DNA from: Candidatus Flexicrinis affinis
GTDB taxonomy: Bacteria > Chloroflexota > Anaerolineae > Aggregatilineales > Phototrophicaceae
Direction of reading: 5' to 3'
Length of the DNA: 64,000 bases
Assembly: GCA_016716525.1 (NCBI GenBank)
Contig: JADJWE010000002.1
Location: 579,951 to 643,950 of the forward strand
The position numbers and the translations under genes are program-made. How positions within the stretch are numbered: the first letter of the stretch is position 1; every line of letters starts with the position of its first letter. Positions 1-64,000 of the stretch are shown piece after piece. The notes under the pieces were generated by a model. That model had not been told where the DNA came from. It was given only the letters and a program-made list of their open reading frames with translations, and ran no database searches.

Positions 1-1089
1 CTTGTCTCCGCCTAGACGTACGCGCGGATCGAGCCAGCCGTAAAGCAGATCGGCCAGTATGTTGCTCACCACCACGGATACGGCGATCACAAGAAAAATG
101 CCCTGCATGGTGGTGTAGTCGCGCATGCCAATCGCCAACACAAGGTTTCGGCCAAGCCCGGGGTACAGAAACAGCGTCTCGATGATCGCGCTGCCGCCCA
201 CCACAAAACCGATGCTGATCGCCAAGCGGGTCATCAGCGGAAGCATGGCGTTACGGCCGACATACGCGGTGAGAAGTCGGCGCTCCGGCAGACCGCGCGC
301 ACGGGCCACGGTGATGTAGTCCTCACCGAACGTACTAATGGTGCTGCTTTTCATCGTCAGCATCCACCCGCCGATGGTCGCCATCACATATGTGAACACG
401 GGCAGGAAGGCGTGTTTGAGCAGGTCGAGGATGTACTCGACGGTGAAACCGGGCGCAATACCCTGCGTGCTGCCGCCATACAACTCGCCCACCGGAATGA
501 GCTTGAGCTGTACGCCGGCGACCATGATGAGCAGCAGCGCGATGATGTAGTCTGGAATGGCGTAGATGACCGACGCGAACACGGTCATCACGTTGTCCAG
601 AATTCCCCCGCGCCAGTACGCCATGGCCAGACCAATAAGGACACCCAGCGAGAACGCAATGAGAAGTGATAGCCCGACGCTGAACAAGGTCCACGGCAGG
701 AATTTGAGGATCTGCTGGGCGACGGGTGTCTCCGTTGAAGTCAACGAACGACCCAGGTCGAACCGGACCAAATCGCCCAGATAGTCCACATACTGCTCGA
801 GTACAGGTTGGTTGGGATCGAAGCTGAAGAGTGTCGCGACTTGCTGCCGCGCCTGATCCTCCGACATTCCATAACGATCCATGTATTCGTCAATTTTGAT
901 TTGGGCGGGGTTGCCGGGCATCAGGCGAATCAAAAAGAAGGTAAAGGTCATTACCGCCCAAATGGTGATAAGTCCCTGCACGACCGTTCGAAACGTATAG
1001 CTGCGAACCAGTTTTCGCAGGGTGAAACGCGAGCGCGGCTGATCTGAGACTGATGGCACGCGCGCCGCAGGAGTTGTCTGTGCGCTCAT
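1..1089 (-). CDS. Peptide ABC transporter permease (DppB/OppB family); the 3' end runs off the window start
   Basis: The minus-strand frame is open from an ATG at 1089 to the window edge. The translation is TM-rich with a permease EAA-loop region and a C-terminal '...GWLDPRVRLGG' signature. It lies immediately downstream of an SBP gene. It is absent from the ORF track only because it is edge-truncated. Confidence 0.8.
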   Translation of the reverse strand, partial: MSAQTTPAARVPSVSDQPRSRFTLRKLVRSYTFRTVVQGLITIWAVMTFTFFLIRLMPGNPAQIKIDEYMDRYGMSEDQARQQVATLFSFDPNQPVLEQYVDYLGDLVRFDLGRSLTSTETPVAQQILKFLPWTLFSVGLSLLIAFSLGVLIGLAMAYWRGGILDNVMTVFASVIYAIPDYIIALLLIMVAGVQLKLIPVGELYGGSTQGIAPGFTVEYILDLLKHAFLPVFTYVMATIGGWMLTMKSSTISTFGEDYITVARARGLPERRLLTAYVGRNAMLPLMTRLAISIGFVVGGSAIIETLFLYPGLGRNLVLAIGMRDYTTMQGIFLVIAVSVVVSNILADLLYGWLDPRVRLGGDK

Positions 1090-1115
1090 TGGATAATTCT
1101 GTTCCATTAAAGCGG

Positions 1116-1141
1116 CTGGGGGAAGCCGCAGCTCCCCCCAG
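1116..1141 (-). promoter_or_regulatory. Intercistronic GC-rich stem-loop between the SBP and permease genes
   Basis: Inverted repeat ctgggggaagc / cgca / gctccccccag (10 of 11 bp). It sits between the SBP stop (1159) and the permease start (1089). Confidence 0.45.
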
Positions 1142-1158
1142 CCCGAACGTTCAGATCG

Positions 1159-2913
1159 TTACATCTCGGCCGGGCGAACCACACCCTCGAGCAGCAGCTT
1201 GAGCATCCACGCGTCGTCAAGCGGCGCGGCATACAGCGGGTCGCCATCTTCCGGAGCACCGGCGAGGATCGACTCGTTGAACGGCTGTGCCGCATCGATG
1301 ATGTTGAGCGGGATAAACGGCATCAGGTCGTTGAGGATCAGCGCGACGCGGCCGGCGCGCTGCGCCTGCGCGTCACGATCGAAGCCCGACGACACATCGT
1401 TGATGAGCGCGTTGAGGTCGATCATCTCGCCGTTGTACTCGAACTCCATCGGGAAGTTCATGCCCTTCTGGCCTTCCGCCAGACCAACGTAGTTGAAGCG
1501 CTGGATCGGGCCGAAGAACTGGCGCGACGCAAGCGGGTTGCCACCGGCCCACGACCACACCGACAACTGGAAGTTGCCCTGACGGATGTCTTCAGCGGTC
1601 TGCTGCCACGGGATCGCGCGCAGCGTGATGTCGAAGCCGAACTCGTTGAGCTGTTCGACGGCGTTGGTGCTGGCGCCGAGGAAGTCGGCAAACTCGGCCG
1701 GGGCCTTGTATTCGACGCTTATGCGGTTGCCATCACCGTCGACCCACTTGCCTTCACTGTCGCGCGTGAAGCCAGCGGATTCCATCAGCCCGGCGGCGAT
1801 GTCAACGTTGAATTCGTAGCGGTTGAGCTGTTCGATCGATTCGGCGTCAAGCAGCGTCGGCACCATCTTGTCAAGCACACCGGCCATGTATTCAGTGCCG
1901 GATGCGCCGAAGCCGTTGGTGAAGAAGGCGTTCTCGGCGCGGTCGATCGCGTAAGCCATCGCCTGCCGGACTTCCTTGATAGTGAACGGATAGGTATCGT
2001 GCTGCATCAACAGCGCGGCGCCGTAGCCGAGCGGCACGTTCACAAGGCGGATGCCGGCATCCACGAACGCCTGCTGCGTGGCGGGCGGATACACGTTGGT
2101 CGCCCACGCAATGTCACCGTTGAGCACGAGCGGCGTGGTGGATTCGGTTTCGCCCTGCCACAGGCGGATTTCGCCGAACTGCACGGAACCCGAGTAAATG
2201 CTGTTGGGCTGCCAGCGCAGCGTCATGTAACTGTCGCCAATGTCCTCGAGACCGTAGGTATACGGTCCGGAAGCCAGCAGCACGTCAGGCCGGAATTCGG
2301 CAATCTTGGTGGCGAGGTCGGTCCACTCCTGATCGTCGCTGGTCTTGCCATCGGCGATCAGCGCCGCAGCCTCATCGGCCAGCGCCTGATAGGTTGCGGC
2401 CGGCGCAATGCGGGTCTTCATAATGAGACGCTCTGCCGTGTAACCGGCGCCGGTCTCGTTGAAGATGAACTCGACAGTGCGGTCGTCCGCGGCGACGACA
2501 TCGCTGAGGTAGGTCCAGTCCGCCCAGTTCAGGATGCGGCCGATGGTGTACGTGACAACGGCATCATTCGCGGTCAACGGGGTGCCGTCGCTCCACGTGC
2601 CTTCCTTGATGGTCACGACGTACTTGGTGTTGTCCTCGTTGAAGCCCCACGACTCGGCAAGCAGCCCTTCGTAGCTCGCGCTGTCCCACCGATAGAAGCC
2701 GAACGGCATTACGACCATTTGACGGTAGAAGTTACCGATGCCGGTGCTGTCATGCGGGCCGCCGGCAGAGAAGAGGTTCAGATGATGCGTCGGCGGCAGA
2801 GAGTATGGCCAAGTGCCCGGGAAAATACCGTCCGGGGCGTCCTGCGCCGCGGCCGGCGCAAAGCCGACGACGACGAGCGCAAACAGCGCCACAATCAGGA
2901 GAATGCGTTTCAT
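1159..2913 (-). CDS. Peptide/oligopeptide ABC transporter substrate-binding protein (SBP family 5)
   Basis: 584-aa ORF with an N-terminal signal peptide (MKRILLIVALFALVVVGFAPAAAQ). Its length and composition are typical of DppA/OppA-family SBPs, and it precedes the permease gene. Confidence 0.85.
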   Translation of the reverse strand: MKRILLIVALFALVVVGFAPAAAQDAPDGIFPGTWPYSLPPTHHLNLFSAGGPHDSTGIGNFYRQMVVMPFGFYRWDSASYEGLLAESWGFNEDNTKYVVTIKEGTWSDGTPLTANDAVVTYTIGRILNWADWTYLSDVVAADDRTVEFIFNETGAGYTAERLIMKTRIAPAATYQALADEAAALIADGKTSDDQEWTDLATKIAEFRPDVLLASGPYTYGLEDIGDSYMTLRWQPNSIYSGSVQFGEIRLWQGETESTTPLVLNGDIAWATNVYPPATQQAFVDAGIRLVNVPLGYGAALLMQHDTYPFTIKEVRQAMAYAIDRAENAFFTNGFGASGTEYMAGVLDKMVPTLLDAESIEQLNRYEFNVDIAAGLMESAGFTRDSEGKWVDGDGNRISVEYKAPAEFADFLGASTNAVEQLNEFGFDITLRAIPWQQTAEDIRQGNFQLSVWSWAGGNPLASRQFFGPIQRFNYVGLAEGQKGMNFPMEFEYNGEMIDLNALINDVSSGFDRDAQAQRAGRVALILNDLMPFIPLNIIDAAQPFNESILAGAPEDGDPLYAAPLDDAWMLKLLLEGVVRPAEM

Positions 2914-3043
2914 GTCTATTTGCTCCTTAGTCCAACAAAGTCGGCGCGAGGCGCGCCACGGGAATGAGTCTACCCCTGCGCCTCACCCGGCGCAAATGCC
3001 GTAGGCTAAGAATCAGGCTCGAATAGATCCATTGCGAAGCGAA

Positions 3044-4291
3044 TCACGCCGTCGGCAGCCAGATGTGCAGCAGGCCGGAGTCGGTGCCGACGGCCAGCGC
3101 GAGATGTCCGTCCGCGAGCGTAAGGGCTGCTAAATTGGTGCTGACCGTCCCGTCGACCGGCACGACCCATGCGATTTCGATGTCCTCGGGGCCGTCGCGG
3201 CGCAGGCCGGCCAGATTACGCCGTTCCTGATCGGGCAGCACCAATTCGACGCGCCCGTCTCCGTCGAAGTCTCCCGCCACCGCCATATCGAGGTTGTCGG
3301 AATACAGCACATGCGATGTGAACCCGCGCAGTTCGGCCACTACCGGAAACCCGTCGCCGTTGAGCCGGTTGAACTGGACCACCCCGCCGATGTGCGGCGT
3401 CAGCACCGACGCCAGTTCGATCACGCCGTCTTCGCTAAATGCTCCGGCCGCGAGCTGATGACGCCAGCGCCCGCCGCGACCAACCTGCGGGCCTTCCGCG
3501 ATCTGTTCGCCGGTGTCACCGGCATAGACGCGGATACGCGCGCCAGCCTCCTCGTCGGCCACCGTGGCAATGAGTTCCTCGGAACCGTTGCCATCCATGT
3601 CCGTCCACAGCGGTGTCAGGCCTTCAAACACCAGCCCGTCTTCCAGCGAGATACGGTACACCTCGGTCAACGTCTCGATATTGAATACGACCAGCGCCGT
3701 CGCCTCGACGGCATCGCCCAGCACGCCGTGGGCATAACGCGACGTCTGGCCGGCGTAGACGGCGGCACGGTCGCCACGCACGACGATTCGCGCGTCCGGT
3801 AGGGCGTCGAGCGACTCTCGCACGACCGTACCGCGCGCGGTGCGAACGACGTCACCGTTGTTGGCGACATATAGCAGCCCCTCGGGCAGTACGACCGGTA
3901 CCGACCGGACCGACGCATCGGCGGGCAGAGGTAGCAGTGCGAGGTCGCCGTCCGGGTCGATCATGCCGACCGGCGGCTGACCGGGCGCAAGCTGCCCGGC
4001 GGGATTGAGCCGGCCGTTGGCGTCGACGGCAAGCACGCGCCCGTCCTCAAGCGCCACCAGCCACGATGCGCGGCTGCGCGAGGGTGTCCCGACGACCCAC
4101 TTGGGCACGCCGTCAAGTTGAACGCTGAGGTAGACGGCATCCGGCATAGAGCCGACACCGGGGACAAATCGGCTGCCGGTGGGCTGATGATGAGGGATTG
4201 CGGCAAGCGGCATAGGTCGTTCCTCATGGGCGGCAGGCGCAATGGACGTTGTAAGAAGCAGCACTAAAGCAATTGTCCATCGCGGCATCAC
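3044..4291 (-). CDS. Secreted FG-GAP/VCBS-like repeat protein
   Basis: Signal peptide followed by repeated D-x-D-G-D/N-G motifs (DMDGNGSEELI, GDFDGDGRVELVL) characteristic of FG-GAP calcium-binding blades. Confidence 0.55.
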   Translation of the reverse strand: MMPRWTIALVLLLTTSIAPAAHEERPMPLAAIPHHQPTGSRFVPGVGSMPDAVYLSVQLDGVPKWVVGTPSRSRASWLVALEDGRVLAVDANGRLNPAGQLAPGQPPVGMIDPDGDLALLPLPADASVRSVPVVLPEGLLYVANNGDVVRTARGTVVRESLDALPDARIVVRGDRAAVYAGQTSRYAHGVLGDAVEATALVVFNIETLTEVYRISLEDGLVFEGLTPLWTDMDGNGSEELIATVADEEAGARIRVYAGDTGEQIAEGPQVGRGGRWRHQLAAGAFSEDGVIELASVLTPHIGGVVQFNRLNGDGFPVVAELRGFTSHVLYSDNLDMAVAGDFDGDGRVELVLPDQERRNLAGLRRDGPEDIEIAWVVPVDGTVSTNLAALTLADGHLALAVGTDSGLLHIWLPTA

Positions 4292-4394
4292 TCACCGGCC
4301 CAGTCGTGTCGATGCGAGAGGCCGCCGGCACGGTTGCCGACGACCGACTCAGTGTACAGGACGAATCCAGTTCGGGTCAGTGGAGAATGAGCAG

Positions 4395-6095
4395 CTACGG
4401 CTGAGTGCCAGACAGCTTTGACGCGTAGTCGGTCGCGTTCTCGGTCGACTGGAAGATCACGGGCTGCGCATCGAACACGGCATCCGGGCCCAGCCGCATC
4501 AACGCGCCGGTTCGCGTGAGTTCGTCGCGCAGCTTTTTCCCGACACCGGCAAGGATCAGCTTGCCGCCCTGATCGCGCAGCATTGAGTCGTAGCGCAGGA
4601 TGACGTTGATCCCGGTGCTGCCGAGCGACTCGGTATCGCGCAAGCGCAGAATCACGAGCGGCTTGACACTGCCTTCCGGATCGGGCAGCAGCGACTCCAG
4701 CTTGCGGAACGCCGCGAAGTACAGCGTGCCGTTGACCGAAAGCACCACGGGCGTATGGTCAGGCAGCTTAGCCGGGCTGGGCTGCTCGCTGAACCGTCCC
4801 CGCTCGTCCTGTACGAGTTGAACGACTTCGATCTGCGTGCTGGATGTCCAGATGTACAACCCGAGCGACAGCAACACGCCGCCGTAGATCGAGTACTCAA
4901 GCGGCAGCACCAGCGCGCCGGCGAAGGTTGCCAGCATCGACACGCGGCCAATCGTGGAGACGGCCCACACCAGGCGAATTGCGCGCAGGTCGATCAAGCT
5001 GAGTGCCGCGACGACGAGGTGACCGGCCAGCGCCGCCAGCGGAATCACCTCAATCACGCCAGAGAACAACAGCATCATCATAAAGATGGTGATGCCGGCG
5101 TAGACGTTCGCCATGCGGCTTTGCGCGCCGCTGCTGATGTTGACGGCCGTGCGCGAGAGCGACCCGCTGGACGGCAGCGCCTGAAACACGCTTCCGACCG
5201 CGTTTGAGACGCTGTGCGCGATGAAGTCCCGGTTGACATCCGCGCGGGGTTCCTTGCGGTCGCGCAGCTTCTCGACAAGCGCAGCGTGCTGCACACAGGC
5301 CAACAGCGCCGTGGCGAACGCCGCGCCGAGCAGCGGCTGAGCGTAACCGAGGTCAGGCAAAACGGGCAGCGGCAGTCCTGACGGAATCGGCGACTGATCG
5401 CTCACGAGCGCAACCGTCGACCAGTCGAAGATCAGCACCAGCGGCGTGACGATCGCGAAGGCGACCAGCGTCGCGATGTTCTTGAGGCGTCGCATGTGGT
5501 GGAACGTGTAGATCATCACTGTCGTGGCCGCGCCGACGACGAGCGTCGCCGGGTCAGTTTCGGCGATCCGCCCGAACAGCTCGATGACGCCGCCCAGCGC
5601 GTTGCTGCCCGAATGCACCTCGATGCCGAAGATGTGATCCAGTTGACCGAAGATGATGAGCACGCCTGCCCCGCTGATAAAGCCGACGATCACGGCATTG
5701 CTGACGAATCGTGTGAGCGCAGAGAAGCGGAACAGACCGAATACGAGTTGAAACGCGGCGACCAGCAGCGTGAACGTGAACAGCGGAACGGGCGGGTCGG
5801 GGTTGTTGAAGGTCGTTAGCGCGCCCGCCACCAACAGCATGAGCACGTTTGTCGGCGCGACGGTGACGAAACGCGAACTGCTCAACAGGCCGCCGATGAT
5901 TGTCGGGAAGATGCTGGCATAGAGACCGTAGACCGGATTGACGCCGCCCAGCAGCGCGAATCCCATCGACTGCGGCGCGCCGGCGATTGCACCGGTCAGT
6001 CCCGCAGTGAAGTCCGCACCAAAACTCGCCCGTGCAAAGCGCAGACGTTCACGAAGCATGTGCAAATAGCCCAGTTGAAAGTGCCGAGACAGCAA
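4395..6095 (-). CDS. SulP-family anion (sulfate) permease with a C-terminal STAS domain
   Basis: 566 aa with multiple TM segments. The N-terminal region is SLC26/SulP-like and the C-terminus is STAS-like. Confidence 0.85.
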   Translation of the reverse strand: MLSRHFQLGYLHMLRERLRFARASFGADFTAGLTGAIAGAPQSMGFALLGGVNPVYGLYASIFPTIIGGLLSSSRFVTVAPTNVLMLLVAGALTTFNNPDPPVPLFTFTLLVAAFQLVFGLFRFSALTRFVSNAVIVGFISGAGVLIIFGQLDHIFGIEVHSGSNALGGVIELFGRIAETDPATLVVGAATTVMIYTFHHMRRLKNIATLVAFAIVTPLVLIFDWSTVALVSDQSPIPSGLPLPVLPDLGYAQPLLGAAFATALLACVQHAALVEKLRDRKEPRADVNRDFIAHSVSNAVGSVFQALPSSGSLSRTAVNISSGAQSRMANVYAGITIFMMMLLFSGVIEVIPLAALAGHLVVAALSLIDLRAIRLVWAVSTIGRVSMLATFAGALVLPLEYSIYGGVLLSLGLYIWTSSTQIEVVQLVQDERGRFSEQPSPAKLPDHTPVVLSVNGTLYFAAFRKLESLLPDPEGSVKPLVILRLRDTESLGSTGINVILRYDSMLRDQGGKLILAGVGKKLRDELTRTGALMRLGPDAVFDAQPVIFQSTENATDYASKLSGTQP

Positions 6096-6129
6096 ACAGT
6101 GTACCGCACGCTCAGGCGGTTGGCGTTAG

Positions 6130-7200
6130 CTATGACGCATTCTTGACGTGTAGATCGAAGAACGCCGTCACGCGCTGCATGAATTCGACCCAACTGTCGC
6201 CCCAGAACGTGTGATCCTGTCCCTCATACCAGAAGAACTGCACCGCGATTCCCTCGGCGCGCATGGCGTCGTACAGCTTGGTCGACCATGCGGTCGGAAC
6301 GACGGTGTCACGGCTACCAATATGGATTTGCACTGGCACGGTAATCAGGTCGAGGTCGTGGATCGGCGACACCCGCGTGACAAACTCAGTATCGCGGGCC
6401 GCGTCCAAGTACGTCTCGTACAACGTTTCATCCACATCGGCCGGGATGACTTCGCCACGGTTGCAGCGCCGCCCTGCCCGCCGTTCGGCCAGACATCCCG
6501 GCCCCCAAAGGCCGATCAGGTCGGAGTCGTCGGCGCTGTTGGTGGCGTACAACACAGCGGCGTCGATACGCGGGTCGATCGTCAGCGCTTTGGTGGCGAT
6601 CCCGCCGCCCATGCTGTGCCCCCACATGCCGATCCGTGACGTATCGGCCTGCGGGACGGTCTCTAGCGCGCTGATCAGGTTGAGCACGTCGGCGGTGACA
6701 CCGGCGTGAAACAGGCTGACGCCCCAGTCGCTGCCGCCCCAACTGCGGTAGTCTGACGAGACAGTCAGGTAGCCGCGCGCGTTGAGATAGCCCGCCGCTT
6801 CCCACGTCTCGTAGCCCGACCAGTACTCGGCCTGACGGATGTACCCGTGATTGAGCACGATCACCGGGAACGGCCCCGTTCCCGGCGGCACCTGCATGAT
6901 GCCCGTGATCGTCAGGCCGTCGCTCGGGTAGGAGATCAGATAGCGCGTAAACGTGTCGGTCGCCATGATCGACCGCTCGATCGTGACCGTGCCGCCGGGG
7001 TACTCGCGTGCGCGCAGCGATTCGAGCGTATACAGTTCGAGAATCGTGTAGTCGAGCACCGCGGCGCCGTCGCCCTCGGGCGGGGTCGACGCGTCTTGAG
7101 CGGTTGTCGGGGACAGAGCGAAAACGATCAGGATCAGTAGTGCGAAACGCGAGGAAACCTGTAGGACGTGGGACATCGAAGCATGCTCACCAGTAAACAC
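6130..7200 (-). CDS. Secreted alpha/beta-hydrolase (S9 peptidase / dienelactone-hydrolase-like)
   Basis: Signal peptide from the internal Met (MSHVLQVSSRFALLILIVFALS..AQ). A GHSMGG nucleophile-elbow motif is present. The true start may be the second Met, at about 7176. Confidence 0.65.
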   Translation of the reverse strand: MFTGEHASMSHVLQVSSRFALLILIVFALSPTTAQDASTPPEGDGAAVLDYTILELYTLESLRAREYPGGTVTIERSIMATDTFTRYLISYPSDGLTITGIMQVPPGTGPFPVIVLNHGYIRQAEYWSGYETWEAAGYLNARGYLTVSSDYRSWGGSDWGVSLFHAGVTADVLNLISALETVPQADTSRIGMWGHSMGGGIATKALTIDPRIDAAVLYATNSADDSDLIGLWGPGCLAERRAGRRCNRGEVIPADVDETLYETYLDAARDTEFVTRVSPIHDLDLITVPVQIHIGSRDTVVPTAWSTKLYDAMRAEGIAVQFFWYEGQDHTFWGDSWVEFMQRVTAFFDLHVKNAS

Positions 7201-7263
7201 GCAAACGATAGCAGGCGTGCGGCGCGCTGTCAGCCCACGACCACCCGACGCTTGCGCGAACGG

Positions 7264-8010
<747 letters not shown>

Positions 8011-8024
8011 TTCGAGACCGCCTG

Positions 8025-8825
8025 CTAGTTCTTGATCAATTTGAGTGCGCGGCTGCCGAGGTAGGCTTCGATCACCCGCGCATCCTGCTGCACCTCGGAT
8101 GGCTTGCCCTCGCTGATCTTGCGTCCGTAGTCGAGCACCGTGACCTTGTCGCTGATCGTCATGACGACGTGCATGTCATGTTCGATCAGCAGGATCGTCA
8201 ACTTGCGTTCATCGCGCAGGCGGCGGATGAACGCGGTCATGTCCTTGGTCTCGTTCGGGTTCATGCCGGCTGTCGGCTCGTCCAGCAGCAGCAGCTTCGG
8301 CCGCGTTGCCAGCGCGCGCGCGATCTCGAGGCGGCGCTGCAAGCCGTAAGGCAAATTGCGCGATTCGATGTCTTCAAAACCCTTCAGGCCGACATAGGCG
8401 AGCAATTCTTGGCCGTGCTGGATAGCCTCGTCTTCCTCTGTTCGGGTCGAACGCAGCTTGAGCAGATCGCCCCACCACGGCGAGCGCAGCCAGTGGTGCA
8501 TGCCGATCAGCACGTTTTCGAGCGCGCTCAGGCGGCCGAACAGTCTGATGGTCTGGAACGTGCGGCCGATCCCATATCGCGTCAGCCGGTGCGGCGAAAG
8601 GCCGCCGATGTCATGCCCGTCAAAGCGCACCGTGCCGGTCGACGGCTTGTAGTAGCCGGTGACGATGTTGAAGAAGGTCGTCTTGCCGGCACCATTCGGC
8701 CCGATGATGCTGTTGATCGCACCGGATTCTACGGTGTAGTCGAGTGTGTCGACCGCCGTCAGACCGCCGAACTTCTTGCTGACCCCCTTCGCCTCAAGCA
8801 GCGTCGCCATGGATTGCCTCCTCAA
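8025..8825 (-). CDS. livG: Branched-chain amino acid ABC transporter ATP-binding protein (LivG-type)
   Basis: Walker A (GPNGAGKTT), a signature motif and LLLLDEPTAGM. It overlaps the upstream permease gene by a few codons; the likely start is MATLLEAK at about 8810. Confidence 0.85.
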   Translation of the reverse strand: MRRQSMATLLEAKGVSKKFGGLTAVDTLDYTVESGAINSIIGPNGAGKTTFFNIVTGYYKPSTGTVRFDGHDIGGLSPHRLTRYGIGRTFQTIRLFGRLSALENVLIGMHHWLRSPWWGDLLKLRSTRTEEDEAIQHGQELLAYVGLKGFEDIESRNLPYGLQRRLEIARALATRPKLLLLDEPTAGMNPNETKDMTAFIRRLRDERKLTILLIEHDMHVVMTISDKVTVLDYGRKISEGKPSEVQQDARVIEAYLGSRALKLIKN

Positions 8826-9927
8826 TGGTCAGCGGAGTATGCCGGCGCCGCCCGAGATGCCCGAAAAGCCCTTGCGGACGGAACAGCATCACGGCGATCA
8901 GGCCGACGCCGAAGAACACCCAGCGCAGGCTCTGTACGTCGCTGTTGGGAAAGATGGACGGCATGATCTGCGCCAGAAGCACGCCGTCGAACGTCGAGAT
9001 CAGCAGGCCGCCGATCAACACGCCCCACACGCTTCCAGCCCCGCTGAGGATGACGATAATCAGCAGGAAGATCGACACTTGGAAGCGGAACAACTCTGGA
9101 AAGATCGCCCCAAGCATCGACGCGAACACTGCCCCCGCAAGGCCGCTGAACGACGCGCCGAACGCAAACGCCAGCAGCTTGACCCGCACGGTGTTGACGC
9201 CCATGAATCGTGCGGCCGTCTCGTCCTCGCGAATGGCACGCCATGCGCGGCCAATGCGCGAGTCCTCGAACCGGCGCGAAGCGGACAGCACGATCAGCAC
9301 CAGAATGACGATGATGAAATACCAGAATGTCGGGTTTACCCCGGGATCGAGCTGCCCCGGTGGCAGTCCCGCGACGCTTTCTATTAACCCGAAATTCGGC
9401 CGTCCGAGCGGCTTCATGCCGAGCGGCCCGTTGGTCAGGTTAAAACTCTCGACCAACACCCAGTCGCCAAAGCGAATCGTGATATGGTCGAGGTTGCGCA
9501 CCAGCGGCGGAATAATCTCGCCGAACGCCAGCGTCACAATCGCCAGATAGTCGCCGCGCAAGCGCAACGTCGGCGCTCCGATAAACATGCCGAACAGGGC
9601 CGCGACTAGAACGCATATCCAGATGGCGATGAAGAAGCTGTATTCCAATCGCAGCGACGGCCACGTCAGGATTCCGAACGTGTACGCCCCGATGGCGAAG
9701 AACGCGGCGTAGCCGAGGTCAAGCAAGCCCGCGAAGCCGACGACGATATTCAGGCCAAGCGCCAGACATACGTAGATCAGGGCGCGGTTGATCTGTGTCA
9801 GCAGGCCGAATCCGGTTTGGCGCTCGAGGATGTTGATCACCGGCGGCACGAAGACGACGATCGCGACGAGGATGGCGAGCTGCGCCCAGCGCGGAATGGA
9901 CCGCCAGCGTGAAAGCAGAGTGCTCAT
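8794..9927 (-). CDS. livM: Branched-chain amino acid ABC transporter permease (LivM-type)
   Basis: 377-aa polytopic membrane protein in the canonical position between LivH and LivG. Confidence 0.85.
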   Translation of the reverse strand: MSTLLSRWRSIPRWAQLAILVAIVVFVPPVINILERQTGFGLLTQINRALIYVCLALGLNIVVGFAGLLDLGYAAFFAIGAYTFGILTWPSLRLEYSFFIAIWICVLVAALFGMFIGAPTLRLRGDYLAIVTLAFGEIIPPLVRNLDHITIRFGDWVLVESFNLTNGPLGMKPLGRPNFGLIESVAGLPPGQLDPGVNPTFWYFIIVILVLIVLSASRRFEDSRIGRAWRAIREDETAARFMGVNTVRVKLLAFAFGASFSGLAGAVFASMLGAIFPELFRFQVSIFLLIIVILSGAGSVWGVLIGGLLISTFDGVLLAQIMPSIFPNSDVQSLRWVFFGVGLIAVMLFRPQGLFGHLGRRRHTPLTIEEAIHGDAA

Positions 9928-9930
9928 CGG

Positions 9931-10863
9931 TTACACCTTCTCCACACTCTGAGTCGAACCGAGGATGCCCGACGGCCGGAATACCAGCATAAGGATCAGC
10001 AGCGAGAAGATGATCACGCGAGACCATTCGCCGCCGATGTAGAGGTCGCTCATGGCCTGCACCATGCCGATGATGAACGCGCCCAACACGGCGCCTCTGA
10101 TATTGCCAATGCCACCCAGCACCGCGGCGGTAAACGCGAATAGGCCGAACTCGAAGCCCATGATGAACCGGCCGCTGCCGGTGTACAGACCGTAGACCAT
10201 GCCAGCGATTCCCGCCAACCCGCCACCGATGAAGAATGTGATCGCGATGATCCGGTTGACGTTGATGCCCATCATCGCGGCGGCTTCGCGGTCTTGGGCG
10301 GCGGCGCGCATGGCCTTCCCCAGCCGCGTCCGGTCGATGAAGAGCGTCAGGCCAATCATCAACGGGATGGTGACGCCAAACAGCAGGAGGTCGCGCGGGG
10401 TAAAACGGATGATGCGGCTGAAGTCGCTCAGGAAGTTGGTCGTCGGGATGAAGCGCGGGTAGTTGATCTGATTCGCGCCCCAAATGTAGGCGTAGATCGC
10501 CTCCAGCATGAACGACACGCCGACGGCGGTGATCAGCGGCGCCAGCTTTGACGAACCGCGCAGCGGCCGGTATGCCACCCTCTCGATTACGACGTTGAGA
10601 CCGCCTGTTAACACCACGACCACGACCGCGATCAACGGAAGCGCGAGTATCCATGCCCCTTGCAGCGGCATCGGGACATCGAACAGTCCCCAGATCGTCA
10701 ATGAAATAAAGAAGCCAAACGTAAACAAATCGCCATGTGCGAAGTTGATCAGCTCGATGATGCCGTACACCATCGTGTAGCCGAGCGCGATGAGCGCCAA
10801 GTAACAGCCGATCGATAAGCCAACCAGTACCTGCCGTAAGAACGCCTCAAGCTGCGGATCCAT
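9931..10863 (-). CDS. livH: Branched-chain amino acid ABC transporter permease (LivH-type)
   Basis: 310-aa polytopic membrane protein immediately downstream of the SBP gene. Confidence 0.85.
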   Translation of the reverse strand: MDPQLEAFLRQVLVGLSIGCYLALIALGYTMVYGIIELINFAHGDLFTFGFFISLTIWGLFDVPMPLQGAWILALPLIAVVVVVLTGGLNVVIERVAYRPLRGSSKLAPLITAVGVSFMLEAIYAYIWGANQINYPRFIPTTNFLSDFSRIIRFTPRDLLLFGVTIPLMIGLTLFIDRTRLGKAMRAAAQDREAAAMMGINVNRIIAITFFIGGGLAGIAGMVYGLYTGSGRFIMGFEFGLFAFTAAVLGGIGNIRGAVLGAFIIGMVQAMSDLYIGGEWSRVIIFSLLILMLVFRPSGILGSTQSVEKV

Positions 10864-10883
10864 GGTCCCTCTTCTGCAATCGC

Positions 10884-10921
10884 TTCGCCGCCCCCGGACT
10901 GTGTATCCCGGGGGCGGCGAA
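10884..10921 (-). promoter_or_regulatory. Perfect 14-bp-stem intercistronic hairpin between the SBP and first permease gene
   Basis: ttcgccgcccccgg / actgtgtatc / ccgggggcggcgaa, between the SBP stop (10947) and the LivH start (10863). Confidence 0.55.
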
Positions 10922-10946
10922 ACTGCCTCACGGCGTCAGCGCGAAG

Positions 10947-12203
10947 TTATTCACAAGTCTCGTGCATCGTGGGCGTGATTGCAGTGGGGTTGGAGAAGTT
11001 GTCGCTCTCGAAGTCGTAACCGTAGAAGGCGGCTGCGGTGTTGTCACCGTTCTCGTCGAACCCGAAGGTGCCGATGATGCCTTCGAAGTCGGCCGTGCTG
11101 CGGACAGCTTCGAGGACCGACGCGCGATCGACGGTGCCGGTCTCAGACGCGCTACCGAGCGCGTTGAGGACGACCTGCATCGACGCGTAGGCGTACACGC
11201 TGTACGGATCCGGCTCTTCGCCAAACTGCTCGACGTAGTCGGTGTAGAACCGCACGCCCTGCTCGTTGCTGAGCAAGCTCGGCAGCAGGCCGGGGAACGT
11301 GAAGTAAGTGTTGTTCGCCAGAATCTCGGCACCGCCGACCTGTTCGATCAGCGCGGCAGAGAGGATTCCGTCCGGACCCATGAACTTGATGCCTTCATCG
11401 AACAGACCTTCGTCGTACATGGCCTGAACAACGCGCGGGCCGCCGCTGTCAAGCACGAAGCCGCCGTAGATCAGGTCGGCGCCGTCGCGCAGCGCAGCCG
11501 TCAGAGCCGAACGCGGGTCGGAATCGGCCGTCTCCAGCGACGAACGGCCGACAACGTTCAGGCCGATCTCTTCGGCGTGGTTGACGAATTCGTTGGCGAT
11601 ACCGGCGCCGTAGGCCTGCGTATCGTCAAGAACGTAGACGTTCTCAAAGCCGAGGCAGACTGCCCACGAGGCAGCCGCCGGGCCTTGTACGTCGTCGGTC
11701 GCCGCAACGCGGAAGTAGTTGACTTCGCCCGACGGACGATAGATGCCCGGCTCGTCTTCGGCGCAGGTCGGGCAGGAACGGGTCAGACCGGCGTAGCTGT
11801 TGGCGGGGCTGACCTGCACGACGCCAGCCGCGTTGGTGATCGGCATGGACACAGCGGCGGCACCGCTGTTGTACGTCCCCATGTAGACCAAGCATTCCGG
11901 ATCGTTCACGCAGCGCTGGGCGTTCTCCGCCTCGATTTGGCCGTCCCAAGCACCGGAGGTGGGCGACGCGTCGTCCAACGGCACGACTTGGACCGTAAGG
12001 CCGGCCGGCCCCATGCCTTCATTGTCTGCCAGATAGTGCTCGAGCGCCAAGTTGACTGCGTTGAGCATGGATTGACCAATGGCCTGCGTGCCGCCAGTCA
12101 GAGGCCACGACGTGTAGATCTTGACGGTCTGTCCGTCCTGCGCACTGACACCCAGAACCAGCAGGGCCAGTAGGACGAAGACCACGACGCGTTTTGCCAG
12201 CAT
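10947..12203 (-). CDS. Branched-chain amino acid ABC transporter substrate-binding protein (LivK/LivJ-like)
   Basis: Signal peptide begins at the internal Met (MLAKRVVVFVLLALLVLGVSAQ); the track ORF extends to 12248. It has a periplasmic-binding-protein type I composition and is the first gene of the liv-type operon. Confidence 0.8.
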   Translation of the reverse strand: MLAKRVVVFVLLALLVLGVSAQDGQTVKIYTSWPLTGGTQAIGQSMLNAVNLALEHYLADNEGMGPAGLTVQVVPLDDASPTSGAWDGQIEAENAQRCVNDPECLVYMGTYNSGAAAVSMPITNAAGVVQVSPANSYAGLTRSCPTCAEDEPGIYRPSGEVNYFRVAATDDVQGPAAASWAVCLGFENVYVLDDTQAYGAGIANEFVNHAEEIGLNVVGRSSLETADSDPRSALTAALRDGADLIYGGFVLDSGGPRVVQAMYDEGLFDEGIKFMGPDGILSAALIEQVGGAEILANNTYFTFPGLLPSLLSNEQGVRFYTDYVEQFGEEPDPYSVYAYASMQVVLNALGSASETGTVDRASVLEAVRSTADFEGIIGTFGFDENGDNTAAAFYGYDFESDNFSNPTAITPTMHETCE

Positions 12204-12308
12204 TTTTGCACTCTCCTCACACAGTATAATTTGCGAGCCGCGCAACACTGCCTTTTCGGGCGGTGTGCGCGCATTGTAGCGACTCGCCTAATGTACCGGC
12301 AAATTCTC

Positions 12309-13205
12309 ATGACAAAGGACGGTTTCCCCGTGATTCGAGGCGCCATCTACGGGCTGACGGCTGCGGCCATTTGGGGCGGAATGTACGTCGTGTCGGACGT
12401 CGTGCTGCCGGTGATCCCGCCATTCGCACTGCTCACACTTCGGCTGCTGTTGGGCGGCGCGGTGCTGCTTGCGCTGTTGGCGTATCAGCGCAGGAACGGC
12501 AGCGGACCGGCCTTGCCCCGCCGATCGGACCTGCCGGTTCTGCTCGGCGTCGGGCTAATCGGGTTCGGTGTCAGCATCGGGGCGCAGTTCGTCGGCACCG
12601 ACCTGTCGACCGCGATCAACGGCTCGGTCGTGACGAGCGCGTCGCCGGCGTTCATCGTGCTGTTTGCGGCGCTGATCCTGCGCGAGCGCCTCAACATGCG
12701 CCGTGTGCTGGCCGTCGGGTTGGCGAGCATCGGCGTGCTGTTGATCCTCGACCTCAGCCAAGCCAGTTTCTCGTCGGACACATTTCGCGGCGATGTGGCG
12801 CTGGCAGTCGCGGCGGTGACATGGGCGCTGTATTCGGTATTGGTCCGCCGCGTCAGCAAGAATCGCGATACGCTGGTCGTCACGCTGGCGGCGTTCGCGG
12901 GCGGACTGCTGCTCACAGTACCTGCCGCCGCAATTGAAGCGGGCACGCGGCCAGTCGGCGAGATCACACCGGCGATCGTGCTGGGCGTACTGTATCTCGG
13001 CGTGATCTCGACGGCCGTGGCGATGTGGATGTGGAACCGCGCTTTCGCGCTGGTCGATGCGTCGGTCGCGTCGCTGTTCTTCTTCGCACAGCCGGTCGTC
13101 GGCGCGGCGTTGAGCGTGATCCTGCTGGGTCAGCCGCTGACCGTGCCGCTGATCGCCGGCAGCATTCTGATCGCCGCCGGCGTGCTGCTGGCCCTGCGCG
13201 GTTAG
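12309..13205 (+). CDS. DMT-superfamily transporter (EamA/RhaT family)
   Basis: Ten predicted TM segments in two EamA-like halves. The track ORF begins at a TTG at 12231. The first ATG is at 12309. A GTG at about 12330 preceded by aaggacgg is an alternative start. Confidence 0.75.
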   Translation: MTKDGFPVIRGAIYGLTAAAIWGGMYVVSDVVLPVIPPFALLTLRLLLGGAVLLALLAYQRRNGSGPALPRRSDLPVLLGVGLIGFGVSIGAQFVGTDLSTAINGSVVTSASPAFIVLFAALILRERLNMRRVLAVGLASIGVLLILDLSQASFSSDTFRGDVALAVAAVTWALYSVLVRRVSKNRDTLVVTLAAFAGGLLLTVPAAAIEAGTRPVGEITPAIVLGVLYLGVISTAVAMWMWNRAFALVDASVASLFFFAQPVVGAALSVILLGQPLTVPLIAGSILIAAGVLLALRG

Positions 13206-14149
13206 TCGTTGATGCGCGGGTCGAACGCGTCGCGCAGGCCGTCGCCGATCACGAACAGACACAGCACCGTGACGAAGATCAGCAGCCCGCTGACGGTCGC
13301 CATGTGCGGCCCGCGCGTGAAGAACTGCTGCGCGTTCGAGAGCATGTTGCCCCACGTCGGCGTCGGCGGTTGAACGCCGAGCTTGAGAAAGCTCAGCGTC
13401 GCCTCGGTTAGCATCAGCCCGCCGATGCCGCCAGCCAGCGACAGGAACATCAGCGACAGCGTATTGGGAAAGATGTGGACGAGCATGATGCGCCAGCTCG
13501 ACGCGCCCATCGCCTTGGCACTTATCACAAACTCCATGCCGCGAAGTTGGATCGTCTGCCCGCGAACGAGGCGTGTCCCGCCGGTCCAACCGACCATCGC
13601 GATGACGATCACCAACGTGACCGCCGAGCGTGTCAAGATCGTCGAGAGCAGCAGCAGCAAATAAATGCTCGGGATGCTGTCGAGAGTCGTGATCACCCAG
13701 TTCATCAGGTCATCGACGCGACCGCCGAAGTAACCCGCGATCAACCCGGTCAGGACACCGATCGTCAAGGTGATGACCGACCCGAAGAAGCCGATGGCCA
13801 GCGAGATTTGGCCGCCATACAACAGGCGCGCGGCGTAGTCGCGGCCGAGGTCGTCGGTGCCGAGAATGTGGCCGGGGCTTCCGGGCGGCAGCAGACGCAT
13901 CTGCGGGTTGGTCGTCTCCGGATCGACCTGCAAGATGTGACGGCAGATCGGGTCGGCCAGCACGACCAACACGGTAATCAACGCCAGCGTGATCAGTGCG
14001 ATCAGCGTCAGGCGGTCGTGGCGGATACGCCGCAGGGCGCGCCGGGTCAGCGATTCACTCTTGAGATGCGCGGCCGGATCGTCACCCAAGCGGGCGACGG
14101 CGTCGGCGGAACGTGTGTTGGTTGCCATGATGCGAACGTCCTCAGTCAA
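13202..14149 (-). CDS. Peptide ABC transporter permease (DppC/OppC family)
   Basis: 315 aa with an EAA-loop region and a C-terminal '...GDGLRDAFDPRIND'. It overlaps the upstream DppB-type gene. Confidence 0.85.
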   Translation of the reverse strand: MTEDVRIMATNTRSADAVARLGDDPAAHLKSESLTRRALRRIRHDRLTLIALITLALITVLVVLADPICRHILQVDPETTNPQMRLLPPGSPGHILGTDDLGRDYAARLLYGGQISLAIGFFGSVITLTIGVLTGLIAGYFGGRVDDLMNWVITTLDSIPSIYLLLLLSTILTRSAVTLVIVIAMVGWTGGTRLVRGQTIQLRGMEFVISAKAMGASSWRIMLVHIFPNTLSLMFLSLAGGIGGLMLTEATLSFLKLGVQPPTPTWGNMLSNAQQFFTRGPHMATVSGLLIFVTVLCLFVIGDGLRDAFDPRIND

Positions 14150-15215
14150 GCCGGATGCGCGGGTCGATCACCGCGTACAGGATGTCGGACAACAAGTAGC
14201 CGGCAATGGTGGCGACGGCAGCGTAGATCGTGAGCGCCATGACGACCGGAAAGTCGCGCTGGGTCACGGCTTCGACGCTGGTCTTGCCCAAGCCCGGGTA
14301 GTTGAAGATCGTCTCGACCACTACTGCGCCGGATATCAGCGAGGTGATGGCCGGGCCGAGCGCGGTCGCAATCGGGATCATCGCGTTGCGCGCGGCATGG
14401 CGATACCACACCACCGTCGCGGTCATGCCTTTGGCCTGTGCCGTGCGAATGTAGTCCTGCGAGACGATGTCCAGCATCGACGCGCGCATCAGGCGGCTGA
14501 AGCCCGCCACCCCGCCGATCGAGAGCACGAACACCGGCAGGATGATGTATTCGAGGCGTTCCCAGAGCGGCGGGCACGAGTCGTTGAGCGTCATTGCGCA
14601 TCGGTCTCCAATCGGAAAGACGCGGAACTGAACGCTCAACAACAGCAGGATCATCAACGCGAACCAGAACAGGGGTATCGCCGTCAGCGCGACCGACAGC
14701 ACGCGCGACGCCTGATCGAACCATCCGCCGCGCTTGACCGCCGCCACAATCCCGATGGAAATGCCGATGACCGTGCCGAGGAAGAACGAGCTAACGCTGA
14801 GTTCGAGGGTTGGCACTACGCGCTCCACGATGATGTCAAGCACGGGCCGCTTCTTGGTGAACGACACGCCGAAGTCGCCGCGCAGTACGCCGTGCCGTCG
14901 CCCGGGTGGCTCCGCCTCGCCGTCACCATCCGAATCCAACGGCAGCAGAACAGCATGATCGCTCACGCCGTCGCCGTCACTGTCCCAGCGCATCCAGTCG
15001 TCCCCCAACAACCAGCGCAGATACTGAATATGGATCGGATCGTCCACGCCGAGCTCTGCCGCGACCCGCGCCATCTCTTCGGGCCGGGTGCCGGGCCGGA
15101 ACGCCAACTGCGCAACCGGATTACCCGACGCGGCCATCAGGACGTACGACAGCAGCGTGATACCAAAGAAGATCGGGATCGACTGCAGGAGTCTCCGGAC
15201 GATGTATCGCCCCAT
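14142..15215 (-). CDS. Peptide ABC transporter permease (DppB/OppB family) with an Asp-rich insertion in the first periplasmic loop
   Basis: 357 aa, DppB-like throughout ('...VIDPRIRLD' C-terminus). It carries an extra segment of about 40 aa containing two DSDGDG motifs. Confidence 0.85.
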   Translation of the reverse strand: MGRYIVRRLLQSIPIFFGITLLSYVLMAASGNPVAQLAFRPGTRPEEMARVAAELGVDDPIHIQYLRWLLGDDWMRWDSDGDGVSDHAVLLPLDSDGDGEAEPPGRRHGVLRGDFGVSFTKKRPVLDIIVERVVPTLELSVSSFFLGTVIGISIGIVAAVKRGGWFDQASRVLSVALTAIPLFWFALMILLLLSVQFRVFPIGDRCAMTLNDSCPPLWERLEYIILPVFVLSIGGVAGFSRLMRASMLDIVSQDYIRTAQAKGMTATVVWYRHAARNAMIPIATALGPAITSLISGAVVVETIFNYPGLGKTSVEAVTQRDFPVVMALTIYAAVATIAGYLLSDILYAVIDPRIRLD

Positions 15216-15260
15216 GATGTGTGTCCCTTACCTATAAAGTAGGCAGTTGCAGAGGCTTGT

Positions 15261-15289
15261 CCCCGGTGGGGCGCTGCCCCAGACCGGGG
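15261..15289 (-). promoter_or_regulatory. Nested GC-rich intercistronic stem-loop after the SBP gene
   Basis: ccccggt [ggggc gct gcccc] ag accgggg: an outer 7-bp helix enclosing an inner 5-bp helix, between the SBP stop (15383) and the DppB start (15215). Confidence 0.45.
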
Positions 15290-15382
15290 TTGAAAGCTGC
15301 GCCGTCTGCGACTGCATCGAACGTCCGCTGCCGGTGTGCGTTGACACCGGCGGCGGACAGGATGTGTGGTTGGATCAGTCGG

Positions 15383-17120
15383 CTAGCGGATCGTCCACGC
15401 CGGCAGGTTCCACGTCGTGCTGTTGGTCTTGGGTTCGAAGCCTTCGACAGTGCTCTGCACGATCACCGGAACGATCGACGTATTGACGAGGAAGTACGGC
15501 ACGTTGTCGTGGATGATCTCCTGCGCGCGGTCGTACAGCGCCTTGCGCTCGGCGACGTCACAGCCGGGCAGGCTGCGCGCTTCCTTCATGATCTCCTCGA
15601 ACTCGGCGTTGTAGAACGATCCGGTGTTGAAGCCGGCGCCGGGCAGATCGCCATCCAGCCCGAGCTGGTCGTACATGTCCTGCGGCCGGGTCGCGGTCAC
15701 GCCCCAGAACACCATCAGCAGGTCGTACTGTTGGGCGACGAGGCGGTCGATCATGGGCGAGAACTCCATGATGTCGAGATCAAGCTGGATACCCACCTGC
15801 TTGAGCTGATCCTGAATGAGCACGTTGGACGCATCGACCGACGGGTTACCGCCAAACGACGTCAGCGTGAGGACGAGCGGCGTGCCTGCCGGAACCGTGC
15901 CCACGGCATCGGTGGCCACGCGCGGCGTGTTGACGTCGTTGTCGTCGTCCACCCAGCCCGCTTCGTCAAGCAGCTGCTTGGACAATTCGGGATCGAACGC
16001 ATACGGCTCGATGTCCTCGTTGTACGCCCAAGACTGTGGCAGCATCGGCCCGCCGACCGGACGTCCGGTGCCGCTAAACGCGCCGGCGTTCAGGTCGTCA
16101 TGGTTGACCGCATGCACGAGGGCGCGGCGCACGTTCAGGCTGCTGAGGATTGGGTGCGGATCCTGCTCAACGAGGTTGCCTTCCTCATCGACGCCGGGGA
16201 GCGGGTTCTCGGGGTTGCCGAGGTTGATGAGCATGACCTGCCAGCCGCCGGCGGGCACGTCGACCAGCGTAAACTCGCCGTTAGCGGCGCGCTCGCGCGC
16301 CTCGGCTTCGCGGTCCTCCGGTGCATTCGAGTAGGTGATCTGTCCGTTCAGGAACTGCTCGAACTCAACCAGTTGGTCGGCCACGGTCTTGTACACGAAG
16401 CCTTCCGGCACGACGTAGCCGGCCGGGCTGTCCGGGTAGTTTTGGTCGGCCAGCAGCGTGACCTGTTCGCCCGGACGGAAATTGGCGAATCTAAACGGTC
16501 CGGCAGTGACTTCCGGGTTCAGGTTGGCCGGGTTTTCGGTGGTCATGTCCGCAAACGACGGATAGATCGACTCGAAGTAGTGCGCAGGTACGACCGGCAG
16601 AGAGGCCGCGACGAAGACCGCGGTGCAGTCCGACTCGGTGAAGTTGATGACGACCGTGTAGTCGTCCGGCGTCTCGAGCGAATCGATCGTGTTGATGAAC
16701 GATGCGATCGGCGTATCGACGTCACCGCTGACGATGGCATCGTATGCGTACTTGACGTCGCGGCTCGTAATCGGCGTGCCGTCGCTCCACGTCCAGTCGT
16801 CGCGCAGGTTAACGGTCAGCGTACGGTTGTCGTCGCTGAGTGTCCAGTCGACCGCAATCGAACCCGCGGCGCCGGGTGTCGGCAGGCCTGTCTCGGGGTC
16901 ACCGTCGATGAACGTCGGGTAGATTTGCTCGATGACGTCTTCGGACGAGCCATCAGACTGAAGGATGGGGTTGGTTGTGGCGATATCGCCGCCGAAATTG
17001 CCGAGGATGACGGGCTGACCTTCGCCGGGTCCAACCGGATCCTGCGCCGAGGCAGGGATCGCGATCAGCAGGGCGGCGAGCAGCACTGCCAACAGGGTAC
17101 GTATCGTGGAACGGGTCATG
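15383..17120 (-). CDS. Peptide ABC transporter substrate-binding protein (SBP family 5)
   Basis: Signal peptide at the internal Met (MTRSTIRTLLAVLLAALLIAIPASAQ) with a GGGGAGG Shine-Dalgarno 6 nt upstream. The track ORF runs to 17224. Confidence 0.85.
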
Positions 17121-17284
17121 CTAGACCTCCCCTTGGAAGATGGTACGACCTTCCGAAGGTAGCGAGGCCTTATTGCGATGTCTAAACATCTGACAACAAC
17201 CCCGCAAGTCCAACACGAATTCAATCGCTTTGAATGGATTCTAACGATCTCAAATGTGGTAGAGACGCGGGGTTCAGAGGCCGC

Positions 17285-18388
17285 CTAGCCGCGAATCAGC
17301 AGATGCAGATCGCCGAATTCGTGCCAAAGATAGCCGGTGGCGATAGCTTCGTGATACACGCGCATCAGGTGGGCACGCGGCGCGAGCGCCTCCAACATCG
17401 CAAGGTGCGACGCGCGCGGCTCGTGAAAGCCGGTAATCAAGCCGTCGACCGCGCGCACCCCGCGCTCCGGCGAGATCACAACGTCCGTCCATCCCTCGCC
17501 GGGATGTGTGACGCCGTCGTCATCGGTGACCGCTTCGAGCGCGCGGACAACCGTTGTCCCCACGGCGATCACGCGACGCCCTGCCCCGCGTGCCGCGTTG
17601 ACGAGCGCCGCGGTCGAGGCCGGAACGTGAAACTGCTCCTCATACGGCGGTTCGTTCTCTTCGAGGCTGGCGACGCCGGTATGCAGCACGAGTGGAGCGA
17701 ACTGCACCCCGCGCGCCGTCAACGCGGTGATCAGGTCGGGCGTAAAGGCGCGGCCTGCGGACGGCATCTCGGCGCTGCCGGGGCTGTTGGCGTACACCGT
17801 CTGGTAGTAACCGATGTCCCACGCATCAGGCACGTAGCTGTAGCGGATCGGCCGGCCGACGCGATCGAGGTAGTCAAGCACAGGCAGCGGAAGATCGAGC
17901 ACGGCCACCCACAGCCGAACATCGCTCCCGACCTGCCGCTGAACCGGTGCATACGGCGTGAGCAGCTGCGCGATGCCGCCTTCCGGCAAGACATATCGTT
18001 CTCCCGGCTTTGCCGACGACCAGCGCCGCGTCGTACCGCCATCCGGAACGCGCACCTCGACGGTCCACAGATCGCCGGGCATGCGGGTCGAAAAGTGGAT
18101 GACAAACGGTGCGCCGTCGGTCTCGCGCATCGCCGTCACAGCGGCCTTGAGCGTCGCGCTCGTGTTGATCGCCAGCACGTCGCCTGCACGCAAGTGTTGG
18201 CCGATGTCCTCAAACTGCCCGTGGTCCATGCAGTCGCACCCGGTACATGACGTCAGCAGGCGGACCTGATCGCGGCGCAGGCCGCGCGCTTCCGGCGGCG
18301 CACTGGCCTCAAGCGCATTGGGCAGCGTAAAGTCGAACGTGTCGAGGGCACGGACCGATTTCGTGAGTTCAGTCGTAAATGTTGGCAT
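17285..18388 (-). CDS. queA: S-adenosylmethionine:tRNA ribosyltransferase-isomerase
   Basis: The N-terminus 'FDFTLPNALEASAPPEARGLRRDQVRLL' matches the QueA pattern (FDYELPEELIAQ..R..SRLL). Internal 'GTTVVRALE' and 'LITGFHEPRASHLAMLEA' segments also match QueA. The start was reassigned to the Met at 18388. Confidence 0.85.
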   Translation of the reverse strand: MPTFTTELTKSVRALDTFDFTLPNALEASAPPEARGLRRDQVRLLTSCTGCDCMDHGQFEDIGQHLRAGDVLAINTSATLKAAVTAMRETDGAPFVIHFSTRMPGDLWTVEVRVPDGGTTRRWSSAKPGERYVLPEGGIAQLLTPYAPVQRQVGSDVRLWVAVLDLPLPVLDYLDRVGRPIRYSYVPDAWDIGYYQTVYANSPGSAEMPSAGRAFTPDLITALTARGVQFAPLVLHTGVASLEENEPPYEEQFHVPASTAALVNAARGAGRRVIAVGTTVVRALEAVTDDDGVTHPGEGWTDVVISPERGVRAVDGLITGFHEPRASHLAMLEALAPRAHLMRVYHEAIATGYLWHEFGDLHLLIRG

Positions 18389-18393
18389 TGGGG

Positions 18394-19488
18394 TTACTGC
18401 TCCTCGGGCGAGGGCTGAAACAATGTAAGCGCGATTCCGTCCGGGCCGGTCATGCGGCGGTTGGTGTGGCCCCACGGCGTCTTGACGATGCCGTTGACCG
18501 GCACGGCGCCTTTGCCGATCAGGCGCTCGGAATCGGCCGCGATATCCGGGACGCTGAGCGCAAGACGCACACGGTTTTCCTGCGGGCCACCCGTCTCGAT
18601 TCGATCGACGTCGGCGGCCTGCGTGCGGTCGGCGATCTCCAGCGTTGCGCGGCCGATCTCAAGCATCGCGCCGTGACCAATCGCGTCCCACCGTTCGACG
18701 ACTTCGTAACCGAGACCCTCCGTATAGAATGCGAGCGTCTTGTCGAAGTCGTCGGTCTTGAGCACGAGGTTGAGCCATCCGTGCGGCTTGGCCACCGGCT
18801 CTGCGCCGACTTCGCGCGCACGGTAACGCCCGCTCGGTGCATCGCCTTCGATCAGCCTGATCAACCCGGGAACGCTCTCCTCAGGCAGCGGCCGGTCGGT
18901 AATGTCCTCGCCGGGATACGCTTCCTGCTGCATCTTCGTCCGCATGTCGCCCGGATCGATCCACAGCACGCGCCAACCGGGCTGTTCAGCGGCCAACACG
19001 CGGGAGACTTGCTCAAGCGCGGCCTTGCTGCTGCCATAACCGCCCCACCCCGGGTATCCTACTACCGCGGCGTCGCTGCTGATGTTGATCACAGTCGCGC
19101 GCCCGTTCATTTCGGCGCGCACGGCTTGCAGGACTCCGAGCGGCGCGATCACGTTGGCGGCGTAGACATCGGCTAGAATATCGAGCGGATATTGGAGCAG
19201 TGGGGGCTGTGGCGACGGCCCGAGGATCCCGGCGTTGTTGACGACCAGATCCAGCCCGCCCAGCTCGCGGGCGGCGCGGGCAAGCGCGGCGCGATGCTCT
19301 GAGTCGCGGACATCGCCCGCGACGGCGCGGACGGTGGTGCAGGCGGCCAGTTCGTCAGCCGCGGAATTCAGCGCGTCTTGGCCGCGCGCGTCGAGGATCA
19401 GCGACCATCCGCGATCGGCCAGCCCGCGCGCAAGCGCCAGTCCCAACCCGCGCGAGGCACCGGTGATAAGTGCGGTACGTTGAGTCAT
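18394..19488 (-). CDS. Two-domain protein: N-terminal short-chain dehydrogenase/reductase fused to a C-terminal glyoxalase/VOC domain
   Basis: TGASRGLG Rossmann motif and a Y-x3-K region (YGSSKAALE) in the first ~220 aa. The last ~130 aa are VOC-like. A GGAGG RBS precedes the start. Confidence 0.7.
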   Translation of the reverse strand: MTQRTALITGASRGLGLALARGLADRGWSLILDARGQDALNSAADELAACTTVRAVAGDVRDSEHRAALARAARELGGLDLVVNNAGILGPSPQPPLLQYPLDILADVYAANVIAPLGVLQAVRAEMNGRATVINISSDAAVVGYPGWGGYGSSKAALEQVSRVLAAEQPGWRVLWIDPGDMRTKMQQEAYPGEDITDRPLPEESVPGLIRLIEGDAPSGRYRAREVGAEPVAKPHGWLNLVLKTDDFDKTLAFYTEGLGYEVVERWDAIGHGAMLEIGRATLEIADRTQAADVDRIETGGPQENRVRLALSVPDIAADSERLIGKGAVPVNGIVKTPWGHTNRRMTGPDGIALTLFQPSPEEQ

Positions 19489-19617
19489 GGTGAAACCTCC
19501 ATACGATACGACTCAAGCGTATGGCAACTACGGCAATGGACACATCGCGCGACAGGACAGCCTAGCCCTGAACGTTGGTACAGTGTACGATCTTGAGGGC
19601 ACCGGTACGGAGGTACT

Positions 19618-20528
19618 ATGACACAGCGGGTAATCACGCTGGAAAACGCATCTTGGAAGGTCGGAATTCTGCCCGAGACCGGCGCATCGGTCGCGTTCGG
19701 ACAGTTCTGGAACGGCAGCACATGGATCGACGTCATGCGCCCGACCGATCCGGCCGACTACGGCAACGCGTCCAAGTGTGCCAGCTTCATCATGCTGCCG
19801 TGGTGCAACCGCATCCGCGAAGGTGTCCTCAAGACTGCCGGACAGCGCTATCAACTGCGCACCGCGCCGGAGGACAACACCGCCCGTCATGGCGACGTGC
19901 GCAATCGACCGTTCAAGGTCGTCAAAGAGTCAAATCATGCCGTAACGTGCACGTTCGATAGCCGTGACTTCACCGACATCAACTGGCCGTTCGCGTTCAC
20001 GGCGCAGGTGCGCTATTTGCTGGACGGTCCACGCTTCACGTGGGACCTACAGATTCGCAACGTGGACAAGCGGTCGTTCCCTGCCGGCTTCGGCCATCAT
20101 CCGTATTTCGTCAAGACGAACACGCCGCCCACCCTGCAAATTCCGTGCACGCAGCAGTTCGACCTGCTGGACTCATTGGCGCACAGCGCGCCTCGCACGG
20201 TGGACCCCGCGCTCAACTTCGTCAAGCCCCGGCCGATGGGCGACCGCGTCTATGACGACGTGCTGACCGGTCGCATCCCGATGGTCGCGTACGCATGAGC
20301 TGGGACGAGCTGGACGTGATTCTTACGCTCGATGCCGAACCCGTGTTTGCGCATTGGCTGTTGTATGCGCCCGAGGGCCAGCCGTTCATCGCGCTTGAGC
20401 CGATGACCAACGTCAACGACGGTTTCAACCTCGTCGACGCCGGAATCGAAGGCTCGGGCGTGTTTATCCTGTCACCCGGCGAAATTCGCAGCGGCGCGTT
20501 CTCGATGACCGTGATGCTGGCCGACTAA
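19618..20528 (+). pseudogene. Aldose 1-epimerase (galactose mutarotase-like) family protein, split into two frames at about 20290-20297 (as sequenced)
   Basis: The N-terminal 226 aa (frame 1) and C-terminal 77 aa (frame 0, containing the conserved 'FIALEPMTN' region) together make one ~300-aa epimerase. The junction is an ATGA overlap. It is either a sequencing indel or a genuine frameshift. Confidence 0.65.
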
Positions 20529-20531
20529 CAC

Positions 20532-21641
20532 CTAAGCAGACGCAAATCGGACGGAATAGATTGGTGGCAGATTGCCGCCCAAGCACTGCCACGATTCACC
20601 GCGGTCGCTGGATAAGTACAGGTTGCCGGTGGTCGTACCGAAGGCCAGCGTGTCGCCGCTCAAGTCAAGCGCGTGGCGGAACACGACGTCAAACGCCGCG
20701 CCTTGCGGCAGGCCGTTTCGAAGGGCCGCCCACGTATTTCCACCGTCTTCGGTGCGGCACACGCACAACGCGCGATCAACCGCGATGCGGAACTCGGAGT
20801 CGATGGCCGGGACGACCCACGCCGTATTTGCATCATGCGGATCAACCGCAATCGGAAAGCCGAAATACGCAGGCGCTTCAGGCTGCGAGATGTTCTTCCA
20901 TGTCTTCCCGCTGTCGATACTGCGGAACACGCCGCAGTGATTTTGTTGCCACAGCACGTCCGGGTTGGACGGCGACATCAACATGAAGTGCGGGTCGTGC
21001 CCGAACTCGGATGTCGGGTCGGGCAGAAAGTCGGCATACAGGCCGCTGTTGCGCGGATGCCACGTCGCGCCGTCGTCGTGCGTTTCATACACGCCGCCGC
21101 AGCTAATGCCGACGACGATGTGCGCGCTGTCGCGCGGATCGACGCAGATCGAGCACAGGCCCGGATGATCGCGCCCACCGCCGAACCACCATTCGCTGCG
21201 CTCCGACCGATCCCACAAGGACTGCACCAGTTCAAACGACTCGCCTCCGTCGTCACTGCGGAACAAGCCGCCGGGTTCGGTGCCGATGTACAGACGTTCG
21301 GGCTGATCAGCCCCGCCGGGCTGGATGATCCAGATATAGCTGAGCTTAGCCGGCGTCTCGCGCCGATCGCCCCCGGGAAAACCGACACTCTGTACGGCAC
21401 CGTCGGGAAACACCGGCACGGGAACTTCTTGCCACATTGCACCCACGTCGTCTGACCGGTGCAGTTTCTGCCCCCAATGGCCATGGTCGAGGCCCGCCCA
21501 CAGCGTGCCGGTACGCGGATCTCGCATTGCGTAGCTCACGGGCTGAGCACGGAAGCTCTCGCTCTTGTAGCGCCACGCGCCGTTGTGCCGTTCGTACTGC
21601 AGCAGTCCCTTGCGCGTGCCGAGTATCAACAGGTCGCCCAT
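20532..21641 (-). CDS. BNR/Asp-box repeat beta-propeller protein
   Basis: Six S/T-x-D-x-G-x-T/S-W/F boxes (SDDVGAMW, SDDGGESF, HDDGATW, SIDSGKTW, TEDGGNTW, SSDRGESW). There is no signal peptide and no N-terminal RIP motif, so it is not a canonical sialidase. Confidence 0.65.
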   Translation of the reverse strand: MGDLLILGTRKGLLQYERHNGAWRYKSESFRAQPVSYAMRDPRTGTLWAGLDHGHWGQKLHRSDDVGAMWQEVPVPVFPDGAVQSVGFPGGDRRETPAKLSYIWIIQPGGADQPERLYIGTEPGGLFRSDDGGESFELVQSLWDRSERSEWWFGGGRDHPGLCSICVDPRDSAHIVVGISCGGVYETHDDGATWHPRNSGLYADFLPDPTSEFGHDPHFMLMSPSNPDVLWQQNHCGVFRSIDSGKTWKNISQPEAPAYFGFPIAVDPHDANTAWVVPAIDSEFRIAVDRALCVCRTEDGGNTWAALRNGLPQGAAFDVVFRHALDLSGDTLAFGTTTGNLYLSSDRGESWQCLGGNLPPIYSVRFASA

Positions 21642-21643
21642 AA

Positions 21644-21940
21644 CTATCCCCCCGAAAGTGCCTGCATGAAAAATACGACTTGATCCTCTTTGACGCGGTC
21701 GGCCAACGTCGTGCGATCCAGCACGAACTCGTCGCCGATGAAGACGTTGACGTGCTTGCGCAAGGCACCGCGTTCGTCGACAAAATATGACGCGATTCCC
21801 GGATAGCGCGCGTCGAGCGCCTGCACGACGTCCGCCACGGTATCGCCTTGAACGGTGATCCCTTGTTCGAGCGTTGGGAAGAACTTCTGCAGATGTGACG
21901 TGAATCGGGCGCGTGGCATTGACTGTTTCCCGTCAGTCAT
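21644..21940 (-). CDS. MoaD/ThiS/CysO-like ubiquitin-fold sulfur-carrier protein ending in Gly-Gly
   Basis: About 90-98 aa. The pattern (...LRKHVNVFIGDEFV...DQVVFFMQALSGG*) matches the MoaD/CysO beta-grasp family, with a C-terminal GG. Its stop lies 2 nt before the start of the BNR gene. Confidence 0.6.
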   Translation of the reverse strand: MTDGKQSMPRARFTSHLQKFFPTLEQGITVQGDTVADVVQALDARYPGIASYFVDERGALRKHVNVFIGDEFVLDRTTLADRVKEDQVVFFMQALSGG

Positions 21941-21988
21941 CTGGTTGCAGTGTAGAACAAAAGTGCGAATTCTGTCAACCAGCGGCGA

Positions 21989-22618
21989 TCAGTCGAGGCG
22001 AACCAGTCCGCGCTGAACCGCGATACGCACCGCCTCGGTCCGGTTCCCGGCGCTGAGCTTGCCCAAGATGGCGCTGATGTGGAACTTGACGGTGCGTTCG
22101 GTGATGACCAGCGCGGCCGCGATTTCTTTGTTGAGATGCCCCTTGGCCAACAAGCGCAGCACGTCCATTTCGCGTTCGGTCAGGCTTTCGGCCGGCGGCG
22201 CGCTGAGCTGACGCAGCAGCTTGGACGCCACGACAGGTTGCAGCAGCGAGCCTCCGCCAGCGACGACCCGCACGGCCTCGAACAATTCGCCGCGCGGCAC
22301 CCCCTTGAGGAGGTAGCCCTTCGCACCCGCTTCGACCGCCTTGACGATACGTTCGTCAGTGTCGAAGGCGGTGAACACGATCACGCGCACGTCCGGCGCG
22401 CGCTGGCGCAGTTGAGTCAGCGCGTGGAGCCCGTCCACGCCGGGCATCTCGAGGTCGAGCAGGATGACGTCAGGCCGCAGCGCGCAGGCTTGCTCGACCG
22501 CCTGCTGCCCGTCCGCCGCCTCGCCCACAACGGCGAAATCGGGCTGCGTGCCGAGCACCATCGTCAGGCCGTCGCGCACCACGGGATGATCGTCTACGAC
22601 AAGAATGCGAATGGTCAT
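21989..22618 (-). CDS. NarL/FixJ-family response regulator (receiver + LuxR-type HTH)
   Basis: MTIRILVVDDHPVVRDGL...D54-like context. The C-terminus has 'LTEREMDVLRLLAKGHLNKEIAAALVITERTVKFHISAILGKL'. Its ATG overlaps the kinase stop (ATGA). Confidence 0.85.
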   Translation of the reverse strand: MTIRILVVDDHPVVRDGLTMVLGTQPDFAVVGEAADGQQAVEQACALRPDVILLDLEMPGVDGLHALTQLRQRAPDVRVIVFTAFDTDERIVKAVEAGAKGYLLKGVPRGELFEAVRVVAGGGSLLQPVVASKLLRQLSAPPAESLTEREMDVLRLLAKGHLNKEIAAALVITERTVKFHISAILGKLSAGNRTEAVRIAVQRGLVRLD

Positions 22619-23770
22619 ACATCCCCCACCGGCACTTCGACCACGACACGCGTCCCCCGCCCGGGCGCAGACGTCAGCCGAAAACGCCCGCCAAGCAGAC
22701 CGGCGCGCTCGCGCATACCGGTCAGCCCATAACGATCCGACGGCGCTAGTTCGGGATCGAACCCGACACCATCGTCGGCGATCGACAGCTTGACCTTGCC
22801 GCGGCTCAGCGCAAGCGACAGTGATGGTCGACGCCTGCGCGTGGCGGGCGATGTTGGACAGCGCCTCTTGCATGATGCGGATGAAGCCGTTCTCGACGTG
22901 CGGCGGCAGGTCGATCGCGGTGAGCTGCAGTTCGACATCAAAGTTAAAGCGCCCGCCGTAATCACGCGCCAGCGTCGAAATCACGTCGGAGAGCGTTCGC
23001 CCGTCAAGCAGCGAAGCGCGCAGGTCCATGACCGACCGGCGGGTCTCGTCCAGCCCGTGCCGCACGCGGCCTAACGCCTGCTGCACGATCGAACGGACGC
23101 GCTCGCCGCCGTCGACCGACTCAAGGACGGCATCAGCGGTCTCGAGCTGGAGCGCGATCGACGTCAAGTCCTGCGCCAGCGTGTCATGGAATTCACGGGC
23201 GATCCGCACGCGCTCCTCGGCGGCGCCGGTTTCGGCACTGCGGCGGAACAGCCTCGCCCGTTCGATCGCCACGCCGAGCATGTCGGCGATGGTCGCCAGC
23301 AGGCGCAGTTCGTCGGCATTGAGCGCGCGCTCGTCGGCGCTGGTGACGTTGATCAGGCCGAGCTTCTTGCCGTGCGCGTCGATCGGCACGGTTGCGTGAT
23401 AGCGCAAGCCGTCGGTGCCGGTCATCGTGTCCTTCAGGCGCGAGCACTTGATCACGCTGATGTTCGACGCGCCGGACAGTTCGCCGGACTCGTAGTCGTC
23501 GATGCACGTACACCACGTGGTGCCCTTCATGCGGTGCGGATGGTCGGCCAGCGCCGGCGGCAGGTTCTGATGCACGGCGAGGCGCGCGTTTGCGCCGTCA
23601 TCGTCGGTCAGCCACACCCACCCGGTCTGCAGGTCCATCAACCGCACGACAAGGCTGAGCGTGGTACGCAAGGCGCGCTGCACGTCCAGCTCGGCGTTGA
23701 GCGCCTGCGCGATTTGATTCAATACGGAGAGTTCGGCGTTGCGCCGGGCGAGGTCAGCGGGCGTATTCAT
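22615..23770 (-). pseudogene. GAF-domain sensor histidine kinase (HisKA_3 H-box + HATPase_c), reading frame broken at about 22835 (as sequenced)
   Basis: The N-terminal GAF domain and H-box (REFHDTLAQDL) are in one frame. The HATPase_c domain ('KVKLSIADDGVGFDPE...GTRVVVEVPV') is in another. The switch is at 'atcactgtcgcttgcgctgagc'. Without it the kinase is full length and ATGA-coupled to the regulator. Confidence 0.75.
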
Positions 23771-23798
23771 GCCCTAAGTATACGCGATCTGAATCGCG

Positions 23799-24438
23799 CT
23801 ACCCGATCAGCACGACATGTACCTCGACGGGGCCGTGCGCACCCAGTATGAGTTCCTGTGCAATGTCGGCCGTGCGGCTTCCGCCGGTGATAAACACGAC
23901 GTTGGCGCTCTCGCGGAAGTGCGTCAATCCCGAGGCAGAGACCTGTTCGAACCACGCCTCGACATCCGGCAATATCTGATCGGCGCGAACCACCGCGATA
24001 TGCACCGGCGGCAGCAGTGATGCAAAGCGTGGTTTTCCCGGCCCGCTCGATACGACGAGGCTTCCCGTTCCGGCAAGTGCTGCCTCGACACCAGTCAGCC
24101 CGACGCGGGCCGACGGATCGCGCACGTCGGCGGGCGTAATCCCGCGCGCGTTGAGCGCCTGGCCAACCCTCCAGCGAAATCTGATCCGGATCCCGCGATG
24201 ACCTGTTTGTCATCCCCGATCACTCGAGCACCCGCCCAAGCGCCGCCTTGTCGTCAGCGCACGGCCACAGCGTCACGCCGACGCGTGCTGCCGCCGCCGA
24301 AAACGCGTCGCGGAGCGCATCCGGCGATGTGTCGGCCATCGGCACGACCCGCACCGGATCGGGGGTGGCAGGGATGTTCAGCGCCGGATTTGTTACCGCG
24401 CGCAGGCGTTTCAGGATGGATTCTCTGCTCGACATCAT
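23799..24438 (-). pseudogene. lutC: Lactate-utilisation protein C (LutC/YkgG family), two frame changes between 24125 and 24220 (as sequenced)
   Basis: The N-terminal 72 aa ('SRESILKRLRA...LGRVLE') and the C-terminal 108 aa ('...LVVSSGPGKPRF...VVRADQI...VVLIG') are LutC-like but lie in different frames. A third frame carries 'VIGDDKQVIAGSGSDF' in between. The breaks lie in gggg/ggg runs. Confidence 0.6.
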
Positions 24439-24444
24439 TGGATA

Positions 24445-24592
24445 CCCTCACCCCTAGCCCCTCTCCCTCAGGGAGAGGGGGATTCGACCGATCGGTCTGT
24501 CGCCATTGTCGGCGGGCGACCCGGCGGGTCGCCCCTACAGACTTGCGCGCCGCCGGTTCCTGACAACTGACACCTGATTCCTGACGTCTTCC
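24445..24592 (-). repeat. Composite intergenic repeat, copy 1 (modules M1+M2+M3)
   Basis: Read on the minus strand after the lutB stop: M1 'gtcaggaatcaggtgtcagttgtcagg'. Then M2 'tgtaggggcgacccgccgggtcgccc' (9-bp hairpin). Then M3 'cccctctccc tca gggagagggg' (perfect 10-bp hairpin), followed by 'ctaggggtgaggg'. These modules recur at six or more other sites. Confidence 0.7.
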
Positions 24593-24596
24593 CTCA

Positions 24597-25991
24597 TCAC
24601 TTCCCTCTTTCCGCCCAAAGTTGGCGGAAGGTCTTGGGCGCGAACGTGGGAAGGTCACGATATTTGGCCCACGCCCCGATCGGCCCCGGATGCCAGCGAC
24701 CCATGATCTTCTGGCCGACTCGCGCGGCCCATGCCGTAAGCCGGTAACTCCACGCTGTTCGCTGCGTGATCGACCACGCCCAGAGGCCGAATCCGTAGAG
24801 CTTGCTGCCGTGGCCGCGCACGGTCATGTCGTGGCGCAGGTCGAGCAGCATGCGCGGCAGGTCGATATCCACCGGACAGACCTGCTTGCACGCACCGCAC
24901 AGGCTGGATGCATACGGCAGCGGTTCGGCGTTCTCAAGCCCGACGTACAGCGGCGTCAGCACCGCCCCGATCGGCCCACCATACACCCATCCGTAGGCGC
25001 CGCCGCCTGTGGAACGATAGACAGGGCATGCGTTCTGGCACGATCCACAGCGGACGCAGCTTAACACCTCGGCGTATTTGGTCGCGTACACCTTGCTGCG
25101 GCCATTGTCGACGAGGACGACGTACACTGCTTCCGGCCCGTCGGGCTCGTCGGTCCGGCGCGGGCCGTTGATCATCGAGGTGTAGACTGCCATGTGTTGA
25201 CCGGTACCGGCACGCGGCAGAACCTGCGTAAGCAGCGCGTAGTCCTCGACGGTCTCGACCATCTTCTCGATACCGACCAGTGCGACATGCACCCGCGGCG
25301 CCGACGTACACAGGCGCCCGTTGCCCTCGTTGGTAACGAGCGTAACTGTGCCGGTTTCTGCAATGATGAAGTTACCGCCGCTGATGCCCATGTCGGCGTC
25401 GAGGTAGATCGGGCGCAGGCGTTGGCGGGCAAAAGCGACCATTTCGCCGGAGTTGTCGGTAAACGGCATGCCCAGCTTCTCGACCATCAGGTCGCGGATG
25501 CTCTCTTTGCTCTTGTGGATGATCGGCGCAACGATGTGGCTCGGGTGTTCGCCGCCGATCTGCACGATGTACTCGCCAAGATCGGTCTCGACCACGTCGA
25601 GGCCCGCGCCTTCCAACGCGCCGTTGAGCGCGATCTCCTCGCTCAGCATCGACTTGGACTTGACGATCCGCTTGACCTGATGCCGCGCCGCGATCTCCTG
25701 CACGTGGCGGCGGGCCTCAGCGGCATCCTCGGCCCAAAGCACGGTGATTCCGTTCTCTTTCATGCGCGCTTCGGCTTCTTCGAGCAGGTCCGGCAGCGAC
25801 TTGAGCGCGCGGCGTTTAGCGGCTGCAGCTTGCATGCGCAGCTTCTGGCCGTGCTCGTACCCGAACTGTGTGAACGCCGCCTGCCGGTTGTTGTAGGCAT
25901 TGCGCGTGCCGCGCCGGACGGCGGTCTGCTGGTCGGTGTTGCGGACGGCGATCGACGCCAGATCGACGAAGTTGTTGGACTCGATCTTCAT
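24597..25991 (-). CDS. lutB: Lactate-utilisation protein B (iron-sulfur, LUD domain)
   Basis: 464 aa with two CxxCxxC ferredoxin-type clusters (CVRCGSCQNACP, CGACKQVCP). It sits between lutA and lutC. Confidence 0.85.
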   Translation of the reverse strand: MKIESNNFVDLASIAVRNTDQQTAVRRGTRNAYNNRQAAFTQFGYEHGQKLRMQAAAAKRRALKSLPDLLEEAEARMKENGITVLWAEDAAEARRHVQEIAARHQVKRIVKSKSMLSEEIALNGALEGAGLDVVETDLGEYIVQIGGEHPSHIVAPIIHKSKESIRDLMVEKLGMPFTDNSGEMVAFARQRLRPIYLDADMGISGGNFIIAETGTVTLVTNEGNGRLCTSAPRVHVALVGIEKMVETVEDYALLTQVLPRAGTGQHMAVYTSMINGPRRTDEPDGPEAVYVVLVDNGRSKVYATKYAEVLSCVRCGSCQNACPVYRSTGGGAYGWVYGGPIGAVLTPLYVGLENAEPLPYASSLCGACKQVCPVDIDLPRMLLDLRHDMTVRGHGSKLYGFGLWAWSITQRTAWSYRLTAWAARVGQKIMGRWHPGPIGAWAKYRDLPTFAPKTFRQLWAERGK

Positions 25992-26755
25992 TTCGGCGCC
26001 TCCTGACCTTCAAGCGACTCGGCCAGCAGGTCGGCCAGGTGGACGCATCGCACCGCCGATCCGCTGCGCGCCAGCCCGCCGTTGATCTGCGTCATACAGC
26101 TCGCGTCGCCGGTCACAACTACGTCCGCCTCGGAGCCGGTGATGCTCTTGACCTTGTCTTGCAGCATCGCACCGCTGACGTCGGCCATCTTAACCGCGAA
26201 CAGCCCGCCGAACCCACAGCAGTTGTCGCAGTCCGGCACCTCCGAAAGCTCGGCATTCTCGACCTCACCGATCAGCGCGCGCGCCTGACCGCCCAATTTG
26301 AGCACACGCAGACCGTGACAACTATCGTGCAGACCGACTTTGCGCGGCGCGTTCAGCCGTCCGCCGAGGTCGGTGATCCCCAGCCCGTCGACCAAGTACT
26401 CGCTGAATTCCCACGTGATCGACGCGGCACGCTCGGCGCGCGGCCCCCACAATGTGTCTCCAGCGAACAGCGACGGAAACTCGTGCCGCACCATCGCCGC
26501 GCACGAGCCGGACGGCGTGACAATGACCTCGGCCCCGTCGAACGCGCGCAAGAACTGCTTGGCGACGCGCGCCGCTTCGCGCCGGTTGCCGCTGTTGAAC
26601 GCCGGTTGGCCGCAGCACGTCTGCGCCATCGGGAACACGACGTTGACGCCGAGGCGCTCGAGAATCGTCACGACCGACATGCCCGTCTGGGGATACATCA
26701 TGTCCACGATACAGGTCACGAACAGACTGACGGTCTTTCCCTTTGGGGGACTCAC
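25988..26755 (-). CDS. lutA: Lactate-utilisation protein A (Fe-S oxidoreductase with CCG domains)
   Basis: A GTG start at 26755 gives 'VSPPKGKTVSLFVTCIVDMMYP...' (compare LutA 'MKVALFVTCLVD'). Two Cys-rich CCG-type motifs are present. The track ORF begins further upstream and overlaps nothing else. Confidence 0.8.
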   Translation of the reverse strand: MSPPKGKTVSLFVTCIVDMMYPQTGMSVVTILERLGVNVVFPMAQTCCGQPAFNSGNRREAARVAKQFLRAFDGAEVIVTPSGSCAAMVRHEFPSLFAGDTLWGPRAERAASITWEFSEYLVDGLGITDLGGRLNAPRKVGLHDSCHGLRVLKLGGQARALIGEVENAELSEVPDCDNCCGFGGLFAVKMADVSGAMLQDKVKSITGSEADVVVTGDASCMTQINGGLARSGSAVRCVHLADLLAESLEGQEAPK

Positions 26756-26997
26756 GGTTGGGTTCAGCCACCGCCCTCTCCTTCGATTGCATCCGTCGCC
26801 GGTCGCCCATTCGGGCGGGCGTCTGGTCCGATGATAGCCAGCCGTGACCGACGGCGCAATCACGCGGCACACCAATGGCGCCGAACGTGCCAAGACGTGT
26901 AGATTTTGGTAGACTCCGCCTGTTCACCGAGCGCGGCACGCCGCGGCCCAACCTTGCGCCTTGCGCTCGATCGCTCGCTTGACTGAAAGAACGGTGC

Positions 26998-28740
26998 ATG
27001 CCCAACGCCGATCCGGAGCTGTTGGCCGACCCCGAACGCCTGAACGTGCTTCGCACGTTGTTTCCAGCGCGCGGTGCAACCGAGCCTGCGTTCGACCGTC
27101 TGGCGTCGCTGGCGGCAAGGCTCGTAAAGGCCCCGATCGGGATCGTGACGCTGGTCGACATCGATCGCATGACGTTCGCCGGAGCCCACGGCCTGACCGG
27201 CAAGTGGCCCGGCCGGGCGATCTGGGGTTTGACACATTCGTACTGTCCGCACGTAATCGCCACGCGCGAGCCGCTGGTGATCGACGACGCCCGCAAGAGC
27301 GCGCTCGTGCGCGACTACGACGCGGTCCGCGATCCGGGGTTCACCGCATATCTCGGCGTCCCGCTGACCACCGTCGACGGCTTTACGCTGGCGGTGCTCG
27401 CAGTCGCGGATCGCCGGCCGCGGCGCTGGTCGGAAGAGGACTTGCGAGTCGTGAGCGACATCGCCGAATGCGCCGTCACCGAAATCCACCTGCGGGCCGC
27501 CATCTACGCCGACTCAGGCGAGGAACCGGTGGTCGATACCGGCCCGCTGGTCGAACGAACGGCGGACATCCGCGCCCTCGACGCCGACGGCGCTACCAAA
27601 GCCCTGCTCTATCAGCGCCTTGCGCAGATCGGCGAGCCGTTGGTTGCCGCGCTTGCCTCGACCTCCGATGTGGTGTGGGTGGCCGACTCCAACGGCGATC
27701 TGCTGTACCTCAACCCTGCCGCCGGCGCATTCTTCGGCGTGGATCTGCTCTCGTATCGCGGCACGGCCAACTGCGTCGATTTCTTGGACGGCGAAGTGCT
27801 CGAGTTCTTCAAGTCCGTCGCCGTGCCGGACGCGTCGCGGGGTGGCGAATGGAGCGGCGACCTGTACCTCCGCCGCCACGACGGGGCCGAGATTCCAATG
27901 TCGGTGACGGTCAACGTACACATCCCCGTCGCAAGCACGAAAGAGAATTGGAGTGTGGTCGCGCGCGACATCACCGCCCTGCGCGATTCCGAGCAGTCGG
28001 TGCTGCGGTCGCTGGAACGCGAACAGGCCGTGACGGCCTTGCAGCAGCGATTCATCACGACCATGTCACACGAATTCCGTACACCGCTGTCGATCGTGCT
28101 GTCGTCGTTGGAGATGCTGCAGCGGCATGGCGCGCGGTCCGACCCGATCGAACACTATCAGCGCATGCGCGCGTCCGTCCGGCACATCTCCAGCGTGCTC
28201 GACCGCGGCGTGCAAATGCTTGAAGACCCGGACGCCGATCTGATCCCGTCGATCCAGAAGGTGTCGCTGCCGGAATTTGCGCATGAGATTTCGGCGCGCA
28301 TGCACGAGGAGTTCGAGGGTCGTATCATTCACGTCGACGCGCCGCCGGACATGCCGGCCGTCCGCACCGACACTGTCGCGCTGGGCATGATCGTCGAAAA
28401 TCTGCTCTCGAACGCGCTCAAGTTCAGCACGACCGGGACGGTGGTCACGTTCAAGCTGGCGCTGCGCGGATCGGGGACGAGCAGCGATCCGCGCCTGCTG
28501 GCGATCACCGTGCGCGATCATGGCATCGGAATCCCGGAGGACGCACAGCCGTACATCTTCGAGCGCTTCTTCCGAGCCTACAACCTGCCCAATGTACCGG
28601 GGATCGGCGCGGGGTTGTATACCGTCAAGCGGTTGGTCGAACGCCTACAGGGGCGGATCGAGTTCTACAGCCGGCCGGGCGAAGGCACGGAGTTCATCAT
28701 CATCATCCCAGTTGGGCCAGACTCCGGGCGTGCCGGCTGA
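26998..28740 (+). CDS. Cytoplasmic GAF-PAS sensor histidine kinase (HisKA + HATPase_c), with no adjacent response regulator
   Basis: No TM segments. An N-terminal GAF-like region and a PAS region ('WVADSNGDLLYLNPAAGAFFG') are followed by an H-box ('MSHEFRTPLS') and G-boxes ('GIGIPEDAQPYIFERF', 'GIGAGLYTVK'). Confidence 0.8.
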   Translation: MPNADPELLADPERLNVLRTLFPARGATEPAFDRLASLAARLVKAPIGIVTLVDIDRMTFAGAHGLTGKWPGRAIWGLTHSYCPHVIATREPLVIDDARKSALVRDYDAVRDPGFTAYLGVPLTTVDGFTLAVLAVADRRPRRWSEEDLRVVSDIAECAVTEIHLRAAIYADSGEEPVVDTGPLVERTADIRALDADGATKALLYQRLAQIGEPLVAALASTSDVVWVADSNGDLLYLNPAAGAFFGVDLLSYRGTANCVDFLDGEVLEFFKSVAVPDASRGGEWSGDLYLRRHDGAEIPMSVTVNVHIPVASTKENWSVVARDITALRDSEQSVLRSLEREQAVTALQQRFITTMSHEFRTPLSIVLSSLEMLQRHGARSDPIEHYQRMRASVRHISSVLDRGVQMLEDPDADLIPSIQKVSLPEFAHEISARMHEEFEGRIIHVDAPPDMPAVRTDTVALGMIVENLLSNALKFSTTGTVVTFKLALRGSGTSSDPRLLAITVRDHGIGIPEDAQPYIFERFFRAYNLPNVPGIGAGLYTVKRLVERLQGRIEFYSRPGEGTEFIIIIPVGPDSGRAG

Positions 28741-28794
28741 GGAGCGCACAAGTTAGTTCCACTATCGTAAGTCGTGTTTAGCGAGGGAAGCGCT

Positions 28795-29802
28795 ATGCGA
28801 ATTGCCGTATTCAGCACCAAACCGTACGACCGCCAGTTTCTCGAAGCCGCAAACGGGTTTCATGATTTCAAGCTGAAGTACTTCGAGACGCGCCTGACCA
28901 GCGAGACGGTTCAAGTCGCTGCCGGCTATGACGGCGTGTGCGTATTCGTCAACGACGTGCTCGACGCCGAAGTAATCGAGCGATTGTCCGCCGAGGGCGT
29001 CAAGCTGATCGCACTGCGGTGCGCCGGCTTCAACAACGTGAACCTGCACGCTGCCGAAGAACACGGGATGACAGTGGTGCGCGTTCCCGCCTACTCCCCC
29101 TACGCGGTGGCCGAGCACACGGTCGCCATGATGTTGTCGCTCAACCGCAAGATTTACCGTGCACACAACCGCGTGCGCGAAGGCAATTTCTCGCTCGACG
29201 GCTTGCTGGGGTTCGACCTGCATGGCCAGACCGTCGGCGTCATCGGAACCGGCCAAATCGGACAAGTGGTCATCCGTATCATGGCCGGGTTCGGCTGCAA
29301 GGTACTGGCTTACGACCCCTACCCGAACCCGGAGGTCGAACGCCTCGGTGGATCGTACGTCGCGCTGGACGACCTGCTCACGCACTGCGACATCATCACG
29401 CTGCACTGCCCGCTGACTCCGGAGACGCGCCATTTGATCGACGCCGAGACACTGGCCGTGTGTAAGGACGGCGTGATGATCGTCAACACAAGCCGCGGCG
29501 CGCTGATCGACGCCCTCGACGTCATCGAGGCGCTCAAGTCCGGCCGGATCGGGTATTTGGGATTGGACGTCTACGAGGAGGAGGCCGATGTCTTCTTTGA
29601 AGATCTATCGGGGCAAATCCTCAAAGACGACACGTTGGCGCGGCTGATGACGTTTCCGAACGTGTTGATTACCAGTCATCAAGCATTCTTCACGCGTAAC
29701 GCGCTGCAGAATATCGCCGAAACGACGATGCGCAACATCGCGCTGTTTGCCGCCGGCAAGTCCGCGGAAAACGCGGTCGGCATCGAACGCGTCAAACGCT
29801 AA
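28795..29802 (+). CDS. ldhA: D-lactate dehydrogenase (D-isomer-specific 2-hydroxyacid dehydrogenase)
   Basis: Near-colinear match to the fermentative LdhA pattern ('[12 protein letters not shown]', '[12 protein letters not shown]', '[15 protein letters not shown]', 'GVIGTGQIG', '[12 protein letters not shown]'). Start reassigned to the ATG at 28795 with a GAGGGA RBS. Confidence 0.85.
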
Positions 29803-29820
29803 TTCAAAAGGAGGACACGC

Positions 29821-30741
29821 ATGGTACAGATCGGCATCATGATCGAGGGGCAGGACGGCCTGAATTGGGAACGCTGGACGCGCATCCTGCAAGCGGCGGA
29901 AGACCTCGGCTATGCGTTCGTATTCCGTTCCGACCACTTCGCATTCACCGACCCGCCGACTAAGGACTCACTCGAGCTGTGGGTGTCGCTGACGTACGCC
30001 GCGACTCTCACCAAGCGCATCGAGTTCGGGCCGATGGTGGCGCCGGTTACGTTCCGTCACCCGTCGATGACCGTACGTATGGGCGCGCAGGTCGACGATT
30101 TGAGCGGCGGGCGCTTGTCGTTGGGGCTGGGCGCGGGCTGGCACGAGGGCGAACACCGGATGTTCGGTGTGCCGTTCTACGACCGCGCCACGCGCTTCGA
30201 AATGTTCTCGGACGCGTTGGAGGTCACGCGACTGCTGTTGGACGGCGACGGACCGGCGACCTACCACGGCAAGCACTTCTCGCTCGAAAACGCCCTGCTG
30301 CTGCCCAAGCCCAAGCGCAAGACGCCGGTGCTGATCGGCGGCAATGGGCCGAACAAGACTCTGCCGCTGGTGGCGCGTTATGCCGACGAGTGGAACGGCG
30401 TGTTCATCAACCCGTCCACTTACCGCGAGCGGAACGCCCGCTTGAACGACCTGCTCGCCGAGCGCGGGCGGCCCGAAAGCGCGATCAAGCGGTCGATCAT
30501 GACCCGCGTCGAGTATGCGCGCGATGCGTCCGAGCTGGCAGCGCGCGTGAATGCCGCAGGGCGGAGCCAAGCCGAGCTGGTCGAGCACGGCCTGATTGTC
30601 GGCACCGCGTCGCAAATCGTCGACCAGATCGGCGCGTTTGCCGATGCCGGCGTGCAGCGGTTCATGCTGCAGTGGCTCGATCAGGACGACATCGACCGGC
30701 TTGAGCACATGGCGACCCACGTACTACCTCAACTGCACTAA
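29821..30741 (+). CDS. LLM-class (luciferase-like) flavin-dependent oxidoreductase, probably F420-dependent
   Basis: 306 aa beginning 'MVQIGIMIEGQDGLNWERW' with 'LSGGRLSLGLGAGW', typical of the F420-dependent LLM subgroup. Assignment of the cofactor is by inference. Confidence 0.7.
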   Translation: MVQIGIMIEGQDGLNWERWTRILQAAEDLGYAFVFRSDHFAFTDPPTKDSLELWVSLTYAATLTKRIEFGPMVAPVTFRHPSMTVRMGAQVDDLSGGRLSLGLGAGWHEGEHRMFGVPFYDRATRFEMFSDALEVTRLLLDGDGPATYHGKHFSLENALLLPKPKRKTPVLIGGNGPNKTLPLVARYADEWNGVFINPSTYRERNARLNDLLAERGRPESAIKRSIMTRVEYARDASELAARVNAAGRSQAELVEHGLIVGTASQIVDQIGAFADAGVQRFMLQWLDQDDIDRLEHMATHVLPQLH

Positions 30742-30745
30742 CCAA

Positions 30746-30772
30746 AGTGCCCCCTCAGGTCGAGGGGGCACT
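30746..30772. terminator. Bidirectional intrinsic-terminator-like hairpin between convergent genes
   Basis: agtgccccctc / aggtc / gagggggcact is a perfect 11-bp stem. It sits between the LLM stop (30741) and the YeaQ stop (30799). Confidence 0.5.
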
Positions 30773-30798
30773 CTCTATTACGGTACGGGTTCAGTGCG

Positions 30799-31056
30799 CT
30801 ATGCGCGTCGCAGGAACCTGACTGCCGCGATCACGATAATCGCGCCGATAGTTGCCGTGACGATGTGTAAGACGCTCAGGCCGGTTGTCTCGAAATCGGT
30901 GCCGGTCAACAGGCCAATAACCCAGCCGCCGACGAAGCTGCCGACGATTCCGAGGATGATGTTCATAATGAGGCCCTGCGGGTTGCCCATGATCATGCCA
31001 GCAAGCCAACCAGCGATGGCGCCAACGACGATCCAAACGAGGATATTCACCAACAT
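30799..31056 (-). CDS. GlsB/YeaQ/YmgE-family (transglycosylase-associated) small membrane protein
   Basis: 85 aa with three TM helices and glycine-zipper motifs (GAIAGWLAG, GIVGSFVGGWVIG). Confidence 0.75.
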   Translation of the reverse strand: MLVNILVWIVVGAIAGWLAGMIMGNPQGLIMNIILGIVGSFVGGWVIGLLTGTDFETTGLSVLHIVTATIGAIIVIAAVRFLRRA

Positions 31057-31182
31057 GCTGCCATCTCCTAAGTCTGCGCGACGGCGTCACCAACACCGTC
31101 AACGGTAGCGTATCTCAAATGTACCGCAGCGGTGACCGGCCAGTAATCAGCCAGTCGACCCATACTGCCTTACCCGAGATGG

Positions 31183-31224
31183 CCCAAAACTGCATAGGCC
31201 CGTTCGTTTCTGAACGGGCCTATC
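31183..31224 (-). terminator. Intrinsic terminator of the nfeD-flotillin operon
   Basis: ataggcccgttc / gtttct / gaacgggcctat is a perfect 12-bp stem, followed on the minus strand by gcaguuuuggg. It lies 11 nt after the flotillin stop. Confidence 0.55.
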
Positions 31225-31234
31225 GTGCTCTGAA

Positions 31235-32767
31235 CTATGCCTCCGGCGCCGGATCGTCAGGGCGCAGCGGCGCGGGCGACGGCGTGAGGTTCGCGCCGGT
31301 TCCCGCCGTACGGATAGCGTTGAACATACCGGCGATGCGCAGCGCAGTCTGCTCGATGTCGTCCCCGCTGAGCGCCTCGACTTTGGCGCGCAGCACCTCG
31401 GCCGCTTCCGGGATGCCCATCAGGAAGTCCATGAACGTGCTGCCGGACCCACCGTTCGAGCCATTCCCGAAGTTGACCATCCGGACATTGTTACCCAGTC
31501 CGGCCAGTGCCTTCGAGATGGCCTCGGCCTTGGCGATCTCTGCATGCGTCACCTGCTCGATCAAGAACTGGCGCAGGTTGATCTCGCCTTCCGCGCTGCT
31601 GGCAGCGGCCAGTTCGCGCCGGCCCTCGGCTTCGGCGAGCAGCTTGGCCTTGTCGCCTTCCGCCTCGGCCAGCTTATGGGCCTGAACGGCTTCTGCTTGC
31701 GCCTTCTGACCGGCAGCCTCGGCCTCTTTCATGGCACGAAGCGCGTCGGCTTCGGCACGGCTGCGATCCTGCGTGGCCTTCGCTTCGGCCTCAGCGCGGA
31801 TGCGCGTAGCTTCCGCGGTTGCCTGTGCGCCGATGCGGGTCGCCTCGGCATTGGCTGTCGCCTCGATCGTCGCTTTCTGACGCGCAGCCTCGGCCTCGAT
31901 CTCGGTCGCCTGCCGCTTGGCGCGCGCCGGGACCAGCACTTCGGCTTCCTGCTGCTGCTCGACCGCGAGCGCCTTCTGCTTCTGCACTTCCTGCTCGGAC
32001 GCGGCGTTTGCCAAGCCGACGCGCTTCTGCACTTCGACCTCGCGGATGTTCAACGCCTCGCGCTGGGCGAGAATTTCGCGCAGCGAGTCCAGCTCCGCCT
32101 GCTCCGCCGTCCGGCGGGCGTCGGCGGATTTGACGCGGGCCTCGCGCTCGGCCTCCGCTTCCGCGATCTGCGCATCGCGCTTGATCGCCGCGATCTGCGG
32201 AGCGGCCATCGCCGTCAGATAGCCTTGATCGTCCGTGATCTCCTCGATGCCCATCGACAGCATCTTAATGCCCATCGCGGCCATGTCGTCACGGGCGAGG
32301 TCCTGCACCTTCTGCACGAACGAGTCGCGGTCGCGGTGAATCTCCTCGACGCTGAGCTGGCCGACGATCGCGCGGAAGTTGGCACTCAGCGTCTCGGCGA
32401 TGATCTGCCGCACCTCCTCGCGCGTCTTATCGAGGAACGCCCGCGCAGCCGTGCGCAGCGCGGTCTCCTCGGGGTCGATCTGCACCTGCGCGACCCAGTC
32501 GAGCTTGATCGGCACGCCGCGCTCGGTGTAGACCTCGTCCTTTTCCTGCTTGATGGTAATGATCGTAATGTCCAGTTTCTTGTACGTCTCGAGCAGCGGG
32601 ACGACGAACACGCCGCCGTTGGTAATCATGCGCGCGTTCTGGCGGCCGTAGACCACCATGACCTCGCTGGGTGGAACGCGGTGGTACTGACGCGTGATCA
32701 AGGTGATCAACGCGATGACGACCACCAGTACGACTGCACCGACAATCAACAGACCAGAACCTTCCAT
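31235..32767 (-). CDS. Flotillin-family SPFH/band-7 protein
   Basis: N-terminal TM segment, an SPFH domain, then a long Ala/Glu/Gln-rich coiled-coil (flotillin repeat region). It is paired with an NfeD gene. Probable start is MEGSGLL at 32767. Confidence 0.8.
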   Translation of the reverse strand: MEGSGLLIVGAVVLVVVIALITLITRQYHRVPPSEVMVVYGRQNARMITNGGVFVVPLLETYKKLDITIITIKQEKDEVYTERGVPIKLDWVAQVQIDPEETALRTAARAFLDKTREEVRQIIAETLSANFRAIVGQLSVEEIHRDRDSFVQKVQDLARDDMAAMGIKMLSMGIEEITDDQGYLTAMAAPQIAAIKRDAQIAEAEAEREARVKSADARRTAEQAELDSLREILAQREALNIREVEVQKRVGLANAASEQEVQKQKALAVEQQQEAEVLVPARAKRQATEIEAEAARQKATIEATANAEATRIGAQATAEATRIRAEAEAKATQDRSRAEADALRAMKEAEAAGQKAQAEAVQAHKLAEAEGDKAKLLAEAEGRRELAAASSAEGEINLRQFLIEQVTHAEIAKAEAISKALAGLGNNVRMVNFGNGSNGGSGSTFMDFLMGIPEAAEVLRAKVEALSGDDIEQTALRIAGMFNAIRTAGTGANLTPSPAPLRPDDPAPEA

Positions 32768-32894
32768 CGCACCCCTCCTACCGTCCCTGTGCCACACGGC
32801 ACCGATTAACGAAATGTGGTTTGCAGCGAACCCGTACCCCTGCGTCTCCAGCGATGGGAACCTGCCGACCTATTCGACAGTATTGCGCGTCGTC

Positions 32895-32975
32895 TAGCCC
32901 GGGCGACCCGGCAGGTCACCCCTACACATCAGCGATAGGCGTGACTGACAACTGTCTACTGACTCCTGAACCTGC
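32895..32975 (-). repeat. Composite intergenic repeat, copy 2 (modules M1+M2), inserted between nfeD and the flotillin gene
   Basis: Minus-strand reading after the nfeD stop: 'gttcaggagtcagtagacagttgtcagtc' (M1), then 'tgtaggggtgacctgccgggtcgcccgggc' (M2). Confidence 0.65.
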
Positions 32976-32977
32976 CC

Positions 32978-33487
32978 TTACCCATTCTTCTTCTTCACAT
33001 ACAGCAGCCCGCTTTCGACATTGACGACTTCGACGATGTCGCCGCGATGCAGCGCCACGCCGTTGACCTCTTTCACGGCCGAGCGCGTGACGAACGCACC
33101 GCTCTCGATCATCGCCTCGCCGGTCTTGCCGGGGGCGCTCTCGATGGTGACGCGCGCACTCATACCGATCAGCTCGCGCTGGACCGGGATACTGTCGGTC
33201 GTCTGCTGGCGCATCACCCACCGCAGCACGAAGATCGCGGCCTTGCCGATCGTGTAACCGAACACCGCTGCCACAAGGACAGTGACCAGCACCGACCACC
33301 CTGACGACGTGCCGAGCAAGCCCATTGCCCCGAAACCGGAGCAGAACGCCGCGATCAGCAGGAGCGTGAAATCGCCGTCCCCGCCGTCGCCCGAATCGGT
33401 GACGTCGCCGAAGAAGATGCTGAAGACGAAATAACCGGTGCCGACCAGCATGAAAGCACCGAACACCCACGGAAGGATGCCGCTCAT
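32978..33487 (-). CDS. NfeD-family membrane protein (flotillin partner)
   Basis: 169 aa with N-terminal TM helices and a C-terminal beta-barrel-like soluble part. It sits upstream of the flotillin gene on the same strand. Confidence 0.7.
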   Translation of the reverse strand: MSGILPWVFGAFMLVGTGYFVFSIFFGDVTDSGDGGDGDFTLLLIAAFCSGFGAMGLLGTSSGWSVLVTVLVAAVFGYTIGKAAIFVLRWVMRQQTTDSIPVQRELIGMSARVTIESAPGKTGEAMIESGAFVTRSAVKEVNGVALHRGDIVEVVNVESGLLYVKKKNG

Positions 33488-33662
33488 GTTTCTCCTCCCT
33501 GCCTCACCAAACGTAATGCCTATATTGTATGGGGAAATGTGTTTCGCCGCGCGTCAACGCGTGCCGCATCCCCAACGCCTGGGGATGTGGCCCAAACCGC
33601 GCGATTTAGACTACACTGGAAACACGGCGAACCGGGATGATGTTCATGAATGGGAGGCAGAC

Positions 33663-34742
33663 GTGCCTGACCGTGTCATTACTGATATTCGCCAGATTAC
33701 CCCGGAGCGACTCACCGAAATACTGCGCCGAGACGGTGCGCTGCAGCAAGGCGAGGTCACCGCGCTCGACATGAACGTCAACGAGCGAGAACTCTCGACC
33801 GGCGTCAAGCTGGGTGTCACCTACTCCACCGATGCCCGCGGCACCCTACCCCGCAAGCTGTTCCTCAAGCTGGTCAACGCACAGGTTGACGAGGACGAGT
33901 ATTTCGGCCCGTCCGAGGTCGACTACTACGTGCGCGACTACGTCGGCGTCGAAGGCGTTCCGATCCCGCACTGCTACGACGGCGCGTATTCGGCGGCGCT
34001 GCACCGCTATCACATCCTACTCGATGATCTGTCCGACACGCACATGCCTTCGTACGAACGCGCGCCGACGCTGGAACACGGCTTCGCGCTGGCGGATGCC
34101 ATGGCCGCGCTGCACGCGCCGTATTGGGGCGCGGCGCGTCTTGAGGCCGCCGGAGCACTGATTCACGATGCCTCCCACGTTCGCCGCTATGCCGAGATCG
34201 CACTGGCCGGGTCGGAGTTCATCATCGAGGGCTGCGCCGATCAGCTTGCAGCCCACTGGCCGGCGCTGATCCGCGACACGTTCGCGCGCCATCCGCAGGC
34301 ATTGGTCGAGCGTTCGGCCGATCTGAACGGGTTCACACTCATCCACGGCGACGCAAACCTGTCCAACATCTTGATCCCGCGCGACGGCGACCGGCCGCTG
34401 TATGTCGTCGATCGACAGCCATTCGATTGGGGCCTGACGACGTGGCTGGGCGTCTACGATCTGGCCTACACGATGGTGCTGAAGTGGGATACGCAACTGC
34501 GCCGCGAGTTCGAACAGCCAGTGCTGGCGCGCTACCACGCCCAGTTGATCGAGCGCGGCGTGGTCGATTACGGGTGGGATCAACTGTGGTCAGACTACCG
34601 GCTGTGCATCCCGATCTGCGTGTATGTGGCGACCGAGTGGTGCCGGACCGAACTGCGCCGGGACACGATGGAATGGTGGATGCCGATGCTGCAGCGGACG
34701 CTGACCGCAATGGACGACCACGATTGCGCGGCGCTGTACTAG
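33663..34742 (+). CDS. Aminoglycoside/choline-kinase-like phosphotransferase (APH-fold small-molecule kinase)
   Basis: Brenner motif 'LIHGDANLSNILI' and 'VVDRQPFDWGL' (the D-x-D/E region). Start reassigned to a GTG at 33663 with a GGGAGG RBS. The upstream part of the track ORF overlaps nfeD and is rejected. Confidence 0.6.
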   Translation: MPDRVITDIRQITPERLTEILRRDGALQQGEVTALDMNVNERELSTGVKLGVTYSTDARGTLPRKLFLKLVNAQVDEDEYFGPSEVDYYVRDYVGVEGVPIPHCYDGAYSAALHRYHILLDDLSDTHMPSYERAPTLEHGFALADAMAALHAPYWGAARLEAAGALIHDASHVRRYAEIALAGSEFIIEGCADQLAAHWPALIRDTFARHPQALVERSADLNGFTLIHGDANLSNILIPRDGDRPLYVVDRQPFDWGLTTWLGVYDLAYTMVLKWDTQLRREFEQPVLARYHAQLIERGVVDYGWDQLWSDYRLCIPICVYVATEWCRTELRRDTMEWWMPMLQRTLTAMDDHDCAALY

Positions 34743-34803
34743 CGGAACCAGCCCGACGCGCTAGACTCGACGTGTGTTGTCATCGCAGAAATCGGAGGGC
34801 GCC

Positions 34804-36669
34804 ATGAAGATAGACGGTATTTGGTTCAAGGACGACGAGGGCCGCCGGCTCATCCTGCGCGGCGCGAACCTGAGCGGCGCGACGAAGGTACCCGTCACGC
34901 CAAACGGTGCGACCTATCGCAGTGAGGGGTTCTTCAACGGGCGAGACGTGTCGTTCGTGGGCCGCCCCTTCCCGCTCGACGAGGCCGACGAGCACTTCAC
35001 GCGGCTAAAGGCGTGGGGCATGACGTTCCTGCGCCTCCTCATTACGTGGGAGGCCATCGAACACGCCGGACCCAGGCAGTACGACGAAGCCTATCTCGAT
35101 TACCTGCGCGCGGTCGTCCAGAAGGCCGGCGAGCACGGAATCGACGTATTCATCGACCCGCATCAGGACGTGTGGAGCCGTTGGACGGGCGGTGACGGCG
35201 CGCCCTCATGGACGTTCGACGCCGTCGGTATCGACATCGCCAAGCTGCACACGACCGGCGCGGCGATCAATCACCAGACGCACGGCGACCCGTTCCCGCG
35301 CATGATCTGGCCGAGCAACTACTCACGCCTCGGCGCGGGCACGATGTTCACACTGTTCTTCGGCGGGAACGACTTTGCGCCCGCCACGCAGGTCGACGGC
35401 GTGCCCGTGCAGGAGTACTTGCAGGGTCACTATATCGACGCCGTCAAACAGGTCGCGGAACGCCTGAAGGACCTGCCAAACGTCGTCGGCTACGACAGCC
35501 TGAACGAACCGGGCCCGGGCTACCTCGGGATTCAGGATGTCGGCGCGCCGTACCCCGGCCTGCTGCAGATGGGGCCGATGCCGACACCGTTCCAGTCGAT
35601 GCTGCTGGCATCCGGCTACCCGCAGGACGTCCCCGTCTTCGAAATGGGATTCGAGGGCGCCAAGCAGGTCGACACCGTGCGCATCAATCCGAACAGCGTG
35701 AGCCTGTGGAAGTCAGGATACACCTGCGTGTGGAAGCAGAACGGCGTGTGGGATGACGCGGGCGGGTCGCCGGTCGTTCTGCGTGCGGACCACTTCGCGC
35801 GCAAGCCCGACGGCAGCGCGGTCGACCCGATCCACGACTACATGAAGCCGTTCATGATCCGGTTCATCCACGAGATCCGTCAGGTCGACCCGCGCGCGTT
35901 CCTGTTCCTCGAAGGCGCGCCGGCCACGCCGCACCCCAAGTGGGGTCCGGACGACCCCGGCAACGCGGTCAACGCGGCCCACTGGTACGACTCGTTGACC
36001 CTGTTTCTCAAGACGTTCTCGGACGAGTTCACCGTCGATATCGAGACGCGCCAGCCGGTCTTCGGGCCGGAGAACGTGCAAGCGCTGTTCGTCCAACAGC
36101 TCGCGCACGTCAAAGACGCCAACATCCCGACCGTGGTCGGCGAGTTCGGTGTGCCGTTCGACCTCGACGACAAGTCGGCGTATCGCAGCGGTGACTTCTC
36201 GGTGCAGACCGCCGCGCTCGATATGTACTACAACGCAATGGACGCCAACCTGCTCAACTGCACGATCTGGAACTACACGCCGGACAACTCCAACGAGCGC
36301 GGCGACTTGTGGAACGACGAAGACCTGTCGATCTTCAGCCGCGATCAGCAGGACAAGCCGTGGCAAGACGATGTTCACGCCGGCGGGCGCGGCCTGAACG
36401 CGATCGTGCGCCCGTATGCGCGTAGGACGGCGGGCGATCCGGTGTCGATGCACTTCGACCTGCACACGCGCCGGTTCGAGTTCACGTACAGGCCTGACCC
36501 GGCGGTGACGGCTCCGACCGAGATCTTTGTGCCGTCGTTTCAATATCCAAACGGGGTAAAGGTCGACGCAGGCGGCGGGACGTTCGACTACGACGCCGAT
36601 GCACAGGTGCTACGCGTCACGGCCCCCGCCGGGCCGGAGACGCACACCGTCGTGGTGACCTCCGCCTAA
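34804..36669 (+). CDS. Glycoside hydrolase family 5 protein with a C-terminal accessory domain
   Basis: 'LRLLITWEAIEH' and the catalytic 'YDSLNEPGPG' (NEP acid/base) motif. N-terminal 'GRRLILRGANLSG' resembles the endoglycoceramidase/glucosylceramidase-like GH5 subgroup; that subgroup assignment is weak. Start is the ATG at 34804 with a GGAGGG RBS. Confidence 0.65.
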   Translation: MKIDGIWFKDDEGRRLILRGANLSGATKVPVTPNGATYRSEGFFNGRDVSFVGRPFPLDEADEHFTRLKAWGMTFLRLLITWEAIEHAGPRQYDEAYLDYLRAVVQKAGEHGIDVFIDPHQDVWSRWTGGDGAPSWTFDAVGIDIAKLHTTGAAINHQTHGDPFPRMIWPSNYSRLGAGTMFTLFFGGNDFAPATQVDGVPVQEYLQGHYIDAVKQVAERLKDLPNVVGYDSLNEPGPGYLGIQDVGAPYPGLLQMGPMPTPFQSMLLASGYPQDVPVFEMGFEGAKQVDTVRINPNSVSLWKSGYTCVWKQNGVWDDAGGSPVVLRADHFARKPDGSAVDPIHDYMKPFMIRFIHEIRQVDPRAFLFLEGAPATPHPKWGPDDPGNAVNAAHWYDSLTLFLKTFSDEFTVDIETRQPVFGPENVQALFVQQLAHVKDANIPTVVGEFGVPFDLDDKSAYRSGDFSVQTAALDMYYNAMDANLLNCTIWNYTPDNSNERGDLWNDEDLSIFSRDQQDKPWQDDVHAGGRGLNAIVRPYARRTAGDPVSMHFDLHTRRFEFTYRPDPAVTAPTEIFVPSFQYPNGVKVDAGGGTFDYDADAQVLRVTAPAGPETHTVVVTSA

Positions 36670-36671
36670 CG

Positions 36672-37940
36672 ATGCTGACCGTCGATCGGATCACGGCACG
36701 GCGGTTCATTCTCGGCAAGCAGGGCCTATGGCCCGGGCGGCGCTGGCGCGGGACTGACGGCACCGAGCAGGCCATGCGCGATATCGAATACCTTCAGCTT
36801 GACCCGCTGCAGGTCATCGCGCGCAGTCAGGACATTGCGCTGCACAGCCGCGTGTTCGATTACGCGCCGGAACAGTGGCAAGATGCGGCGTACGGCCAGC
36901 GCCAGTTCTTCGACTGGGGCGGTTGGTTGGCGACCCGGCCGATGAGCGACCTGCCGTATTGGCGGGTCGTCATGCAGCGCGAACGCGACGGCCATCCCGA
37001 CTGCGACAATCGGGTTCGCAAGATGGGCGTGGAACACGCGGAGGCCATCGCCGAAGTGCGCGAGCTGTTGCGAGAGCGCGGCACATTGACCAACCGTGAC
37101 TTCGACGCATCGGCGCGCAAGAAGACCCAGAGCTATCGCGGGCGCAAAGACAGCGCGTTGGCGTTGTATTACCTGTGGCGCGTCGGCGAAGTGATGACGC
37201 ACCACCGCGAGGGATTCGAGCGCGTATATGCGCTGGCTGAGGCGGTCGCACCGGCCCACTATCTGCACGAACGCGACCCCGCCGAAGTCGACCGCTTTCT
37301 GATCAAGAAGGACATCAGCTTCGAGGGTATCTCACGGCTGAGCCGGACGGCAGACTCGTACTTCCGCGGGGTCCCGTTCAGCCAGAAGAAGCCGATCGTC
37401 GACGACCTGCTGACCACCGGAGACATCACGGAGGTCAAGGTCGAAGGCTTGAAGCCCACGTACTACGTGCTTGCCGAAGATGTCGAACTCATCGAAGCGG
37501 TAGCGGCAGGACGCATCCCGCAGTCGTGGGAACCGATCGAGACGACCACGCAGGAGGAAGTCTCGTTTCTGGCGCCGCTCGACCCGACAATTGCGCGTGG
37601 GCGCGCCAAGGAGTTGTTCGGTTTTGACTATGTGTGGGAGGTGTACAAGCCGGCCGACAAGCGCATCTACGGCTACTACACGCTGCCGATCCTGTGGGGT
37701 GACAACCTCGTCGCGCGGTTCGACAGCAGGTTCGATCGTGCCGCTGACACGTTTACCATCCTCGGTTTCTGGTTGGAGGACGACGGTCTCGCCAGCAACG
37801 ACGCGTTCGTCGAAGCGTTAGCGCGCGGATTTTCGCGCTTTGTGGCGTTCCTCGGCGCGGCCAAGTTCGATAGCAGCGCGATTGTCGATCCGGTGCTGCG
37901 TCGCCGCCTCGGGAGTCAACGCCCACGCCAACGCTCGTAA
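36672..37940 (+). CDS. Winged-helix DNA-binding protein, YcaQ/AlkZ-like (DUF1006)
   Basis: About 420 aa. The general layout and conserved QxD/HTH-like segments fit the crosslink-glycosylase YcaQ family. This is a family-level guess only. Confidence 0.45.
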   Translation: MLTVDRITARRFILGKQGLWPGRRWRGTDGTEQAMRDIEYLQLDPLQVIARSQDIALHSRVFDYAPEQWQDAAYGQRQFFDWGGWLATRPMSDLPYWRVVMQRERDGHPDCDNRVRKMGVEHAEAIAEVRELLRERGTLTNRDFDASARKKTQSYRGRKDSALALYYLWRVGEVMTHHREGFERVYALAEAVAPAHYLHERDPAEVDRFLIKKDISFEGISRLSRTADSYFRGVPFSQKKPIVDDLLTTGDITEVKVEGLKPTYYVLAEDVELIEAVAAGRIPQSWEPIETTTQEEVSFLAPLDPTIARGRAKELFGFDYVWEVYKPADKRIYGYYTLPILWGDNLVARFDSRFDRAADTFTILGFWLEDDGLASNDAFVEALARGFSRFVAFLGAAKFDSSAIVDPVLRRRLGSQRPRQRS

Positions 37941-37950
37941 CAACACGTTA

Positions 37951-37978
37951 GTTGACAGAAAAAAAAAACGCGATATAG
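37951..37978 (+). promoter_or_regulatory. Sigma-70-type promoter candidate: consensus -35 TTGACA, a 16-nt spacer made of an A10 tract, and -10 TATAGA
   Basis: ttgaca gaaaaaaaaaacgcga tataga sits 38 nt upstream of the first gene of the low-G+C islet. Confidence 0.5.
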
Positions 37979-38015
37979 ACTGTGGTCATCAGTCCATTAG
38001 TGCTGGTGGTGGATC

Positions 38016-38864
38016 ATGACCCTACGCGTCCGGATCGCGGTTCTGTGCGTGCTGATCTGTGCCATCGCCTTACCGGCAGTAGCGCAAGACCCGCCCATAC
38101 TGTCTCCCCAGTCTAAACTGACCCGCGAGCAGCGGGAACGAAAGCTAGAAATCATTCGAGAGGTCCGTCAGGCCTATTTCGCGCAGTTTCGGACCCGAAC
38201 CGCAGCGGACTACAACCTCGTTTATATCGTTGGCCCGGCCCTGCTTGAGGACACAGCCTCATACGTTGCGGTCAACATACTGCAGGACAATATCCCCAAT
38301 CTCGTCGTCGTAGCGTCAGGGAGCGACTTCGAGAGGTTGGCGGAGAACGATTGGACACGCTTCGACTCGATTGTCATACACCGCTCGGCGTTGGAGTGGC
38401 TGGACGCCGAATCTATTCAACGCGCCTACGCGCGGGGTATCGCTGTAACGACGTTGGGAATGCGTTTCGAGGAGCACGCTGCGCTGACTGGCGATCGGTG
38501 TTCGCTGCCTGCGACGCGAGGAGACCCGCTGCTTAACGATCCCCGAAATCCTCCCAAGCCGGGGGATCTCGGTGTCATTGTTTCGTGGCACAGACTTCGG
38601 GCCAATTCCTTATTGGCTGCACAACTCGCGTCACTGAATCGTGATGTTCTCTCGTCCTGCAAAGACGAACAGATAGAACTCGACGGCGTGCGTGTAGGCG
38701 TTTCATCAGCGTCTTGGCTGCACGAAGTGCGTTCTGCCGGCGATCTGGAAGCACTAGTTGTATTGGTGACAAACGGCGCGGTTACTCTCGAGGCATTTCA
38801 GGGCCGAGCTGAACTTGAAAGCGAGATCAACCTTCGACTGGCTCAAGAGGGATTACTCGAATGA
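38016..38864 (+). CDS. Hypothetical secreted protein in a low-G+C islet
   Basis: Signal peptide MTLRVRIAVLCVLICAIALPAVAQ. I recognise no family. Codon usage is visibly less GC3-rich than in neighbouring genes. Confidence 0.5.
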   Translation: MTLRVRIAVLCVLICAIALPAVAQDPPILSPQSKLTREQRERKLEIIREVRQAYFAQFRTRTAADYNLVYIVGPALLEDTASYVAVNILQDNIPNLVVVASGSDFERLAENDWTRFDSIVIHRSALEWLDAESIQRAYARGIAVTTLGMRFEEHAALTGDRCSLPATRGDPLLNDPRNPPKPGDLGVIVSWHRLRANSLLAAQLASLNRDVLSSCKDEQIELDGVRVGVSSASWLHEVRSAGDLEALVVLVTNGAVTLEAFQGRAELESEINLRLAQEGLLE

Positions 38865-39421
38865 CAAACTGGATCTGGGCTCTCCGCTCTCTAGTGCGAC
38901 TTGCTGTTCTGATTTGCCTAGCCGGGAGTGTATTCGCAGGAAGCTGGTTCACCGATCTCGACTTCTGTTTTGGGCCAAACAATTCTACGGTACTGTGCGT
39001 ACCCAATGCAGGGTTTGTACCAATGCACACTCGAGCGGGCTACTATGCGCCGCCCATTGATTACGTTCCGATTTCCTCAACTTGGACTGATTATCTCAGC
39101 GTGCCTGAGATCAGGGCAAGAGCACGGACATGGGACCTGTATCACTGTCTTCCGGACTTCACGTTGAAAGGCGACGACGTGGATACGAGCTATGTTGACG
39201 TAGAAGAGGCCACATTGCTTCCGGGCGTTGACTTGATTCTGCAAGACCATGATTACTTCACTTCGAAGCACAGAATCGTGTTTAATCCGACGATCTACAA
39301 ACTGAAGGCCTATAGTAGCGCGAACGGCATATATAGCTCCAAAGCGTGGTGGGATGGTTCCGCGCACAAGCCTGAGCCAACATGCTCCCTGACGTTTCCA
39401 CCACCACCTGACGACGATTGA
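38861..39421 (+). CDS. Hypothetical secreted protein in a low-G+C islet, Cys-containing with a Pro/Asp tail
   Basis: ATGA-coupled to the previous gene. The N-terminus has signal-peptide character, and the protein ends with PPPPDDD. Confidence 0.5.
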   Translation: MTNWIWALRSLVRLAVLICLAGSVFAGSWFTDLDFCFGPNNSTVLCVPNAGFVPMHTRAGYYAPPIDYVPISSTWTDYLSVPEIRARARTWDLYHCLPDFTLKGDDVDTSYVDVEEATLLPGVDLILQDHDYFTSKHRIVFNPTIYKLKAYSSANGIYSSKAWWDGSAHKPEPTCSLTFPPPPDDD

Positions 39422-39436
39422 GAACTGGCCGATACG

Positions 39437-40696
39437 TCACTCAACTTCCGCGATCCGGCGTAGGAGGAACGCGCGTTCGGCGGCGTTGGTGCACAGGTCG
39501 AGCGCGCGCAGGTAGGCGGCGCGGGCTTCCGGCATCCACCCCAACCGGCGCAGCAGGTCGGCGCGGGCGGCGTGGAACAGGTGATAGCCGTCGAGCGCCC
39601 CGTCGTTTCCCAACGCGTCGATCCGGTCGAGACCGGCCTCCAACCCGTCGCTCATGGCGACGGCAACGGCGTGATTTAGCGCGACCACTGGCGTCGGGGC
39701 CAAGCGGTGGAGCGCGCCGTACAGCAGTGCGATCTGCGCCCAGTCCGTGCTGGCCGAGTCCGGCGACTGTGCGTGCAGCGCCGCGATGGCGGCCTGAATC
39801 TGGTACGGGCCGGCACGCTTGAGCGTAATCGCGTGGTCGAGGATGGCGACGCCGCGGCCGATCTGCGCGTGATCCCACTGCGACCGGTTCTGATCCTCGA
39901 GCAGCACGAGCTGTCCGTCGACCGATTGGCGCGCCCCGCGCCGCGCGTCGTGCAGCAGCATCAACGCCCATAGGCCGAGCGCCTCGGGGTCTTCGCGCAG
40001 GCCGCGCTCGTGCGCCAGCAGGTCGTTGAGTACGGCGGCCAGGCGGATCGCCTCGGTCGTCAGGTCGGGCCGCACGATCGACTCGCCCTCAGGCGCGCTG
40101 TACCCCGCGTTGAAGATCAGGTACAGCACCGACAGCACCGCATCGAGGCGGTCGGGGATGTCGGACGGCGACGGTACAGCGTATGGGATGCCCTCGTCCT
40201 TGATGCGCCGCTTGGCGCGCACCAATCGCTGCTGCAGAGTCGTCACCGGCACGAGGAACGCGGCGGCGATCTCCGACGCGCTCAAACCGCCGAGCGTGTG
40301 CAGCGTCAGCGCGACCTGCGCCTCTTTGCTCAACGCCGGGTGACAGCATGTGAACATCAGCTTGAGCCGCTCGTCCGGGATGTCCTCGGTGAGCATGTCC
40401 GGGTCCTCCGATGCGCCGCGCATCGCCTCCAGCGCGTGCAGGGTCGCCTTCTTGCGCTCGAAGTTCTGCTCGCGGCGTACGCGGTCGATGGCGCGATTGC
40501 GTGCCGTCGCCGTGATCCACGCGGCCGGATTGCGCGGAATGCCGCCCTCCGGCCAGTGTTCGAGCGCCGAGACGACCGCGTCCTGCAACACATCTTCAGC
40601 CAGCGCAAAGTCCCCTAGCGCGGCGATCAAGGCGGCGAGGACGCGCCCGTGCTCGTCGTGCAGCACCTTACGAATGGTGTCGTGAGTCGTCCGCAT
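39437..40696 (-). CDS. ECF-type sigma-70 family RNA polymerase sigma factor with a long C-terminal extension
   Basis: Region 2 ('AAWITATARNRAIDRVRRE') and region 4 ('GLSASEIAAAFLVPVTTLQQRLVRAKRRI'), followed by a ~200-aa extension. It lies downstream of a YciI gene, a common pairing. Confidence 0.75.
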   Translation of the reverse strand: MRTTHDTIRKVLHDEHGRVLAALIAALGDFALAEDVLQDAVVSALEHWPEGGIPRNPAAWITATARNRAIDRVRREQNFERKKATLHALEAMRGASEDPDMLTEDIPDERLKLMFTCCHPALSKEAQVALTLHTLGGLSASEIAAAFLVPVTTLQQRLVRAKRRIKDEGIPYAVPSPSDIPDRLDAVLSVLYLIFNAGYSAPEGESIVRPDLTTEAIRLAAVLNDLLAHERGLREDPEALGLWALMLLHDARRGARQSVDGQLVLLEDQNRSQWDHAQIGRGVAILDHAITLKRAGPYQIQAAIAALHAQSPDSASTDWAQIALLYGALHRLAPTPVVALNHAVAVAMSDGLEAGLDRIDALGNDGALDGYHLFHAARADLLRRLGWMPEARAAYLRALDLCTNAAERAFLLRRIAEVE

Positions 40697-40711
40697 CGGA
40701 ACCGGGTACGC

Positions 40712-41053
40712 CTAGAACTCGACGATCGGGCGAACCTCGACGCTGCCGTGTTTCGCACCGGGGATCATCGCCGCGACCTCGCACGCCTCTTCGATCGTGT
40801 TCGCCTCGATGACATAGTACCCGCCCAGCGCCTCCTTCGTCTCGGCGAACGGGCCGTCGGTGGTCAGCACCTTGCCGTCGCGGACACGCACGGTCTTGGC
40901 GGTCGCCACCGGGTACAGCGCCTCGCCGGTCATATTGACCCCGCGTGCGCGGGCTTTGGCGTTGAACGCATAGTACTCCTGCATCTCCGCTTGCTGCTCC
41001 GCCTCGGTCATGTTGGGCCGGTCTTCGCCGTAGATCAGCGCGATGTACTTCAT
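40712..41053 (-). CDS. YciI-family (DGPF domain) protein
   Basis: 'MKYIALIYGED...GPFAETKEALGGYYVIEANTIEEA'. Start is at the internal Met (41053) with a GGGAGA RBS. It is 16 nt upstream of the sigma-factor gene. Confidence 0.75.
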   Translation of the reverse strand: MKYIALIYGEDRPNMTEAEQQAEMQEYYAFNAKARARGVNMTGEALYPVATAKTVRVRDGKVLTTDGPFAETKEALGGYYVIEANTIEEACEVAAMIPGAKHGSVEVRPIVEF

Positions 41054-41191
41054 GCCTATCTCCCTCGAGTCGCTAGTCGTACGTGCGCGCCTACTATAAC
41101 GACGATCAGCGTATCGGAAAATCGACACTCATCATCTGTGCGGCTATGCAAGCAGACGTGTTGAGTTCCGGTTGGGTCAAACGCCTCAGCT

Positions 41192-41210
41192 ATTGGATAT
41201 CCAATTGGAT
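41192..41210. promoter_or_regulatory. AT-rich 14-nt perfect palindrome plus a third half-site in a divergent promoter region
   Basis: ATTGGATATCCAAT is followed by TGGATT (ATTGGAT x3). It lies between the yciI-sigma operon start (41053) and the hypothetical gene start (41290). Confidence 0.4.
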
Positions 41211-41289
41211 TGAACCACCGCCGCCCGGATCGCGTATTCTTTGTGTAGCACACAGACGCGGCAGGCGAAACGGGGGGTACCGTCAAGCC

Positions 41290-41967
41290 ATGGATGTCCA
41301 GACCCTCATCGAACGGCACGTCAATGCGCTCGGGGGAATACGCGCGGTACTCGATGTGCGCGCGCTGTCCATGCGCGGGCTCGTCACGGATGGACGACAC
41401 CGGACACGCGCCGTGCGCAGTTGGCGCCTGCGGCCCAATTACCTGCGGATCGACGTCGAAGAGGCGTCGGGCATTGCCGTCGAGGCGTGGGACGGATCGC
41501 ACGGGTGGGTCGTCCAACCCGAAGAGTCGCCCTATCCGGCGATCGTGTGGGGCCACACCGCGGAGGCCCTGAGGCGCGACAGCACGTTCGACAGCCCGCT
41601 CATCCTGCCCGAGCAGCACGGCGCGCGCGTCACCGGCTTGGGCGAGCGAGTCGTCAGCGGCCTGCCCGTTTACGGCGTGCGCGTCGTTGCACAGGACCAG
41701 TCTCAAACCGACTTTTACCTGCACCGCCAGTCGTACATGATCGCCATGACCGAGTCCCGCCCGCCGCTGACCGACGTGAACGCGTCACCATGCAAGTGCC
41801 TGTACACCGACTATCGCGTTGTCAGCGGAATGTTGATCCCGCATTACGTGGTGACCCTATGCACGGGAAACGGGCGTCATGAGACGTTCAGTTGGGAGGA
41901 GATCACGGCCAACCCGCCGCTTGATCCCGACTTTTTTCAGATGTCCGCCGCAGTAGCGGGCCGGTAG
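41290..41967 (+). CDS. Hypothetical protein (LolA-fold-like by composition only)
   Basis: Coding-like frame from the Met at 41290. The upstream part of the track ORF has a low coding-like character. I recognise no motif. Confidence 0.4.
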   Translation: MDVQTLIERHVNALGGIRAVLDVRALSMRGLVTDGRHRTRAVRSWRLRPNYLRIDVEEASGIAVEAWDGSHGWVVQPEESPYPAIVWGHTAEALRRDSTFDSPLILPEQHGARVTGLGERVVSGLPVYGVRVVAQDQSQTDFYLHRQSYMIAMTESRPPLTDVNASPCKCLYTDYRVVSGMLIPHYVVTLCTGNGRHETFSWEEITANPPLDPDFFQMSAAVAGR

Positions 41968-41997
41968 CAGCGGTCAGCGCGTGTAGCACTGACTACG

Positions 41998-42357
41998 TCA
42001 TCTCGCTGAACTCTCGAGGCAGCTCGCCGGAATCCAGCCCAGCTCACCGGATTCCGCTTCGACCCAGCACCATCCGCTTTCCTCGTCCAGCACCGCGACT
42101 GCGTCCCCTGCCGCCACGGTGAGCTCCCACGCGCTGTAAGCGCGTAAACACGTCCCGCGCTCGCCGTCGTGCTCGAGGTACGTTTCCGGTACCCAGCCCT
42201 GCTTGCCGGTGTCGGCGATGCACCACAACCACACGTGCCGGTCGTCCCAGACGTCGCGCTTGGTGATCTGCACCCGGTCTCCGGCCCGCAATACCACCGG
42301 ATCGTCGTACGACCGCGTGTGGGCCTTTATCACGGTGCGGCGCGCGCTTTGACTCAC
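41998..42357 (-). CDS. Small cytoplasmic protein made of two SH3-like repeats
   Basis: Two ~50-aa repeats ('VVLRAGDRVQITKRDVWDDRHVWLWCIADTGKQGWVPETYLE' and 'ELTVAAGDAVAVLDEESGWCWVEAESGELGWIPASCLE'). Its GTG start overlaps the alpha-galactosidase stop (GTGA). Confidence 0.45.
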   Translation of the reverse strand: MSQSARRTVIKAHTRSYDDPVVLRAGDRVQITKRDVWDDRHVWLWCIADTGKQGWVPETYLEHDGERGTCLRAYSAWELTVAAGDAVAVLDEESGWCWVEAESGELGWIPASCLESSAR

Positions 42358-44534
42358 TCGGAATTTCCCTCCTCTACGGCCTTAAGCCGCAGCACTCGGC
42401 TGTCGAAGTTGCCGAGCAGCAGCGGAATGCCGCCGTACATCCAGCCCGCGCCGGTGCGCACGCCTTCTCGCAGGTCGAGTGCAGCGCGCAGGTCGGAATC
42501 GAATCCATGGCCGCCGGTGTCCGCATGCGGCAGCTCGAGCGTCTCCAGCGTGTACAGCCGATCGGGTTCCAGCCCGCGCGGATACACCGTCAGCGGTACC
42601 GCCGGATCGGGGATATGCGTGCGGAAGGCGAAGATCACGGCTTCCGAAGGGAGATGCTGCGTGTCGTAATCTACGAAGTTCAGTGCCGTATAGCCCTCGG
42701 GCGTTTGGAGCCTATAGACCCTGCCGTTGTGCACGATGTGTCTGATCTGCTTGTACTGCGCGATGGCCGTGCGCGCCATGTCCTTCTCGGCATCGCCCCA
42801 CTTTGTGATGTCCGCGCCGATGCCGAAGACCCCGAACATGCTGACGTGCAGCCGGAAGCTCAGCGGCACGATCGGATCGCCCATGTCGGTCACCCACGCT
42901 TCCATGGTCGAGGCCGGGAACGCGTGCAGGTAATTGACCTGCATGGGCAGGCGGCGGGTCGGCATGGTGTTGTCGCTGATCCAGATCTGTTCGGCGTACT
43001 TGAGGATGCCGTAATCGGCGCGCCCGCCGCCTCCGGAGCACGACTGCCACACGATGTTCGGGTGGCGCCACCCCAACTGCTCCAACACGCGGTACAGCCC
43101 CTTGACATACTCGACCCAAATCTCGCGCGGATCGCCCGGGGCATCCGGCCAGCCCGGTTCGCTGACGTTGCGGTTCATGTCCCACTTGATAAACCGGATG
43201 TCCGCGCTCTTCAGCAGCGTGTCGAGTTCGGCAATCAGATAATCCTGCACGTCCAGACGCGCGAGGTTGAGGATGTACTGGTCGCGCATTTCGCTCGGTG
43301 TACGCGTCGGAAAATGGATGATCCAATCCGGGTGATTGCGATACAGGTCGCTGTCCGGGTTGACCATCTCCGGCTCGATCCACAGGCCGAACGTCATGCC
43401 CAGCGCCTTGACGCGCTCGGCCAGTGGCGACAAACCGTCGGGGAACTTGACCGGGTCGGGCGTCCAGTCGCCGAGGCCGGCCTTATCGATCGTCCGCCCC
43501 TTGAACCACCCATCGTCCATCACGAACAGCTCGACACCGAGGTCGGCGGCAATCTCGGCATAACGCGTCTGCGACTCAGTGTCGACGTCGAACGTCGAGA
43601 CCTCCCAACTGTTGAACAACACGGGTTTGGGGTGATCCCAACGCCGATCGCGATCTGGCATGAGGTATTCGCCCGCATGATCATGCAGGCAGTGGCTAGC
43701 ACCCGTATAGCCCTTGGACGTGTACCCGCCCCACGCGTGCGCCGTTTCAAACGAACGGCCCGAATCAAGCCGATACGCGAAGTCCCAGTCGTTGATTCCG
43801 GTCGCGACGCGCGTCGCGTAGAATCCGGTCACCTCGGCGCGGGTGGCCCAGTTGCCAGACCACAAGAGCGTGCCAAACCACACGTCGCCGTGCTCCTCGT
43901 CAGCGTCGACATCGAGCGACCACCACGGGTTGTGATGATGGCTGGTGGTGAGCCGGCGGCTTTCCAGCAGCTTGACACCTGGCGTGAGGCGTTCGGACTG
44001 CATCTGCCACTCGTCAAGCCACTTGCCGGTCAAGTGGCGCAGACGGTACTGCGGCCCGCGCGGGACGTTCCAGACCGCCGAATACGCCCGTTCGATCACC
44101 ATCGGCTCGTCGCCCTCGTTGCGAACCTCGACCCATCGTTCGATCAGATCGAAGCCGAAATGTGCCCAGTAATTGATGCTCACCTTTAGCGGGTAGTGGA
44201 CGTCCCTAAATACGACTTCAAGTAGGCCTTCCTCGCAGTCTGCTGACTCGAACTTCAGCACGGTATCGCGCACGCCATCCGGCTGGGTGATCTTGAGCGC
44301 AGGCTCGACGTAATTCGGGCCGGCGTAGGCCGGGTATTCGAGCTGATTCAGCGTACCGCGGTCGCTGAAGCTCGCCCACCGGCCGAGGTCTTGCGCAGGC
44401 GGGATGTCCTCGACCCGGTCGAGTCGGCGGCCCCAATAGCGCGTCACGAGCTGGCCGGCGGCGTTCAGGCCGACCGCGTAGGTTGTATTTTCCGTGTGCA
44501 GCACCCACGAGTCGGGCTGTTGATCGGTCGGCAT
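42354..44534 (-). CDS. Alpha-galactosidase, glycoside hydrolase family 36
   Basis: 726 aa with the GH36 hallmarks 'FVMDDGWF' and 'KWDMNRN', and a (beta/alpha)8 core flanked by N- and C-terminal beta domains. Confidence 0.85.
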   Translation of the reverse strand: MPTDQQPDSWVLHTENTTYAVGLNAAGQLVTRYWGRRLDRVEDIPPAQDLGRWASFSDRGTLNQLEYPAYAGPNYVEPALKITQPDGVRDTVLKFESADCEEGLLEVVFRDVHYPLKVSINYWAHFGFDLIERWVEVRNEGDEPMVIERAYSAVWNVPRGPQYRLRHLTGKWLDEWQMQSERLTPGVKLLESRRLTTSHHHNPWWSLDVDADEEHGDVWFGTLLWSGNWATRAEVTGFYATRVATGINDWDFAYRLDSGRSFETAHAWGGYTSKGYTGASHCLHDHAGEYLMPDRDRRWDHPKPVLFNSWEVSTFDVDTESQTRYAEIAADLGVELFVMDDGWFKGRTIDKAGLGDWTPDPVKFPDGLSPLAERVKALGMTFGLWIEPEMVNPDSDLYRNHPDWIIHFPTRTPSEMRDQYILNLARLDVQDYLIAELDTLLKSADIRFIKWDMNRNVSEPGWPDAPGDPREIWVEYVKGLYRVLEQLGWRHPNIVWQSCSGGGGRADYGILKYAEQIWISDNTMPTRRLPMQVNYLHAFPASTMEAWVTDMGDPIVPLSFRLHVSMFGVFGIGADITKWGDAEKDMARTAIAQYKQIRHIVHNGRVYRLQTPEGYTALNFVDYDTQHLPSEAVIFAFRTHIPDPAVPLTVYPRGLEPDRLYTLETLELPHADTGGHGFDSDLRAALDLREGVRTGAGWMYGGIPLLLGNFDSRVLRLKAVEEGNSE

Positions 44535-44676
44535 CGCGCTATCCTTTACGGTCGTTCTCGCCGGCCGGATTCTAGCAACGGTGGCGATTGAGAGCTATTG
44601 CACAAATCAGCACACAACGGCCAGTTCTGAATTACAATCTGCATTACGTCTACTTGCGCAGTTCGAACGGGCAACC

Positions 44677-46449
44677 ATGACCGATTTGTACGGCATCGTC
44701 TACATATTCACCCTTGCCGGGGCGATCTTCTCTGCTTTGGTCGCGTGGTTCGCGTGGCCCTATCGCCGGGACCTGACGACGATTCGCACCTATTCAGTTC
44801 TCATGGCGCTTGTGAGCGCCACTTGTATCCTGTATTGCATCCTGTGGACGACGCCTTCCGACGGCGTGGCATGGGCTGCAGCGCACCTGCGCTTTACCAC
44901 CCAAGCCATAATGCCGGTCGTCTTCCTCATCTCGGTCATGCAATTCGACCGCGGAAAATGGATGCTCAGCCCGTGGCATGCTGCCGGAATCTTTGCGGTA
45001 CCCCTGATTGTTATTGCATCGGTATGGAGCAACGAATATCACCAGTTGTTCGCTCAATCGTGGCGATTGCTCGGCATCGGAATGCTGCGCTACGATCAGG
45101 TCGTGCACGGCCCGGGCTGGCACCTTCACACGTTGTACAGCTATACAATGATCGGTGCTGCACTGCTGATCGGCCTGCGCGGCTCGCTTCGCCAAAATGA
45201 ACCGCACGCCGTCGAATACCTCTTGATTGTCCTGACGGTTCTGACCATCGTGATCGTCAACCTGCCGGTGGGCATATTGCTCCTCAACACGTGGACCACC
45301 AACCTGCTGGCGATCAGTCTCGTGGCGGCAGGCACAGTCTACGGATATGCCCTGCACCGCTATCGCCGATCCGGTTTCGTGCCGATCGCGCTTGAATACG
45401 TGTATAACACCATGCGCGATCCGGTTCTCGTGCTCAATGCCGACCGGCGGGTCGTTTCGGCCAATCCGGCGGCTTTGCATTTGTTTGGCCCGGCGACGAG
45501 TGCGGTCAAGGGCTATCAGCTCGAAGCCGCGTGCGCTAGACTTGTCGAAAGTGCCGAGGCCGTACCGGGTCGCGATGTCGAAGTGACCTTCCAGATCAAT
45601 GGTCAGCCGATGACCTTCGACATTCAGGTTCAGCCCATCACCGACGCCGGATCGCGACCCGCGGTGCTGGTGGTCATGCGTGACATCACCCAACGCATCG
45701 TCGCCGTGCGCCAATCGTTCGAGCTGAGCTTGGAAACCGAGAAGGTGCGGTTGTTGGAGCGTTTCATCTCCGACACCAGTCACGACCTGCGCACGCCCCT
45801 CACCATCATGCAGACTGCCGCCTACCTCGCGCAGCGGGCCGATGACCCTGCCAAGCGTGCCGCAAGGCTTGAGGAGATCGTGTCGCAGATCGGCCGCATT
45901 ACCCGCATTATCGACACGCTGCATCTGATGACCCGCCTCGACACGCTTGGAGCCGCGGCTGTCTCCGCCGTTCCGCTGAAGCAAACCGTCGTTCCGCTGA
46001 CGAGCGAACTAGAAGACCTGATACGTGCGCGCGGTCATACGCTCGTAACTGAATGTTCGGATGCCACCGTCCGCGGCGATCCCGAGCTGCTACGAATCGC
46101 TCTGCACCACCTGATCGGAAACGCGGCGCTGTATACACCGCCGGGCGGACGTATTGAGATTCGATGTCTGCCAACCGACGATCATGCCGTCATCACCGTG
46201 ACCGACAACGGCGTCGGAATCGCTGCGGACAACCTGCGCCTCGTCTTCGAACGGCTCGCCAAGGGTGATGCCGCGCGATCATCTCTTGGCGCTGGCCTCG
46301 GTCTCAGTATCGTACGCAAGGTCGCCGAGCTGCACGGAGGTACGATCGACGTCTTCAGTACGCCGGGGGCAGGCAGCACGTTCACCCTTAAGCTGCCGTT
46401 GTACCACTCACCTGCCGGCGCCGTGTCAAGCGGGTCGAGACTCATGTAG
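44677..46449 (+). CDS. Membrane sensor histidine kinase with an N-terminal 7TM sensor domain, PAS, HisKA and HATPase_c (paralogue 1)
   Basis: Seven N-terminal TM helices ('MTDLYGIVYIFTLAG...'), then PAS, then the H-box 'SHDLRTPLT' and 'GLGLSIVRKVAELHGG'. Start is at the Met at 44677 within the track ORF. Confidence 0.8.
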   Translation: MTDLYGIVYIFTLAGAIFSALVAWFAWPYRRDLTTIRTYSVLMALVSATCILYCILWTTPSDGVAWAAAHLRFTTQAIMPVVFLISVMQFDRGKWMLSPWHAAGIFAVPLIVIASVWSNEYHQLFAQSWRLLGIGMLRYDQVVHGPGWHLHTLYSYTMIGAALLIGLRGSLRQNEPHAVEYLLIVLTVLTIVIVNLPVGILLLNTWTTNLLAISLVAAGTVYGYALHRYRRSGFVPIALEYVYNTMRDPVLVLNADRRVVSANPAALHLFGPATSAVKGYQLEAACARLVESAEAVPGRDVEVTFQINGQPMTFDIQVQPITDAGSRPAVLVVMRDITQRIVAVRQSFELSLETEKVRLLERFISDTSHDLRTPLTIMQTAAYLAQRADDPAKRAARLEEIVSQIGRITRIIDTLHLMTRLDTLGAAAVSAVPLKQTVVPLTSELEDLIRARGHTLVTECSDATVRGDPELLRIALHHLIGNAALYTPPGGRIEIRCLPTDDHAVITVTDNGVGIAADNLRLVFERLAKGDAARSSLGAGLGLSIVRKVAELHGGTIDVFSTPGAGSTFTLKLPLYHSPAGAVSSGSRLM

Positions 46450-46560
46450 AGCGCCATACCGCTGTAACCGGATACGCGACGCCGCGCAAACCTACACACA
46501 CCATAGGTCAGCAGCGGCTTACAATACCGGTAACGAATTGTGCGCAGCCCGCAGCGGCTC

Positions 46561-48333
46561 ATGACTGACCTGTACGGTATCGTTTACATCTTCACCCTTG
46601 CCGGGGTGCTCTTCAGCGCCGGGCTGGCGTATTTTGGTTGGCGCCAACGCCACGACGCGCCGGTGATGTACACCTATGCCGTGCTGTCGGCGGGTGCCGC
46701 GCTGGCCAGCCTGATGTACTGCATCGTCTGGACGACGCCATCGCCCGAGCTCGCATATATCGCCGCGCGGATCCGCTTCACGAGCCACGCGTTCATCGCC
46801 GTGCTGTTCCTCATGATCGTGCTGCAGATCGAGGGCGTGTCGGTCAGCAAACACCGCTGGTGGTTTGGCGTGCTTGTGGTCGTGCCGATCATCGCAATGA
46901 CCGCCTTGTGGACGAACGACAGCCACCTTTTGTTTTTCCGGTCGTGGGAACGACTGCCGGTCGGCTCATTGATGATCGAAATCATTGAGCATGGCCCGGC
47001 TTGGCACCTGCACACCGGCTACAGCTACCTGATGATCCTGTTGGTGCTCATCCTCTGCGTACGCGGGCTGCTGCGCAAGGGTCAAACGCGTACCACCGAA
47101 TACATGCTGATGCTGGTCACGATGCTGACTCTAGTCGTGTTCAACATCCCCGGCGGCGTGCTGCAGGGCGATCAGCGCGTCCCGATTCTGGTGCCGGTCA
47201 GCTTCGTCGTCGCCGATGGGATCGTCGGCTATGCGCTCTATCGGCACATTGTGTCCAGCCTCGTGCCGATGGCGCTGGACGCGGCGTTCAACAGCATGGA
47301 AGACCCGATGCTGGTGATCAACCAGGACGAACGGGTTACCGCCGCCAATCCGGCGGCACATCGCCTCGCGGGCGTGGAGCGCGGCAAGCTGATTGGCGCC
47401 AAGCTGTGCGAAGTCCCGGGTAATGTGTTCGCTCAACTTGTGCAGCGCAGCGAATCGACGTTCGAAGTCGAAATCCCACGGGCCGGGCATCCCGCGACCT
47501 ATGACGTGCGCATCTCGCCCATCGAGGTTTCCGGCAGGCCACGCGGTACGCTGATGGTCCTACGCGATATCACCCAGCGCGCGGTCGCCAACAAGCGCAG
47601 CATGGAACTGCGACTGGAGCAGGAAAAGGTCCGAATGCTGGAGCGCTTCATCGGCGACACCAGCCACGATCTGCGCACGCCGCTAACGATCATGGACACC
47701 GCGCTCTATATCGCAGAACGTACCAGCGACCCGGTCAAGCGCAGCCAGAAGCTCGCCGAGGTCAGCGTGCAAATCCACCGCGTCAGCCGAATCATCGAGT
47801 CGCTGCAGTTCATGACGCGACTCGACTCGCTGCAGACGATGCGCATATCCAGCATCTCGCTGCAGAGCGCAGTCCAACCGCTCCCTGACGAGCTTGACGA
47901 ATTGATTCAGGTGCGCGGACACACACTGATCGTGGACTGTGATGACGCGTACATCAAAGCCGATCTCGAGCTGCTGCGCAGCGCGGTCCACCGGCTGATC
48001 GAGAACGCCGCGCAGTACACGCCCAACGGCGGGACGATTCGGGTAGAAGCGGGAGTCGTCGGCGAATCGGCCGTCATTGCCGTATCCGACAATGGGACCG
48101 GCATCTCCGCAGACAAAATGCCGCACATCTTCGACCGGTTCACAAAGGCGTCGCCGGCACGTACGTCGACGGGCGCTGGTCTCGGCCTCGCCATCGTCCG
48201 TAAGATCGCCGAACTGCACTGCGGATTGGTCGACGTGTCGAGCGAAATTGGCAAAGGCAGCACGTTCCTGCTGTTGCTGCCTGCACGGCTGTCAACGACA
48301 ACCTTGACCGGTAGCGCACTGCTCAATGCCTGA
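46561..48333 (+). CDS. Membrane sensor histidine kinase with an N-terminal 7TM sensor domain (paralogue 2, tandem duplicate)
   Basis: Same architecture and start ('MTDLYGIVYIFTLAG...') as the preceding gene. The 5' leader is also partly conserved. Confidence 0.8.
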   Translation: MTDLYGIVYIFTLAGVLFSAGLAYFGWRQRHDAPVMYTYAVLSAGAALASLMYCIVWTTPSPELAYIAARIRFTSHAFIAVLFLMIVLQIEGVSVSKHRWWFGVLVVVPIIAMTALWTNDSHLLFFRSWERLPVGSLMIEIIEHGPAWHLHTGYSYLMILLVLILCVRGLLRKGQTRTTEYMLMLVTMLTLVVFNIPGGVLQGDQRVPILVPVSFVVADGIVGYALYRHIVSSLVPMALDAAFNSMEDPMLVINQDERVTAANPAAHRLAGVERGKLIGAKLCEVPGNVFAQLVQRSESTFEVEIPRAGHPATYDVRISPIEVSGRPRGTLMVLRDITQRAVANKRSMELRLEQEKVRMLERFIGDTSHDLRTPLTIMDTALYIAERTSDPVKRSQKLAEVSVQIHRVSRIIESLQFMTRLDSLQTMRISSISLQSAVQPLPDELDELIQVRGHTLIVDCDDAYIKADLELLRSAVHRLIENAAQYTPNGGTIRVEAGVVGESAVIAVSDNGTGISADKMPHIFDRFTKASPARTSTGAGLGLAIVRKIAELHCGLVDVSSEIGKGSTFLLLLPARLSTTTLTGSALLNA

Positions 48334-49985
48334 GAGTTCGCCCGCTCTACTCGCTCGACTGTGGCCAGCTCGCACGTCCCTGCGGTCGCGTTTGGCGGCG
48401 CTCGCCGGCATCGGCACCGTGCTTGTCGGCGCGCTAGTGGCCGTGATCACCGGGCAGGTCGCCCGTGCGCAGCTGACCGCCACCGTTGGCACCGCGCTGG
48501 TCTCGACCGCGCAGCAAATCGCCGACCTGCTCGACCGTGAAATGTACGAGCGCTGGCGCGATGTCGAATTCACGGCGGGGCTTCGGCGTATGAACGATCC
48601 GAAGTCGTCAGTAGAGGATCGTCGGGATCTGCTAAACGAGCTCAAGGGTACGTATCGCTACTACTCGTGGATCGGGTTCACAGACACGACTGGGACGATC
48701 ATCGCCGGCTCGGATGGACTTCTGGAGGGCGAGTCGGTCGCGGCGCGTCCGTGGTTCATCGGCGGTCTGACAGGTATGTTCGTGGGCGACGTACGCGATG
48801 CAGTCCTGTTGGCGCGCGTTCTCGAAGTCGATCCGAACACGCCACTGCGGTTTGTCGACTTCGCCGTGCCGGTCAAAGCGCCGGATGGCACGCTGTTGGG
48901 CGTACTGGGCGCGCACTTGAGCTGGGAATGGGCGCGTGACCTGACGTCGTCGTTCCGGGTAGACAACGGCAGTGACAGCGTGCTGCGCGATCTCGATGTG
49001 ATGATCGTCAATCGGGACGGCCGCTTGCTGATGAGTTTGGATGACGTGGGCGCGGGTGCCGTAGAGACCCTGCCGGTCGTGGATCCCGAACTATATGCGC
49101 CGCGACTCGCCAACGACAATCCGACCTATTGGCTGTCTGAGTGGCCGGATGGAGTCCGCTATGCGGTCGCCGCGGTCAGCGACACCGGATATGAGGCGTA
49201 TCCTGGGCTTGGCTGGACGGTCGTAGTGCGACAGACCGAATCGATTGCGCTGGCGCCAGCCTCGCTCATTCAGGCGCCCATTTTGCTTGTCGGGCTCGCC
49301 GCGGGCGTCGTCGTCGCAGCGCTGGTGTGGGTCGCGACAGGCCGACTAATGCGGTCGCTCTTACAAGTCGTACAGGCTGCGGAGCTCGCCGCTTCCGGCG
49401 TAAACCTGACCGATCTGCCGGTACACTCGCGGCTCGCTGAAGTGAGCCAGCTCAGCAGCGCCCTGACGCACATGATGCATGAGCTTGAGGGTCGCAAGCA
49501 TGCAAGCAGCCACGACTTCCTGACCGGTCTCGCCAATCGTGCCGCGTTCGAAAGTGCGCTTCAGGAAACGCTCACCCGCGGCGTTCAGGTACAGATCGCC
49601 GTGGCAATCGTTGACCTAGACTCCTTCAAACCTGTCAACGACAAGTTCGGCCATGCGGCCGGCGACGCCGTGCTGCGTGTCCTCGCGCGCCGCTTTGCCG
49701 ACGCCGTCCGCGGGCACGGCCTGCTCGCCCGGCTAGGGTGGCGACGAGTTCGCCGTGATGCTCGCGCCAATCGAGTCACAAGAGGCTGCTCTCGGCACGA
49801 TTCAAACCCTGATTGACGCCGCGGGCGACGAGATCGAGGAGCTTTCGGTCGTCGTAGGGGCAAGCGCTGGAGTGAGCTACAGCCCCGACCACGGAATCAC
49901 TGTGGCAGAGCTGCTGGCAGCAGCGGATCGCGCGTTGTATGCCGCCAAACGTGCGGGGCGCGGGCGCGCGCGCGTGGCCGATTAA
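48326..49985 (+). pseudogene. Membrane diguanylate cyclase: periplasmic Cache-like sensor, HAMP and GGDEF; frame broken inside the GGDEF motif (as sequenced)
   Basis: 'ARPWF' Cache signature and a HAMP segment. The GGDEF motif reads 'LLARLG' then switches frame ('GDEFAVMLAPIE' lies in the 49755..49985 frame). The cause is one extra g in 'ctaGGGtggcg'. Its ATG overlaps the stop of the second kinase gene. Confidence 0.7.
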
Positions 49986-52184
49986 CTCCAGCCGGTCTGC
50001 AAGTTCTGCCGGGGCGCGTCTGATACCGCGCTCGGGTTGAATCAAGAATACCAGTTCAAACGTACTGCCTTGCGGGGATGAACGGACGTCGACCGTCCCG
50101 CCGTGGGTCTCGACGATCTTCTTGACCATCGCGAGGCCCAAACCCGTACCGCCCCGCTGCGCGCTTTGTCGGCCTTATAAGCGATCGAAGATGTGCGGAA
50201 TATCCTCGGGCGCGATTCCGGACCCAAAGTCGGTTACGCTGACAGAGACGTGCGAAGGCGCTGCGTGGGTGCGATCTCGATTGGTTTGTCGGCCGGAGAA
50301 AAGAGGTAGGCGTTCTGGATGACGTGACGGCAGGCTTGTGTCAGCAGGTGTTGATCACCCACGATTGGCGGCAGGGACGGGGCCAGGTCAAGCTGTGGAG
50401 GGACACGCAATCCGATCGCACCGACGACGGCTAACGCATCACGAACCACGCCGTTGAGGTCGACCTCGGTCAGCGCGTGCATCGGCCCGGCGTCCAACGA
50501 CGCGAGAGTCTGCAGATCGTCGACGAGCTTCGTCAAGTGCACAATCTGCTGTTCGATCTCGGACAGCCGCCCCTTACGGATGGCCGGATCATCCGCCCGG
50601 GACATGACATAGGCCGCACTGCTGATCACGGTCAGCGGCGTGCGCAGTTCGTGACTGCTGTTGGCGATGAATTCGGCGTTGACGCGCATGCGTTCGCGTT
50701 CAAGACGCAGTTCGAACGCCCGCTTTTCGGCCTCGCGCCAGTCTGTAATGTCGTGAAGCACGCCGACATGTGTAGCAACCCGTCCCGATGCATCACGGCT
50801 GAACACCCGATCGGCCGAGCGAATCGTCCTCCACTTCCCGTCCGCAGCACGCATCCGGAACTCGAGCTCGAGCACCTCGTCGTCGCCTCAGACGCGACAA
50901 GCCGCGCGAAGTGAGCCTGCTTGCGTTCGAGATCCGCCGGATGGACAAGATGGTCGAAAGGATCGGGATCGTAAGCGTCCCACCGATTCTTTGGGTAGCC
51001 GAGCAGTTCACGCACATCGACGTTCTGATAGATCGTCCGGCGCGTGCCGGTGTCGAGCAGATAAATCATCTCCGGCGCCGCATATGTCACCTGCTCGAGG
51101 AGCCTTGTCTGCTGCTCGCGCTCGGCATACGCTTTTTTGAGTTCGGTGTGTTCCGTCACCGTACCGACGATCTGCGCGAGCGTGCCGCCTTCCATACGAA
51201 ACGGGACGATCTCGGTCTGATACCAGCGCAGATTTCCTTGTGCGTCGCGCGAACGCGCTTCGAACGACGCGTGTTCGTCACCTGGACAAGCCGCGCCAGT
51301 GCGTCGAAGACTTTCCAGCGATCGTCTTCCATCACGAAGTCAAACGTTTGGGAAGAATTGACCTCGTTCCACGTCTGTTCGTCAAAGCCGAAGAACGACC
51401 ACATCGACTGGCTCGAAAAAGCGAGCTCATCTTTGAGTACGTCGTAAACGAATACGAAGCCGGGCGTCGTGCGCAGTACGGACTCGAACATGGATTTCTG
51501 TTCGCGCAGCGCCGCTTCCGAGCGCGAAACTTGCTCAACTTGAGCGGCCAACGACTCGGTCTGCCCCTCCACGCGATCCAGCAGCGGATAGTGAACGAAC
51601 ACCGCGTAGCCGCCGATGGCGACCACAATAACGACAATACGCGCGATGTTGATGACCTGCTGCAGGCCCGATACTTGCGAGAATTCGGCGCGCTGACTCC
51701 GAGCATAGGCGATGAGATCGGCAGTGAGTCCCGGCGTCTGCGCCTGAAGCAGGAGGACGTCGGGATTTTCGGCATCGACCTCGCCAATCGGCAACGCGCT
51801 CAACCGTTCAATGGCCGCAACGACGGCCTCGATGCGCGGACGCGCCTGCAAGTCTTCGAGCTGGAACATCTCGCGGAAGTCGCTCGTATCGGGGAGGATG
51901 TCGACCAGCGAGGTGACTTCGCCGATCTGATCTGCCTCGCGCTGCATCACCGCAAGCAAGCTGGCAGTCTCCCTCTCCCCGGCATCAATCAAGCGGTCCG
52001 CCATAAAGGCGATATCGTCAAGCGGGGTAATGATCTCGTTGAGGTGGCCGAACAGCTCCGCAGAGTCGGTCTCGGTGGAGCGAATCCAATTGAACATCAG
52101 TTCGCTGCTGATCACCAGAATGGCGATCAGTACGACAAAGACGAGGGTGGCGCGGCGCGTTGGAAGCGTTAGCGTACGATTCAT
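49982..52184 (-). pseudogene. Large membrane sensor histidine kinase (periplasmic sensor, two PAS, HisKA, HATPase_c) with at least five frame breaks (as sequenced)
   Basis: Domain pieces are spread over the 51156..52184, 50632..51195, 50234..50875, 50042..50227 and 49776..50141 frames. Breaks lie at about 51250 (a gg run that should be ggg), about 50880, about 50255, about 50195 (a ta repeat) and about 50175 (a gggg run). The 3' end is inferred to be the TAA at 49982..49984, abutting the cyclase stop. Confidence 0.6.
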
Positions 52185-52364
52185 CAGGTCCCGAGCACCC
52201 GTCGTCGCGGATGCTACTCAACAGCATACACATTGTAGCGCAACGTTACTTGCACAAGTTTTGTGAATTGCGTCCGGACCCATGCGCGCTGCGACAACAT
52301 GACAGAAGTCATCGGGATCGCACGATTTTCTATAGATTCATGTAGATCTTTGGACATTTACCGA

Positions 52365-52370
52365 TATAAT
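52365..52370 (+). promoter_or_regulatory. Candidate -10 hexamer TATAAT upstream of hemH
   Basis: 'ccgatataatg' sits in an AT-rich divergent intergenic region 32 nt upstream of the hemH start. No good -35 is found at the 17-nt spacing. Confidence 0.3.
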
Positions 52371-52401
52371 GTTCGAGTCGTCACCCATCGAGTTAACGCG
52401 T

Positions 52402-53475
52402 ATGACGGTCTCACGGTCGAAAGTCGGCGTCGTAGTCGGGCAGCTTGGCACCCCGACCGCACCGACTCCGCATGCCTTGCGCCCGTACCTGCGGCAGTTT
52501 CTATCCGACATGCGGGTCATCGATTATCACCCGTTGGCGTGGCAGCCCGTACTGCACGGGATCATCCTGCGCACCCGCCCACGCCGGTCGGCGAAGCTGT
52601 ACGCGCGTATCTGGACCGATGAAGGGTCGCCGCTGCTGGTCTATTCACGCCAGCAGGTCGAACTGCTGCAAGCGCGGCTGGGCGACGCGTTCGAGGTCGT
52701 CCTAGGCATGCGTTACGGCCAACCCGGCCTGATCGATGCGATCCGTGGGCTGGAGGCGCGCGGGATCGACCGCATCGTCGTGCTGCCGATGTACCCGCAG
52801 TACAGCTCGACCACCACAGCGTCGATCTACGACGGCGCATATCAAGGCGCGGCCGGCCGCCGGTGCCCGCTGTTCAACGAGCGCAAGCGTTTCGTGCCAA
52901 CCTTGCGCTTTGTCGAGCCTTACTTCGACCACCCCGGCTACATCGAGTCGATGTGCCGCCATCTCACCGCACAAATCGATTCCATGGACGCGCCGCCGGA
53001 CGTCACCATTCTCACGTTCCACGGGATCCCGAACCGTTACATTCAGACCGGAGACCCGTACCGAGCGCAGTGCGATTCGACCGCCCGCCTGCTTGCCGAG
53101 GCCATGGGCTGGGACGAGTCCCAGTGGCGCGTGAGTTTCCAGTCGCGGTTCGGGCCGGAGAAGTGGCTTGAGCCGTACACCGACGGCACGATTGAACAGC
53201 TCGCCCACGAAAAGGCTGGGCGGGTGCTGGTGTTCTCGCCGGGGTTCACCACCGACTGCCTCGAAACGCTGGACGAACTCGGCAACGAGGGGCGCGAGGC
53301 ATTTGTCGAGGCCGGCGGCAGCGAGCACGACTTCACGCTCGCTCCATGCTTGAACGCCAACCCCGACTGGATCGACGTCCTCGCCGGCCTCGTCCGGCAA
53401 AATGCGGCGGGTTGGACAGACGCCGCCAGCACGCACGAATTTCACCACGCAGTTGAAGGAGCGACCCTACCGTGA
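52402..53475 (+). CDS. hemH: Ferrochelatase
   Basis: 'VVLPMYPQYSSTT', 'LTFHGIP' and 'LVFSPGFTTDCLETLDEL' match the ferrochelatase signature regions. Start is the Met at 52402 within the track ORF. Confidence 0.85.
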   Translation: MTVSRSKVGVVVGQLGTPTAPTPHALRPYLRQFLSDMRVIDYHPLAWQPVLHGIILRTRPRRSAKLYARIWTDEGSPLLVYSRQQVELLQARLGDAFEVVLGMRYGQPGLIDAIRGLEARGIDRIVVLPMYPQYSSTTTASIYDGAYQGAAGRRCPLFNERKRFVPTLRFVEPYFDHPGYIESMCRHLTAQIDSMDAPPDVTILTFHGIPNRYIQTGDPYRAQCDSTARLLAEAMGWDESQWRVSFQSRFGPEKWLEPYTDGTIEQLAHEKAGRVLVFSPGFTTDCLETLDELGNEGREAFVEAGGSEHDFTLAPCLNANPDWIDVLAGLVRQNAAGWTDAASTHEFHHAVEGATLP

Positions 53476-53912
53476 ACGACACAACCCCGCACTCGACCTT
53501 GTTCAAGCCGCTTTCCGCCCCGGTTCGATACGCGTTAATCGCGTTCGGCTTCGTGTTCGTGGCCGTCGGGCTGATTGGCACGGTCGTGCCCGGCCTGCCG
53601 TCCACGATCTTCTTCATCCTCGCGGCGCTGTGTTTCGGGCGGGCGTCGGAGCGGTGGTACCAGTGGCTCGTGACGCGCCCGTTCGTCGGCAAGCACTTCC
53701 ACACGTTCATGCAAGGCAAAGGCCTCACCGCACGCGCCAAGACCATCGCCATCGCGGCGTGCTGGATCATGCTGCTCGCGCTGGCGCTCACGGTCGTGAT
53801 CAGCGCCGGGGGACGGGCTGCGCTGGCGGTGACGGCGCTCATTCAGGCGTTCGTCGTGCTGCGCGTGCCGACCTATGTCGAGCCTGAGCCCTCGCTCGCC
53901 TCAGGCGATTAG
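53472..53912 (+). CDS. DUF454/YbaN-family inner-membrane protein
   Basis: 146 aa with a 'GLPSTIFFILAALCFGRASERWYQWL' core. It overlaps the hemH stop (ATGA-type coupling). Confidence 0.65.
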   Translation: MNDTTPHSTLFKPLSAPVRYALIAFGFVFVAVGLIGTVVPGLPSTIFFILAALCFGRASERWYQWLVTRPFVGKHFHTFMQGKGLTARAKTIAIAACWIMLLALALTVVISAGGRAALAVTALIQAFVVLRVPTYVEPEPSLASGD

Positions 53913-54020
53913 ACCGGATTACTGTTAGGACCGGCGCGGAAGCCTGTCAGGTTCCGGTTAGCGACTGGCTGTCGTTCTATACTCGTGCGGATGTGTCCGG
54001 CCCTACCGGGAGGCCCGCCG

Positions 54021-55782
54021 ATGTTCCGCGCCCTGACCCTGATTGTCTGTATCGCACTGCTGGCAGCGACCGGCGCTGCTGCACAGGATAGCCCGTACCT
54101 GACCGGCACCTTGACGACCGTGGACGTCGGCGGCGTCGAGCGTCAGTACGTGCTGTTCGCGCCGGATGACCTGCCCGCCGATGCGCCCCTTGTCGTCGTA
54201 TTGCACGGCCGATTCCAGTCGGCTCGGTCGATCGAGGCGTTCACGCACCTAAATGCCGCCGCGCAAGAAAACGGCTGGATCGTCGCGTACCCGAACGCCG
54301 TCAACGGCAGTTGGGAGGACGGCGGGCGCGAGTCCGGCCTGCCGCGCACTGGCGATCCGGTCGATGACGTCGGGTTCTTCGACGCGGTCGTCGCCGACGT
54401 GACCGCTACCCACAGCACCGGTTCGATCAACGCGGCAGCCTTCGACACCGGCGGCACCCTGCTCCAGCGCATCCTGTGCGAAGCTGAGACCGAACTCGAC
54501 ACGGCGATGCTGGTCGCGTCGGTGGTGTGGTCGCACACGCTGGAACGCTGCGCCGAGGCGCGGATCGATACGCGCATGCTGCTCGTGTTCGGCGCGCTCG
54601 ACTCGATTTACGAGCCGCTGGGCACGACCTTCGACACCCTGCCCCGCCCGGACGGCACGCCCAACCGCCGCGGCGGCTTTGACGAGACGGCCAAGTTCTG
54701 GGCGTCACGCGCGGGCTGCGACCCGGACTCGACGCAGACCGGTCAGTCGGTCGTGTTCGAAGGCTGCCCGATCGACGGCCAAGTGACGGCGATGCTGCTG
54801 CCGAGCGCCGGGCACGAATGGCCGCGCTCCGGCGACTACGCGATCACCGGCGGGTTCAACCCACTGCACGACGGCGTAACCTTGCTCGGTGAACTGCTGG
54901 CGGGCCGCCTGCCGGTCGATCCGGTCGATCCGCCCGACGTGCTCGTGCCGCCGCGCACATTCATCGCCTACGTGCCGACAGCCTACACCGCCGACGCGCC
55001 GCTGCCCGTGGTCGTCGCGCTGCACGGCCGGCCCGACACCGGTGCCGGATTCGCCGCCATCACCGCCATGACGCCGATTGCCGAAGAAGAAGGCTTCATC
55101 GCCGTGTTCCCCGACGGCGTCGACAACCAGTGGAACTACCTCGAAGGCGTGACGGGCGAAACGCCGTACAACTATGTGAGCGACGTGCGCTTCCTCGACC
55201 GGCTGATCGACGACCTCGCCGTCGACCTCAACATCGACGCGGCACGCGTGTACCTGACCGGCTTCAGCAACGGCGGATTCATGACCTACCGGATGGCCTG
55301 CGAGCCAACCGTCAACCGCTTTGCCGCGTTCGCCGTGGCCGGCGCGCTGATGTACCCCGAGTTTCAACCGCCGTGCCTTGTCAGTCCGCCGCGCCCGATG
55401 CTGATCGAGCACGGCACCGAGGACATCAGCATTTCGTGGGACGGCATCACGCACATGCCCGCCCCCCGGCCACCTCGCCGTGACGCTTAACGTGCTGCAA
55501 TCGGTGAGCTTCTGGGCCTCGCGCAACGGGTGCGATCCGACCCTGACCGAGCGATTCGAGTATCCGCGGGCGGACGAGCTGACGGCCGTCATCCGCTTCG
55601 ACTTCGTGGAGTGCGCGGGCGCGCCGGTGACGTTCTACGCCGTGATGGGTGGTGGGCACGGTTGGCCGGGCGTGGATGTCGTGCCGGAGCGCATCGCCGG
55701 GAACAACACGCACGACATCCACCTCACCCACGAAATCTGGGACTTCTTCAAGGATCAGCGCTTGGTGGAGAGTGGTCAGTAG
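54021..55782 (+). pseudogene. Secreted tandem-domain esterase (PHB-depolymerase/LpqC-like alpha/beta-hydrolase, duplicated), with a frame break at about 55465 (as sequenced)
   Basis: Signal peptide (MFRALTLIVCIALLAATGAAAQ) and two homologous halves ('VVVLHGRFQS...' and 'VVVALHGRPDT...GFSNGGFMTY'). The last ~100 aa are in the 55480..55782 frame. The break is in a C6 run ('gcccgCCCCCCggcc'). Confidence 0.6.
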
Positions 55783-56216
55783 GCAGGAGTCAGGTGTAAG
55801 TACCCGACCTCACCCCGCGTCGCTGCGCCCTCTCGAACGAACCTCACCCCAAACCCCTTTCCGCCTCGGAGAGGGGCTTTCAAATCCGGCGTGTGTTTCT
55901 CCCCTCTCCTCGGGAGAGGGGCCGGGGGTGAGGTCTGTTCTGGCCGGGGGTGTCGTTACGCTTGGCGCACCGACCGCCTACTCGTAGGGACGCGATATAT
56001 CGCGTCCGGTGGCGGCGGGCCGATCGCGTTCGCGGACGCCATGTATGGCGTCCCTACCACACCGTGCTTATTCCGCTGCTGAGATCACTCCGCCACGCTG
56101 CGCTCCGCTATCCCTCGCCCTGAGGGGGACGGGCGTTCGTGTCCGGCGCGAGTCGTTCTCCCCTCTCCAGTTGGAGAGAGGTCGGGGGTGAGGTCTGCTT
56201 TGGGCGACGTACTTAC
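55783..56216 (+). repeat. Composite intergenic repeat, copy 3: a 430-bp MITE-like array of hairpin modules filling a convergent intergenic region
   Basis: Starts 1 nt after the esterase stop with M1 'gcaggagtcaggtgtaagtacc'. Contains three M3 hairpins (55854..55876, 55901..55937, 56160..56197), the last two each followed by 'cgggggtgaggtctg'. A 73-nt nested palindrome spans 55985..56057 (ggacgcgata|tatcgcgtcc and ggacgccat-gt-atggcgtcc, framed by gtaggg...ccctac). Imperfect terminal inverted repeats share GTAAGTAC and GACCTCACCCC (55796..55816 vs 56184..56216). Confidence 0.7.
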
Positions 56217-56221
56217 CATTT

Positions 56222-57499
56222 CTACGGCGTCGACGTCGCTGTAGCCACCATGCACGGCCAGGTCCCATACGTCGGACAGTCCTGAACGAGTGGCTCGCCC
56301 GGGGGATCCTCGGCCCAACTGTACCCATGTCCCGGGTACGCAAGGTTGAAAAACGAAATGGCGTCATTGCTACCGGCCAGCCGATCCACATAGAACGCAA
56401 GACCCAATTCCGGGTACGCGATCACGATAAGATCTGGAGTCGCCGCTTTCGCGGTGTCATGTATCGTTGCGACTGGCGGTGAACCGAATACTTCAACGAC
56501 GACGTCTACGGTTGTATCGAGGCGGCCATTCAATTGGTCGACCATGCCTGACACGATGTGTACGTCGATCGCTGAATCTGAGAATAGGAGTGGCAAGTCA
56601 GGGGCGTACCACTGAATCTGACCAGGCAGAACATAGTACTGGATACTCGCGCTTACGAGAGAATCGACTAACTCCTGCTCGGTCGTGACATTCGGCTGGA
56701 TGCCGAGAAAACAGTTTCGCTGACAGTCCGGCCCGCTGAACAGGTTCAGCAGCGCCTGCCCTTCGGTTGAGAGCGACTGTTCGTCCATGTCGGCAGATGT
56801 AGAAACGGCGGTCGGCGTCGCCGTCGGCGCGATACATGGGGCCACATCGTATGTTGCGCACTCTTGGGTCACTGGTGTGCCGGGGGGATGACTTGGCATA
56901 CCGACTCGGTTCTCAGGCTCAGTCAGAAACAAATAACTAGCTCTTTGGGTGTTCTGTGTTGCGTCTACAAAAAACAGTAGGCCCAAGTCTGGATACCCAA
57001 CTAAGTACATGGGGAATTGATACGTTACGACCTCTGGCGCACCGAAAACCTGCAGGATTGCGCTCACGCGGACACCTATCGGAGCGGCAACTTGAATCAC
57101 GGTGCGTTGATCATCTTCTCCGACGGTAATAGTAAATCCGAATGGATCGACTCCATCGTTGACCCCCGCGATCAGCTCAGGTTCCCAGTAAATCACGCCA
57201 TACTCAAAGTGGTATGCTGTGTTGCTCTGTTCGAGGGATGACACAATCTCCGTCGCGGTAGTAACCCCGGGCTCGAGTCCCATATAGCACAGTGGCGAAC
57301 ATTCGCCTGCGAATAGACTGTTGAGGATTTTCACTTCAGATTGCGAATCGAAAGCCGATTGCCCGCCGCCGCCAGTGGGTGTTGGCGTCGTCACGGGCGT
57401 GGATGGCACGGTCGGCTGGGCTTTTGACAGGCCGAGCAGCACAATGCCGAACAAGGTAACTAACAGGCATCTAGACAAGAGGTTCATTGAACATGTCAC
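56222..57499 (-). CDS. Hypothetical secreted protein with an internal tandem duplication, in a low-G+C islet
   Basis: Signal peptide and a Thr/Pro linker. Two ~170-aa repeats ('LNSLFAGECSPLCYMGLEPGVTTATEIVSSLEQ...' and 'LLNLFSGPDCQRNCFLGIQPNVTTEQELVDSLVSAS...'), each with conserved Cys pairs. I recognise no family. Confidence 0.5.
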   Translation of the reverse strand: MTCSMNLLSRCLLVTLFGIVLLGLSKAQPTVPSTPVTTPTPTGGGGQSAFDSQSEVKILNSLFAGECSPLCYMGLEPGVTTATEIVSSLEQSNTAYHFEYGVIYWEPELIAGVNDGVDPFGFTITVGEDDQRTVIQVAAPIGVRVSAILQVFGAPEVVTYQFPMYLVGYPDLGLLFFVDATQNTQRASYLFLTEPENRVGMPSHPPGTPVTQECATYDVAPCIAPTATPTAVSTSADMDEQSLSTEGQALLNLFSGPDCQRNCFLGIQPNVTTEQELVDSLVSASIQYYVLPGQIQWYAPDLPLLFSDSAIDVHIVSGMVDQLNGRLDTTVDVVVEVFGSPPVATIHDTAKAATPDLIVIAYPELGLAFYVDRLAGSNDAISFFNLAYPGHGYSWAEDPPGEPLVQDCPTYGTWPCMVATATSTP

Positions 57500-57681
57500 C
57501 GATCCAATCCGACAACAGCCCGTTCAATGGACGCTGGCGTGGAGATGATGCGGGTCAATCACCCGAAGCGTAACGCCGGATAACCATACCCGGCCAGTAC
57601 CGTTGGCATGGCGTCGGGATGCCGGTAGTCAGGAGTTGCCGCGCGTGGTCTGTGTCGCAATAACCCCTTCCGTCCGTCGCC

Positions 57682-58868
57682 TCACGCCGGCGCGCCGCGG
57701 AACCGGCCCGCCCTTGACGCCAGCGCGATCGCCGCGACCGCCAAGACCATCAGCAGCGTATACGCGCTCTGCATGCCGAACGCGTCGGACAGGCCGCCGA
57801 AGACCTGTACCGTGCTGATCACGGACAGCGACGCGATCATCCCGAAGCGCGCGCTGGCCCGGTTCGCCGCCGGCCCCGCCACCTGCATCCCGCTCGAGAC
57901 GCTCAACGGGCCGAGGTTGCCAACTCCCAGCCCCATCAGGAACAATCCGGCGATGTTCAGCGCGGGGTGTGTGCCCAGCCAGTACAGCGGAAACGTCATC
58001 AGCACCCATACGAAGGCCAGCAGCAGCACGCGCGAGTCGGGCATGACATCCAGCAAGCCGCCCGATGATGCGGCCGAGCGATCGCCACCGCGAACACGCG
58101 CGCTCATCACCGACGCCGACGTGCTCCGGGTCGAGCTTCACGACCGTCGAGAAATACGTCGCGCCCAAGCCGGAGATGAGGTTTTCGATGCCGATGGCGA
58201 GAAACGCGAGGACCGCAAAGAACCAGAATGCGGCCGGAAGCGGCACGACTCGTGCGCGGCGCGCCGTCGCCGACGTTTCGGCCGGCGCTGTCGCCGGCGC
58301 CGGGATCGCCAACCCGGCGAACAGCATCCGGTACAGCCCGACGGCAGCCAGCGGAATGAGCGGAATGGCTTGCCAGCCCAACGGCGAGCGCGCGATCATC
58401 CCCGCCAAAATCGGCCCGGCGATCATCGGCAGGCCGGCGATGATGTTGGCCTCGGCATACGCTTGGCCGCATGTGGGCCGGCAGCGACCGATATGGCCGT
58501 TGGCGACCATGAAGACCGAGCCGATCGCACAACCGAACACGAACATCGACGCGATTCGTCACCGGCAGCGATCCGCCGAACGCCACGCCCAAAAGGCCGA
58601 TCCCGACCATCACCGCCGCGACCCACACCATCCGGTCGCTGCCCACGCGCGCGACGATTCTATCCGCGACCAGGCTGACGATGATGATGCCGACCGACGA
58701 GACCGTGAAGTGATAGCTGATCTCGGTGAACGTCAGGTTCAGTTTCGCGCCGAGGAACGGCATAGTCGGCCCGATGAGTGAGATCCGGAGGCCAAAGAAC
58801 GCAAGAAAATGCGTAGCTGAACCATGTTGTCGCGTCCGGACGAAGGCGGCAGCGGGTTCGTTAACCAT
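57682..58868 (-). pseudogene. MFS transporter with at least two frame breaks (as sequenced)
   Basis: Three consecutive frames (58868..~58560, ~58546..~58100, ~58100..57682) each carry contiguous MFS-like TM sequence. The rest of each track ORF is Arg/Ala-rich noise. Confidence 0.65.
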
Positions 58869-58939
58869 TCAGGGACATCCTTCACGAACGCGATGGGGTC
58901 ATTTCGCGACATCAAGCGGCAATCGCTATAGCCTAGCCA

Positions 58940-59000
58940 GACGAAGGGGCGACCGCACGGCCGCCCCCGTAAAACCTACCCCTCCTCGGTGGAGGAAGTA
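58940..59000 (-). repeat. Degenerate relative of the composite intergenic repeat (M2-like + M3-like)
   Basis: 'ggggcgaccgcacggccgcccc' is followed by '..cctacccctcctcggtggaggaag'. It lies between the SBP stop (59083) and the MFS start (58868). Confidence 0.35.
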
Positions 59001-59082
59001 TCACACTTTCCTCTGTGTCCTGCGCGCTTGTGTGGTTTAGCCTGCTCCCACAGCACGCGGCAGCACACGACACCCGTGCGGT

Positions 59083-59989
59083 TTATTCGCCGCCCGGCGT
59101 GATCTCAACATCCATCGGCTCCCACTCTTCGCCGGTGACGTCGACCATGTCATCCATCGCCAGCGACTCGAGCGCCGCCTCGACCAGATCGGTGCGGAAC
59201 GCGCCTTCGCTCGGCTCTTCGCTGATGACCGAGCCGTCGATGGCGACCGCGACGGTCTGCGCCCACAGGTCTTCGTCCAGCATGCCAATGCCATCCGGCG
59301 ACGGCCAGATCAGGCGGTTGATCTCGTTGAGCTGCCAGCGCATGTGGCCTTCACCGAGCGTCGGGCCGTTGTCCAGCACGATGTCGACGCACTCGTCGAA
59401 GTTGTCACGGCAGAAGATCCAGCCCTTGATCGAGGCGCGGATGAACTTGATCGCGATATCTTCGTTGCCTTCCTCGGCAAGGAACGACTCGGTGGTGAAG
59501 ATGATCCTGCAGCATGGCCCGTGCCGACGTCGTTGGGCGCGCAGCGCGGCAAACAGCTCGTGCTCGTTGCCGAAGCCCCACGTGCCGACGCGCTTGCCCG
59601 CCATGTCCGCTATCGACGTAATGCCGGCGTCAACGAACGACACTTCCAATGTGCCTGAGCGCTGGAAGATCTGGGCGACGTTGACCAGATCGGCGCCAGC
59701 CTCGCGGCTCTCGAGCACCTTCGGCACCCACGCGATGCCGAATTCGGCCGCACCCGATGCGACGACCTGCTGCGGCACGATTTCAACGGCGCCTTCGAGG
59801 ATCGTGACGTCGAGTCCCTTCTTCTTCATAGAAGCCCTGAGCCAACGCCGCATAATAGCCGGCGAACTGCGACTGGGCGACCCACTGCAGCTGCAGGCGA
59901 ACGGGCACGAGGTCTTGCGCGCCGGCGGTACCGCCCACGAGCAAAGCAACCAACATAACAACTGCGAGCACTGCACTAAACTTACGCAT
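59083..59989 (-). pseudogene. ABC transporter substrate-binding protein, NMT1/THI5 (SsuA/TauA-like) family, with a frame break at about 59820 (as sequenced)
   Basis: The signal peptide and first ~55 aa ('MRKFSAVLAVVMLVALLVGGTAGAQDLVPVRLQLQWVAQSQFAGYYAALAQGFYEEEG') are in the 59783..60154 frame. The remainder ('LDVTILEGAVEIV...FIRASIKGW...') is in the 59083..60051 frame. The break is at 'gaaGGGactcg'. A GGAG RBS precedes the start. Confidence 0.65.
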
Positions 59990-60174
59990 AGAACTCCCCC
60001 TGGAAAGAGTTGGCCTTGCAGGAAACACGAATCGCGCCTCCTCAACGCCATAATCTATCGAATCTGGTGACAAGTGCCAAAATCTCGTGTGCACAAGAAT
60101 TGCCGCGGCCCATTGTCCAATCCTGACAATCGAGGCTAAACTGAGGCGGCACACGCGCGAATAAGGGGTACGCC

Positions 60175-60963
60175 TTGTCGATTTCCACCCGCGATCTACT
60201 TGTCACAGGACTGGTGTCGGCGCTGTTGATCATTGTCACGCTCGCCGGCCTGAGCCTCGTGCCGGCGTCGACATGGGACGCGATGCGCCCGGCCACGTGC
60301 CTGCCGACGGCATGTTTCTGCGAAGCGCCGCTGACGACCGAGTCGATCCGTCAACCGGTCAACGCGGTGTCGTCGCTGGCGTACGTCATCCCCGGCGCGT
60401 GGATGCTGGTGACCGCCGGACAGGTCGCGGTTGGCGTGATCTTCGGCACCGGCCACCGTATCATGATGGGCCTGAGCGCAATCGTAATCGGCGTTGGGAG
60501 CGCGTTCTACCACGGCTCGCTGACGTTCGTGGGGCCAGTTTTTCGACATCCTCGGCATGTATCTGTTCGCCGCCCTGCTCCTGATCTACGCCCTGCAGCG
60601 GCTGTACCGTTGGTCGTTCACGACGACTGCGCTGATCAGTGGTCTTCAACCTCACGCTGACGATCCGTACAGATCGGCGTGCCGGACACGCGCCGGTACG
60701 TGTTCGGGATCGTGCTGGCGCTCGCGCTGCTGGCCGAGGCGGTGGTGTGGCAGGTGCTGCGGCCAACGCGGAGCTACGCATGGTTTTGGGCCGGCATCGG
60801 CGCGTTCGCCGTCGCCATGGTGATCTGGGTGCTCGATCTGACCGGCACGGTGTGCGACCCGACTTCGGTGATTCAGGGCCACGCGGTGTGGCACGTGCTT
60901 GGTGCGGTGGCGGTCTTCTGCACGTGGATGTGGCATCACAGCGAGCCAGCGCCTGCACCCTAG
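60175..60963 (+). pseudogene. Alkaline-ceramidase-family (ACER-like) 7TM hydrolase homologue, with two compensating frame breaks (as sequenced)
   Basis: Family hallmarks in order: 'CEAPLTTESIRQPVNAVSSLAYV' (C-E...P-N..S..Y), 'SAFYHGSLTFVGQFFDILGMY' (S..YH...GQ..D) and 'QGHAVWHVLGA' (H..WH). The middle segment (60540..~60650) is in the +1 frame because of an extra g in 'gtGGGGcc'. The frame returns before 60679. Confidence 0.55.
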
Positions 60964-61078
60964 CGACTGTTCAGATTCTGTATACGTCTCTAAATGCAGC
61001 ACAAACCTTTTTCACACCTCGCAGTGCATCAGGTCGTCGTACACTGATTGCAGTCGAACGTGGACTGAGAACGCTGTC

Positions 61079-61327
61079 ATGGCATCGCGGCTGAACCCTG
61101 TACAAATGCTGTCCCTGATCGGGCACACTGCGCCGGCGAAGTTCGAGCTGACGTACGGCCGCGAGGCGCGGCTGGTGTTTTACGTCCGGGAGCGGCATGC
61201 AAGAGGTTGCGACTTCCGATCTGAGACTGTTGCGGACGTGCGTGAGGCCGTCCAGCATATGGGCTATCGCCAGATTGACGAGTGGCGGCGCAAAGGCGAA
61301 GGCGGCTACGTCTTCGTACGGGGATAG
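61079..61327 (+). CDS. Hypothetical small protein (about 83 aa)
   Basis: The track ORF begins at 60899, but the upstream part is AT-rich and non-coding-like. Met at 61079 gives 'MASRLNPVQMLSLIGHTAPAKFELTYGREARLVFYV...'. No family is recognised. It is followed immediately by a repeat copy. Confidence 0.35.
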   Translation: MASRLNPVQMLSLIGHTAPAKFELTYGREARLVFYVRERHARGCDFRSETVADVREAVQHMGYRQIDEWRRKGEGGYVFVRG

Positions 61328-61339
61328 GTGGAAGTCGCC

Positions 61340-61440
61340 AGCTGTCCGGAGTCAGGTGTCAGTAACCGCGGACTAGCGTAGGTAATCGACGTCGTAGCGC
61401 AGGGTCGCGGAAGCCCACTTCGGCCATCCCCTACCCGGAC
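61340..61440 (+). repeat. Composite intergenic repeat, copy 4 (M1 + divergent tail)
   Basis: M1 'ccggagtcaggtgtcagtaacc' begins 13 nt after the upstream stop (61327). The tail contains '..cgtaggtaatcgacgtcgtagcg..' and 'cccctacc'. Confidence 0.55.
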
Positions 61441-61480
61441 ATGAGGTATACTTTTCAACATACAGGCCCGAGGTCCAGCC

Positions 61481-62047
61481 ATGTTTGAGTCCCCAGAAAA
61501 GACAATGACCCTCGACGAGTTTGTCGCGTTTGTCGAGCGTCAAGACGATGCTGTCACTTACGAACTTCACCAAGGAGAAGTCATCGAGGTGTCTCCCTCA
61601 AAGGCGAAGCAGACGTTCGTAGCGGTCTCGGGTTGCCCGCATCCTTGATGCGTTTGTAGACGAACGTGGTCTGGGGATTCGTTGCTACGACCGACGGGGT
61701 TTCAAGATCACGCCATCTGACTTCTACGTACCGGACGCCGCCTACTACTCGCGACACCGCCTGCCGCAGGTTCCTGACGACGACTTCCTTCCTGTCGCTC
61801 CGACCTCGCGGTGGAAGTCGTTTCCGATAGCGACACGTACTCTGTACATCGAAAGGCTCTGCGCTACATCGAACTGGGTGTGCGCTTGGTTTGGGTCATC
61901 TATCCCAAGGGGAAATCGGTTGACGTGTACGAACCGGCCGAGGGTGGCGGTGCAATGGTGAGAACCTATCGGTTCGATCAGTCGTTAAGCGGCGGCGATG
62001 TCCTTCCCGGATTGTCGGTACCGGTCAATTCTCTGTTTCCAACCTAG
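61481..62047 (+). pseudogene. Uma2-family (DUF820) putative endonuclease with two frame breaks (as sequenced)
   Basis: N-terminus 'MTLDEFVAFVERQDDAVTYELHQGEVIEVSPSKAKQTF' (frame a). Middle 'RVARILDAFVDERGLGIRCYDRRGFKITPSDFYVPDAAYY...' (frame b). C-terminus 'PDLAVEVVSDSD...LVWVIYPKGKSVDVYEP' (frame c). The second break is in 'ccgacctcg', where 'ccggacctcg' is expected. Confidence 0.6.
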
Positions 62048-62846
62048 CCCGTCTCGCGCGTGCCCCCACGGGGCGAGGCGGCGTTCCGCGAACACGATTA
62101 TCGAATAGAACGCGATCCCGATCAGCGACGCGATGACGATCGCCGCCCACGCGCGGTCGGTTGAAGCCGGACGCCTCCTGCGTGATGAACACGCCGAGCG
62201 TCGCGCGCGGCCCGCCGAAGAATTCCGCGACGACGGCGCCGATCATGCTCAAGGGACTGGCGACCCGAAGTGCCGAGAAAATGTACGGCACGGCGTTCGG
62301 GAATGCGCAGTGCGCGCAGGATCTTGAAGTCTCCGGCGGCGTACGAGCGCACTTCAGCTCGAGCTGACGGGGATCGATCAGCGTCAGTCCGCGCACGGTA
62401 TTGATCATCGTCGGGAAGAACACGATGATCGCCACGATCGCCATTTTGGACGCCGGGTTGGTCAGGCCGAACCAGTTGTTCATGATCGGGGCAAACGCGA
62501 TGATCGGCACGCTGTTGGCGGCGATGGCAAACGGCATCATCGCCTCACTCAGTACGGTCCAGCGCGCGGTCACCAGCGCGACAAGGATCCCGCTGCCACA
62601 GCCGAGGATGAACCCGCCCAGCGCCTCGTAGAACGTCGCGCCCGCCGCCTGAAACAAGATCGACCCCTGACCGGTCACGAACAGGTTGACCTCTTCGAAG
62701 AACCGGCCGCCAATCTGCGTCGGCTTGGGCAGGATGAACTGCTGGATGTTCAACACTGTGACCAGCACTTCCCACAACACCAACACTGCGACCGCCACGA
62801 CGATGGTCGGCAGATAGTAGCGGAGGCGTTCAAGTGACTTCGTCAT
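62044..62846 (-). pseudogene. ABC transporter permease, NitT/TauT (SsuC-like) family, with three frame breaks (as sequenced)
   Basis: '...TVRGLTLIDPRQLEL' (frame A), then 'MRSYAAGDFKILRALRIP' (62122..62352 frame), then 'NAVPYIFSALRVASPLSMIGAVVAEFFGGPRATLGVFITQEASGF' (frame A), then the C-terminus 'TDRAWAAIVIASLIGIAFYSIIVFAERRLAPWGHARDGL*' in a third frame. The stop at 62044..62046 overlaps the convergent Uma2 stop. Confidence 0.65.
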
Positions 62847-62847
62847 T

Positions 62848-62956
62848 GGAGTTTCCAGTTTTCAGACATCAGTTGTCAGTCTTTTATTGCCGCAACGTGG
62901 ATAGCCAATCGTCACTCGATCGCCCTTGGAAACTGACATCTGACACCTGATCACTT
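62848..62956 (-). repeat. Composite intergenic repeat, copy 5 (M1 plus an inverted partial M1)
   Basis: Minus-strand reading 4 nt after the ATPase stop gives 'gtgatcaggtgtcagatgtcagtttcc' ... then 'aagactgacaactgatgtctgaaaactggaaactcc'. The two ends are imperfect inverted repeats of each other. Confidence 0.55.
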
Positions 62957-62958
62957 CG

Positions 62959-63747
62959 CTATTCGTCAAAGGTGTGTGCATCACGCAGGAGCTCGCGCAC
63001 TTCGGTGACCAGTTCGAAATAGCGCGGCTGCTCGCGGGTTTCAAACGTGCGCGGGTACGGCAGATCGACATCCAATACCGCCGTGATGCGGCCCGGACGC
63101 GGCGACATCACCACCACCCGGCTGCTCAAGAACACGGCTTCGGCGATGCTGTGCGTGACGAAGATGACAGTCGTCTGTGTGGCCTGCCAGATACGCAGCA
63201 GTTCGAGGTTCATGCGCTCGCGCGTGAACTCGTCCAGTGCGCCGAACGGCTCGTCCATCAACAGCAGCGCCGGCTGAAATGCCAGCGCGCGCGCGATCGC
63301 CACGCCGCTGCATGCCGCCTGAAAGCTGCCACGGGTAATGCTTCGCGAACTTGCCCAGTTCGACCAGTTCGAGCATTTCGGCGGCGCGCTCTCGCGCTCC
63401 GGTTTGTCGATGCCCATGATCTCAAGCGGAAGCTGCACGTTCTTGCCGACTGTGCGCCAGTCGTACAGGGTCGCCGCCTGAAACACCATGCCGTAGTCGC
63501 GGTCGAGGCGGGCCTGGTGCGGCGTTTTGCCGTTGATCACCAGCTCGCCACTGCTGGGCTGCAGCAGGTCGGCGATCAAGCGCAGCAGCGTCGACTTGCC
63601 GCAGCCCGACGGGCCGATCAGCGACACGAACTCGCCGCGCTTGACATCGAGCTGGATGTCTTTGAGCGCAACGACTGGATCGGCGTTCTTGACGGCGAAG
63701 ATCTTGTTGACGCCTTGGGCGCGGATTACTGCGGGTGTCTCAGTCAT
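62959..63747 (-). pseudogene. ABC transporter ATP-binding protein, NitT/TauT (SsuB-like) family, with two compensating frame breaks (as sequenced)
   Basis: Walker A 'GPSGCGKST' and Q-loop, then frame B carries 'LSGGMQRR' (63041..63376 frame), then frame A resumes with 'VAIARALAFQPALLLMDEPFGALD...H-loop'. The start ATG at 63747 overlaps the upstream permease stop (ATGA). Confidence 0.75.
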
Positions 63748-64000
63748 GGCTTTACGTAGAGTGGAATAAAGCGCCGCAGGGCGACGCGTTCGACAAGGCT
63801 GACAATCACGAAGAATACGATTCCGACCGACGCGGCCATCACGATGGGCCTCGCTGTAGCTACTGCTGAAATCGAGGATCGCCCGCGCCAATCCGTCCCG
63901 GATGCTGGACGGCAGCTCGCCGATGATCGCGCCGACGACGCTGGCCGTGGCGCTGACCTTGAGCGCCGTGAAGATGTACGGCACGGCCGACGGCAGCCGC
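63744..64000 (-). pseudogene. ABC transporter permease, NitT/TauT family, 3' part (runs off window end), with a frame break at about 63835
   Basis: '...AVPYIFTALKVSATASVVGAIIGELPSSIRDGLARAILDFSSSYSEA' is followed, after a 1-nt shift in a ccc run, by 'IVMAASVGIVFFVIVSLVERVALRRFIPLYVKP*'. Confidence 0.6.

Follow-up and report, generated by a model that had tools for sequence, protein, structure and literature searches.

Frame breaks in a Chloroflexota metagenome contig are almost certainly residual indel errors of a long-read assembly

Small indels left in long-read consensus sequence (Oxford Nanopore R9-type or PacBio CLR) are enriched in homopolymers, split genes or fuse them falsely, and reach the public protein databases as fragments; they occur on very long contigs, and low coverage or microdiversity of a population bin makes them more of a problem. 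Watson and Warr are said to have described, in 2019, the same fragmentation of genes by residual indels in long-read assemblies. Unless they are polished away, Nanopore consensus indels produce frameshifted, fragmented gene calls in metagenome-assembled genomes (MAGs), which low coverage and microdiversity aggravate and which the IDEEL test measures (PMC9262707). Nanopore MAGs from Danish wastewater have been described as population bins, not strains (PMC9765116). The stretch of DNA analysed here (the window, 64,000 nucleotides) shares the features of such assemblies listed above. It differs from a uniformly raw long-read consensus in its clean blocks of 4-25 kb, its numerous 2-bp indels and its three larger lesions, a pattern that suggests partial polishing, a mixed-strain consensus or hybrid gap filling.

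Broken reading frames have other sources. 454 pyrosequencing and Ion Torrent yield, as seen here, +/-1 changes in runs (C5/C6, G3/G4) that shift the frame without nonsense codons, but about a third of the lesions in the window are multi-base or off-homopolymer, they are arranged in blocks, and the contig spans 692 kb. The pseudogene-rich genomes of Mycobacterium leprae and of recently host-restricted symbionts, which are in reductive evolution, likewise carry adjacent frameshifted genes, some with several lesions, and occasional larger deletions. Unlike in those genomes, selection in the window is not relaxed, nonsense codons are missing, near-identical strains are lesion-free, the ratio of indels to substitutions is far too high, and indels strike non-coding DNA just as much. 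Programmed frameshifting, as in prfB, dnaX and the IS3-family transposases, and phase-variable homopolymer tracts also change frame at a short nucleotide run; here, however, the sites are not conserved, orthologues are read in one frame, genes shift frame repeatedly and the runs are not long enough.

Broken genes and their intact counterparts

Frame breaks affect 14 genes between 19.6 and 64 kb of the window, while all genes in the first 19 kb are full length (14/40 versus 0/16 broken; Fisher p=0.005). The sequence-only reading had traced domain order across the frame changes, and Pfam coordinates, three-frame reading and intact homologues bear this out for all 13 genes that it named; an 82-aa gene makes the fourteenth. 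It was also right in finding no breaks in the first 19 kb or in the GH36, GH5, SBP and 7TM-kinase genes.

As references we used independent short-read contigs of 98.7-99.6% identity (SRR11674018 and DRR784963). These are close strains from other samples, about 0.4-1.3% substitutions from the window and not the same DNA, so the references by themselves leave room for strain-specific mutations. On the 5.7-kb Logan contig L082 (SRR11674018), the permease, Uma2, 82-aa, ceramidase and NMT1 genes are intact, and the ATPase and MFS genes are partial but open; 32 indels separate it from the window. Contig L123 (DRR784963), 98.7% identical to the window over 12.4 kb, encodes intact 552-aa GGDEF, 734-aa kinase and 586-aa esterase proteins, and differs by only 8 indels, every one of them within those three genes. 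The syntenic outgroup relatives L083-L088 (about 80-86% nucleotide identity) show the intact state wherever their alignments cover lesion sites, and the covered lesions are therefore derived and private to the window. For five lesions (20282, about 22.8 kb, about 24.2 kb, 63389 and 63849), only relatives of 50-94% identity served to fix the position. No lesion that could be checked recurs in a near-identical contig or in an outgroup relative.

The first affected gene encodes a galM-like aldose 1-epimerase (19618..20528, + strand; 303 aa when repaired) and lacks one base near 20282. Positions 2-219 of the 299 in the Aldose_epim (Pfam) profile lie in its first frame, frameshift-aware alignment places a -1 at residue 222 (window 20282), and comparison with locus L089 gives a sole coding indel, at 20283; intact 303-aa homologues are available (P0121, 94% identical, and P0122). 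A sensor kinase of GAF-HisKA_3-HATPase_c architecture (22615..23770, - strand) has one frame change (+1 or -2) at 22795-22831. Its upstream frame stays open into the gene of a NarL-type regulator (21989-22660), creating a false 593-aa fusion ORF in which GAF and HisKA_3 are followed by Response_reg and GerE without HATPase_c; HATPase_c positions 31-109 are found in a different frame (22618-22965), and full-length homologues of 390-400 aa align over both frames. The LUD-domain gene lutC (23799..24438, - strand) passes from frame 0 to 1 to 2 in three-frame reading, the first change lying at about 24210-24250 and the second at about 24160-24190. Once repaired, its product can be aligned with PDB 2G40 over the second junction and on to the C-terminus; the adjoining lutB and lutA are intact.

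In the dCache-HAMP-GGDEF diguanylate cyclase gene (48326..49985, + strand), an extra G turns GG into GGG at 49734-49736, inside the GGDEF motif itself: profile positions 2-80 and 80-160 match different frames (junction at 49737), and this is the single indel difference from the intact 552-aa counterpart in L123. The neighbouring PAS-PAS-HisKA-HATPase_c sensor kinase (49982..52184, - strand; 734 aa intact) carries six lesions, namely +C at 49988, by which the stop codon is lost, -C at 50152 (C5 to C4), -AG at 50179, -A at 50274, +CA at 50889 and -C at 51281 (C3 to C2), which scatter its PAS, HisKA and HATPase pieces over three frames. Exactly the same six indels separate it from the intact 734-aa gene of L123, and the protein has 734-735 aa in L083-L088. 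The gene for an esterase or PHB-depolymerase-like hydrolase (54021..55782, + strand; 586 aa intact) contains an extra C (C5 to C6, 55462-55467), again the single indel difference from L123, where the protein is an intact 586 aa; residues 1-479 of the L083 protein align in one frame of the window and residues 480-584 in the next.

Damage is heaviest in the MFS transporter gene (57682..58868, - strand), which has nine lesions (58057 -2, 58079 -2, 58097 +4, 58126 +1, 58463 -1, 58499 -2, 58557 +1, 58806 +1 and 58831 -1). Pieces of the MFS_1 profile fall in different frames, and the L082 gene is open to the contig end. The gene for an NMT1/THI5-type (NitT/TauT) substrate-binding protein (59083..59989, - strand; 365 aa intact) has four: +1 at 59816-59818 (GG to GGG on the coding strand), a 191-bp deletion at 59535/59536, which amounts to 64 codons with two nearby small indels counted in, +1 at 59518 and -2 at 59502. 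The match to its Pfam profile is split as well. Intact forms are known (P0001, 365 aa, 99% identical; P0004, 363 aa, on 257 contigs), and the intact form occurs on hundreds of contigs, whereas a single contig supplies the one truncated form among the 120 best hits listed. The 3' part of the broken gene has been called as a separate protein of 248 aa in GenBank (MBK9123814.1, from a 692,154-bp contig labelled 'MAG: Chloroflexi bacterium'), and protein P0003 is identical to the fragment in the window. This match means that the NMT1 lesions, at least, are present in the deposited record, and it bears out the expectation that annotation of the contig would be fragmented. At the lesions, gene callers leave the affected genes split or falsely fused.

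Further downstream, the ceramidase-family membrane protein gene (60214..60963, + strand; 249 aa) has +G at 60531 (G3 to G4), -2 at 60638 and +C at 60665. These sum to zero and so restore the frame: profile positions 9-76 and 137-229 share one frame with the middle part displaced, and the L082 gene is intact at 249 aa. The 82-aa hypothetical gene (61079..61327, + strand) has +1 at 61186 and -1 at 61223, with a 14-bp insertion at 61343 in the spacer just downstream; the ORF is intact in L082 and in all of L083-L088. The Uma2-family endonuclease gene (61481..62047, + strand; 188 aa, intact in L082) changes frame, by three-frame reading, through +1 at 61626, +1 at 61673 (G3 to G4), -1 at 61696 (G5 to G4) and -1 at 61802. 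An ABC permease gene (BPD_transp_1, 266 aa; 62044..62846, - strand) has +2 at 62352, +1 at 62299, -2 at 62160 and +1 at 62063 (C4 to C5, shifting the stop codon), as judged by Pfam match, three-frame reading and the same four differences from L082 and from L083-L088, in all of which it is intact. In the ABC ATPase gene (62959..63747, - strand; 263 aa), -1 at 63389 and +1 at 63305 displace 28 codons from the frame, the LSGG signature among them, according to three-frame reading and alignment with the L083 protein and, for 63305, with L082. Finally, the 3' end of an upstream ABC permease (63752..64000, - strand; 566 aa in relatives), which leaves the window, has lost 23 bp near 63849, joining its frame to the ATPase ORF; this deletion was identified by comparison with the relatives L083 and L088, at both the nucleotide and the protein level.

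Spectrum, distribution and selection

The window contains at least 46 lesions. Forty are indels in the 19.4 kb alignable to near-identical independent contigs (26 single-base and 11 two-base events, plus single cases of 4, 14 and 191 bp), and the 23-bp deletion was detected in addition, against relatives only. Ten of the 26 single-base indels lie in reference runs of at least 3 bases and nine outside any run, a modest but real homopolymer enrichment (38% observed versus 10.6% expected, 3.6-fold, p=2e-4). The sequence-only reading had held that every lesion it could reconstruct adds or removes one base in a run of 2-6 and that no gene has a deletion. Four of the sites that it named are exact (GGG at 49734-49736; C6 at 55462-55467, C5 in the reference; GGG on the - strand at 59816-59818, reference GG; GGGG at 60531, reference GGG), but 14 of the 40 indels are multi-base, nine single-base events are off-run, and the 191-bp and 23-bp deletions contradict the second statement. 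Its counts were too low for MFS (2 versus 9 found), Uma2 (2 versus 4), NMT1 (1 versus 4), ceramidase (2 versus 3), the permease (3 versus 4) and the sensor kinase (5 or more versus 6). The absence of in-frame nonsense codons that it noted was confirmed: none was found across the broken genes.

Error density is uneven, as that reading had also observed. Clean blocks (1-19.6, 24.6-49.7 and 51.3-55.4 kb) alternate with dense ones (49.7-51.3 and 57.8-64 kb) holding about one indel per 170-220 bp, and isolated errors stand at 20282, about 22.8 kb, about 24.2 kb and 55462. No indels against the reference were found at 29388-30865, 52600-54026 or 43473-49735, the last with a probability of 2.5e-6 at the mean rate. 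Several 6-base homopolymers in the clean blocks have the right length where this was checked, or do not interrupt their ORFs, so the record is not simply a raw long-read consensus. The clusters cross gene boundaries and strike unrelated neighbours alike, including the Uma2 gene and the 82-aa ORF. Nor are indels limited to genes, since the MFS-NMT1 spacer (58869..59082) has four in the L082 alignment (58905 -2, 58946 -2, 58984 -1 and 59010 +1).

Between window and reference the broken genes show 97 synonymous and 24 non-synonymous differences (dN/dS=0.082), no higher than their intact neighbours (0.234), and third codon positions hold 46 of the 58 coding mismatches in the L082 block. Indels in that block fall in coding DNA 27 times out of 32, and 86% of the block is coding (p=0.8); coding DNA thus takes indels as often as no selection predicts, and intergenic density is equal. 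Bacterial pseudogenes accumulate far more substitutions than indels. The 35 intragenic indels against 121 substitutions seen here are a ratio far too high for neutral decay.

Origin of the frame breaks

If the lesions were real, they would mark a very recently decaying lineage that had lost signalling genes (GGDEF, two kinases) and transport genes (MFS, NitT/TauT-type ABC) in a burst of small indels. The NMT1 lesions do stand in the deposited record, the references are other strains about 1% diverged, the 191-bp and 23-bp deletions look like real structural differences, and several genes are struck repeatedly, like old pseudogenes. Yet such a history is very improbable: dN/dS in broken genes equals or lies below that of intact ones, 35 intragenic indels accompany only 24 non-synonymous changes and not one nonsense codon, intergenic DNA is hit at the same density, blocks cut over gene boundaries into unrelated adjacent genes, and truncated NMT1 is confined to one contig among the 120 best hits listed. 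The lesions are private to the record, bear no mark of selection and lie in patches between clean kilobases, all of which points to artefact rather than decay. The evidence strongly favours indel error, as the sequence-only reading did.

It had left the technology between pyrosequencing, ion-semiconductor and uncorrected long reads, and only the last fits, in the form of an incompletely corrected consensus. Homopolymer miscounts by 454 or Ion Torrent would explain the significant excess of single-base events in runs, with C5 to C6, C5 to C4 and G5 to G4 as the cleanest cases, but that chemistry is about as improbable as true decay, as the 14 indels of 2 bp or more and the nine off-run events are not its product, the errors form blocks and other 6-base runs, where checked, have the right length or do not disturb their ORFs, and a 692-kb contig from a metagenome bin suggests long reads. 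Least credible of all is that the breaks are functional, as programmed ribosomal frameshifts or contingency switches at simple repeats. A few short G or C runs do sit at critical positions, for instance within the GGDEF motif; near-identical strains and relatives, however, encode the proteins in a single frame, which means that no shift site is conserved and in effect refutes this reading, and runs of 2-6 bases are far below known phase-variable tracts. Also against it, single genes contain as many as nine shifts of either sign, 2-bp and 4-bp changes among them, and essential motifs such as the ATPase LSGG signature fall out of frame.

The frame breaks are almost certainly leftover indel errors of a long-read metagenome assembly, not true pseudogenes. 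We infer a single-molecule long-read platform, which the length of the contig suggests but does not prove. A noisy consensus, probably drawn from a mixed population of closely related strains, would have been corrected only in part by polishing, leaving kilobase-scale clean blocks beside indel-dense ones, and gene callers would then split or wrongly fuse the damaged genes. The patchiness may stem from failed short-read polishing, a mixed-strain consensus or long-read gap filling in a hybrid assembly. Base-calling errors do not typically look like the 191-bp and 23-bp deletions or the 14-bp insertion, which are either consensus errors or real strain-level variants. Judged from sequence comparison, the window is very likely a Chloroflexota (Anaerolineae) MAG consensus with patchy uncorrected small indels, and the organism's own genes would be intact. 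The broken genes would accordingly be a matter of data quality, not of biology.

Frame breaks in the window

Several conserved domains in the window continue from one reading frame into another. In the gene of the GGDEF cyclase, positions 2-80 of the Pfam profile end at 49736-49738 and positions 80-160 begin at 49737, in the next frame. The ORF of the GAF-HisKA_3 kinase lacks HATPase_c, which Pfam places in the other frame at 22618-22965. The PAS, PAS_3, HisKA and HATPase_c pieces of the large sensor kinase are spread over three frames, and the MFS_1, NMT1 and ceramidase domains are each split. For lutC, Uma2, the permease, the ATPase and the upstream permease, the joins were seen in three-frame translation. 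Broken genes number 14 of about 40 to the right of 19.6 kb and none of 16 to the left (p = 0.005). The continuation of domains across frames, together with this distribution, shows that the frame breaks are real and not due to chance, as the sequence-only reading had proposed for about 14 genes. Its lesion counts, on the other hand, were too low (two in the MFS gene, where we count nine); in all, the 14 genes and two spacers carry at least 46 lesions.

From 1 to 19.6 kb and from 24.6 to 48.3 kb (lutB to the second 7TM kinase) the genes show full domain coverage or, where the family is unmatched, continuous plausible ORFs. One 364-aa ORF, 18394-19488 (-), combines SDR and C-terminal glyoxalase/VOC domains; three-frame reading gave a continuous plausible sequence with no sign of a frame error. 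Nor were hidden frame errors seen by three-frame reading in the two ORFs at 38.0-39.4 kb, which encode continuous plausible proteins. This locally A+T-richer region surrounds the longest homopolymer of the window, an A10 tract at 37959-37968 in the spacer between the AlkZ-like and secreted-protein genes.

The window has a G+C content of about 63% and a gene content typical of heterotrophic Chloroflexota. Among species representatives, the nearest are Anaerolineae MAGs (Aggregatilineales, Phototrophicaceae), only 60-68% identical to the window in the amino acid sequence of ferrochelatase and with synteny almost absent. Contigs 98.7-99.6% identical to the window were found in three runs, SRR11674018, DRR784963 and SRR14023573. 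An NMT1 protein 93% identical to that of the window, from a widespread relative, occurs on 257 contigs, among them GCA_019187165.1, GCA_016860765.1 and GCA_001567485.1. The cut NMT1 product of the window is byte-for-byte GenBank MBK9123814.1, 'MAG: ABC transporter substrate-binding protein [Chloroflexi bacterium]', from a 692,154-bp contig. The window is thus part of a deposited metagenome-assembled genome, and at least the NMT1 lesions sit in that record. Among the best 120 matches listed, the truncated form occurs on one GenBank contig only, and intact forms occur on hundreds. The MBK9 accession range is probably that of the Danish Nanopore MAG project on activated sludge (PRJNA629478). Literature searches with the run and assembly accessions gave no match.

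Lesions placed against other contigs

Base-level placement came from two near-identical contigs, L123 (a Logan contig from DRR784963, covering window 43473-55898) and L082 (from SRR11674018, covering 57764-63311). L123 is 98.7% identical to the window and differs from it by only eight indels, all in genes flagged by the sequence-only reading. Its genes are intact throughout: GH36, the two 7TM kinases, a 552-aa GGDEF protein, a 734-aa kinase, ferrochelatase, DUF454 and a 586-aa esterase. In the window, the GGDEF gene carries an additional G at 49736, which turns GG into GGG within the GGDEF motif, and the esterase gene an additional C at 55462 (C5 to C6). The remaining six indels fall in the sensor kinase gene: an inserted C at 49988 that destroys the stop codon, loss of C at 50152 (C5 to C4), of AG at 50179 and of A at 50274, an inserted CA at 50889, and loss of C at 51281. 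With the insertion at 49988, the kinase ORF is extended by about 200 nt, antisense to the 3' end of the convergent GGDEF gene (49779-49990); in the intact L123 the two genes overlap by just 4 bp.

In L082 the permease, Uma2, 82-aa, ceramidase and NMT1 genes are intact, and the partial ATPase and MFS genes are open. Relative to it, the window has 32 indels: 20 of 1 bp, nine of 2 bp, one of 4 bp, a 14-bp insertion at 61343 and a 191-bp deletion inside the NMT1 gene at 59535/59536. At 59502-59536, a +1 and a -2 change lie within 34 bp of the 191-bp deletion, giving a net loss of exactly 192 bp (64 codons) and a restored frame. The frame may have been restored by chance (1 in 3), or the whole may be one complex event in the consensus or the alignment; no direct repeats were seen flanking the 191-bp deletion. 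Over 57764-63311, 1-bp errors relative to L082 are mainly insertions (14 vs 6 deletions) and 2-bp errors mainly deletions (8 vs 1). Indels of opposite sign are often paired close by (61186/61223, 61673/61696, 63305/63389), and five of the eight multiply-hit genes return to their original frame. The sign bias and the pairing may be a signature of consensus or polishing software.

The two lesions to the right of 63.3 kb, a -1 change at 63389 in the ATPase gene and a 23-bp deletion near 63849 in that of the upstream permease, have positions derived from more distant homologues only. Exact-protein look-ups with GH36, P0003 (identical to the window's NMT1 fragment), lutB, a BNR protein, a ThiS-like ORF (read from either of two start codons) and an ABC ATPase of the first 19 kb found no near-identical reference for 1-29 kb. 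For this reason the five lesions to the left of 25 kb were placed through more distant homologues only, and those of galM, the GAF kinase and lutC only roughly. Comparison with relatives put a -1 change near 20282 in galM and, in the GAF kinase gene, a single frame change at 22795-22831; homologues of this kinase in metagenome contigs, 50-59% identical, locate the break without giving its exact context. In lutC, three-frame translation showed two frame changes, and the alignment of the repaired protein with PDB 2G40 spans the second junction and reaches the C-terminus.

The short-read contig L123 stops at 55898 and L082 at 57764, the edges of a 55.9-57.8 kb stretch that begins with repeats. 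Short repeated and palindromic elements are clustered at 55800-56210, for example GTAGGGACGCGATATATCGCGTCCG / CGGACGCCATGTATGGCGTCCCTAC and, in two copies 260 bp apart, GGAGAGGGGCCGGGGGTGAGGTCTG; they look like REP/MITE-type intergenic repeats. The adjacent 433-aa ORF, 56225-57523 (-), has a third-position G+C of 0.61, compared with about 0.80 in its neighbours, and no Pfam or NCBIfam matches. With the MFS gene it makes up a segment of about 3.3 kb that is absent from the 93% relatives, in which the esterase gene directly adjoins NMT1; the segment may be acquired DNA. The syntenic outgroup contigs of these 93% relatives (L083-L088, about 80-86% nucleotide identity) share the gene order of window 46.5-64 kb; the extra genes in the window lineage are the GGDEF cyclase, ferrochelatase, MFS with the orphan ORF, and the Uma2 endonuclease. 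In GH36, the N-terminal third (43473-44534) shows 62 mismatches in 1062 bp to the DRR784963 strain (dS 0.15, dN/dS 0.24), and the remainder of this 12.4-kb alignment has a far lower dS of 0-0.09 per gene, a contrast that points to a recombination tract or to a domain under fast evolution.

Origin of the lesions

At all 40 comparable sites, L082 and L123 (at least 98.7% identical to the window when indels are disregarded) are intact or stay open as far as the contig runs, and L083-L088 have the undisrupted state at the sites their alignments cover. These lesions are thus derived and private to one record. Since the references are separate strains (0.4-1.3% substitutions), selection could be tested. 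When the broken genes (10.2 kb) are read in the frame of the references, they show 97 synonymous and 24 non-synonymous differences, a dN/dS of 0.082 that is no higher than the 0.234 of intact neighbours, and third codon positions account for 46 of the 58 coding mismatches in the L082 block. This pattern implies that the broken genes have been under purifying selection for practically all of the time since the strains diverged. The indels, in contrast, are equally dense in coding and non-coding sequence (27 of 32 coding, where 86% of the sequence is coding; p = 0.8), and within the broken genes there are 35 of them to 121 substitutions.

Were the broken genes genuine pseudogenes of a decaying genome, selection on them should be relaxed, which it is not, and the lesions should recur in independent samples, which for NMT1 they do not among the best 120 matches listed. 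Decay with up to nine frameshifts per gene should also bring many neutral substitutions and some nonsense codons. In-frame nonsense codons are indeed lacking from the broken genes, as noted from the sequence, yet deletions, said there to be lacking too, are present (191 bp in NMT1 and 23 bp in the upstream permease). Programmed frameshifting or phase variation is contradicted by orthologues that are single uninterrupted ORFs, and the runs at the lesions are of at most six bases, with no long simple-sequence tract that phase variation could use. What is more, several lesions shift indispensable motifs into the wrong frame (GGDEF itself, the ABC signature, the kinase's G2 box region), which excludes any recoding idea. 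Homopolymer error of the 454 or Ion Torrent kind, an option of the sequence-only reading, fits poorly: of the 40 indels, 14 are multi-base and a further 9 are single-base events at places with no run of two or more bases, 23 in all. Single-base indels do favour true runs of three or more bases (10 of 26, where 10.6% is expected; 3.6-fold, p = 2e-4), but the proposed rule that all lesions are +/-1 changes in runs of 2-6 bases fails. Single-base insertions number 17 and deletions 9. This spectrum is compatible with a long-read consensus and is not diagnostic of a platform.

The unevenness of error density remarked on from the sequence is pronounced. In the blocks at 49.7-51.3 and 57.8-64 kb every gene and spacer is struck, whatever its identity, whereas adjoining stretches of 4-6 kb have zero indels; at the mean rate, an indel-free 6.3 kb has a probability of 2.5e-6. 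No relation was found between the struck patches and local dS from the references. Several 6-base homopolymers lie in the clean blocks; the one in the kinase gene agrees with the near-identical contig and the others leave their ORFs intact, which shows that correction reached most of the contig.

On these sequence comparisons, given the private state of the lesions, the selection contrast, the block pattern and the motif loss, a technical origin is by far the most probable, in agreement with the earlier preference for indel error over pseudogene decay. A very improbable reading is that the indels are genuine mutations of very recent date. On it, slippage-type events would have struck a strain of a wastewater-type Anaerolineae lineage in a localized burst, perhaps during a transient mutator state or through error-prone repair confined to certain chromosome segments, and whole blocks of genes for signalling and transport would have been lost before any signal of relaxed selection reached the substitutions.

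As to how a technical origin came about, the length of the contig (692 kb, in a metagenome bin) and the mixture of 1-bp and 2-bp indels, with a moderate preference for homopolymers, point to a single-molecule long-read consensus as the probable source. The struck blocks may be spots where correction failed, owing to low or ambiguous short-read mapping or to competing strains; alternatively, they may be long-read sequence bridging a gap in a hybrid assembly. Ordinary base-calling error does not account for the 191-bp and 23-bp deletions or the 14-bp insertion, which may be consensus glitches or real variants of a minor strain. That Nanopore consensus indels lead to frameshifted gene calls in MAGs is well documented, older chemistries and bins below about 40-fold coverage need short-read polishing, and MAG quality is strongly affected by microdiversity (PMC9262707); in a large Nanopore wastewater data set, MAGs are described as population bins and not strains (PMC9765116). 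Frameshifted genes in long-read assemblies are a familiar problem, and the lesions of the window are almost certainly the same thing, a known assembly problem and not a biological feature.

Consequences for annotation and inference

The errors create false architectures. The 593-aa ORF at 21989-23770 (-) reads GAF-HisKA_3-REC-GerE without HATPase_c, the kinase frame being open into the downstream NarL-type response regulator; it is an artefact that automatic annotation would call a novel hybrid protein. The sensor kinase ORF that runs antisense into its neighbour is another. The fragmented annotation foreseen from the sequence has already occurred in at least one case: public protein databases list the 248-aa fragment MBK9123814.1 where a binding protein of 365 aa should stand. 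Pseudogene counts, or the use of such fragments as family members, would be misled. Artefact and decay can be told apart without reads, by means of a near-identical contig, when selection is strong on substitutions and absent on indels. The significance of the lesions is practical and not biological, and to infer from them a loss of c-di-GMP signalling or of NitT/TauT-type transporters in this lineage would be wrong.

Follow-up and report, generated by a model that had tools for sequence, protein, structure and literature searches.

Sulfur carriers of the ThiS/MoaD type are the bacterial roots of ubiquitin, and they are often activated by an E1 enzyme encoded elsewhere in the genome. To our knowledge, every known carrier of this kind serves either a sulfur-insertion enzyme (ThiG, MoaE, CysM, MetY, BexX, or TtuA) or the tagging of proteins, none of the known enzymes that use a thiocarboxylate has a β-propeller fold, and this fold has never been seen before as the partner of a sulfur carrier. 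The closest described systems are CysO–CysM of Mycobacterium tuberculosis and CysO–BexX of Amycolatopsis orientalis, whose carrier, like the one described here, is a β-grasp protein of ~90 aa with a free Gly-Gly end. The present study concerns a gene pair of Candidatus Flexicrinis affinis, found in a 64-kb stretch of DNA (the window), in which such a carrier is encoded directly ahead of an Asp-box (BNR) β-propeller. The two-gene unit is kept in hundreds of bacteria of many phyla, including Pseudomonas aeruginosa, where it is PA1355/PA1356. Our literature search found no report joining sulfur carriers, thiocarboxylates, or MoaD with BNR, Asp-box, sialidase, or propeller proteins, and no publication describing the pair or its role; the only literature found on PA1355/PA1356 was a Tat-signal screen and one transcriptome.

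A Gly-Gly β-grasp gene and a propeller gene

The carrier gene (21644..21940, minus strand) encodes a CysO-like β-grasp protein of the ThiS/MoaD family. Read from its first ATG (21940) the ORF spans 98 aa; the true start is probably M8 (ATG at 21919), giving 91 aa, because orthologues are 90–91 aa long and a 91-aa NCBI “MoaD/ThiS family protein” (P0121) is 100% identical to it. The protein scores 29.7 bits against Pfam ThiS (PF02597; cut-off 22.5, E 9.3e-7), its best PDB sequence matches are CysO 3DWG (3e-6) and 4N6E, and its AlphaFold model (pLDDT 92.9) retrieves CysO first in Foldseek (TM 0.84–0.85), followed by SAMP1, Urm1, and MoaD. It is thus nearest to CysO by both sequence and fold. The chain ends in MQALSGG followed by a TAG stop, and the low model confidence at these final residues resembles the flexible tails of known sulfur carriers. 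By sequence threshold, by fold, and by its free C-terminal Gly-Gly, the small protein is a genuine member of the ThiS/MoaD superfamily, as an earlier, sequence-only reading of this DNA had proposed. Two narrower NCBIfam models leave it below their cut-offs, namely moaD_arch (26.2 vs. 49.5) and its best NCBIfam match, SAMP1 (35.9 vs. 60).

The QALSGG tail is invariant across all carrier alignments, the chain stops exactly after the GG in 71 of 75 genome loci and 69 of 80 metagenome loci, and in the 150 top-ranked clusters out of 441 (E ≤ 1e-10) the domain nearly always stands alone or at the C terminus, a pattern suggesting that the C-terminal chemistry is under selection. About one carrier in ten has extra residues beyond the GG, which would have to be trimmed; no peptidase is linked to these. 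The same 150 clusters were searched for Rosetta-stone fusions of carrier and propeller and yielded none that is genuine, P0196 being a deletion chimera and P0200 a VOC/PhnB-like N terminus fused to the carrier.

The propeller gene (20532..21641, minus strand) encodes a protein of 369 aa that scores 44.9 against Pfam Sortilin-Vps10 (cut-off 33) and 33.3 against Pfam BNR (cut-off 27). The six Asp-boxes (S/T-x-D-x-G-x-x-W/F) counted by the sequence-only reading are present, starting at residues 63, 129, 187, 241, 297, and 344. The AlphaFold model (pLDDT 95, pTM 0.93) and its match to the seven-bladed structure 3B7F (Foldseek TM 0.88; profile-search E 1.7e-80) indicate, however, that there are seven blades rather than six (PMC2716378). 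The protein belongs to the YP_299179.1/3B7F Asp-box propeller family, and it has 6629 homologues at E ≤ 1e-5, the best 120 of which are at least 61% identical to it; roughly 570 species possess such a propeller. The propeller is predicted to be cytoplasmic because it has no signal peptide, its first strand begins at residue 3, and the N terminus of PA1356, its P. aeruginosa orthologue, failed a Tat-export reporter assay (PMC6085387).

Public annotations name the propeller “exo-alpha-sialidase” or “glycosyl hydrolase,” and neither label fits. The hallmarks of GH33 sialidases are six blades, an (F/Y)RIP motif, an Arg triad, and, usually, export, whereas the propeller scores 18.6 against Pfam BNR_2 (cut-off 31.4), has no RIP motif, is seven-bladed, and carries neither a signal peptide nor, judging from PA1356, a Tat signal. 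GH74 xyloglucanases have two seven-bladed propellers in tandem, and their active site lies in the cleft that the two propellers form; the protein studied here is a single propeller of 369 aa, and GH74 chains of ~700–790 aa align with it over one propeller at 13–17% identity. Ycf48/HCF136 was likewise rejected (NCBIfam PRK13684, 21.4 vs. a cut-off of 326). HMM profiling, to which the sequence-only reading had left these assignments, returned ThiS for the carrier and BNR plus Sortilin-Vps10, not Ycf48, for its neighbor.

At the junction of the two genes (21639..21652, minus strand) the Gly-Gly codons GGG GGA (21652-21647) run into the TAG stop (21646-21644), and two bases (21643-21642) then separate this stop from the ATG of the propeller gene (21641-21639), so that the close spacing reported earlier is exact. 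The same two codons make a purine-rich, Shine–Dalgarno-like run where the ribosome-binding site of the propeller gene would sit, and in about one-third of orthologous loci the two genes are separated by −8 to +6 nt. Ahead of the carrier gene, in the 48-nt gap that follows the response-regulator stop, lies a promoter-like site, TTGACA-18 nt-TACACT (21949..21978, minus strand; 10/12 consensus match). This is the sole σ70-like match within 20300-24400, a consensus match alone and one to be set against an average of 0.6 in shuffled sequence, and it suggests that a putative promoter allows independent transcription of the pair. The NarL-type two-component genes mentioned in the sequence-only reading do lie directly upstream (21989..23770), with a kinase broken by a frameshift (its HATPase domain is in a different frame, 22615..22965). 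Their proximity is peculiar to this locus: they stand beside the module in no other lineage examined, and the two-component system was rejected as its regulator or partner.

Conservation of the pair and its gene neighborhood

Of 80 genome loci anchored on the propeller, 75 have the carrier gene next to it, and they span at least seven phyla (Chloroflexota, Bacteroidota, Planctomycetota, Verrucomicrobiota, Chlorobiota/Kapaibacteria, Acidobacteriota, and also Pseudomonadota). From the other side, 80 metagenome loci anchored on the carrier include 72 in which the propeller gene adjoins it, 20 of them with the reversed order. Recurrence in this many independent loci takes the adjacency beyond chance, and it does not stem from a handful of close relatives. 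The sequence-only reading had staked its proposal of a dedicated neighbor on conservation of the pair, and the proposal is borne out. The two genes are also inherited together, as the pairwise-identity matrices of carrier and propeller correlate with a Mantel r of 0.87, a value reached by 0 of 999 permutations. For five of the 80 close propeller orthologues, the carrier gene is absent from the locus DNA examined.

These observations bear on the simplest alternative, that there is no functional link and that a sialidase- or xyloglucanase-like glycoside hydrolase, as the public annotations would have it, happens to lie beside a MoaD paralogue. That idea is hardly credible given two gene orders, the span of phyla, the matrix correlation, and a single, predicted cytoplasmic propeller that matches none of the sialidase, GH74, and Ycf48 families.

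All-vs-all ORF clustering of the 80 loci found no third conserved gene within 10 kb, and the same was true when it was repeated in the reversed-order clade; the only lineage-specific synteny, all of it inside Chloroflexota, involves a 791-aa BNR protein, dihydroxy-acid dehydratase, and ADP-ribosylglycohydrolase. The pair is a conserved, self-contained bicistronic module. Genes for VOC (glyoxalase/FosB-like) and DinB-like proteins are repeatedly inserted within or beside it. An MBL-fold hydrolase was considered as a further member, since one is encoded upstream in a Ralstonia locus (L082) and another, which by its motifs looked like RNase Z, in locus L183; a jackhmmer scan showed no consistent association.

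The usual companions of such carriers are missing from the window, as the sequence-only reading had noted for MoaE, CysM, JAMM, and E1. A Pfam sweep of its ~45 ORFs detected no ThiF/MoeB, MoaE, PALP (CysM), or JAB domain, tblastn with Escherichia coli MoeB, MoaE, MoaD, MoaA, and MoaC gave no match, and the 64 kb lack genes for an E1, a rhodanese, a cysteine desulfurase, or a JAMM protein. The annotated contexts of related loci similarly contain no PALP or JAB protein (CysM, Mec+/JAMM), and thus no sign of a CysO-type partnership. By itself such absence is weak evidence, because the E1 is so often encoded elsewhere. A MoeZ-type E1 (ThiF+Rhodanese) does directly adjoin the pair in three Bacteroidota loci, lying upstream on the same strand in L034 and downstream and convergent in L074 and L077. 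E1 adjacency is seen in just these 3 of ~180 loci; a rough Poisson estimate puts the probability of at least two independent events at P ~0.015.

Molybdenum-cofactor genes near the pair in some Bacteroidota (L083, L129, L079, L044, and the three E1 loci) raise the question of whether the carrier is an ordinary MoaD, either the small subunit of molybdopterin synthase or a spare copy, with the propeller as an accessory to molybdenum/tungsten-cofactor metabolism. The Chondrinema plasmid L083 has MoaE, XdhC, a cysteine desulfurase (adjoining sufU), and SufU upstream of the pair, and MoaA is encoded near it in L079 and L044. MoaE, however, occurs among the related loci only in L083 and L129; neither the window nor more than 170 other loci contain it. 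The carrier also falls below the MoaD-family cut-off, tblastn with E. coli MoaD detects none of these carrier genes, and the subfamily has an invariant signature of its own and is always tied to the propeller. In P. aeruginosa and its relatives, moreover, canonical moaD/moaE are presumably located elsewhere in the genome, and we regard the ordinary-MoaD explanation as very improbable. The view that this is not a standard molybdopterin or cysteine pathway stands, with MoaE and CysM absent here and from nearly all related loci and the carrier below both the MoaD and the SAMP1 thresholds.

The propeller pocket and the possible roles of the carrier

The conserved motifs of the propeller are GTRKG (8-12), DHGHWGxK (52-59), GGGRD (154-158), GHDPH (214-218), WQQNHCG (231-237), R285, and RH (322-323); within them, C236 is not universal, being Asn in P. 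aeruginosa. According to the secondary structure of the AlphaFold model, the B–C and D–A loops carry the invariant His, Lys, Arg, and Asp residues. In β-propellers generally, the C–D loops are on the opposite face. It is the C–D loops that the Asp-boxes occupy, and the central tunnel of 3B7F is open and measures 9 × 11 Å (PMC2716378). We estimate that a tunnel of this width would admit a Gly-Gly tail. K59, D216, P217, and H323 are invariant among carrier-linked propellers and are replaced (S/G, C, V, and D/Q) in two carrier-less paralogues, which keep K11, H218, Q233, H235, R285, and R322. A third carrier-less paralogue, from the archaeon Haladaptatus and merely 26% identical, retains D216 and H323 and is uninformative in this respect.

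Our preferred reading, held tentatively and with a little less than even confidence, is that the carrier, activated in trans, hands a thiocarboxylate to the conserved His/Lys/Arg pocket of the propeller, making this a new kind of carrier–partner system. Carrier activation, the docking of the two proteins, the position of the pocket, and the transfer of sulfur are inferred as follows. The 91-aa β-grasp protein would act as a CysO/MoaD-type carrier, whose flexible QALSGG tail would be adenylated and then turned into a thiocarboxylate by an E1 of the MoeZ/MoeB type, whose gene would lie elsewhere in the genome or, in a few Bacteroidota, next door. The carrier would dock on the cytoplasmic seven-bladed propeller as MoaD does on MoaE or CysO on CysM, so that its tail could reach a pocket on the loop-rich “top” face, round the central tunnel, lined by the invariant K11, H55, K59, D216, H218, Q233, H235, R285, R322, and H323. 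In this pocket the sulfur would be passed to an acceptor, which may be a small molecule or perhaps a bound metal.

A different role for the tail is conceivable, in which the β-grasp protein is a noncovalent regulatory or stabilizing subunit, or a chaperone, of a propeller with its own enzymatic or binding function, and the tail, without adenylation or sulfur chemistry, plugs the tunnel in the way that C-terminal peptides do in sortilin or Ycf48. The structural neighbors of the propeller model include peptide- or protein-binding propellers (sortilin, Ycf48 with the D1 peptide, and DAIP with a thermolysin fragment), the two genes are co-inherited, and no E1, JAMM, or desulfurase gene is a conserved neighbor. 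Furthermore, the retention of most core residues in carrier-less paralogues argues that the propeller does have a function of its own. Nevertheless, ~90% of members end in a free SGG-stop, which is the hallmark of activation at the C terminus, and a mere plug would tolerate more variation in the tail. In addition, MoeZ-type E1 genes adjoin the pair in two independent arrangements, and the small protein has functioning sulfur carriers as its nearest relatives in both sequence and fold. We therefore consider a purely structural subunit unlikely.

The sequence-only reading had favored a small-protein modifier or sulfur-transfer system acting on the propeller. Close to this is ubiquitin-like conjugation in the style of SAMP, TtuB, or Urm1, in which the Gly-Gly end would be ligated to lysines and the propeller would be the main target (for example at K11 or K59) or a substrate adaptor. 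The sub-threshold SAMP1 match, the presence of SAMP1 and Urm1 among the fold neighbors of the carrier, the short extensions past the GG in some carriers, which recall modifier precursors, and the invariance of K59 in carrier-linked propellers only are in keeping with it. Thiocarboxylate-using enzymes such as MoaE, ThiG, and BexX, however, typically also have an invariant Lys close to the tail of the carrier, and the conserved pocket residues would be no less expected in an enzyme or a docking partner than in a modified target. No E2, JAMM/DUB, or proteasome-type gene is linked to the pair in the window or in the annotated contexts, and PADLOC returned no match for carrier or propeller at E ≤ 0.01, a result by which a known anti-phage defense system with ubiquitin-like components was also rejected. 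The very high conservation across phyla is more in keeping with a metabolic enzyme than with a regulatory tag, and conjugation seems to us rather improbable, though less so than an ordinary MoaD or a chance neighbor.

Thiocarboxylate transfer to the pocket also admits a bolder form, which we hold to be doubtful. The propeller would be the first β-propeller enzyme to use a protein thiocarboxylate, and its His-rich (H55/H218/H235/H323), possibly metal-bearing pocket would make an undescribed thio-metabolite or low-molecular-weight thiol. The VOC and DinB-like genes in and beside the pair are a hint of thiol-dependent detoxification chemistry. If this is true, then hundreds of bacteria from soil, from water, and from hosts have a thio-metabolite pathway, among them P. 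aeruginosa (PA1355/PA1356), Ralstonia, Burkholderia, and Cupriavidus. In at least seven phyla, and in well-studied pathogens, a propeller accompanies a carrier subfamily that has an invariant signature of its own, and both genes are still “hypothetical” or misannotated as sialidase. The function of the pair would add either a new branch of sulfur carriers or a new ubiquitin-like interaction in bacteria; solving it would correct a widespread annotation error and give 3B7F the role that it has lacked since 2007.

Comparison with known carrier and propeller systems

Sortilin Vps10 and Ycf48/HCF136 are Asp-box propellers too and provide a precedent for a propeller that grips a tail, as they bind C-terminal segments of proteins or peptides in or near the central tunnel. 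Sortilin, however, is a ten-bladed protein of the extracellular space or the lumen, in contrast to the predicted seven-bladed, cytoplasmic propeller of the window, and Ycf48 serves photosystem II assembly, with the window propeller far under the threshold of its family. The closest solved structure, 3B7F, is Reut_B4987 (YP_299179.1) of Cupriavidus pinatubonensis JMP134, a seven-bladed and functionally uncharacterized protein (PMC2716378). It shares the GHDPH and QQNHCG motifs with the window propeller at an identity of just 35%. Unlike the carrier-linked propellers, it has Thr in place of K59 and Gln in place of H323, and by similarity it groups with carrier-less paralogues of Arthrobacter, Streptomyces, Rhodobacter, and Fuscovulum.

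Among the carriers, archaeal SAMP1, TtuB of Thermus, and eukaryotic Urm1 are likewise β-grasp proteins with a Gly-Gly end; the window carrier differs in having no linked E1, JAMM, or TtuA/NcsA-type tRNA thiolase and in having a propeller as its partner. MoaD–MoaE is similarly a two-gene unit of carrier and partner, often translationally coupled, and for the window pair we propose that the carrier tail inserts into a pocket of the partner, close to invariant lysines. Activation of the window carrier by a MoeB/MoeZ-type enzyme, as for MoaD, is plausible, although the propeller is unrelated to MoaE. The CysO system has the nearest carrier, with a tail that reads AVAGG rather than QALSGG, and the window pair is without a linked Mec+/JAMM peptidase. 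In the BexX system the carrier uses an E1 encoded elsewhere, and the window carrier appears to be alike in this dependence. It is the partner that sets the three systems apart: CysM is a PLP enzyme and BexX a ThiG-like TIM barrel, whereas the window carrier is paired with what is indicated to be a seven-bladed Asp-box propeller.

The carrier and propeller genes in the window

The carrier, a small ThiS/MoaD-family protein, is encoded on the minus strand at 21644..21940 as a 98-residue ORF with the C-terminus ...FMQALSGG; its TAG stop (21646–21644) is followed after 2 bases by the ATG (21641) of the 369-residue Asp-box propeller, whose ORF ends at 20532 on the same strand. This bears out the coordinates and description of the pair in the sequence-only reading, which lacked only the strand. 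The true carrier start is probably the second ATG (21919, M8), because the resulting 91 residues are the length of nearly all orthologues and of P0121, an NCBI protein from a Chloroflexi MAG that is 100% identical to the 91-residue form. The Gly-Gly codons, GGG GGA, also form a purine-rich, ribosome-binding-like stretch ahead of the propeller gene. The 48-nt gap 5′ of the carrier gene holds a promoter-like TTGACA-18-TACACT, and a convergent aldose-1-epimerase gene faces the pair downstream; the pair therefore looks like a two-gene operon.

Both ORFs are intact, although several window genes look broken. The NarL-type histidine kinase upstream of the pair (minus strand, 21989–23770, with 22615–22965) has GAF and HisKA_3 domains in one frame, which reads through into the response-regulator frame to give a 593-residue ORF, and its HATPase_c domain in another, with the frameshift near 22790–22800; the cause is pseudogenisation or an indel in the assembly. 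The epimerase gene (plus strand, 19618–20528) is split into 226- and 77-residue ORFs overlapping at 20295–20298, the last lactate-utilisation gene (LUD domain; minus strand, 23799–24438) is in two pieces, a GGDEF domain (plus strand, 48326–49816) is truncated to profile positions 2–80 of 161, and HisKA is the sole domain of a fragment at 50234–50875 (minus strand). This set of broken genes points to a frameshift-prone, perhaps long-read, assembly rather than to biology. The two-component genes do lie beside the pair, as the sequence-only reading stated, but their relevance fell away: they recur beside it nowhere else and are no part of the carrier–propeller module. Three further minus-strand features, too, are not conserved alongside the pair in other loci: a SulP/STAS sulfate permease at a distance of about 15 kb (4395–6095), a sigma-70-type factor with DUF6596 (39437–40696), and a lutABC-like three-gene cluster (24597–26893; CCG, LUD plus 4Fe-4S/LutB_C, and LUD, the last gene being split).

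Conservation and co-inheritance of the pair

A scan with one genome per species yielded 572 propeller relatives, and 80 of their loci were retrieved (Chloroflexota, Bacteroidota, Planctomycetota, Verrucomicrobiota, Chlorobiota/Kapaibacteria, Armatimonadota, and Acidobacteriota). In 75 of these the gene directly 5′ of the propeller, in the same orientation, encodes a carrier homologue, which in 71 of the 75 ends exactly in ...QALSGG-stop. A second search, anchored on the carrier in metagenomes, gave 80 loci in which the propeller lies directly downstream (48), downstream past a 0.2–0.9 kb insert (4), or, in reversed order, directly upstream (20; L137, L146, L147, L163, L165, L169, L170, and 13 shorter loci); for the remaining 8, the contig is too short for a decision or may have an insert. 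The pair is thus conserved as neighbours in related genomes, the check that the sequence-only reading had proposed, in 75/80 propeller-anchored and 72/80 carrier-anchored loci. Clustering of all flanking ORFs revealed no third conserved gene in either gene order; the pair has no other conserved partner. Carrier and propeller have diverged in close step (Mantel r=0.87, 0/999 permutations). That the two genes have stayed adjacent across phyla, in either order, strongly supports a functional and probably physical partnership; a coincidental juxtaposition, held to be very improbable, is excluded by the conservation data.

The pair also occurs in Pseudomonadota (Pseudomonas aeruginosa, Ralstonia solanacearum, and Cupriavidus metallidurans), annotated as ‘MoaD/ThiS family protein’ and ‘exo-alpha-sialidase’, and a propeller search found propeller homologues in Burkholderia. 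The P. aeruginosa pair is PA1355/PA1356, assigned by gene order, with the identity of PA1356 as the propeller orthologue confirmed by sequence (PMC6085387). Propellers of the reversed-order clade are about 47–57% identical to that of the window on full-length matches. Five loci (L011, L016, L070, L014, and L073) hold close propeller orthologues (54–62% identical) with no carrier in the fetched DNA; the carrier may lie elsewhere in these genomes. By eye, the ORF upstream of the propeller in three of the five resembles glutamine-dependent NAD+ synthetase. On a plasmid of Rhodobacter sp. CZR27 (L186, 2583–6110), a carrier-less propeller paralogue is divergent beside the ergothioneine-biosynthesis genes egtB-egtD, with ilvD downstream, a single and possibly coincidental case.

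Fold and family of the two proteins

The carrier passes the Pfam ThiS threshold (29.7 bits against 22.5), and its nearest solved structures by sequence are CysO of Mycobacterium tuberculosis (3DWG) and the CysO protein that partners BexX (4N6E). Its AlphaFold model is a beta-grasp (pLDDT 92.9, with the tail at low confidence) that superposes best on CysO (TM 0.84–0.85), followed by SAMP1, a Thermus MoaD-related protein, Urm1, and MoaD. In profile searches it falls under the curated NCBIfam cut-offs for both SAMP1 and the MoaD family, and an ordinary or spare MoaD is a very unlikely identity for it. A carrier profile searched against 1.84 billion representatives matched 441 clusters at E<=1e-10; in the best 150 of these the domain nearly always stands alone or forms the C-terminus, with no genuine carrier–propeller fusion. 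Such a pattern, together with the free and invariant QALSGG terminus, would be expected of a carboxylate that itself takes part in chemistry. In about 10% of carriers, further residues follow the GG (GGT, GGVK, GGLR, GGKGR, GGMMRK, or longer; L009, L019, L033, L042, P0127, P0149, and about 11 of L103–L182). If real, these extensions would need C-terminal processing; no peptidase gene is linked to their carriers. Conjugation in the manner of SAMP or Urm1, for which the propeller would be the target or an adaptor, we consider improbable.

The propeller belongs to a large, unusually conserved family (6629 matches at E<=1e-5); it matches Pfam Sortilin-Vps10 and BNR, has six Asp-boxes, and is modelled with pLDDT 95 and pTM 0.93. 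Public databases name it ‘exo-alpha-sialidase’, ‘glycosyl hydrolase’, or ‘PSII assembly factor-like’. Scores against the sialidase-domain and Ycf48 models are both far under threshold and the sialidase RIP motif is missing, and both identities were rejected, as was GH74, since those enzymes have two propellers and the 369-residue protein has one. It has no signal peptide, and its P. aeruginosa orthologue has an N-terminus that was negative in a Tat-export reporter assay (PMC6085387). The model matches PDB 3B7F (Reut_B4987) with TM 0.88, and the profile with E 1.7e-80; 3B7F is a “functionally uncharacterized” seven-bladed Asp-box propeller that founded its own family, with a tunnel that is open and measures 9 x 11 Å and a closure of unusual type (PMC2716378, the one paper found to discuss it).

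Twelve polar residues are invariant in all carrier-linked clades (T9, K11, H55, K59, D216, H218, Q233, H235, R285, T297, R322, and H323). We infer from the model that they cluster around the tunnel on the face opposite the Asp-boxes, since the loops that hold them are B-C and D-A, those of the Asp-boxes being C-D (PMC2716378). Carrier-less paralogues from Streptomyces and Fuscovulum retain K11, H218, Q233, H235, R285, and R322, with K59, D216, P217, and H323 replaced; a Haladaptatus paralogue (26% identity) was too divergent to inform. 3B7F too has Thr at position 59 and Gln at position 323, and is 38–40% identical to the carrier-less paralogues versus 35% to carrier-linked Proteobacterial propellers. 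A purely non-covalent carrier subunit whose tail plugs this tunnel is an unlikely, though the least unlikely, alternative.

Proposed activation and sulfur-transfer role

As the sequence-only reading had it, canonical partners are absent from the 64-kb window, where no ThiF/MoeB, MoaE, CysM-type PALP, or JAB domain was found. Immediately beside the pair in three Bacteroidota loci, in two arrangements, is a ThiF+Rhodanese (MoeZ-type) E1 of 374–386 residues: in L034 (plus strand, 8478–9638) it heads an apparent E1–carrier–propeller operon, and in L077 (minus strand, 11095–12219) and L074 (minus strand, about 11496–12218) it directly abuts the pair. By a rough Poisson estimate, two or more such independent occurrences have P about 0.015. 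Moco-related (MoaE, XdhC, MoaA) and sulfur-mobilisation (cysteine desulfurase, SufU) genes lie within a few kb in some Bacteroidota (L083 2488–5572, a Chondrinema litorale plasmid; L129 1–390; L079 14315–15325).

VOC genes (glyoxalase/FosB-type; bleomycin-resistance, PhnB-like) repeatedly lie between or beside carrier and propeller (L005 8730–9561; L110 6115–7034; L111 689–1138; L115 538–1362; L030 7448–9209; L081 4578–4991 and 7668–8066; P. aeruginosa is among the genomes concerned), and one protein, P0200, has a VOC-type domain fused N-terminally to the carrier. In a jackhmmer scan 10/12 VOC matches lay <=1.5 kb from the pair, an enrichment that is biased because the seeds were picked from nearby ORFs. 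Other inserts, named by eye, are DinB-like (L110) and SnoaL-like (L115). These inserts give at most a hint of thiol or electrophile chemistry.

The comparative-genomic surveys of 2006 and 2007 that cover prokaryotic ubiquitin-like beta-grasp proteins name no BNR or propeller partner, a full-text literature search found no publication joining a sulfur carrier with a propeller, BNR, or sialidase, and PA1356 comes up there solely as a false Tat candidate and as an entry in one transcriptome list. Thus, the carrier is of a recognisable type, and its partnership with the propeller and their function are undescribed; the pair occurs widely and can be tested in model organisms. The most economical reading of its activation, docking, pocket, and chemistry, held tentatively at a little under even odds, is that the carrier is CysO/MoaD-like, would be activated in trans, and would offer its tail, as a thiocarboxylate, to a pocket of the cytoplasmic propeller, which would be a sulfur-accepting or sulfur-transferring enzyme. 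The proposed pair would follow a logic like that of MoaD–MoaE, with the propeller as a new partner fold.

Follow-up and report, generated by a model that had tools for sequence, protein, structure and literature searches.

The window, the whole 64 kb stretch of DNA analysed here, contains five gene spacers with short repeats that we designate M1, M2 and M3. The spacers lie between lutB and lutC, between nfeD and a Band_7 gene, between an esterase ORF and a convergent gene (56222-57499, - strand), downstream of ORF 60899-61327, and between genes for an ABC ATPase and a permease. Three of the five sites (lutB-lutC, nfeD-Band_7 and ABC ATPase-permease) are within operons and separate co-directional genes, and the repeats there are therefore probably transcribed as part of polycistronic mRNA. 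As the original prediction proposed, these are genuine intergenic repeats, rich in hairpins and lacking annotation, and the counts of the clear copies are far above chance. Comparison with Rfam gave no window match at the gathering threshold, and permissive searches returned only sub-threshold hairpin look-alikes (miRNA-like noise and a weak Whalefall-1 look-alike). Literature text searches with M1 and M3 sequence strings matched unrelated primers only.

M1 consists of a few imperfect tandem copies of the heptamer TCAG-NNN, and its units are mostly TCAGGTG or TCAGTTG. The pattern TCAGGTGTCAGTTGTCAG has seven window matches at up to three mismatches (0.02 expected), and TCAG recurs in a 7-nt register, for three to four units, at six places. 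Five of these arrays follow stop codons, all in the orientation of the gene, and the sixth is inverted and lies just 5' of a start. The array in the lutB-lutC spacer (24557-24584, - strand; TCAGGAA TCAGGTG TCAGTTG TCAGGAA) begins 12 nt past the lutB stop (TGA, 24597-24599), and that in the nfeD-Band_7 operon spacer (32942-32976, - strand; GCAGGTT TCAGGAG TCAGTAG ACAGTTG TCAGTCA) begins 2 nt past the nfeD stop (32978-32980). At the esterase ORF the distance is zero, as the first unit of the array (55776-55803, + strand; TCAGTAG GCAGGAG TCAGGTG TAAGTAC; repeat family D18) holds the TAG (55780-55782). The array at 61345-61365 (+ strand; TCCGGAG TCAGGTG TCAGTAA) starts 17 nt past the TAG (61325-61327) of ORF 60899-61327, with no convincing M2 or M3 after it, and the fold of this site shows no excess structure (z = +0.4). 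The fifth array (62933-62950, - strand; TCAGGTG TCAGATG TCAG) lies 8 nt past the ABC ATPase TAG (62959-62961) and supplies the 5' arm of a hairpin between the two cistrons. The 3' arm is the inverted array at 62855-62879 (+ strand; the sense, -, strand reads CTGACAACTGATGTCTGAAAACTGG), which ends 13 nt 5' of the permease ATG (62846). M1 alone is predicted to be unstructured; the hairpin formed by the pair (62855-62950) has a predicted energy of -34.6 kcal/mol (z = -2.3).

Some of the sites first proposed have to be redrawn. A single copy in gene orientation had been placed at 62848-62956, which is correct for one of its arrays, but the second runs in the opposite, CTGA-first orientation in front of the permease start. 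A supposed degenerate copy at 58940-59000 consists of two unrelated imperfect hairpins, with neither a GTAG tag nor M1, and an M1-like trace at 57590-57620 is one TCAGGAG heptamer, which is the chance level. No real gene ends at the TAG at 32895; the true neighbour is the Band_7 gene (31235-32797, - strand).

TRF (score 30) calls none of the M1 arrays in the window because they are very short and imperfect, with just 3-4 imperfect units each, and the label of simple sequence repeat (SSR) rests on the 7-nt register, on expansion at an orthologous locus and on arrays found across phyla. Two M1 pairs show some similarity that extends past the heptamer units (D16 and D18 repeat families), and for this reason M1 may also have been dispersed by copying. 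Two further readings of M1 were rejected. The first unit, CAGGA(G/A), resembles CsrB repeats and suggested CsrA binding, but the arrays found across phyla read CAGGUG, with no GGA; for a G-quadruplex, the window units have at most GG doublets, only three per array.

M2 is found at 24514-24538 and 32901-32925, both on the - strand (0.01 expected in the window). The first, GTAG-GGGCGACCC-GCC-GGGTCGCCC, has a perfect 9-bp stem and a 3-nt loop, and the second, GTAG-GGGTGACC-TGCC-GGGTCGCCC, is an imperfect copy. Two further GTAG hairpins, which had been overlooked in the original prediction, lie at 55984-56007 (+ strand; GTAG-GGACGCGATATATCGCGTCC, 9-bp stem) and 56034-56057 (- strand; GTAG-GGACGCCATACATGGCGTCC). 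They are the left and right halves of an inverted doublet with its tags outside, and the halves pair in the predicted fold. The stem is a perfect 9 bp, with a loop of 2-3 nt, at 24514, 55988 and 56034, and the GTAG tag stands directly at one end of all four GC-rich 9-bp-stem hairpins. Judged by these sequence features, M2 is a GTAG-tagged REP, and the 55984/56034 pair is a REPIN-like inverted doublet.

The GTAG REP class is already on record for Chloroflexi (Di Nocera et al. 2013, PMC3733652). As a class, such REPs are short GC-rich palindromes with stems of 6-13 bp, present in tens to hundreds of copies per genome; the 64 kb contains four. Like described GTAG REPs and REPINs, the window copies are palindromes of ~25 nt with a GC-rich 9-bp stem, a 2-4 nt loop and a tag at one end (PMC3733652, PMC2817692, PMC3116915), they occur as singles and as an inverted tag-out doublet, and they are intergenic, near or inside operons. 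The stems GGGCGACCC, GGACGCGAT and GGACGCCAT were not matched to any named GTAG REP family, and no RAYT was seen in the 64 kb. REPs and REPINs owe their mobility to RAYT (TnpA-REP) transposases (Nunvar 2010, PMC2817692; Bertels and Rainey 2011, PMC3116915). A Pfam scan of the ~64 window ORFs gave no Y1_Tnp match, which agrees with the earlier statement that no Y1/RAYT transposase is present in the window, and no plausible small ORF for a RAYT was seen near the REP cluster of the relative L130. Copying of the M2-type REPs presumably depends on a RAYT-type HUH/Y1 transposase that would act in trans from a gene outside the window. Three relatives (L130, L132 and L147) have clusters of GTAGGGGC-type REPs with other stems, and L147 carries a different GTAG REP within its nfeD-Band_7 spacer. 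The M2 copy in the lutB-lutC spacer of L127 has two non-compensatory stem changes.

M3 has perfect copies at 24458-24480 and 55901-55921 (0 expected) and degenerate copies at 55842-55876 and 56160-56193. It is composed of a pyrimidine arm and a purine arm separated by a loop and, after a linker of 2-5 nt, a G/T/A tail that is the mirror of the purine arm. The lutB-lutC copy (24446-24480, - strand; CCCCTCTCC-CTG-AGGGAGAGGGG-CTA-GGGGTGAGG) places its G-tail 8 nt 5' of the lutC ATG, where it coincides with the lutC Shine-Dalgarno region. Downstream of the esterase ORF, the copy at 55901-55933 (+ strand; CCCCTCTCC-TCG-GGAGAGGGG-CC-GGGGGTGAGG; repeat families D19 and I9) forms an inverted pair with the degenerate copy at 55842-55876 (- strand; the + strand reads CCTCACCCC-AAA-CCCCTTTCC-GCCTC-GGAGAGGGG). 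The copy at 56160-56193 (+ strand; CCCCTCTCC-AGTT-GGAGAGAGG-TC-GGGGGTGAGG; repeat family D19), read on the - strand with CCTCACCCCC first, starts 28 nt past the stop of the convergent gene.

The sequence of M3 matches the consensus and table of the TMECO elements (Holder et al. 2015, PMC4666352), and in 4,477 of 5,426 E. coli genomes it aligns at 88% identity across ~90% of its length, at a median of 6 places. The architecture is nearly identical as well (E. coli copy 17, CCCTCTCCCTGAGGGAGAGGGTTAGGGTGAGGGG; window, CCCTCTCCCTGAGGGAGAGGGGCTAGGGGTGAGGG). In the triplex motif the purine-arm mirror block pairs as G*G, A*A or T*A (PMC4666352), and all nine triads, read off the sequence, are satisfied for CCCCTCTCC/GGAGAGGGG/GGGGTGAGG. 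We assign M3 to this class of G/C-rich intrastrand-triplex sequences, the triplex being predicted. The class, which PMC4666352 also relates to E. coli BoxC, takes in the PIT elements described by Hoyne et al. 2000 (cited in PMC4666352), and triplex formation has been reported in vitro, not in vivo, for E. coli copies (PMC4666352). M3 and PIT/TMECO are both intergenic and multi-copy, with frequent inverted pairs, variable loops and loci that vary among relatives. In viral contigs of 32-74% GC we found at least 154 copies of M3, 119 of them with a one-sided tail, and the stem and tail covary: of 145 variant stems, 38 are matched by a mirror-repeat tail, compared with 10 on average and at most 18 when tails are shuffled. 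M3 differs from TMECO in its host phylum, in the window copy whose tail doubles as the lutC ribosome-binding region, and in a stop-codon orientation preference (44 vs 12 in the viral-contig sample) that is not reported in the E. coli study. The idea that the tail serves generally as a mobile Shine-Dalgarno sequence was discarded: only 17 of 101 copies lie 2-19 nt before a start and 44 face a stop, and what applies at lutC does not extend to the copies in general.

The M1 arrays resemble the heptamer SSRs described in other bacteria, such as GGGAATC in Xanthomonas and GGGGA(C/T)T in Nostoc (Rehm et al. 2015, PMC4692102), and the TAACTGA repeats of Beggiatoaceae, Cyanobacteria and Bacteroidetes, which were proposed to be translational elements (MacGregor 2015, PMC4679880); heptamer LSSRs were described earlier by Mrazek 2007, as cited in later work. 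All are tandem 7-nt units in intergenic regions, typically of ~3-4 units (PMC4692102, PMC4679880). They share a common geometry, in which the G-rich strand lies near the 5' ORF (the coding strand after stops and the non-coding strand before starts), and they also share the occasional overlap with a stop, inverted pairs, strain-to-strain variation in length and sequence, and the absence of a link to gene function. Read on the other strand, TAACTGA is TCAGTTA, a single base away from the window unit TCAGTTG. The differences are in the unit (here TCAGGTG or TCAGTTG), the Chloroflexota host and the greater degeneracy of the window arrays. An exact M1 18-mer occurs inside heptamer arrays at at least 120 loci from many phyla and also in 78 viral contigs, and arrays of the TCAGGTG type are spread over Desulfobacterota, Acidobacteriota, Planctomycetota, Chloroflexota and other phyla.

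Among relatives, the lutB-lutC spacer has four units in the window, five in L127 (LutB 90% identical), ~32 in L121 and none in L128 (LutB 95% identical). The expanded array, found in L121-L126 (LutB 89% identical), is ~227 nt long (TRF period 7/21/63, score 270-312), and five contigs break inside it. The nfeD-Band_7 spacers of relatives (76-84% identity) are 25-60 nt long and have no M1 array, and M1 arrays are absent from ~330 kb of related genomes and from orthologous spacers. The length of M1 thus changes between relatives. We infer that the arrays would arise and change in length locally by slipped-strand mispairing and would not be transposed as a unit.

Given these assignments, M1, M2 and M3 are not modules of a single element; they are three already described repeat classes that share spacers. 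The original prediction had joined them into one new family, for which it considered a composite non-autonomous mobile element of the MITE or REP type, targeting positions just past stop codons in a fixed orientation. The window offers some grounds for this: each M2 and M3 copy is in a spacer that opens with an M1 array, M2 comes after M1 at both of its sites with order and relative orientation unchanged, and in one viral contig (L277) a TCAG array is directly followed by M3. We nevertheless give a composite element almost no credence, because the M1-M2 spacers of the two copies are non-homologous (GAACCGGCGGCGCGCAAGTC vs TCACGCCTATCGCTGATG), M1 stands alone at three sites, M3 occurs on its own in E. 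coli, and the five sites have neither shared terminal inverted repeats nor target duplications, as a MITE insertion would. Modules are also gained and lost independently in relatives. The lutB-lutC spacer of L127 keeps M1 and M2 and has another hairpin in place of M3, and in L121 M1 is expanded ~eightfold and M2 is missing. Elsewhere M1 and M3 occur together in only 2 of 154 cases; the loci selected for M1 (1.47 Mb) contain three M3-like sites, and neither M2 nor M3 occurs in the first 128 loci. The REP-type reading is upheld for M2, a GTAG-tagged REP (PMC3733652). M1 is a heptamer SSR (PMC4692102, PMC4679880) and M3 a PIT/TMECO triplex motif (PMC4666352); with all three classes already described, the claim of novelty is not supported. 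The association of M1, M2 and M3 in the window does exceed what independence alone would give, and this may only reflect a few long spacers that collect all repeats, or may be due to insertion preference. The sites are probably ordinary Chloroflexota (Anaerolineae-like) gene spacers that have collected short repeats of up to three unrelated kinds. The window itself contains no new kind of element, and its repeats, while real, are largely ordinary.

The cluster at 55783-56221 between the convergent genes is strongly structured (z = -6.3). Like enterobacterial BIMEs, it is a highly structured mosaic of palindromic units in alternating orientation, but it mixes GTAG REPs with triplex motifs, whereas BIMEs are composed of REP variants with defined linker motifs. 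The fold of this cluster, and the GC-rich stable hairpins that lie shortly past stops at the repeat sites, could suggest that the elements mark the 3' ends of genes as terminators or attenuators of transcription. Such a role is very unlikely: no T-run follows any M2 or M3 hairpin in the window on either strand, three of the sites are between genes of one operon, M1 alone is unstructured, and earlier studies cited in PMC4666352 found PIT/TMECO elements inactive as promoters or terminators. Under the reading as accumulated repeats in ordinary spacers, effects on the host transcripts are most likely incidental and local. The stable hairpins of M2, of M3 and of the paired M1/M1' arrays (62855-62950) may delay 3'-to-5' decay of the mRNA or mask the next ribosome-binding site, the M3 tail on the Shine-Dalgarno region may act locally at lutC, and the repeats would drive fast evolution of the spacers that host them.

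The orientation of M1 relative to genes follows rules that extend beyond the window. With ORF proxies as gene calls, arrays after stops are in the TCAG orientation in 52 vs 21 cases at cellular loci, with the 5' edge within a few nt of the ORF, and this bias is not replicated in viral contigs (40 vs 56). Just 5' of starts the CTGA orientation prevails in both samples, again by ORF proxies (cellular 41 vs 5, viral 44 vs 15, together 85 vs 20), and inverted pairs are ordered TCAG…CTGA almost without exception (cellular 36 vs 1, viral 14 vs 0, together 50 vs 1). The earlier claim that M1 always follows a stop codon in gene orientation therefore describes five arrays in the window and the bias of the cellular sample, but it is not a universal rule: CTGA-first arrays are equally frequent just 5' of starts, one of them in the window, and the viral contigs lack the after-stop bias. 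The published heptamer geometry is found in the window (five arrays plus one) and at cellular loci (5' edge 52 and 41, against 3' edge 21 and 5), and in viral contigs in its before-start part only. The polarity of M1 accords with this general, previously reported geometry of bacterial heptamer repeats. For the cross-phylum spread of the TCAGGTG unit and the 50:1 order of inverted pairs, we found no description in the searchable literature. A Rho (rut-site) cause of the polarity was set aside because the same geometry is reported in Nostoc and cyanobacteria, to our knowledge, have no Rho.

The 85:20 and 50:1 ratios suggest selection, beyond purely neutral slippage. The G-rich orientation, which is free of stops and contains GUG/AGGUG, may be tolerated past stop codons and avoided right before starts, and it is the CTGA orientation, with TGA in all three frames, that sits before starts. 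The arrays could instead be selected cis-acting RNA elements and not neutral slippage products, with (UCAGGUG)n past a stop pairing with (CACCUGA)n before a start to couple or tune translation, and with a lone CTGA array serving as an unstructured leader that is free of a Shine-Dalgarno sequence and has stops in all three frames. The before-start bias in both cellular and viral sequences, the fixed order of inverted pairs and the close contact of the TCAG-orientation 5' edge with ORFs all fit this proposal, and so does the ABC ATPase-permease spacer, which has exactly such an architecture and an M1/M1' fold more stable than expected. The recurrence of the TCAG-core unit across many phyla and the earlier proposal of TAACTGA repeats as translational elements (PMC4679880) point in the same direction. 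We still regard selected RNA elements as unlikely, because one locus in close relatives has 4, 5, >30 or 0 units, neither orthologous spacers nor ~330 kb of related genomes contain the arrays, and the genes that flank the arrays have no common function; moreover, viral contigs show no after-stop bias, the pair arms contain periodic mismatches that are neither wobble nor compensated, and the statistics use ORF proxies for gene calls. The stronger proposal, that TCAG-core arrays are a cross-phylum punctuation of mRNA, read by a conserved factor or the ribosome and coupling or insulating the translation of neighbours, would take the fixed TCAG…CTGA order as a sign of pairing across the intercistronic gap. 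The strength of the orientation rules (85:20 and 50:1) and their recurrence in many phyla leave room for it. It seems to us decidedly improbable, and hypervariability among close relatives counts against an essential role of the arrays.

All three repeat classes have been known for 10-25 years and have no established function, and genomes that hold all three together inside operons are possible test cases. The Chloroflexota genome studied here contributes a triplex motif that closely matches multi-copy sites of E. coli (88% identity) and whose mirror-repeat tail covaries with the stem across diverse contigs, together with a single heptamer unit that recurs with fixed polarity across many phyla. 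In annotation, spacers of this kind should be labelled with three separate repeat classes and not with a new composite element. M1 arrays also break short-read assemblies, and they spawn spurious ORFs; a 90-aa 'gene' is called on the expanded array of L121.

The three motifs (M1, M2 and M3) that the original prediction assembled into one composite family of intergenic repeats are located where it placed them, and their counts far exceed expectation. Seven M1 matches occur in the window against 0.02 expected (at most three mismatches), M2 occupies two sites against 0.01 expected, and M3 is present as two perfect copies against none expected, plus two degenerate ones. Across the whole 64 kb, only eight hairpins have a perfect stem of 9 bp or more, and five of these are inside the repeat sites, including two (55988-56007 and 56034-56053) that were absent from the initial list. 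Copies claimed at 58940-59000 and ~57600 were unconvincing on inspection. The earlier observation is largely correct; its reading as a new composite family is wrong, and each part, classified by its sequence, belongs to an already known kind.

The window has a G+C content of ~63%, and neither tRNA nor Rfam features were found in the 64 kb searched. LutB and its neighbours are affiliated with Chloroflexota (best named relatives in Anaerolineae, Anaerolineales and Aggregatilineales), and metagenomic proteins share 95, 90 and 89% identity with LutB. The genes flanking the repeat sites were identified by Pfam scans. Three of the five listed sites are operon-internal, with co-directional genes on both sides: in the lutB-lutC spacer of lutA-lutB-lutC, between nfeD and Band_7 (the true downstream gene, 31235-32797, minus strand), and between an ABC ATPase and a permease. 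The others adjoin a split esterase gene, convergent with 56222-57499 (-), and ORF 60899-61327. Sequence inspection revealed no T-run after any hairpin of the sites.

Several observations argue against one element made of all three modules. Where M1 and M2 occur together (two copies), the sequences between them are wholly unlike each other; M1 stands alone at three sites, and modules change individually in orthologs. Neither M2 nor M3 occurs in the first 128 loci retrieved, a TCAG array lies within 150 nt of only 2 of the 154 M3 copies listed elsewhere, and the 1.47 Mb of loci selected for M1 contain only three M3-like sites. The modules are therefore gained and lost independently. Every M2 and M3 in the window does sit in a spacer that begins with M1, which we explain by repeats of every kind accumulating in a few long spacers; an insertion preference is a possible alternative. 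The region 55783-56221 is a mosaic of three M3 copies, two of them an inverted pair, and one REP doublet, and its predicted fold is much more stable than those of shuffled sequences (z = -6.3).

M1 consists of TCAG in a 7-nt register, in three to four imperfect units, and by this sequence is a heptamer simple-sequence repeat. In its reverse complement, CTGACAACTGACACCTGA, every frame contains TGA; the forward strand is stop-free and includes GTG and AGGTG. The arrays of the window itself are too short and imperfect for TRF to call. Scanning TCAGGTGTCAGNTGTCAG over one genome per species (596 Gb) recovered at least 120 loci, a raw count that is uninformative because ~70 matches are expected by chance (17 fixed bases in 596 Gb); array extension is what counts. 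The matches listed sit within longer arrays of 21-189 nt, and are from Desulfobacterota, Acidobacteriota, Planctomycetota, Chloroflexota, Cyanobacteria, Bacteroidota, Gemmatimonadota, Verrucomicrobiota, Actinomycetota and other phyla. The same array pattern occurs in 78 viral contigs. On an Acidobacteriaceae contig (L018), a 190-nt TCAGG(T/C)G array that starts 5 nt past a stop codon is directly followed by a match to the Acido-Lenti-1 RNA (RF01687; 874-919 (-), 38.1 bits, gathering score 37).

At the lutB-lutC spacer the M1 array changes rapidly in length. It has four units in the window, five in the relative L127 (LutB 90% identical), and extends to 227 nt in L121-L126 (89% identical; TRF period 7/21/63, score 270-312); L128 (95% identical) has no array and a different neighbouring gene. 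Five independent contigs break off inside the L121-type array, on which a gene caller had set a spurious 90-aa ORF. The nfeD-Band_7 spacers of relatives at 76-84% identity are 25-60 nt long, have no M1 array and keep a normal ribosome-binding site, and no M1-type arrays were found in ~330 kb of related loci. Slipped-strand mispairing probably accounts for the changes in M1. Another 7-nt unit (GTGATGA / TGAGTCC TGAGTGA TGAGTGG) recurs from the last bases of lutB into those just beyond the gene (L121 11392-11421, TRF period 7 with 4.3 copies; L128 1600-1625; window 24591-24603 (-)), and this periodicity may be the seed of the TCAG array.

The claim that M1 always follows a stop codon in the orientation of the upstream gene holds for the five listed window copies, which start 0-17 nt past the stop, and as a bias in cellular loci. 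A sixth array, at 62855-62879, has the opposite orientation and stops 13 nt short of the permease start codon. It is predicted to pair with the array that follows the ATPase stop codon, giving a hairpin between the two cistrons (-34.6 kcal/mol, z = -2.3). We counted array edges within 30 nt of a gene end, with ORFs of 120 aa or longer standing in for genes, for 203 arrays from the cellular loci listed and 137 from viral loci. In the cellular set, 52 arrays after stops read TCAG and 21 CTGA (p = 4e-4), and before starts 41 read CTGA and 5 TCAG (p = 4e-8). The before-start rule was reproduced in viral loci (44 CTGA vs 15 TCAG); the after-stop rule was not (40 TCAG vs 56 CTGA). Inverted pairs are ordered TCAG…CTGA in 36 cases to 1 among cellular loci listed and 14 to 0 in viral loci, and TCAG-array, loop, CTGA-array is seen on either strand (e.g. 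L012, L053, L084, L007, L021 and L103). The CTGA arm often differs (CCTGAAA variant), giving one mismatch per 7 nt.

Such polarity is already published for other heptamers. GGGAATC and GGGGAYT repeats have their G-rich strand near the 5' neighbouring ORF: it is the coding strand after stops, which it often overlaps, and the non-coding strand before starts; repeat length differs among Xanthomonas species and no function was found (Rehm et al., PMC4692102). TAACTGA, the reverse complement of TCAGTTA, is mostly found a few nucleotides 5' of start codons without a ribosome-binding site (MacGregor, PMC4679880), and other heptamer repeats are reported to have modest reporter effects (Nostoc preprint). 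The polarity of M1 could reflect selection against the GUG/AGGUG-containing, stop-free orientation just 5' of starts. For the phyletic breadth of TCAGGTG and the 50:1 pair order, seen with ORF proxies among matches listed, no description was found in the papers searched. Loci L012, L033, L053, L084, L101 and L107, from different Desulfobacterota and Syntrophobacterales MAGs, share a dispersed element with a conserved left flank (…atcaaatcccaa.caccaaa.cccaggg…), a TCAGGTG arm, a conserved ~18-nt loop aaaaagaaacatagaaa and a CTGAAAC arm, which looks like a true multi-copy hairpin element on heptamer arms. In one MAG, contigs with a related variant have ~900x coverage.

Of the REP-type, MITE and 3'-UTR readings proposed for the whole, the REP-type one survives for M2. 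All four GC-rich hairpins with 9-bp stems in the window have GTAG directly at one end (GTAG-GGGCGACCC… and GTAG-GGGTGACC…; GTAG-GGACGCGAT… and GTAG-GGACGCCAT…, an inverted doublet with tags outside), and terminal GTAG, by which the GTAG REP superfamily is defined, identifies M2 as a GTAG-tagged REP. These REPs are known from Chloroflexi among other phyla, and their termini frequently adjoin or provide stop codons (Di Nocera et al., PMC3733652). In relatives L130 and L132, REPs of the GTAGGGGC type occur in clusters and have different stems. In L147 (Band_7 77% identical) the nfeD-Band_7 spacer holds a GTAG REP with another stem, GTAGGGGCGCAGCGCGCTGTGCCC (3245-3268), independent of the window's M1 and M2, so this spacer has been hit repeatedly. 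The orthologous M2 in L127 has two non-compensatory stem changes, a single case, more in keeping with decay of a selfish element than with conservation of an RNA hairpin. As originally noted, the window has no Y1/RAYT or IS200-like transposase (0 of ~64 ORFs, Pfam); a RAYT encoded elsewhere presumably copies M2.

The M3 stem occurs in viral contigs of 32-74% G+C, with at least 154 copies in at least 120 loci; among the copies listed, conservation stops at ~35 nt and loops are free. A one-sided tail, GGGGTGAGG, lies 2-5 nt from the stem in 119 of the 154 copies listed and mirrors the purine arm, except that T may replace A. This rule corresponds to purine-motif triads (G*G·C, A*A·T, T*A·T). Pyrimidine/purine hairpins with other stems obey their own-stem rule in 38 of 145 cases (shuffled-tail control: mean 10, maximum 18). 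Viral contig L193 (IMGVR_UViG_3300008255_004712) has ~12 variant copies with stem TCCCCTCCT/AGGAGGGGA and tail AGGGGAGGT or AGGGGTGGT beside the consensus type, two co-existing families with matched stem and tail in each. By these features M3 is a known intrastrand-triplex motif, already named PIT elements and TMECO, with the consensus CCCTCNCCC-N3-6-GGGNGAGGG-N3-GGGNGAGGG (PMC4666352). TMECO forms a triplex in vitro, with none detected in vivo, lacks promoter or terminator activity and is associated with locally variable loci (PMC4666352). With blastn, the window M3 matched 4,477 of 5,426 E. coli genomes (88% identity over ~90% of its length; median six matches per genome, in unannotated places).

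At lutC, the M3 G-tail lies 8 nt 5' of the ATG. In L127 the hairpin part is replaced, and the segment CTAGGGGTGAGGGTATCCAAT is kept there and, in variant form, in L121, so the tail falls on the ribosome-binding region of lutC. Only 17 of 101 assessable viral copies among the matches listed lie directly before a start. The G-tail is faced by the stop of an opposite-strand gene in 44 of the 101 (reverse arrangement, 12), and the sense strand of such genes reads stop, CCTCACCCC, hairpin (L160-L279). The E. coli TMECO study reported no stop-codon orientation bias, whereas viral contigs here give 44 vs 12; in the papers searched we found no description of this orientation, based on ORF proxies and matches listed. 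The literature consulted provided no established function for heptamer repeats, GTAG REPs or triplex motifs. If the hairpins act at all, they could be 3' exonuclease barriers or occluders of the next ribosome-binding site.

Other features of the region were also observed. The window lutC (23767-24438 (-)) matches L121 LutC for ~70 residues; beyond them are compensating frameshifts, an in-frame TGA near 24222 and a later shift out of frame, indicating either a pseudogene or assembly indel errors. The esterase gene (53985-55782 (+)) is divided between ORFs 53985-55490 and 55480-55782, which overlap. An MFS transporter gene (57629-58868 (-)) is apparently split as well (57629-58546 and 58107-58868), and 55.8-62 kb has few clean ORFs, which together suggest frameshifts or sequencing indels there. 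Two other perfect palindromes, AGTGCCCCCTC-AGGTC-GAGGGGGCACT (30746-30772), between convergent genes 29821-30741 (+) and 30799-31056 (-), and ATAGGCCCGTTC-GTTTCT-GAACGGGCCTAT (31194-31223), directly past the Band_7 stop, are unrelated to M1-M3 and may be ordinary terminator-like hairpins.
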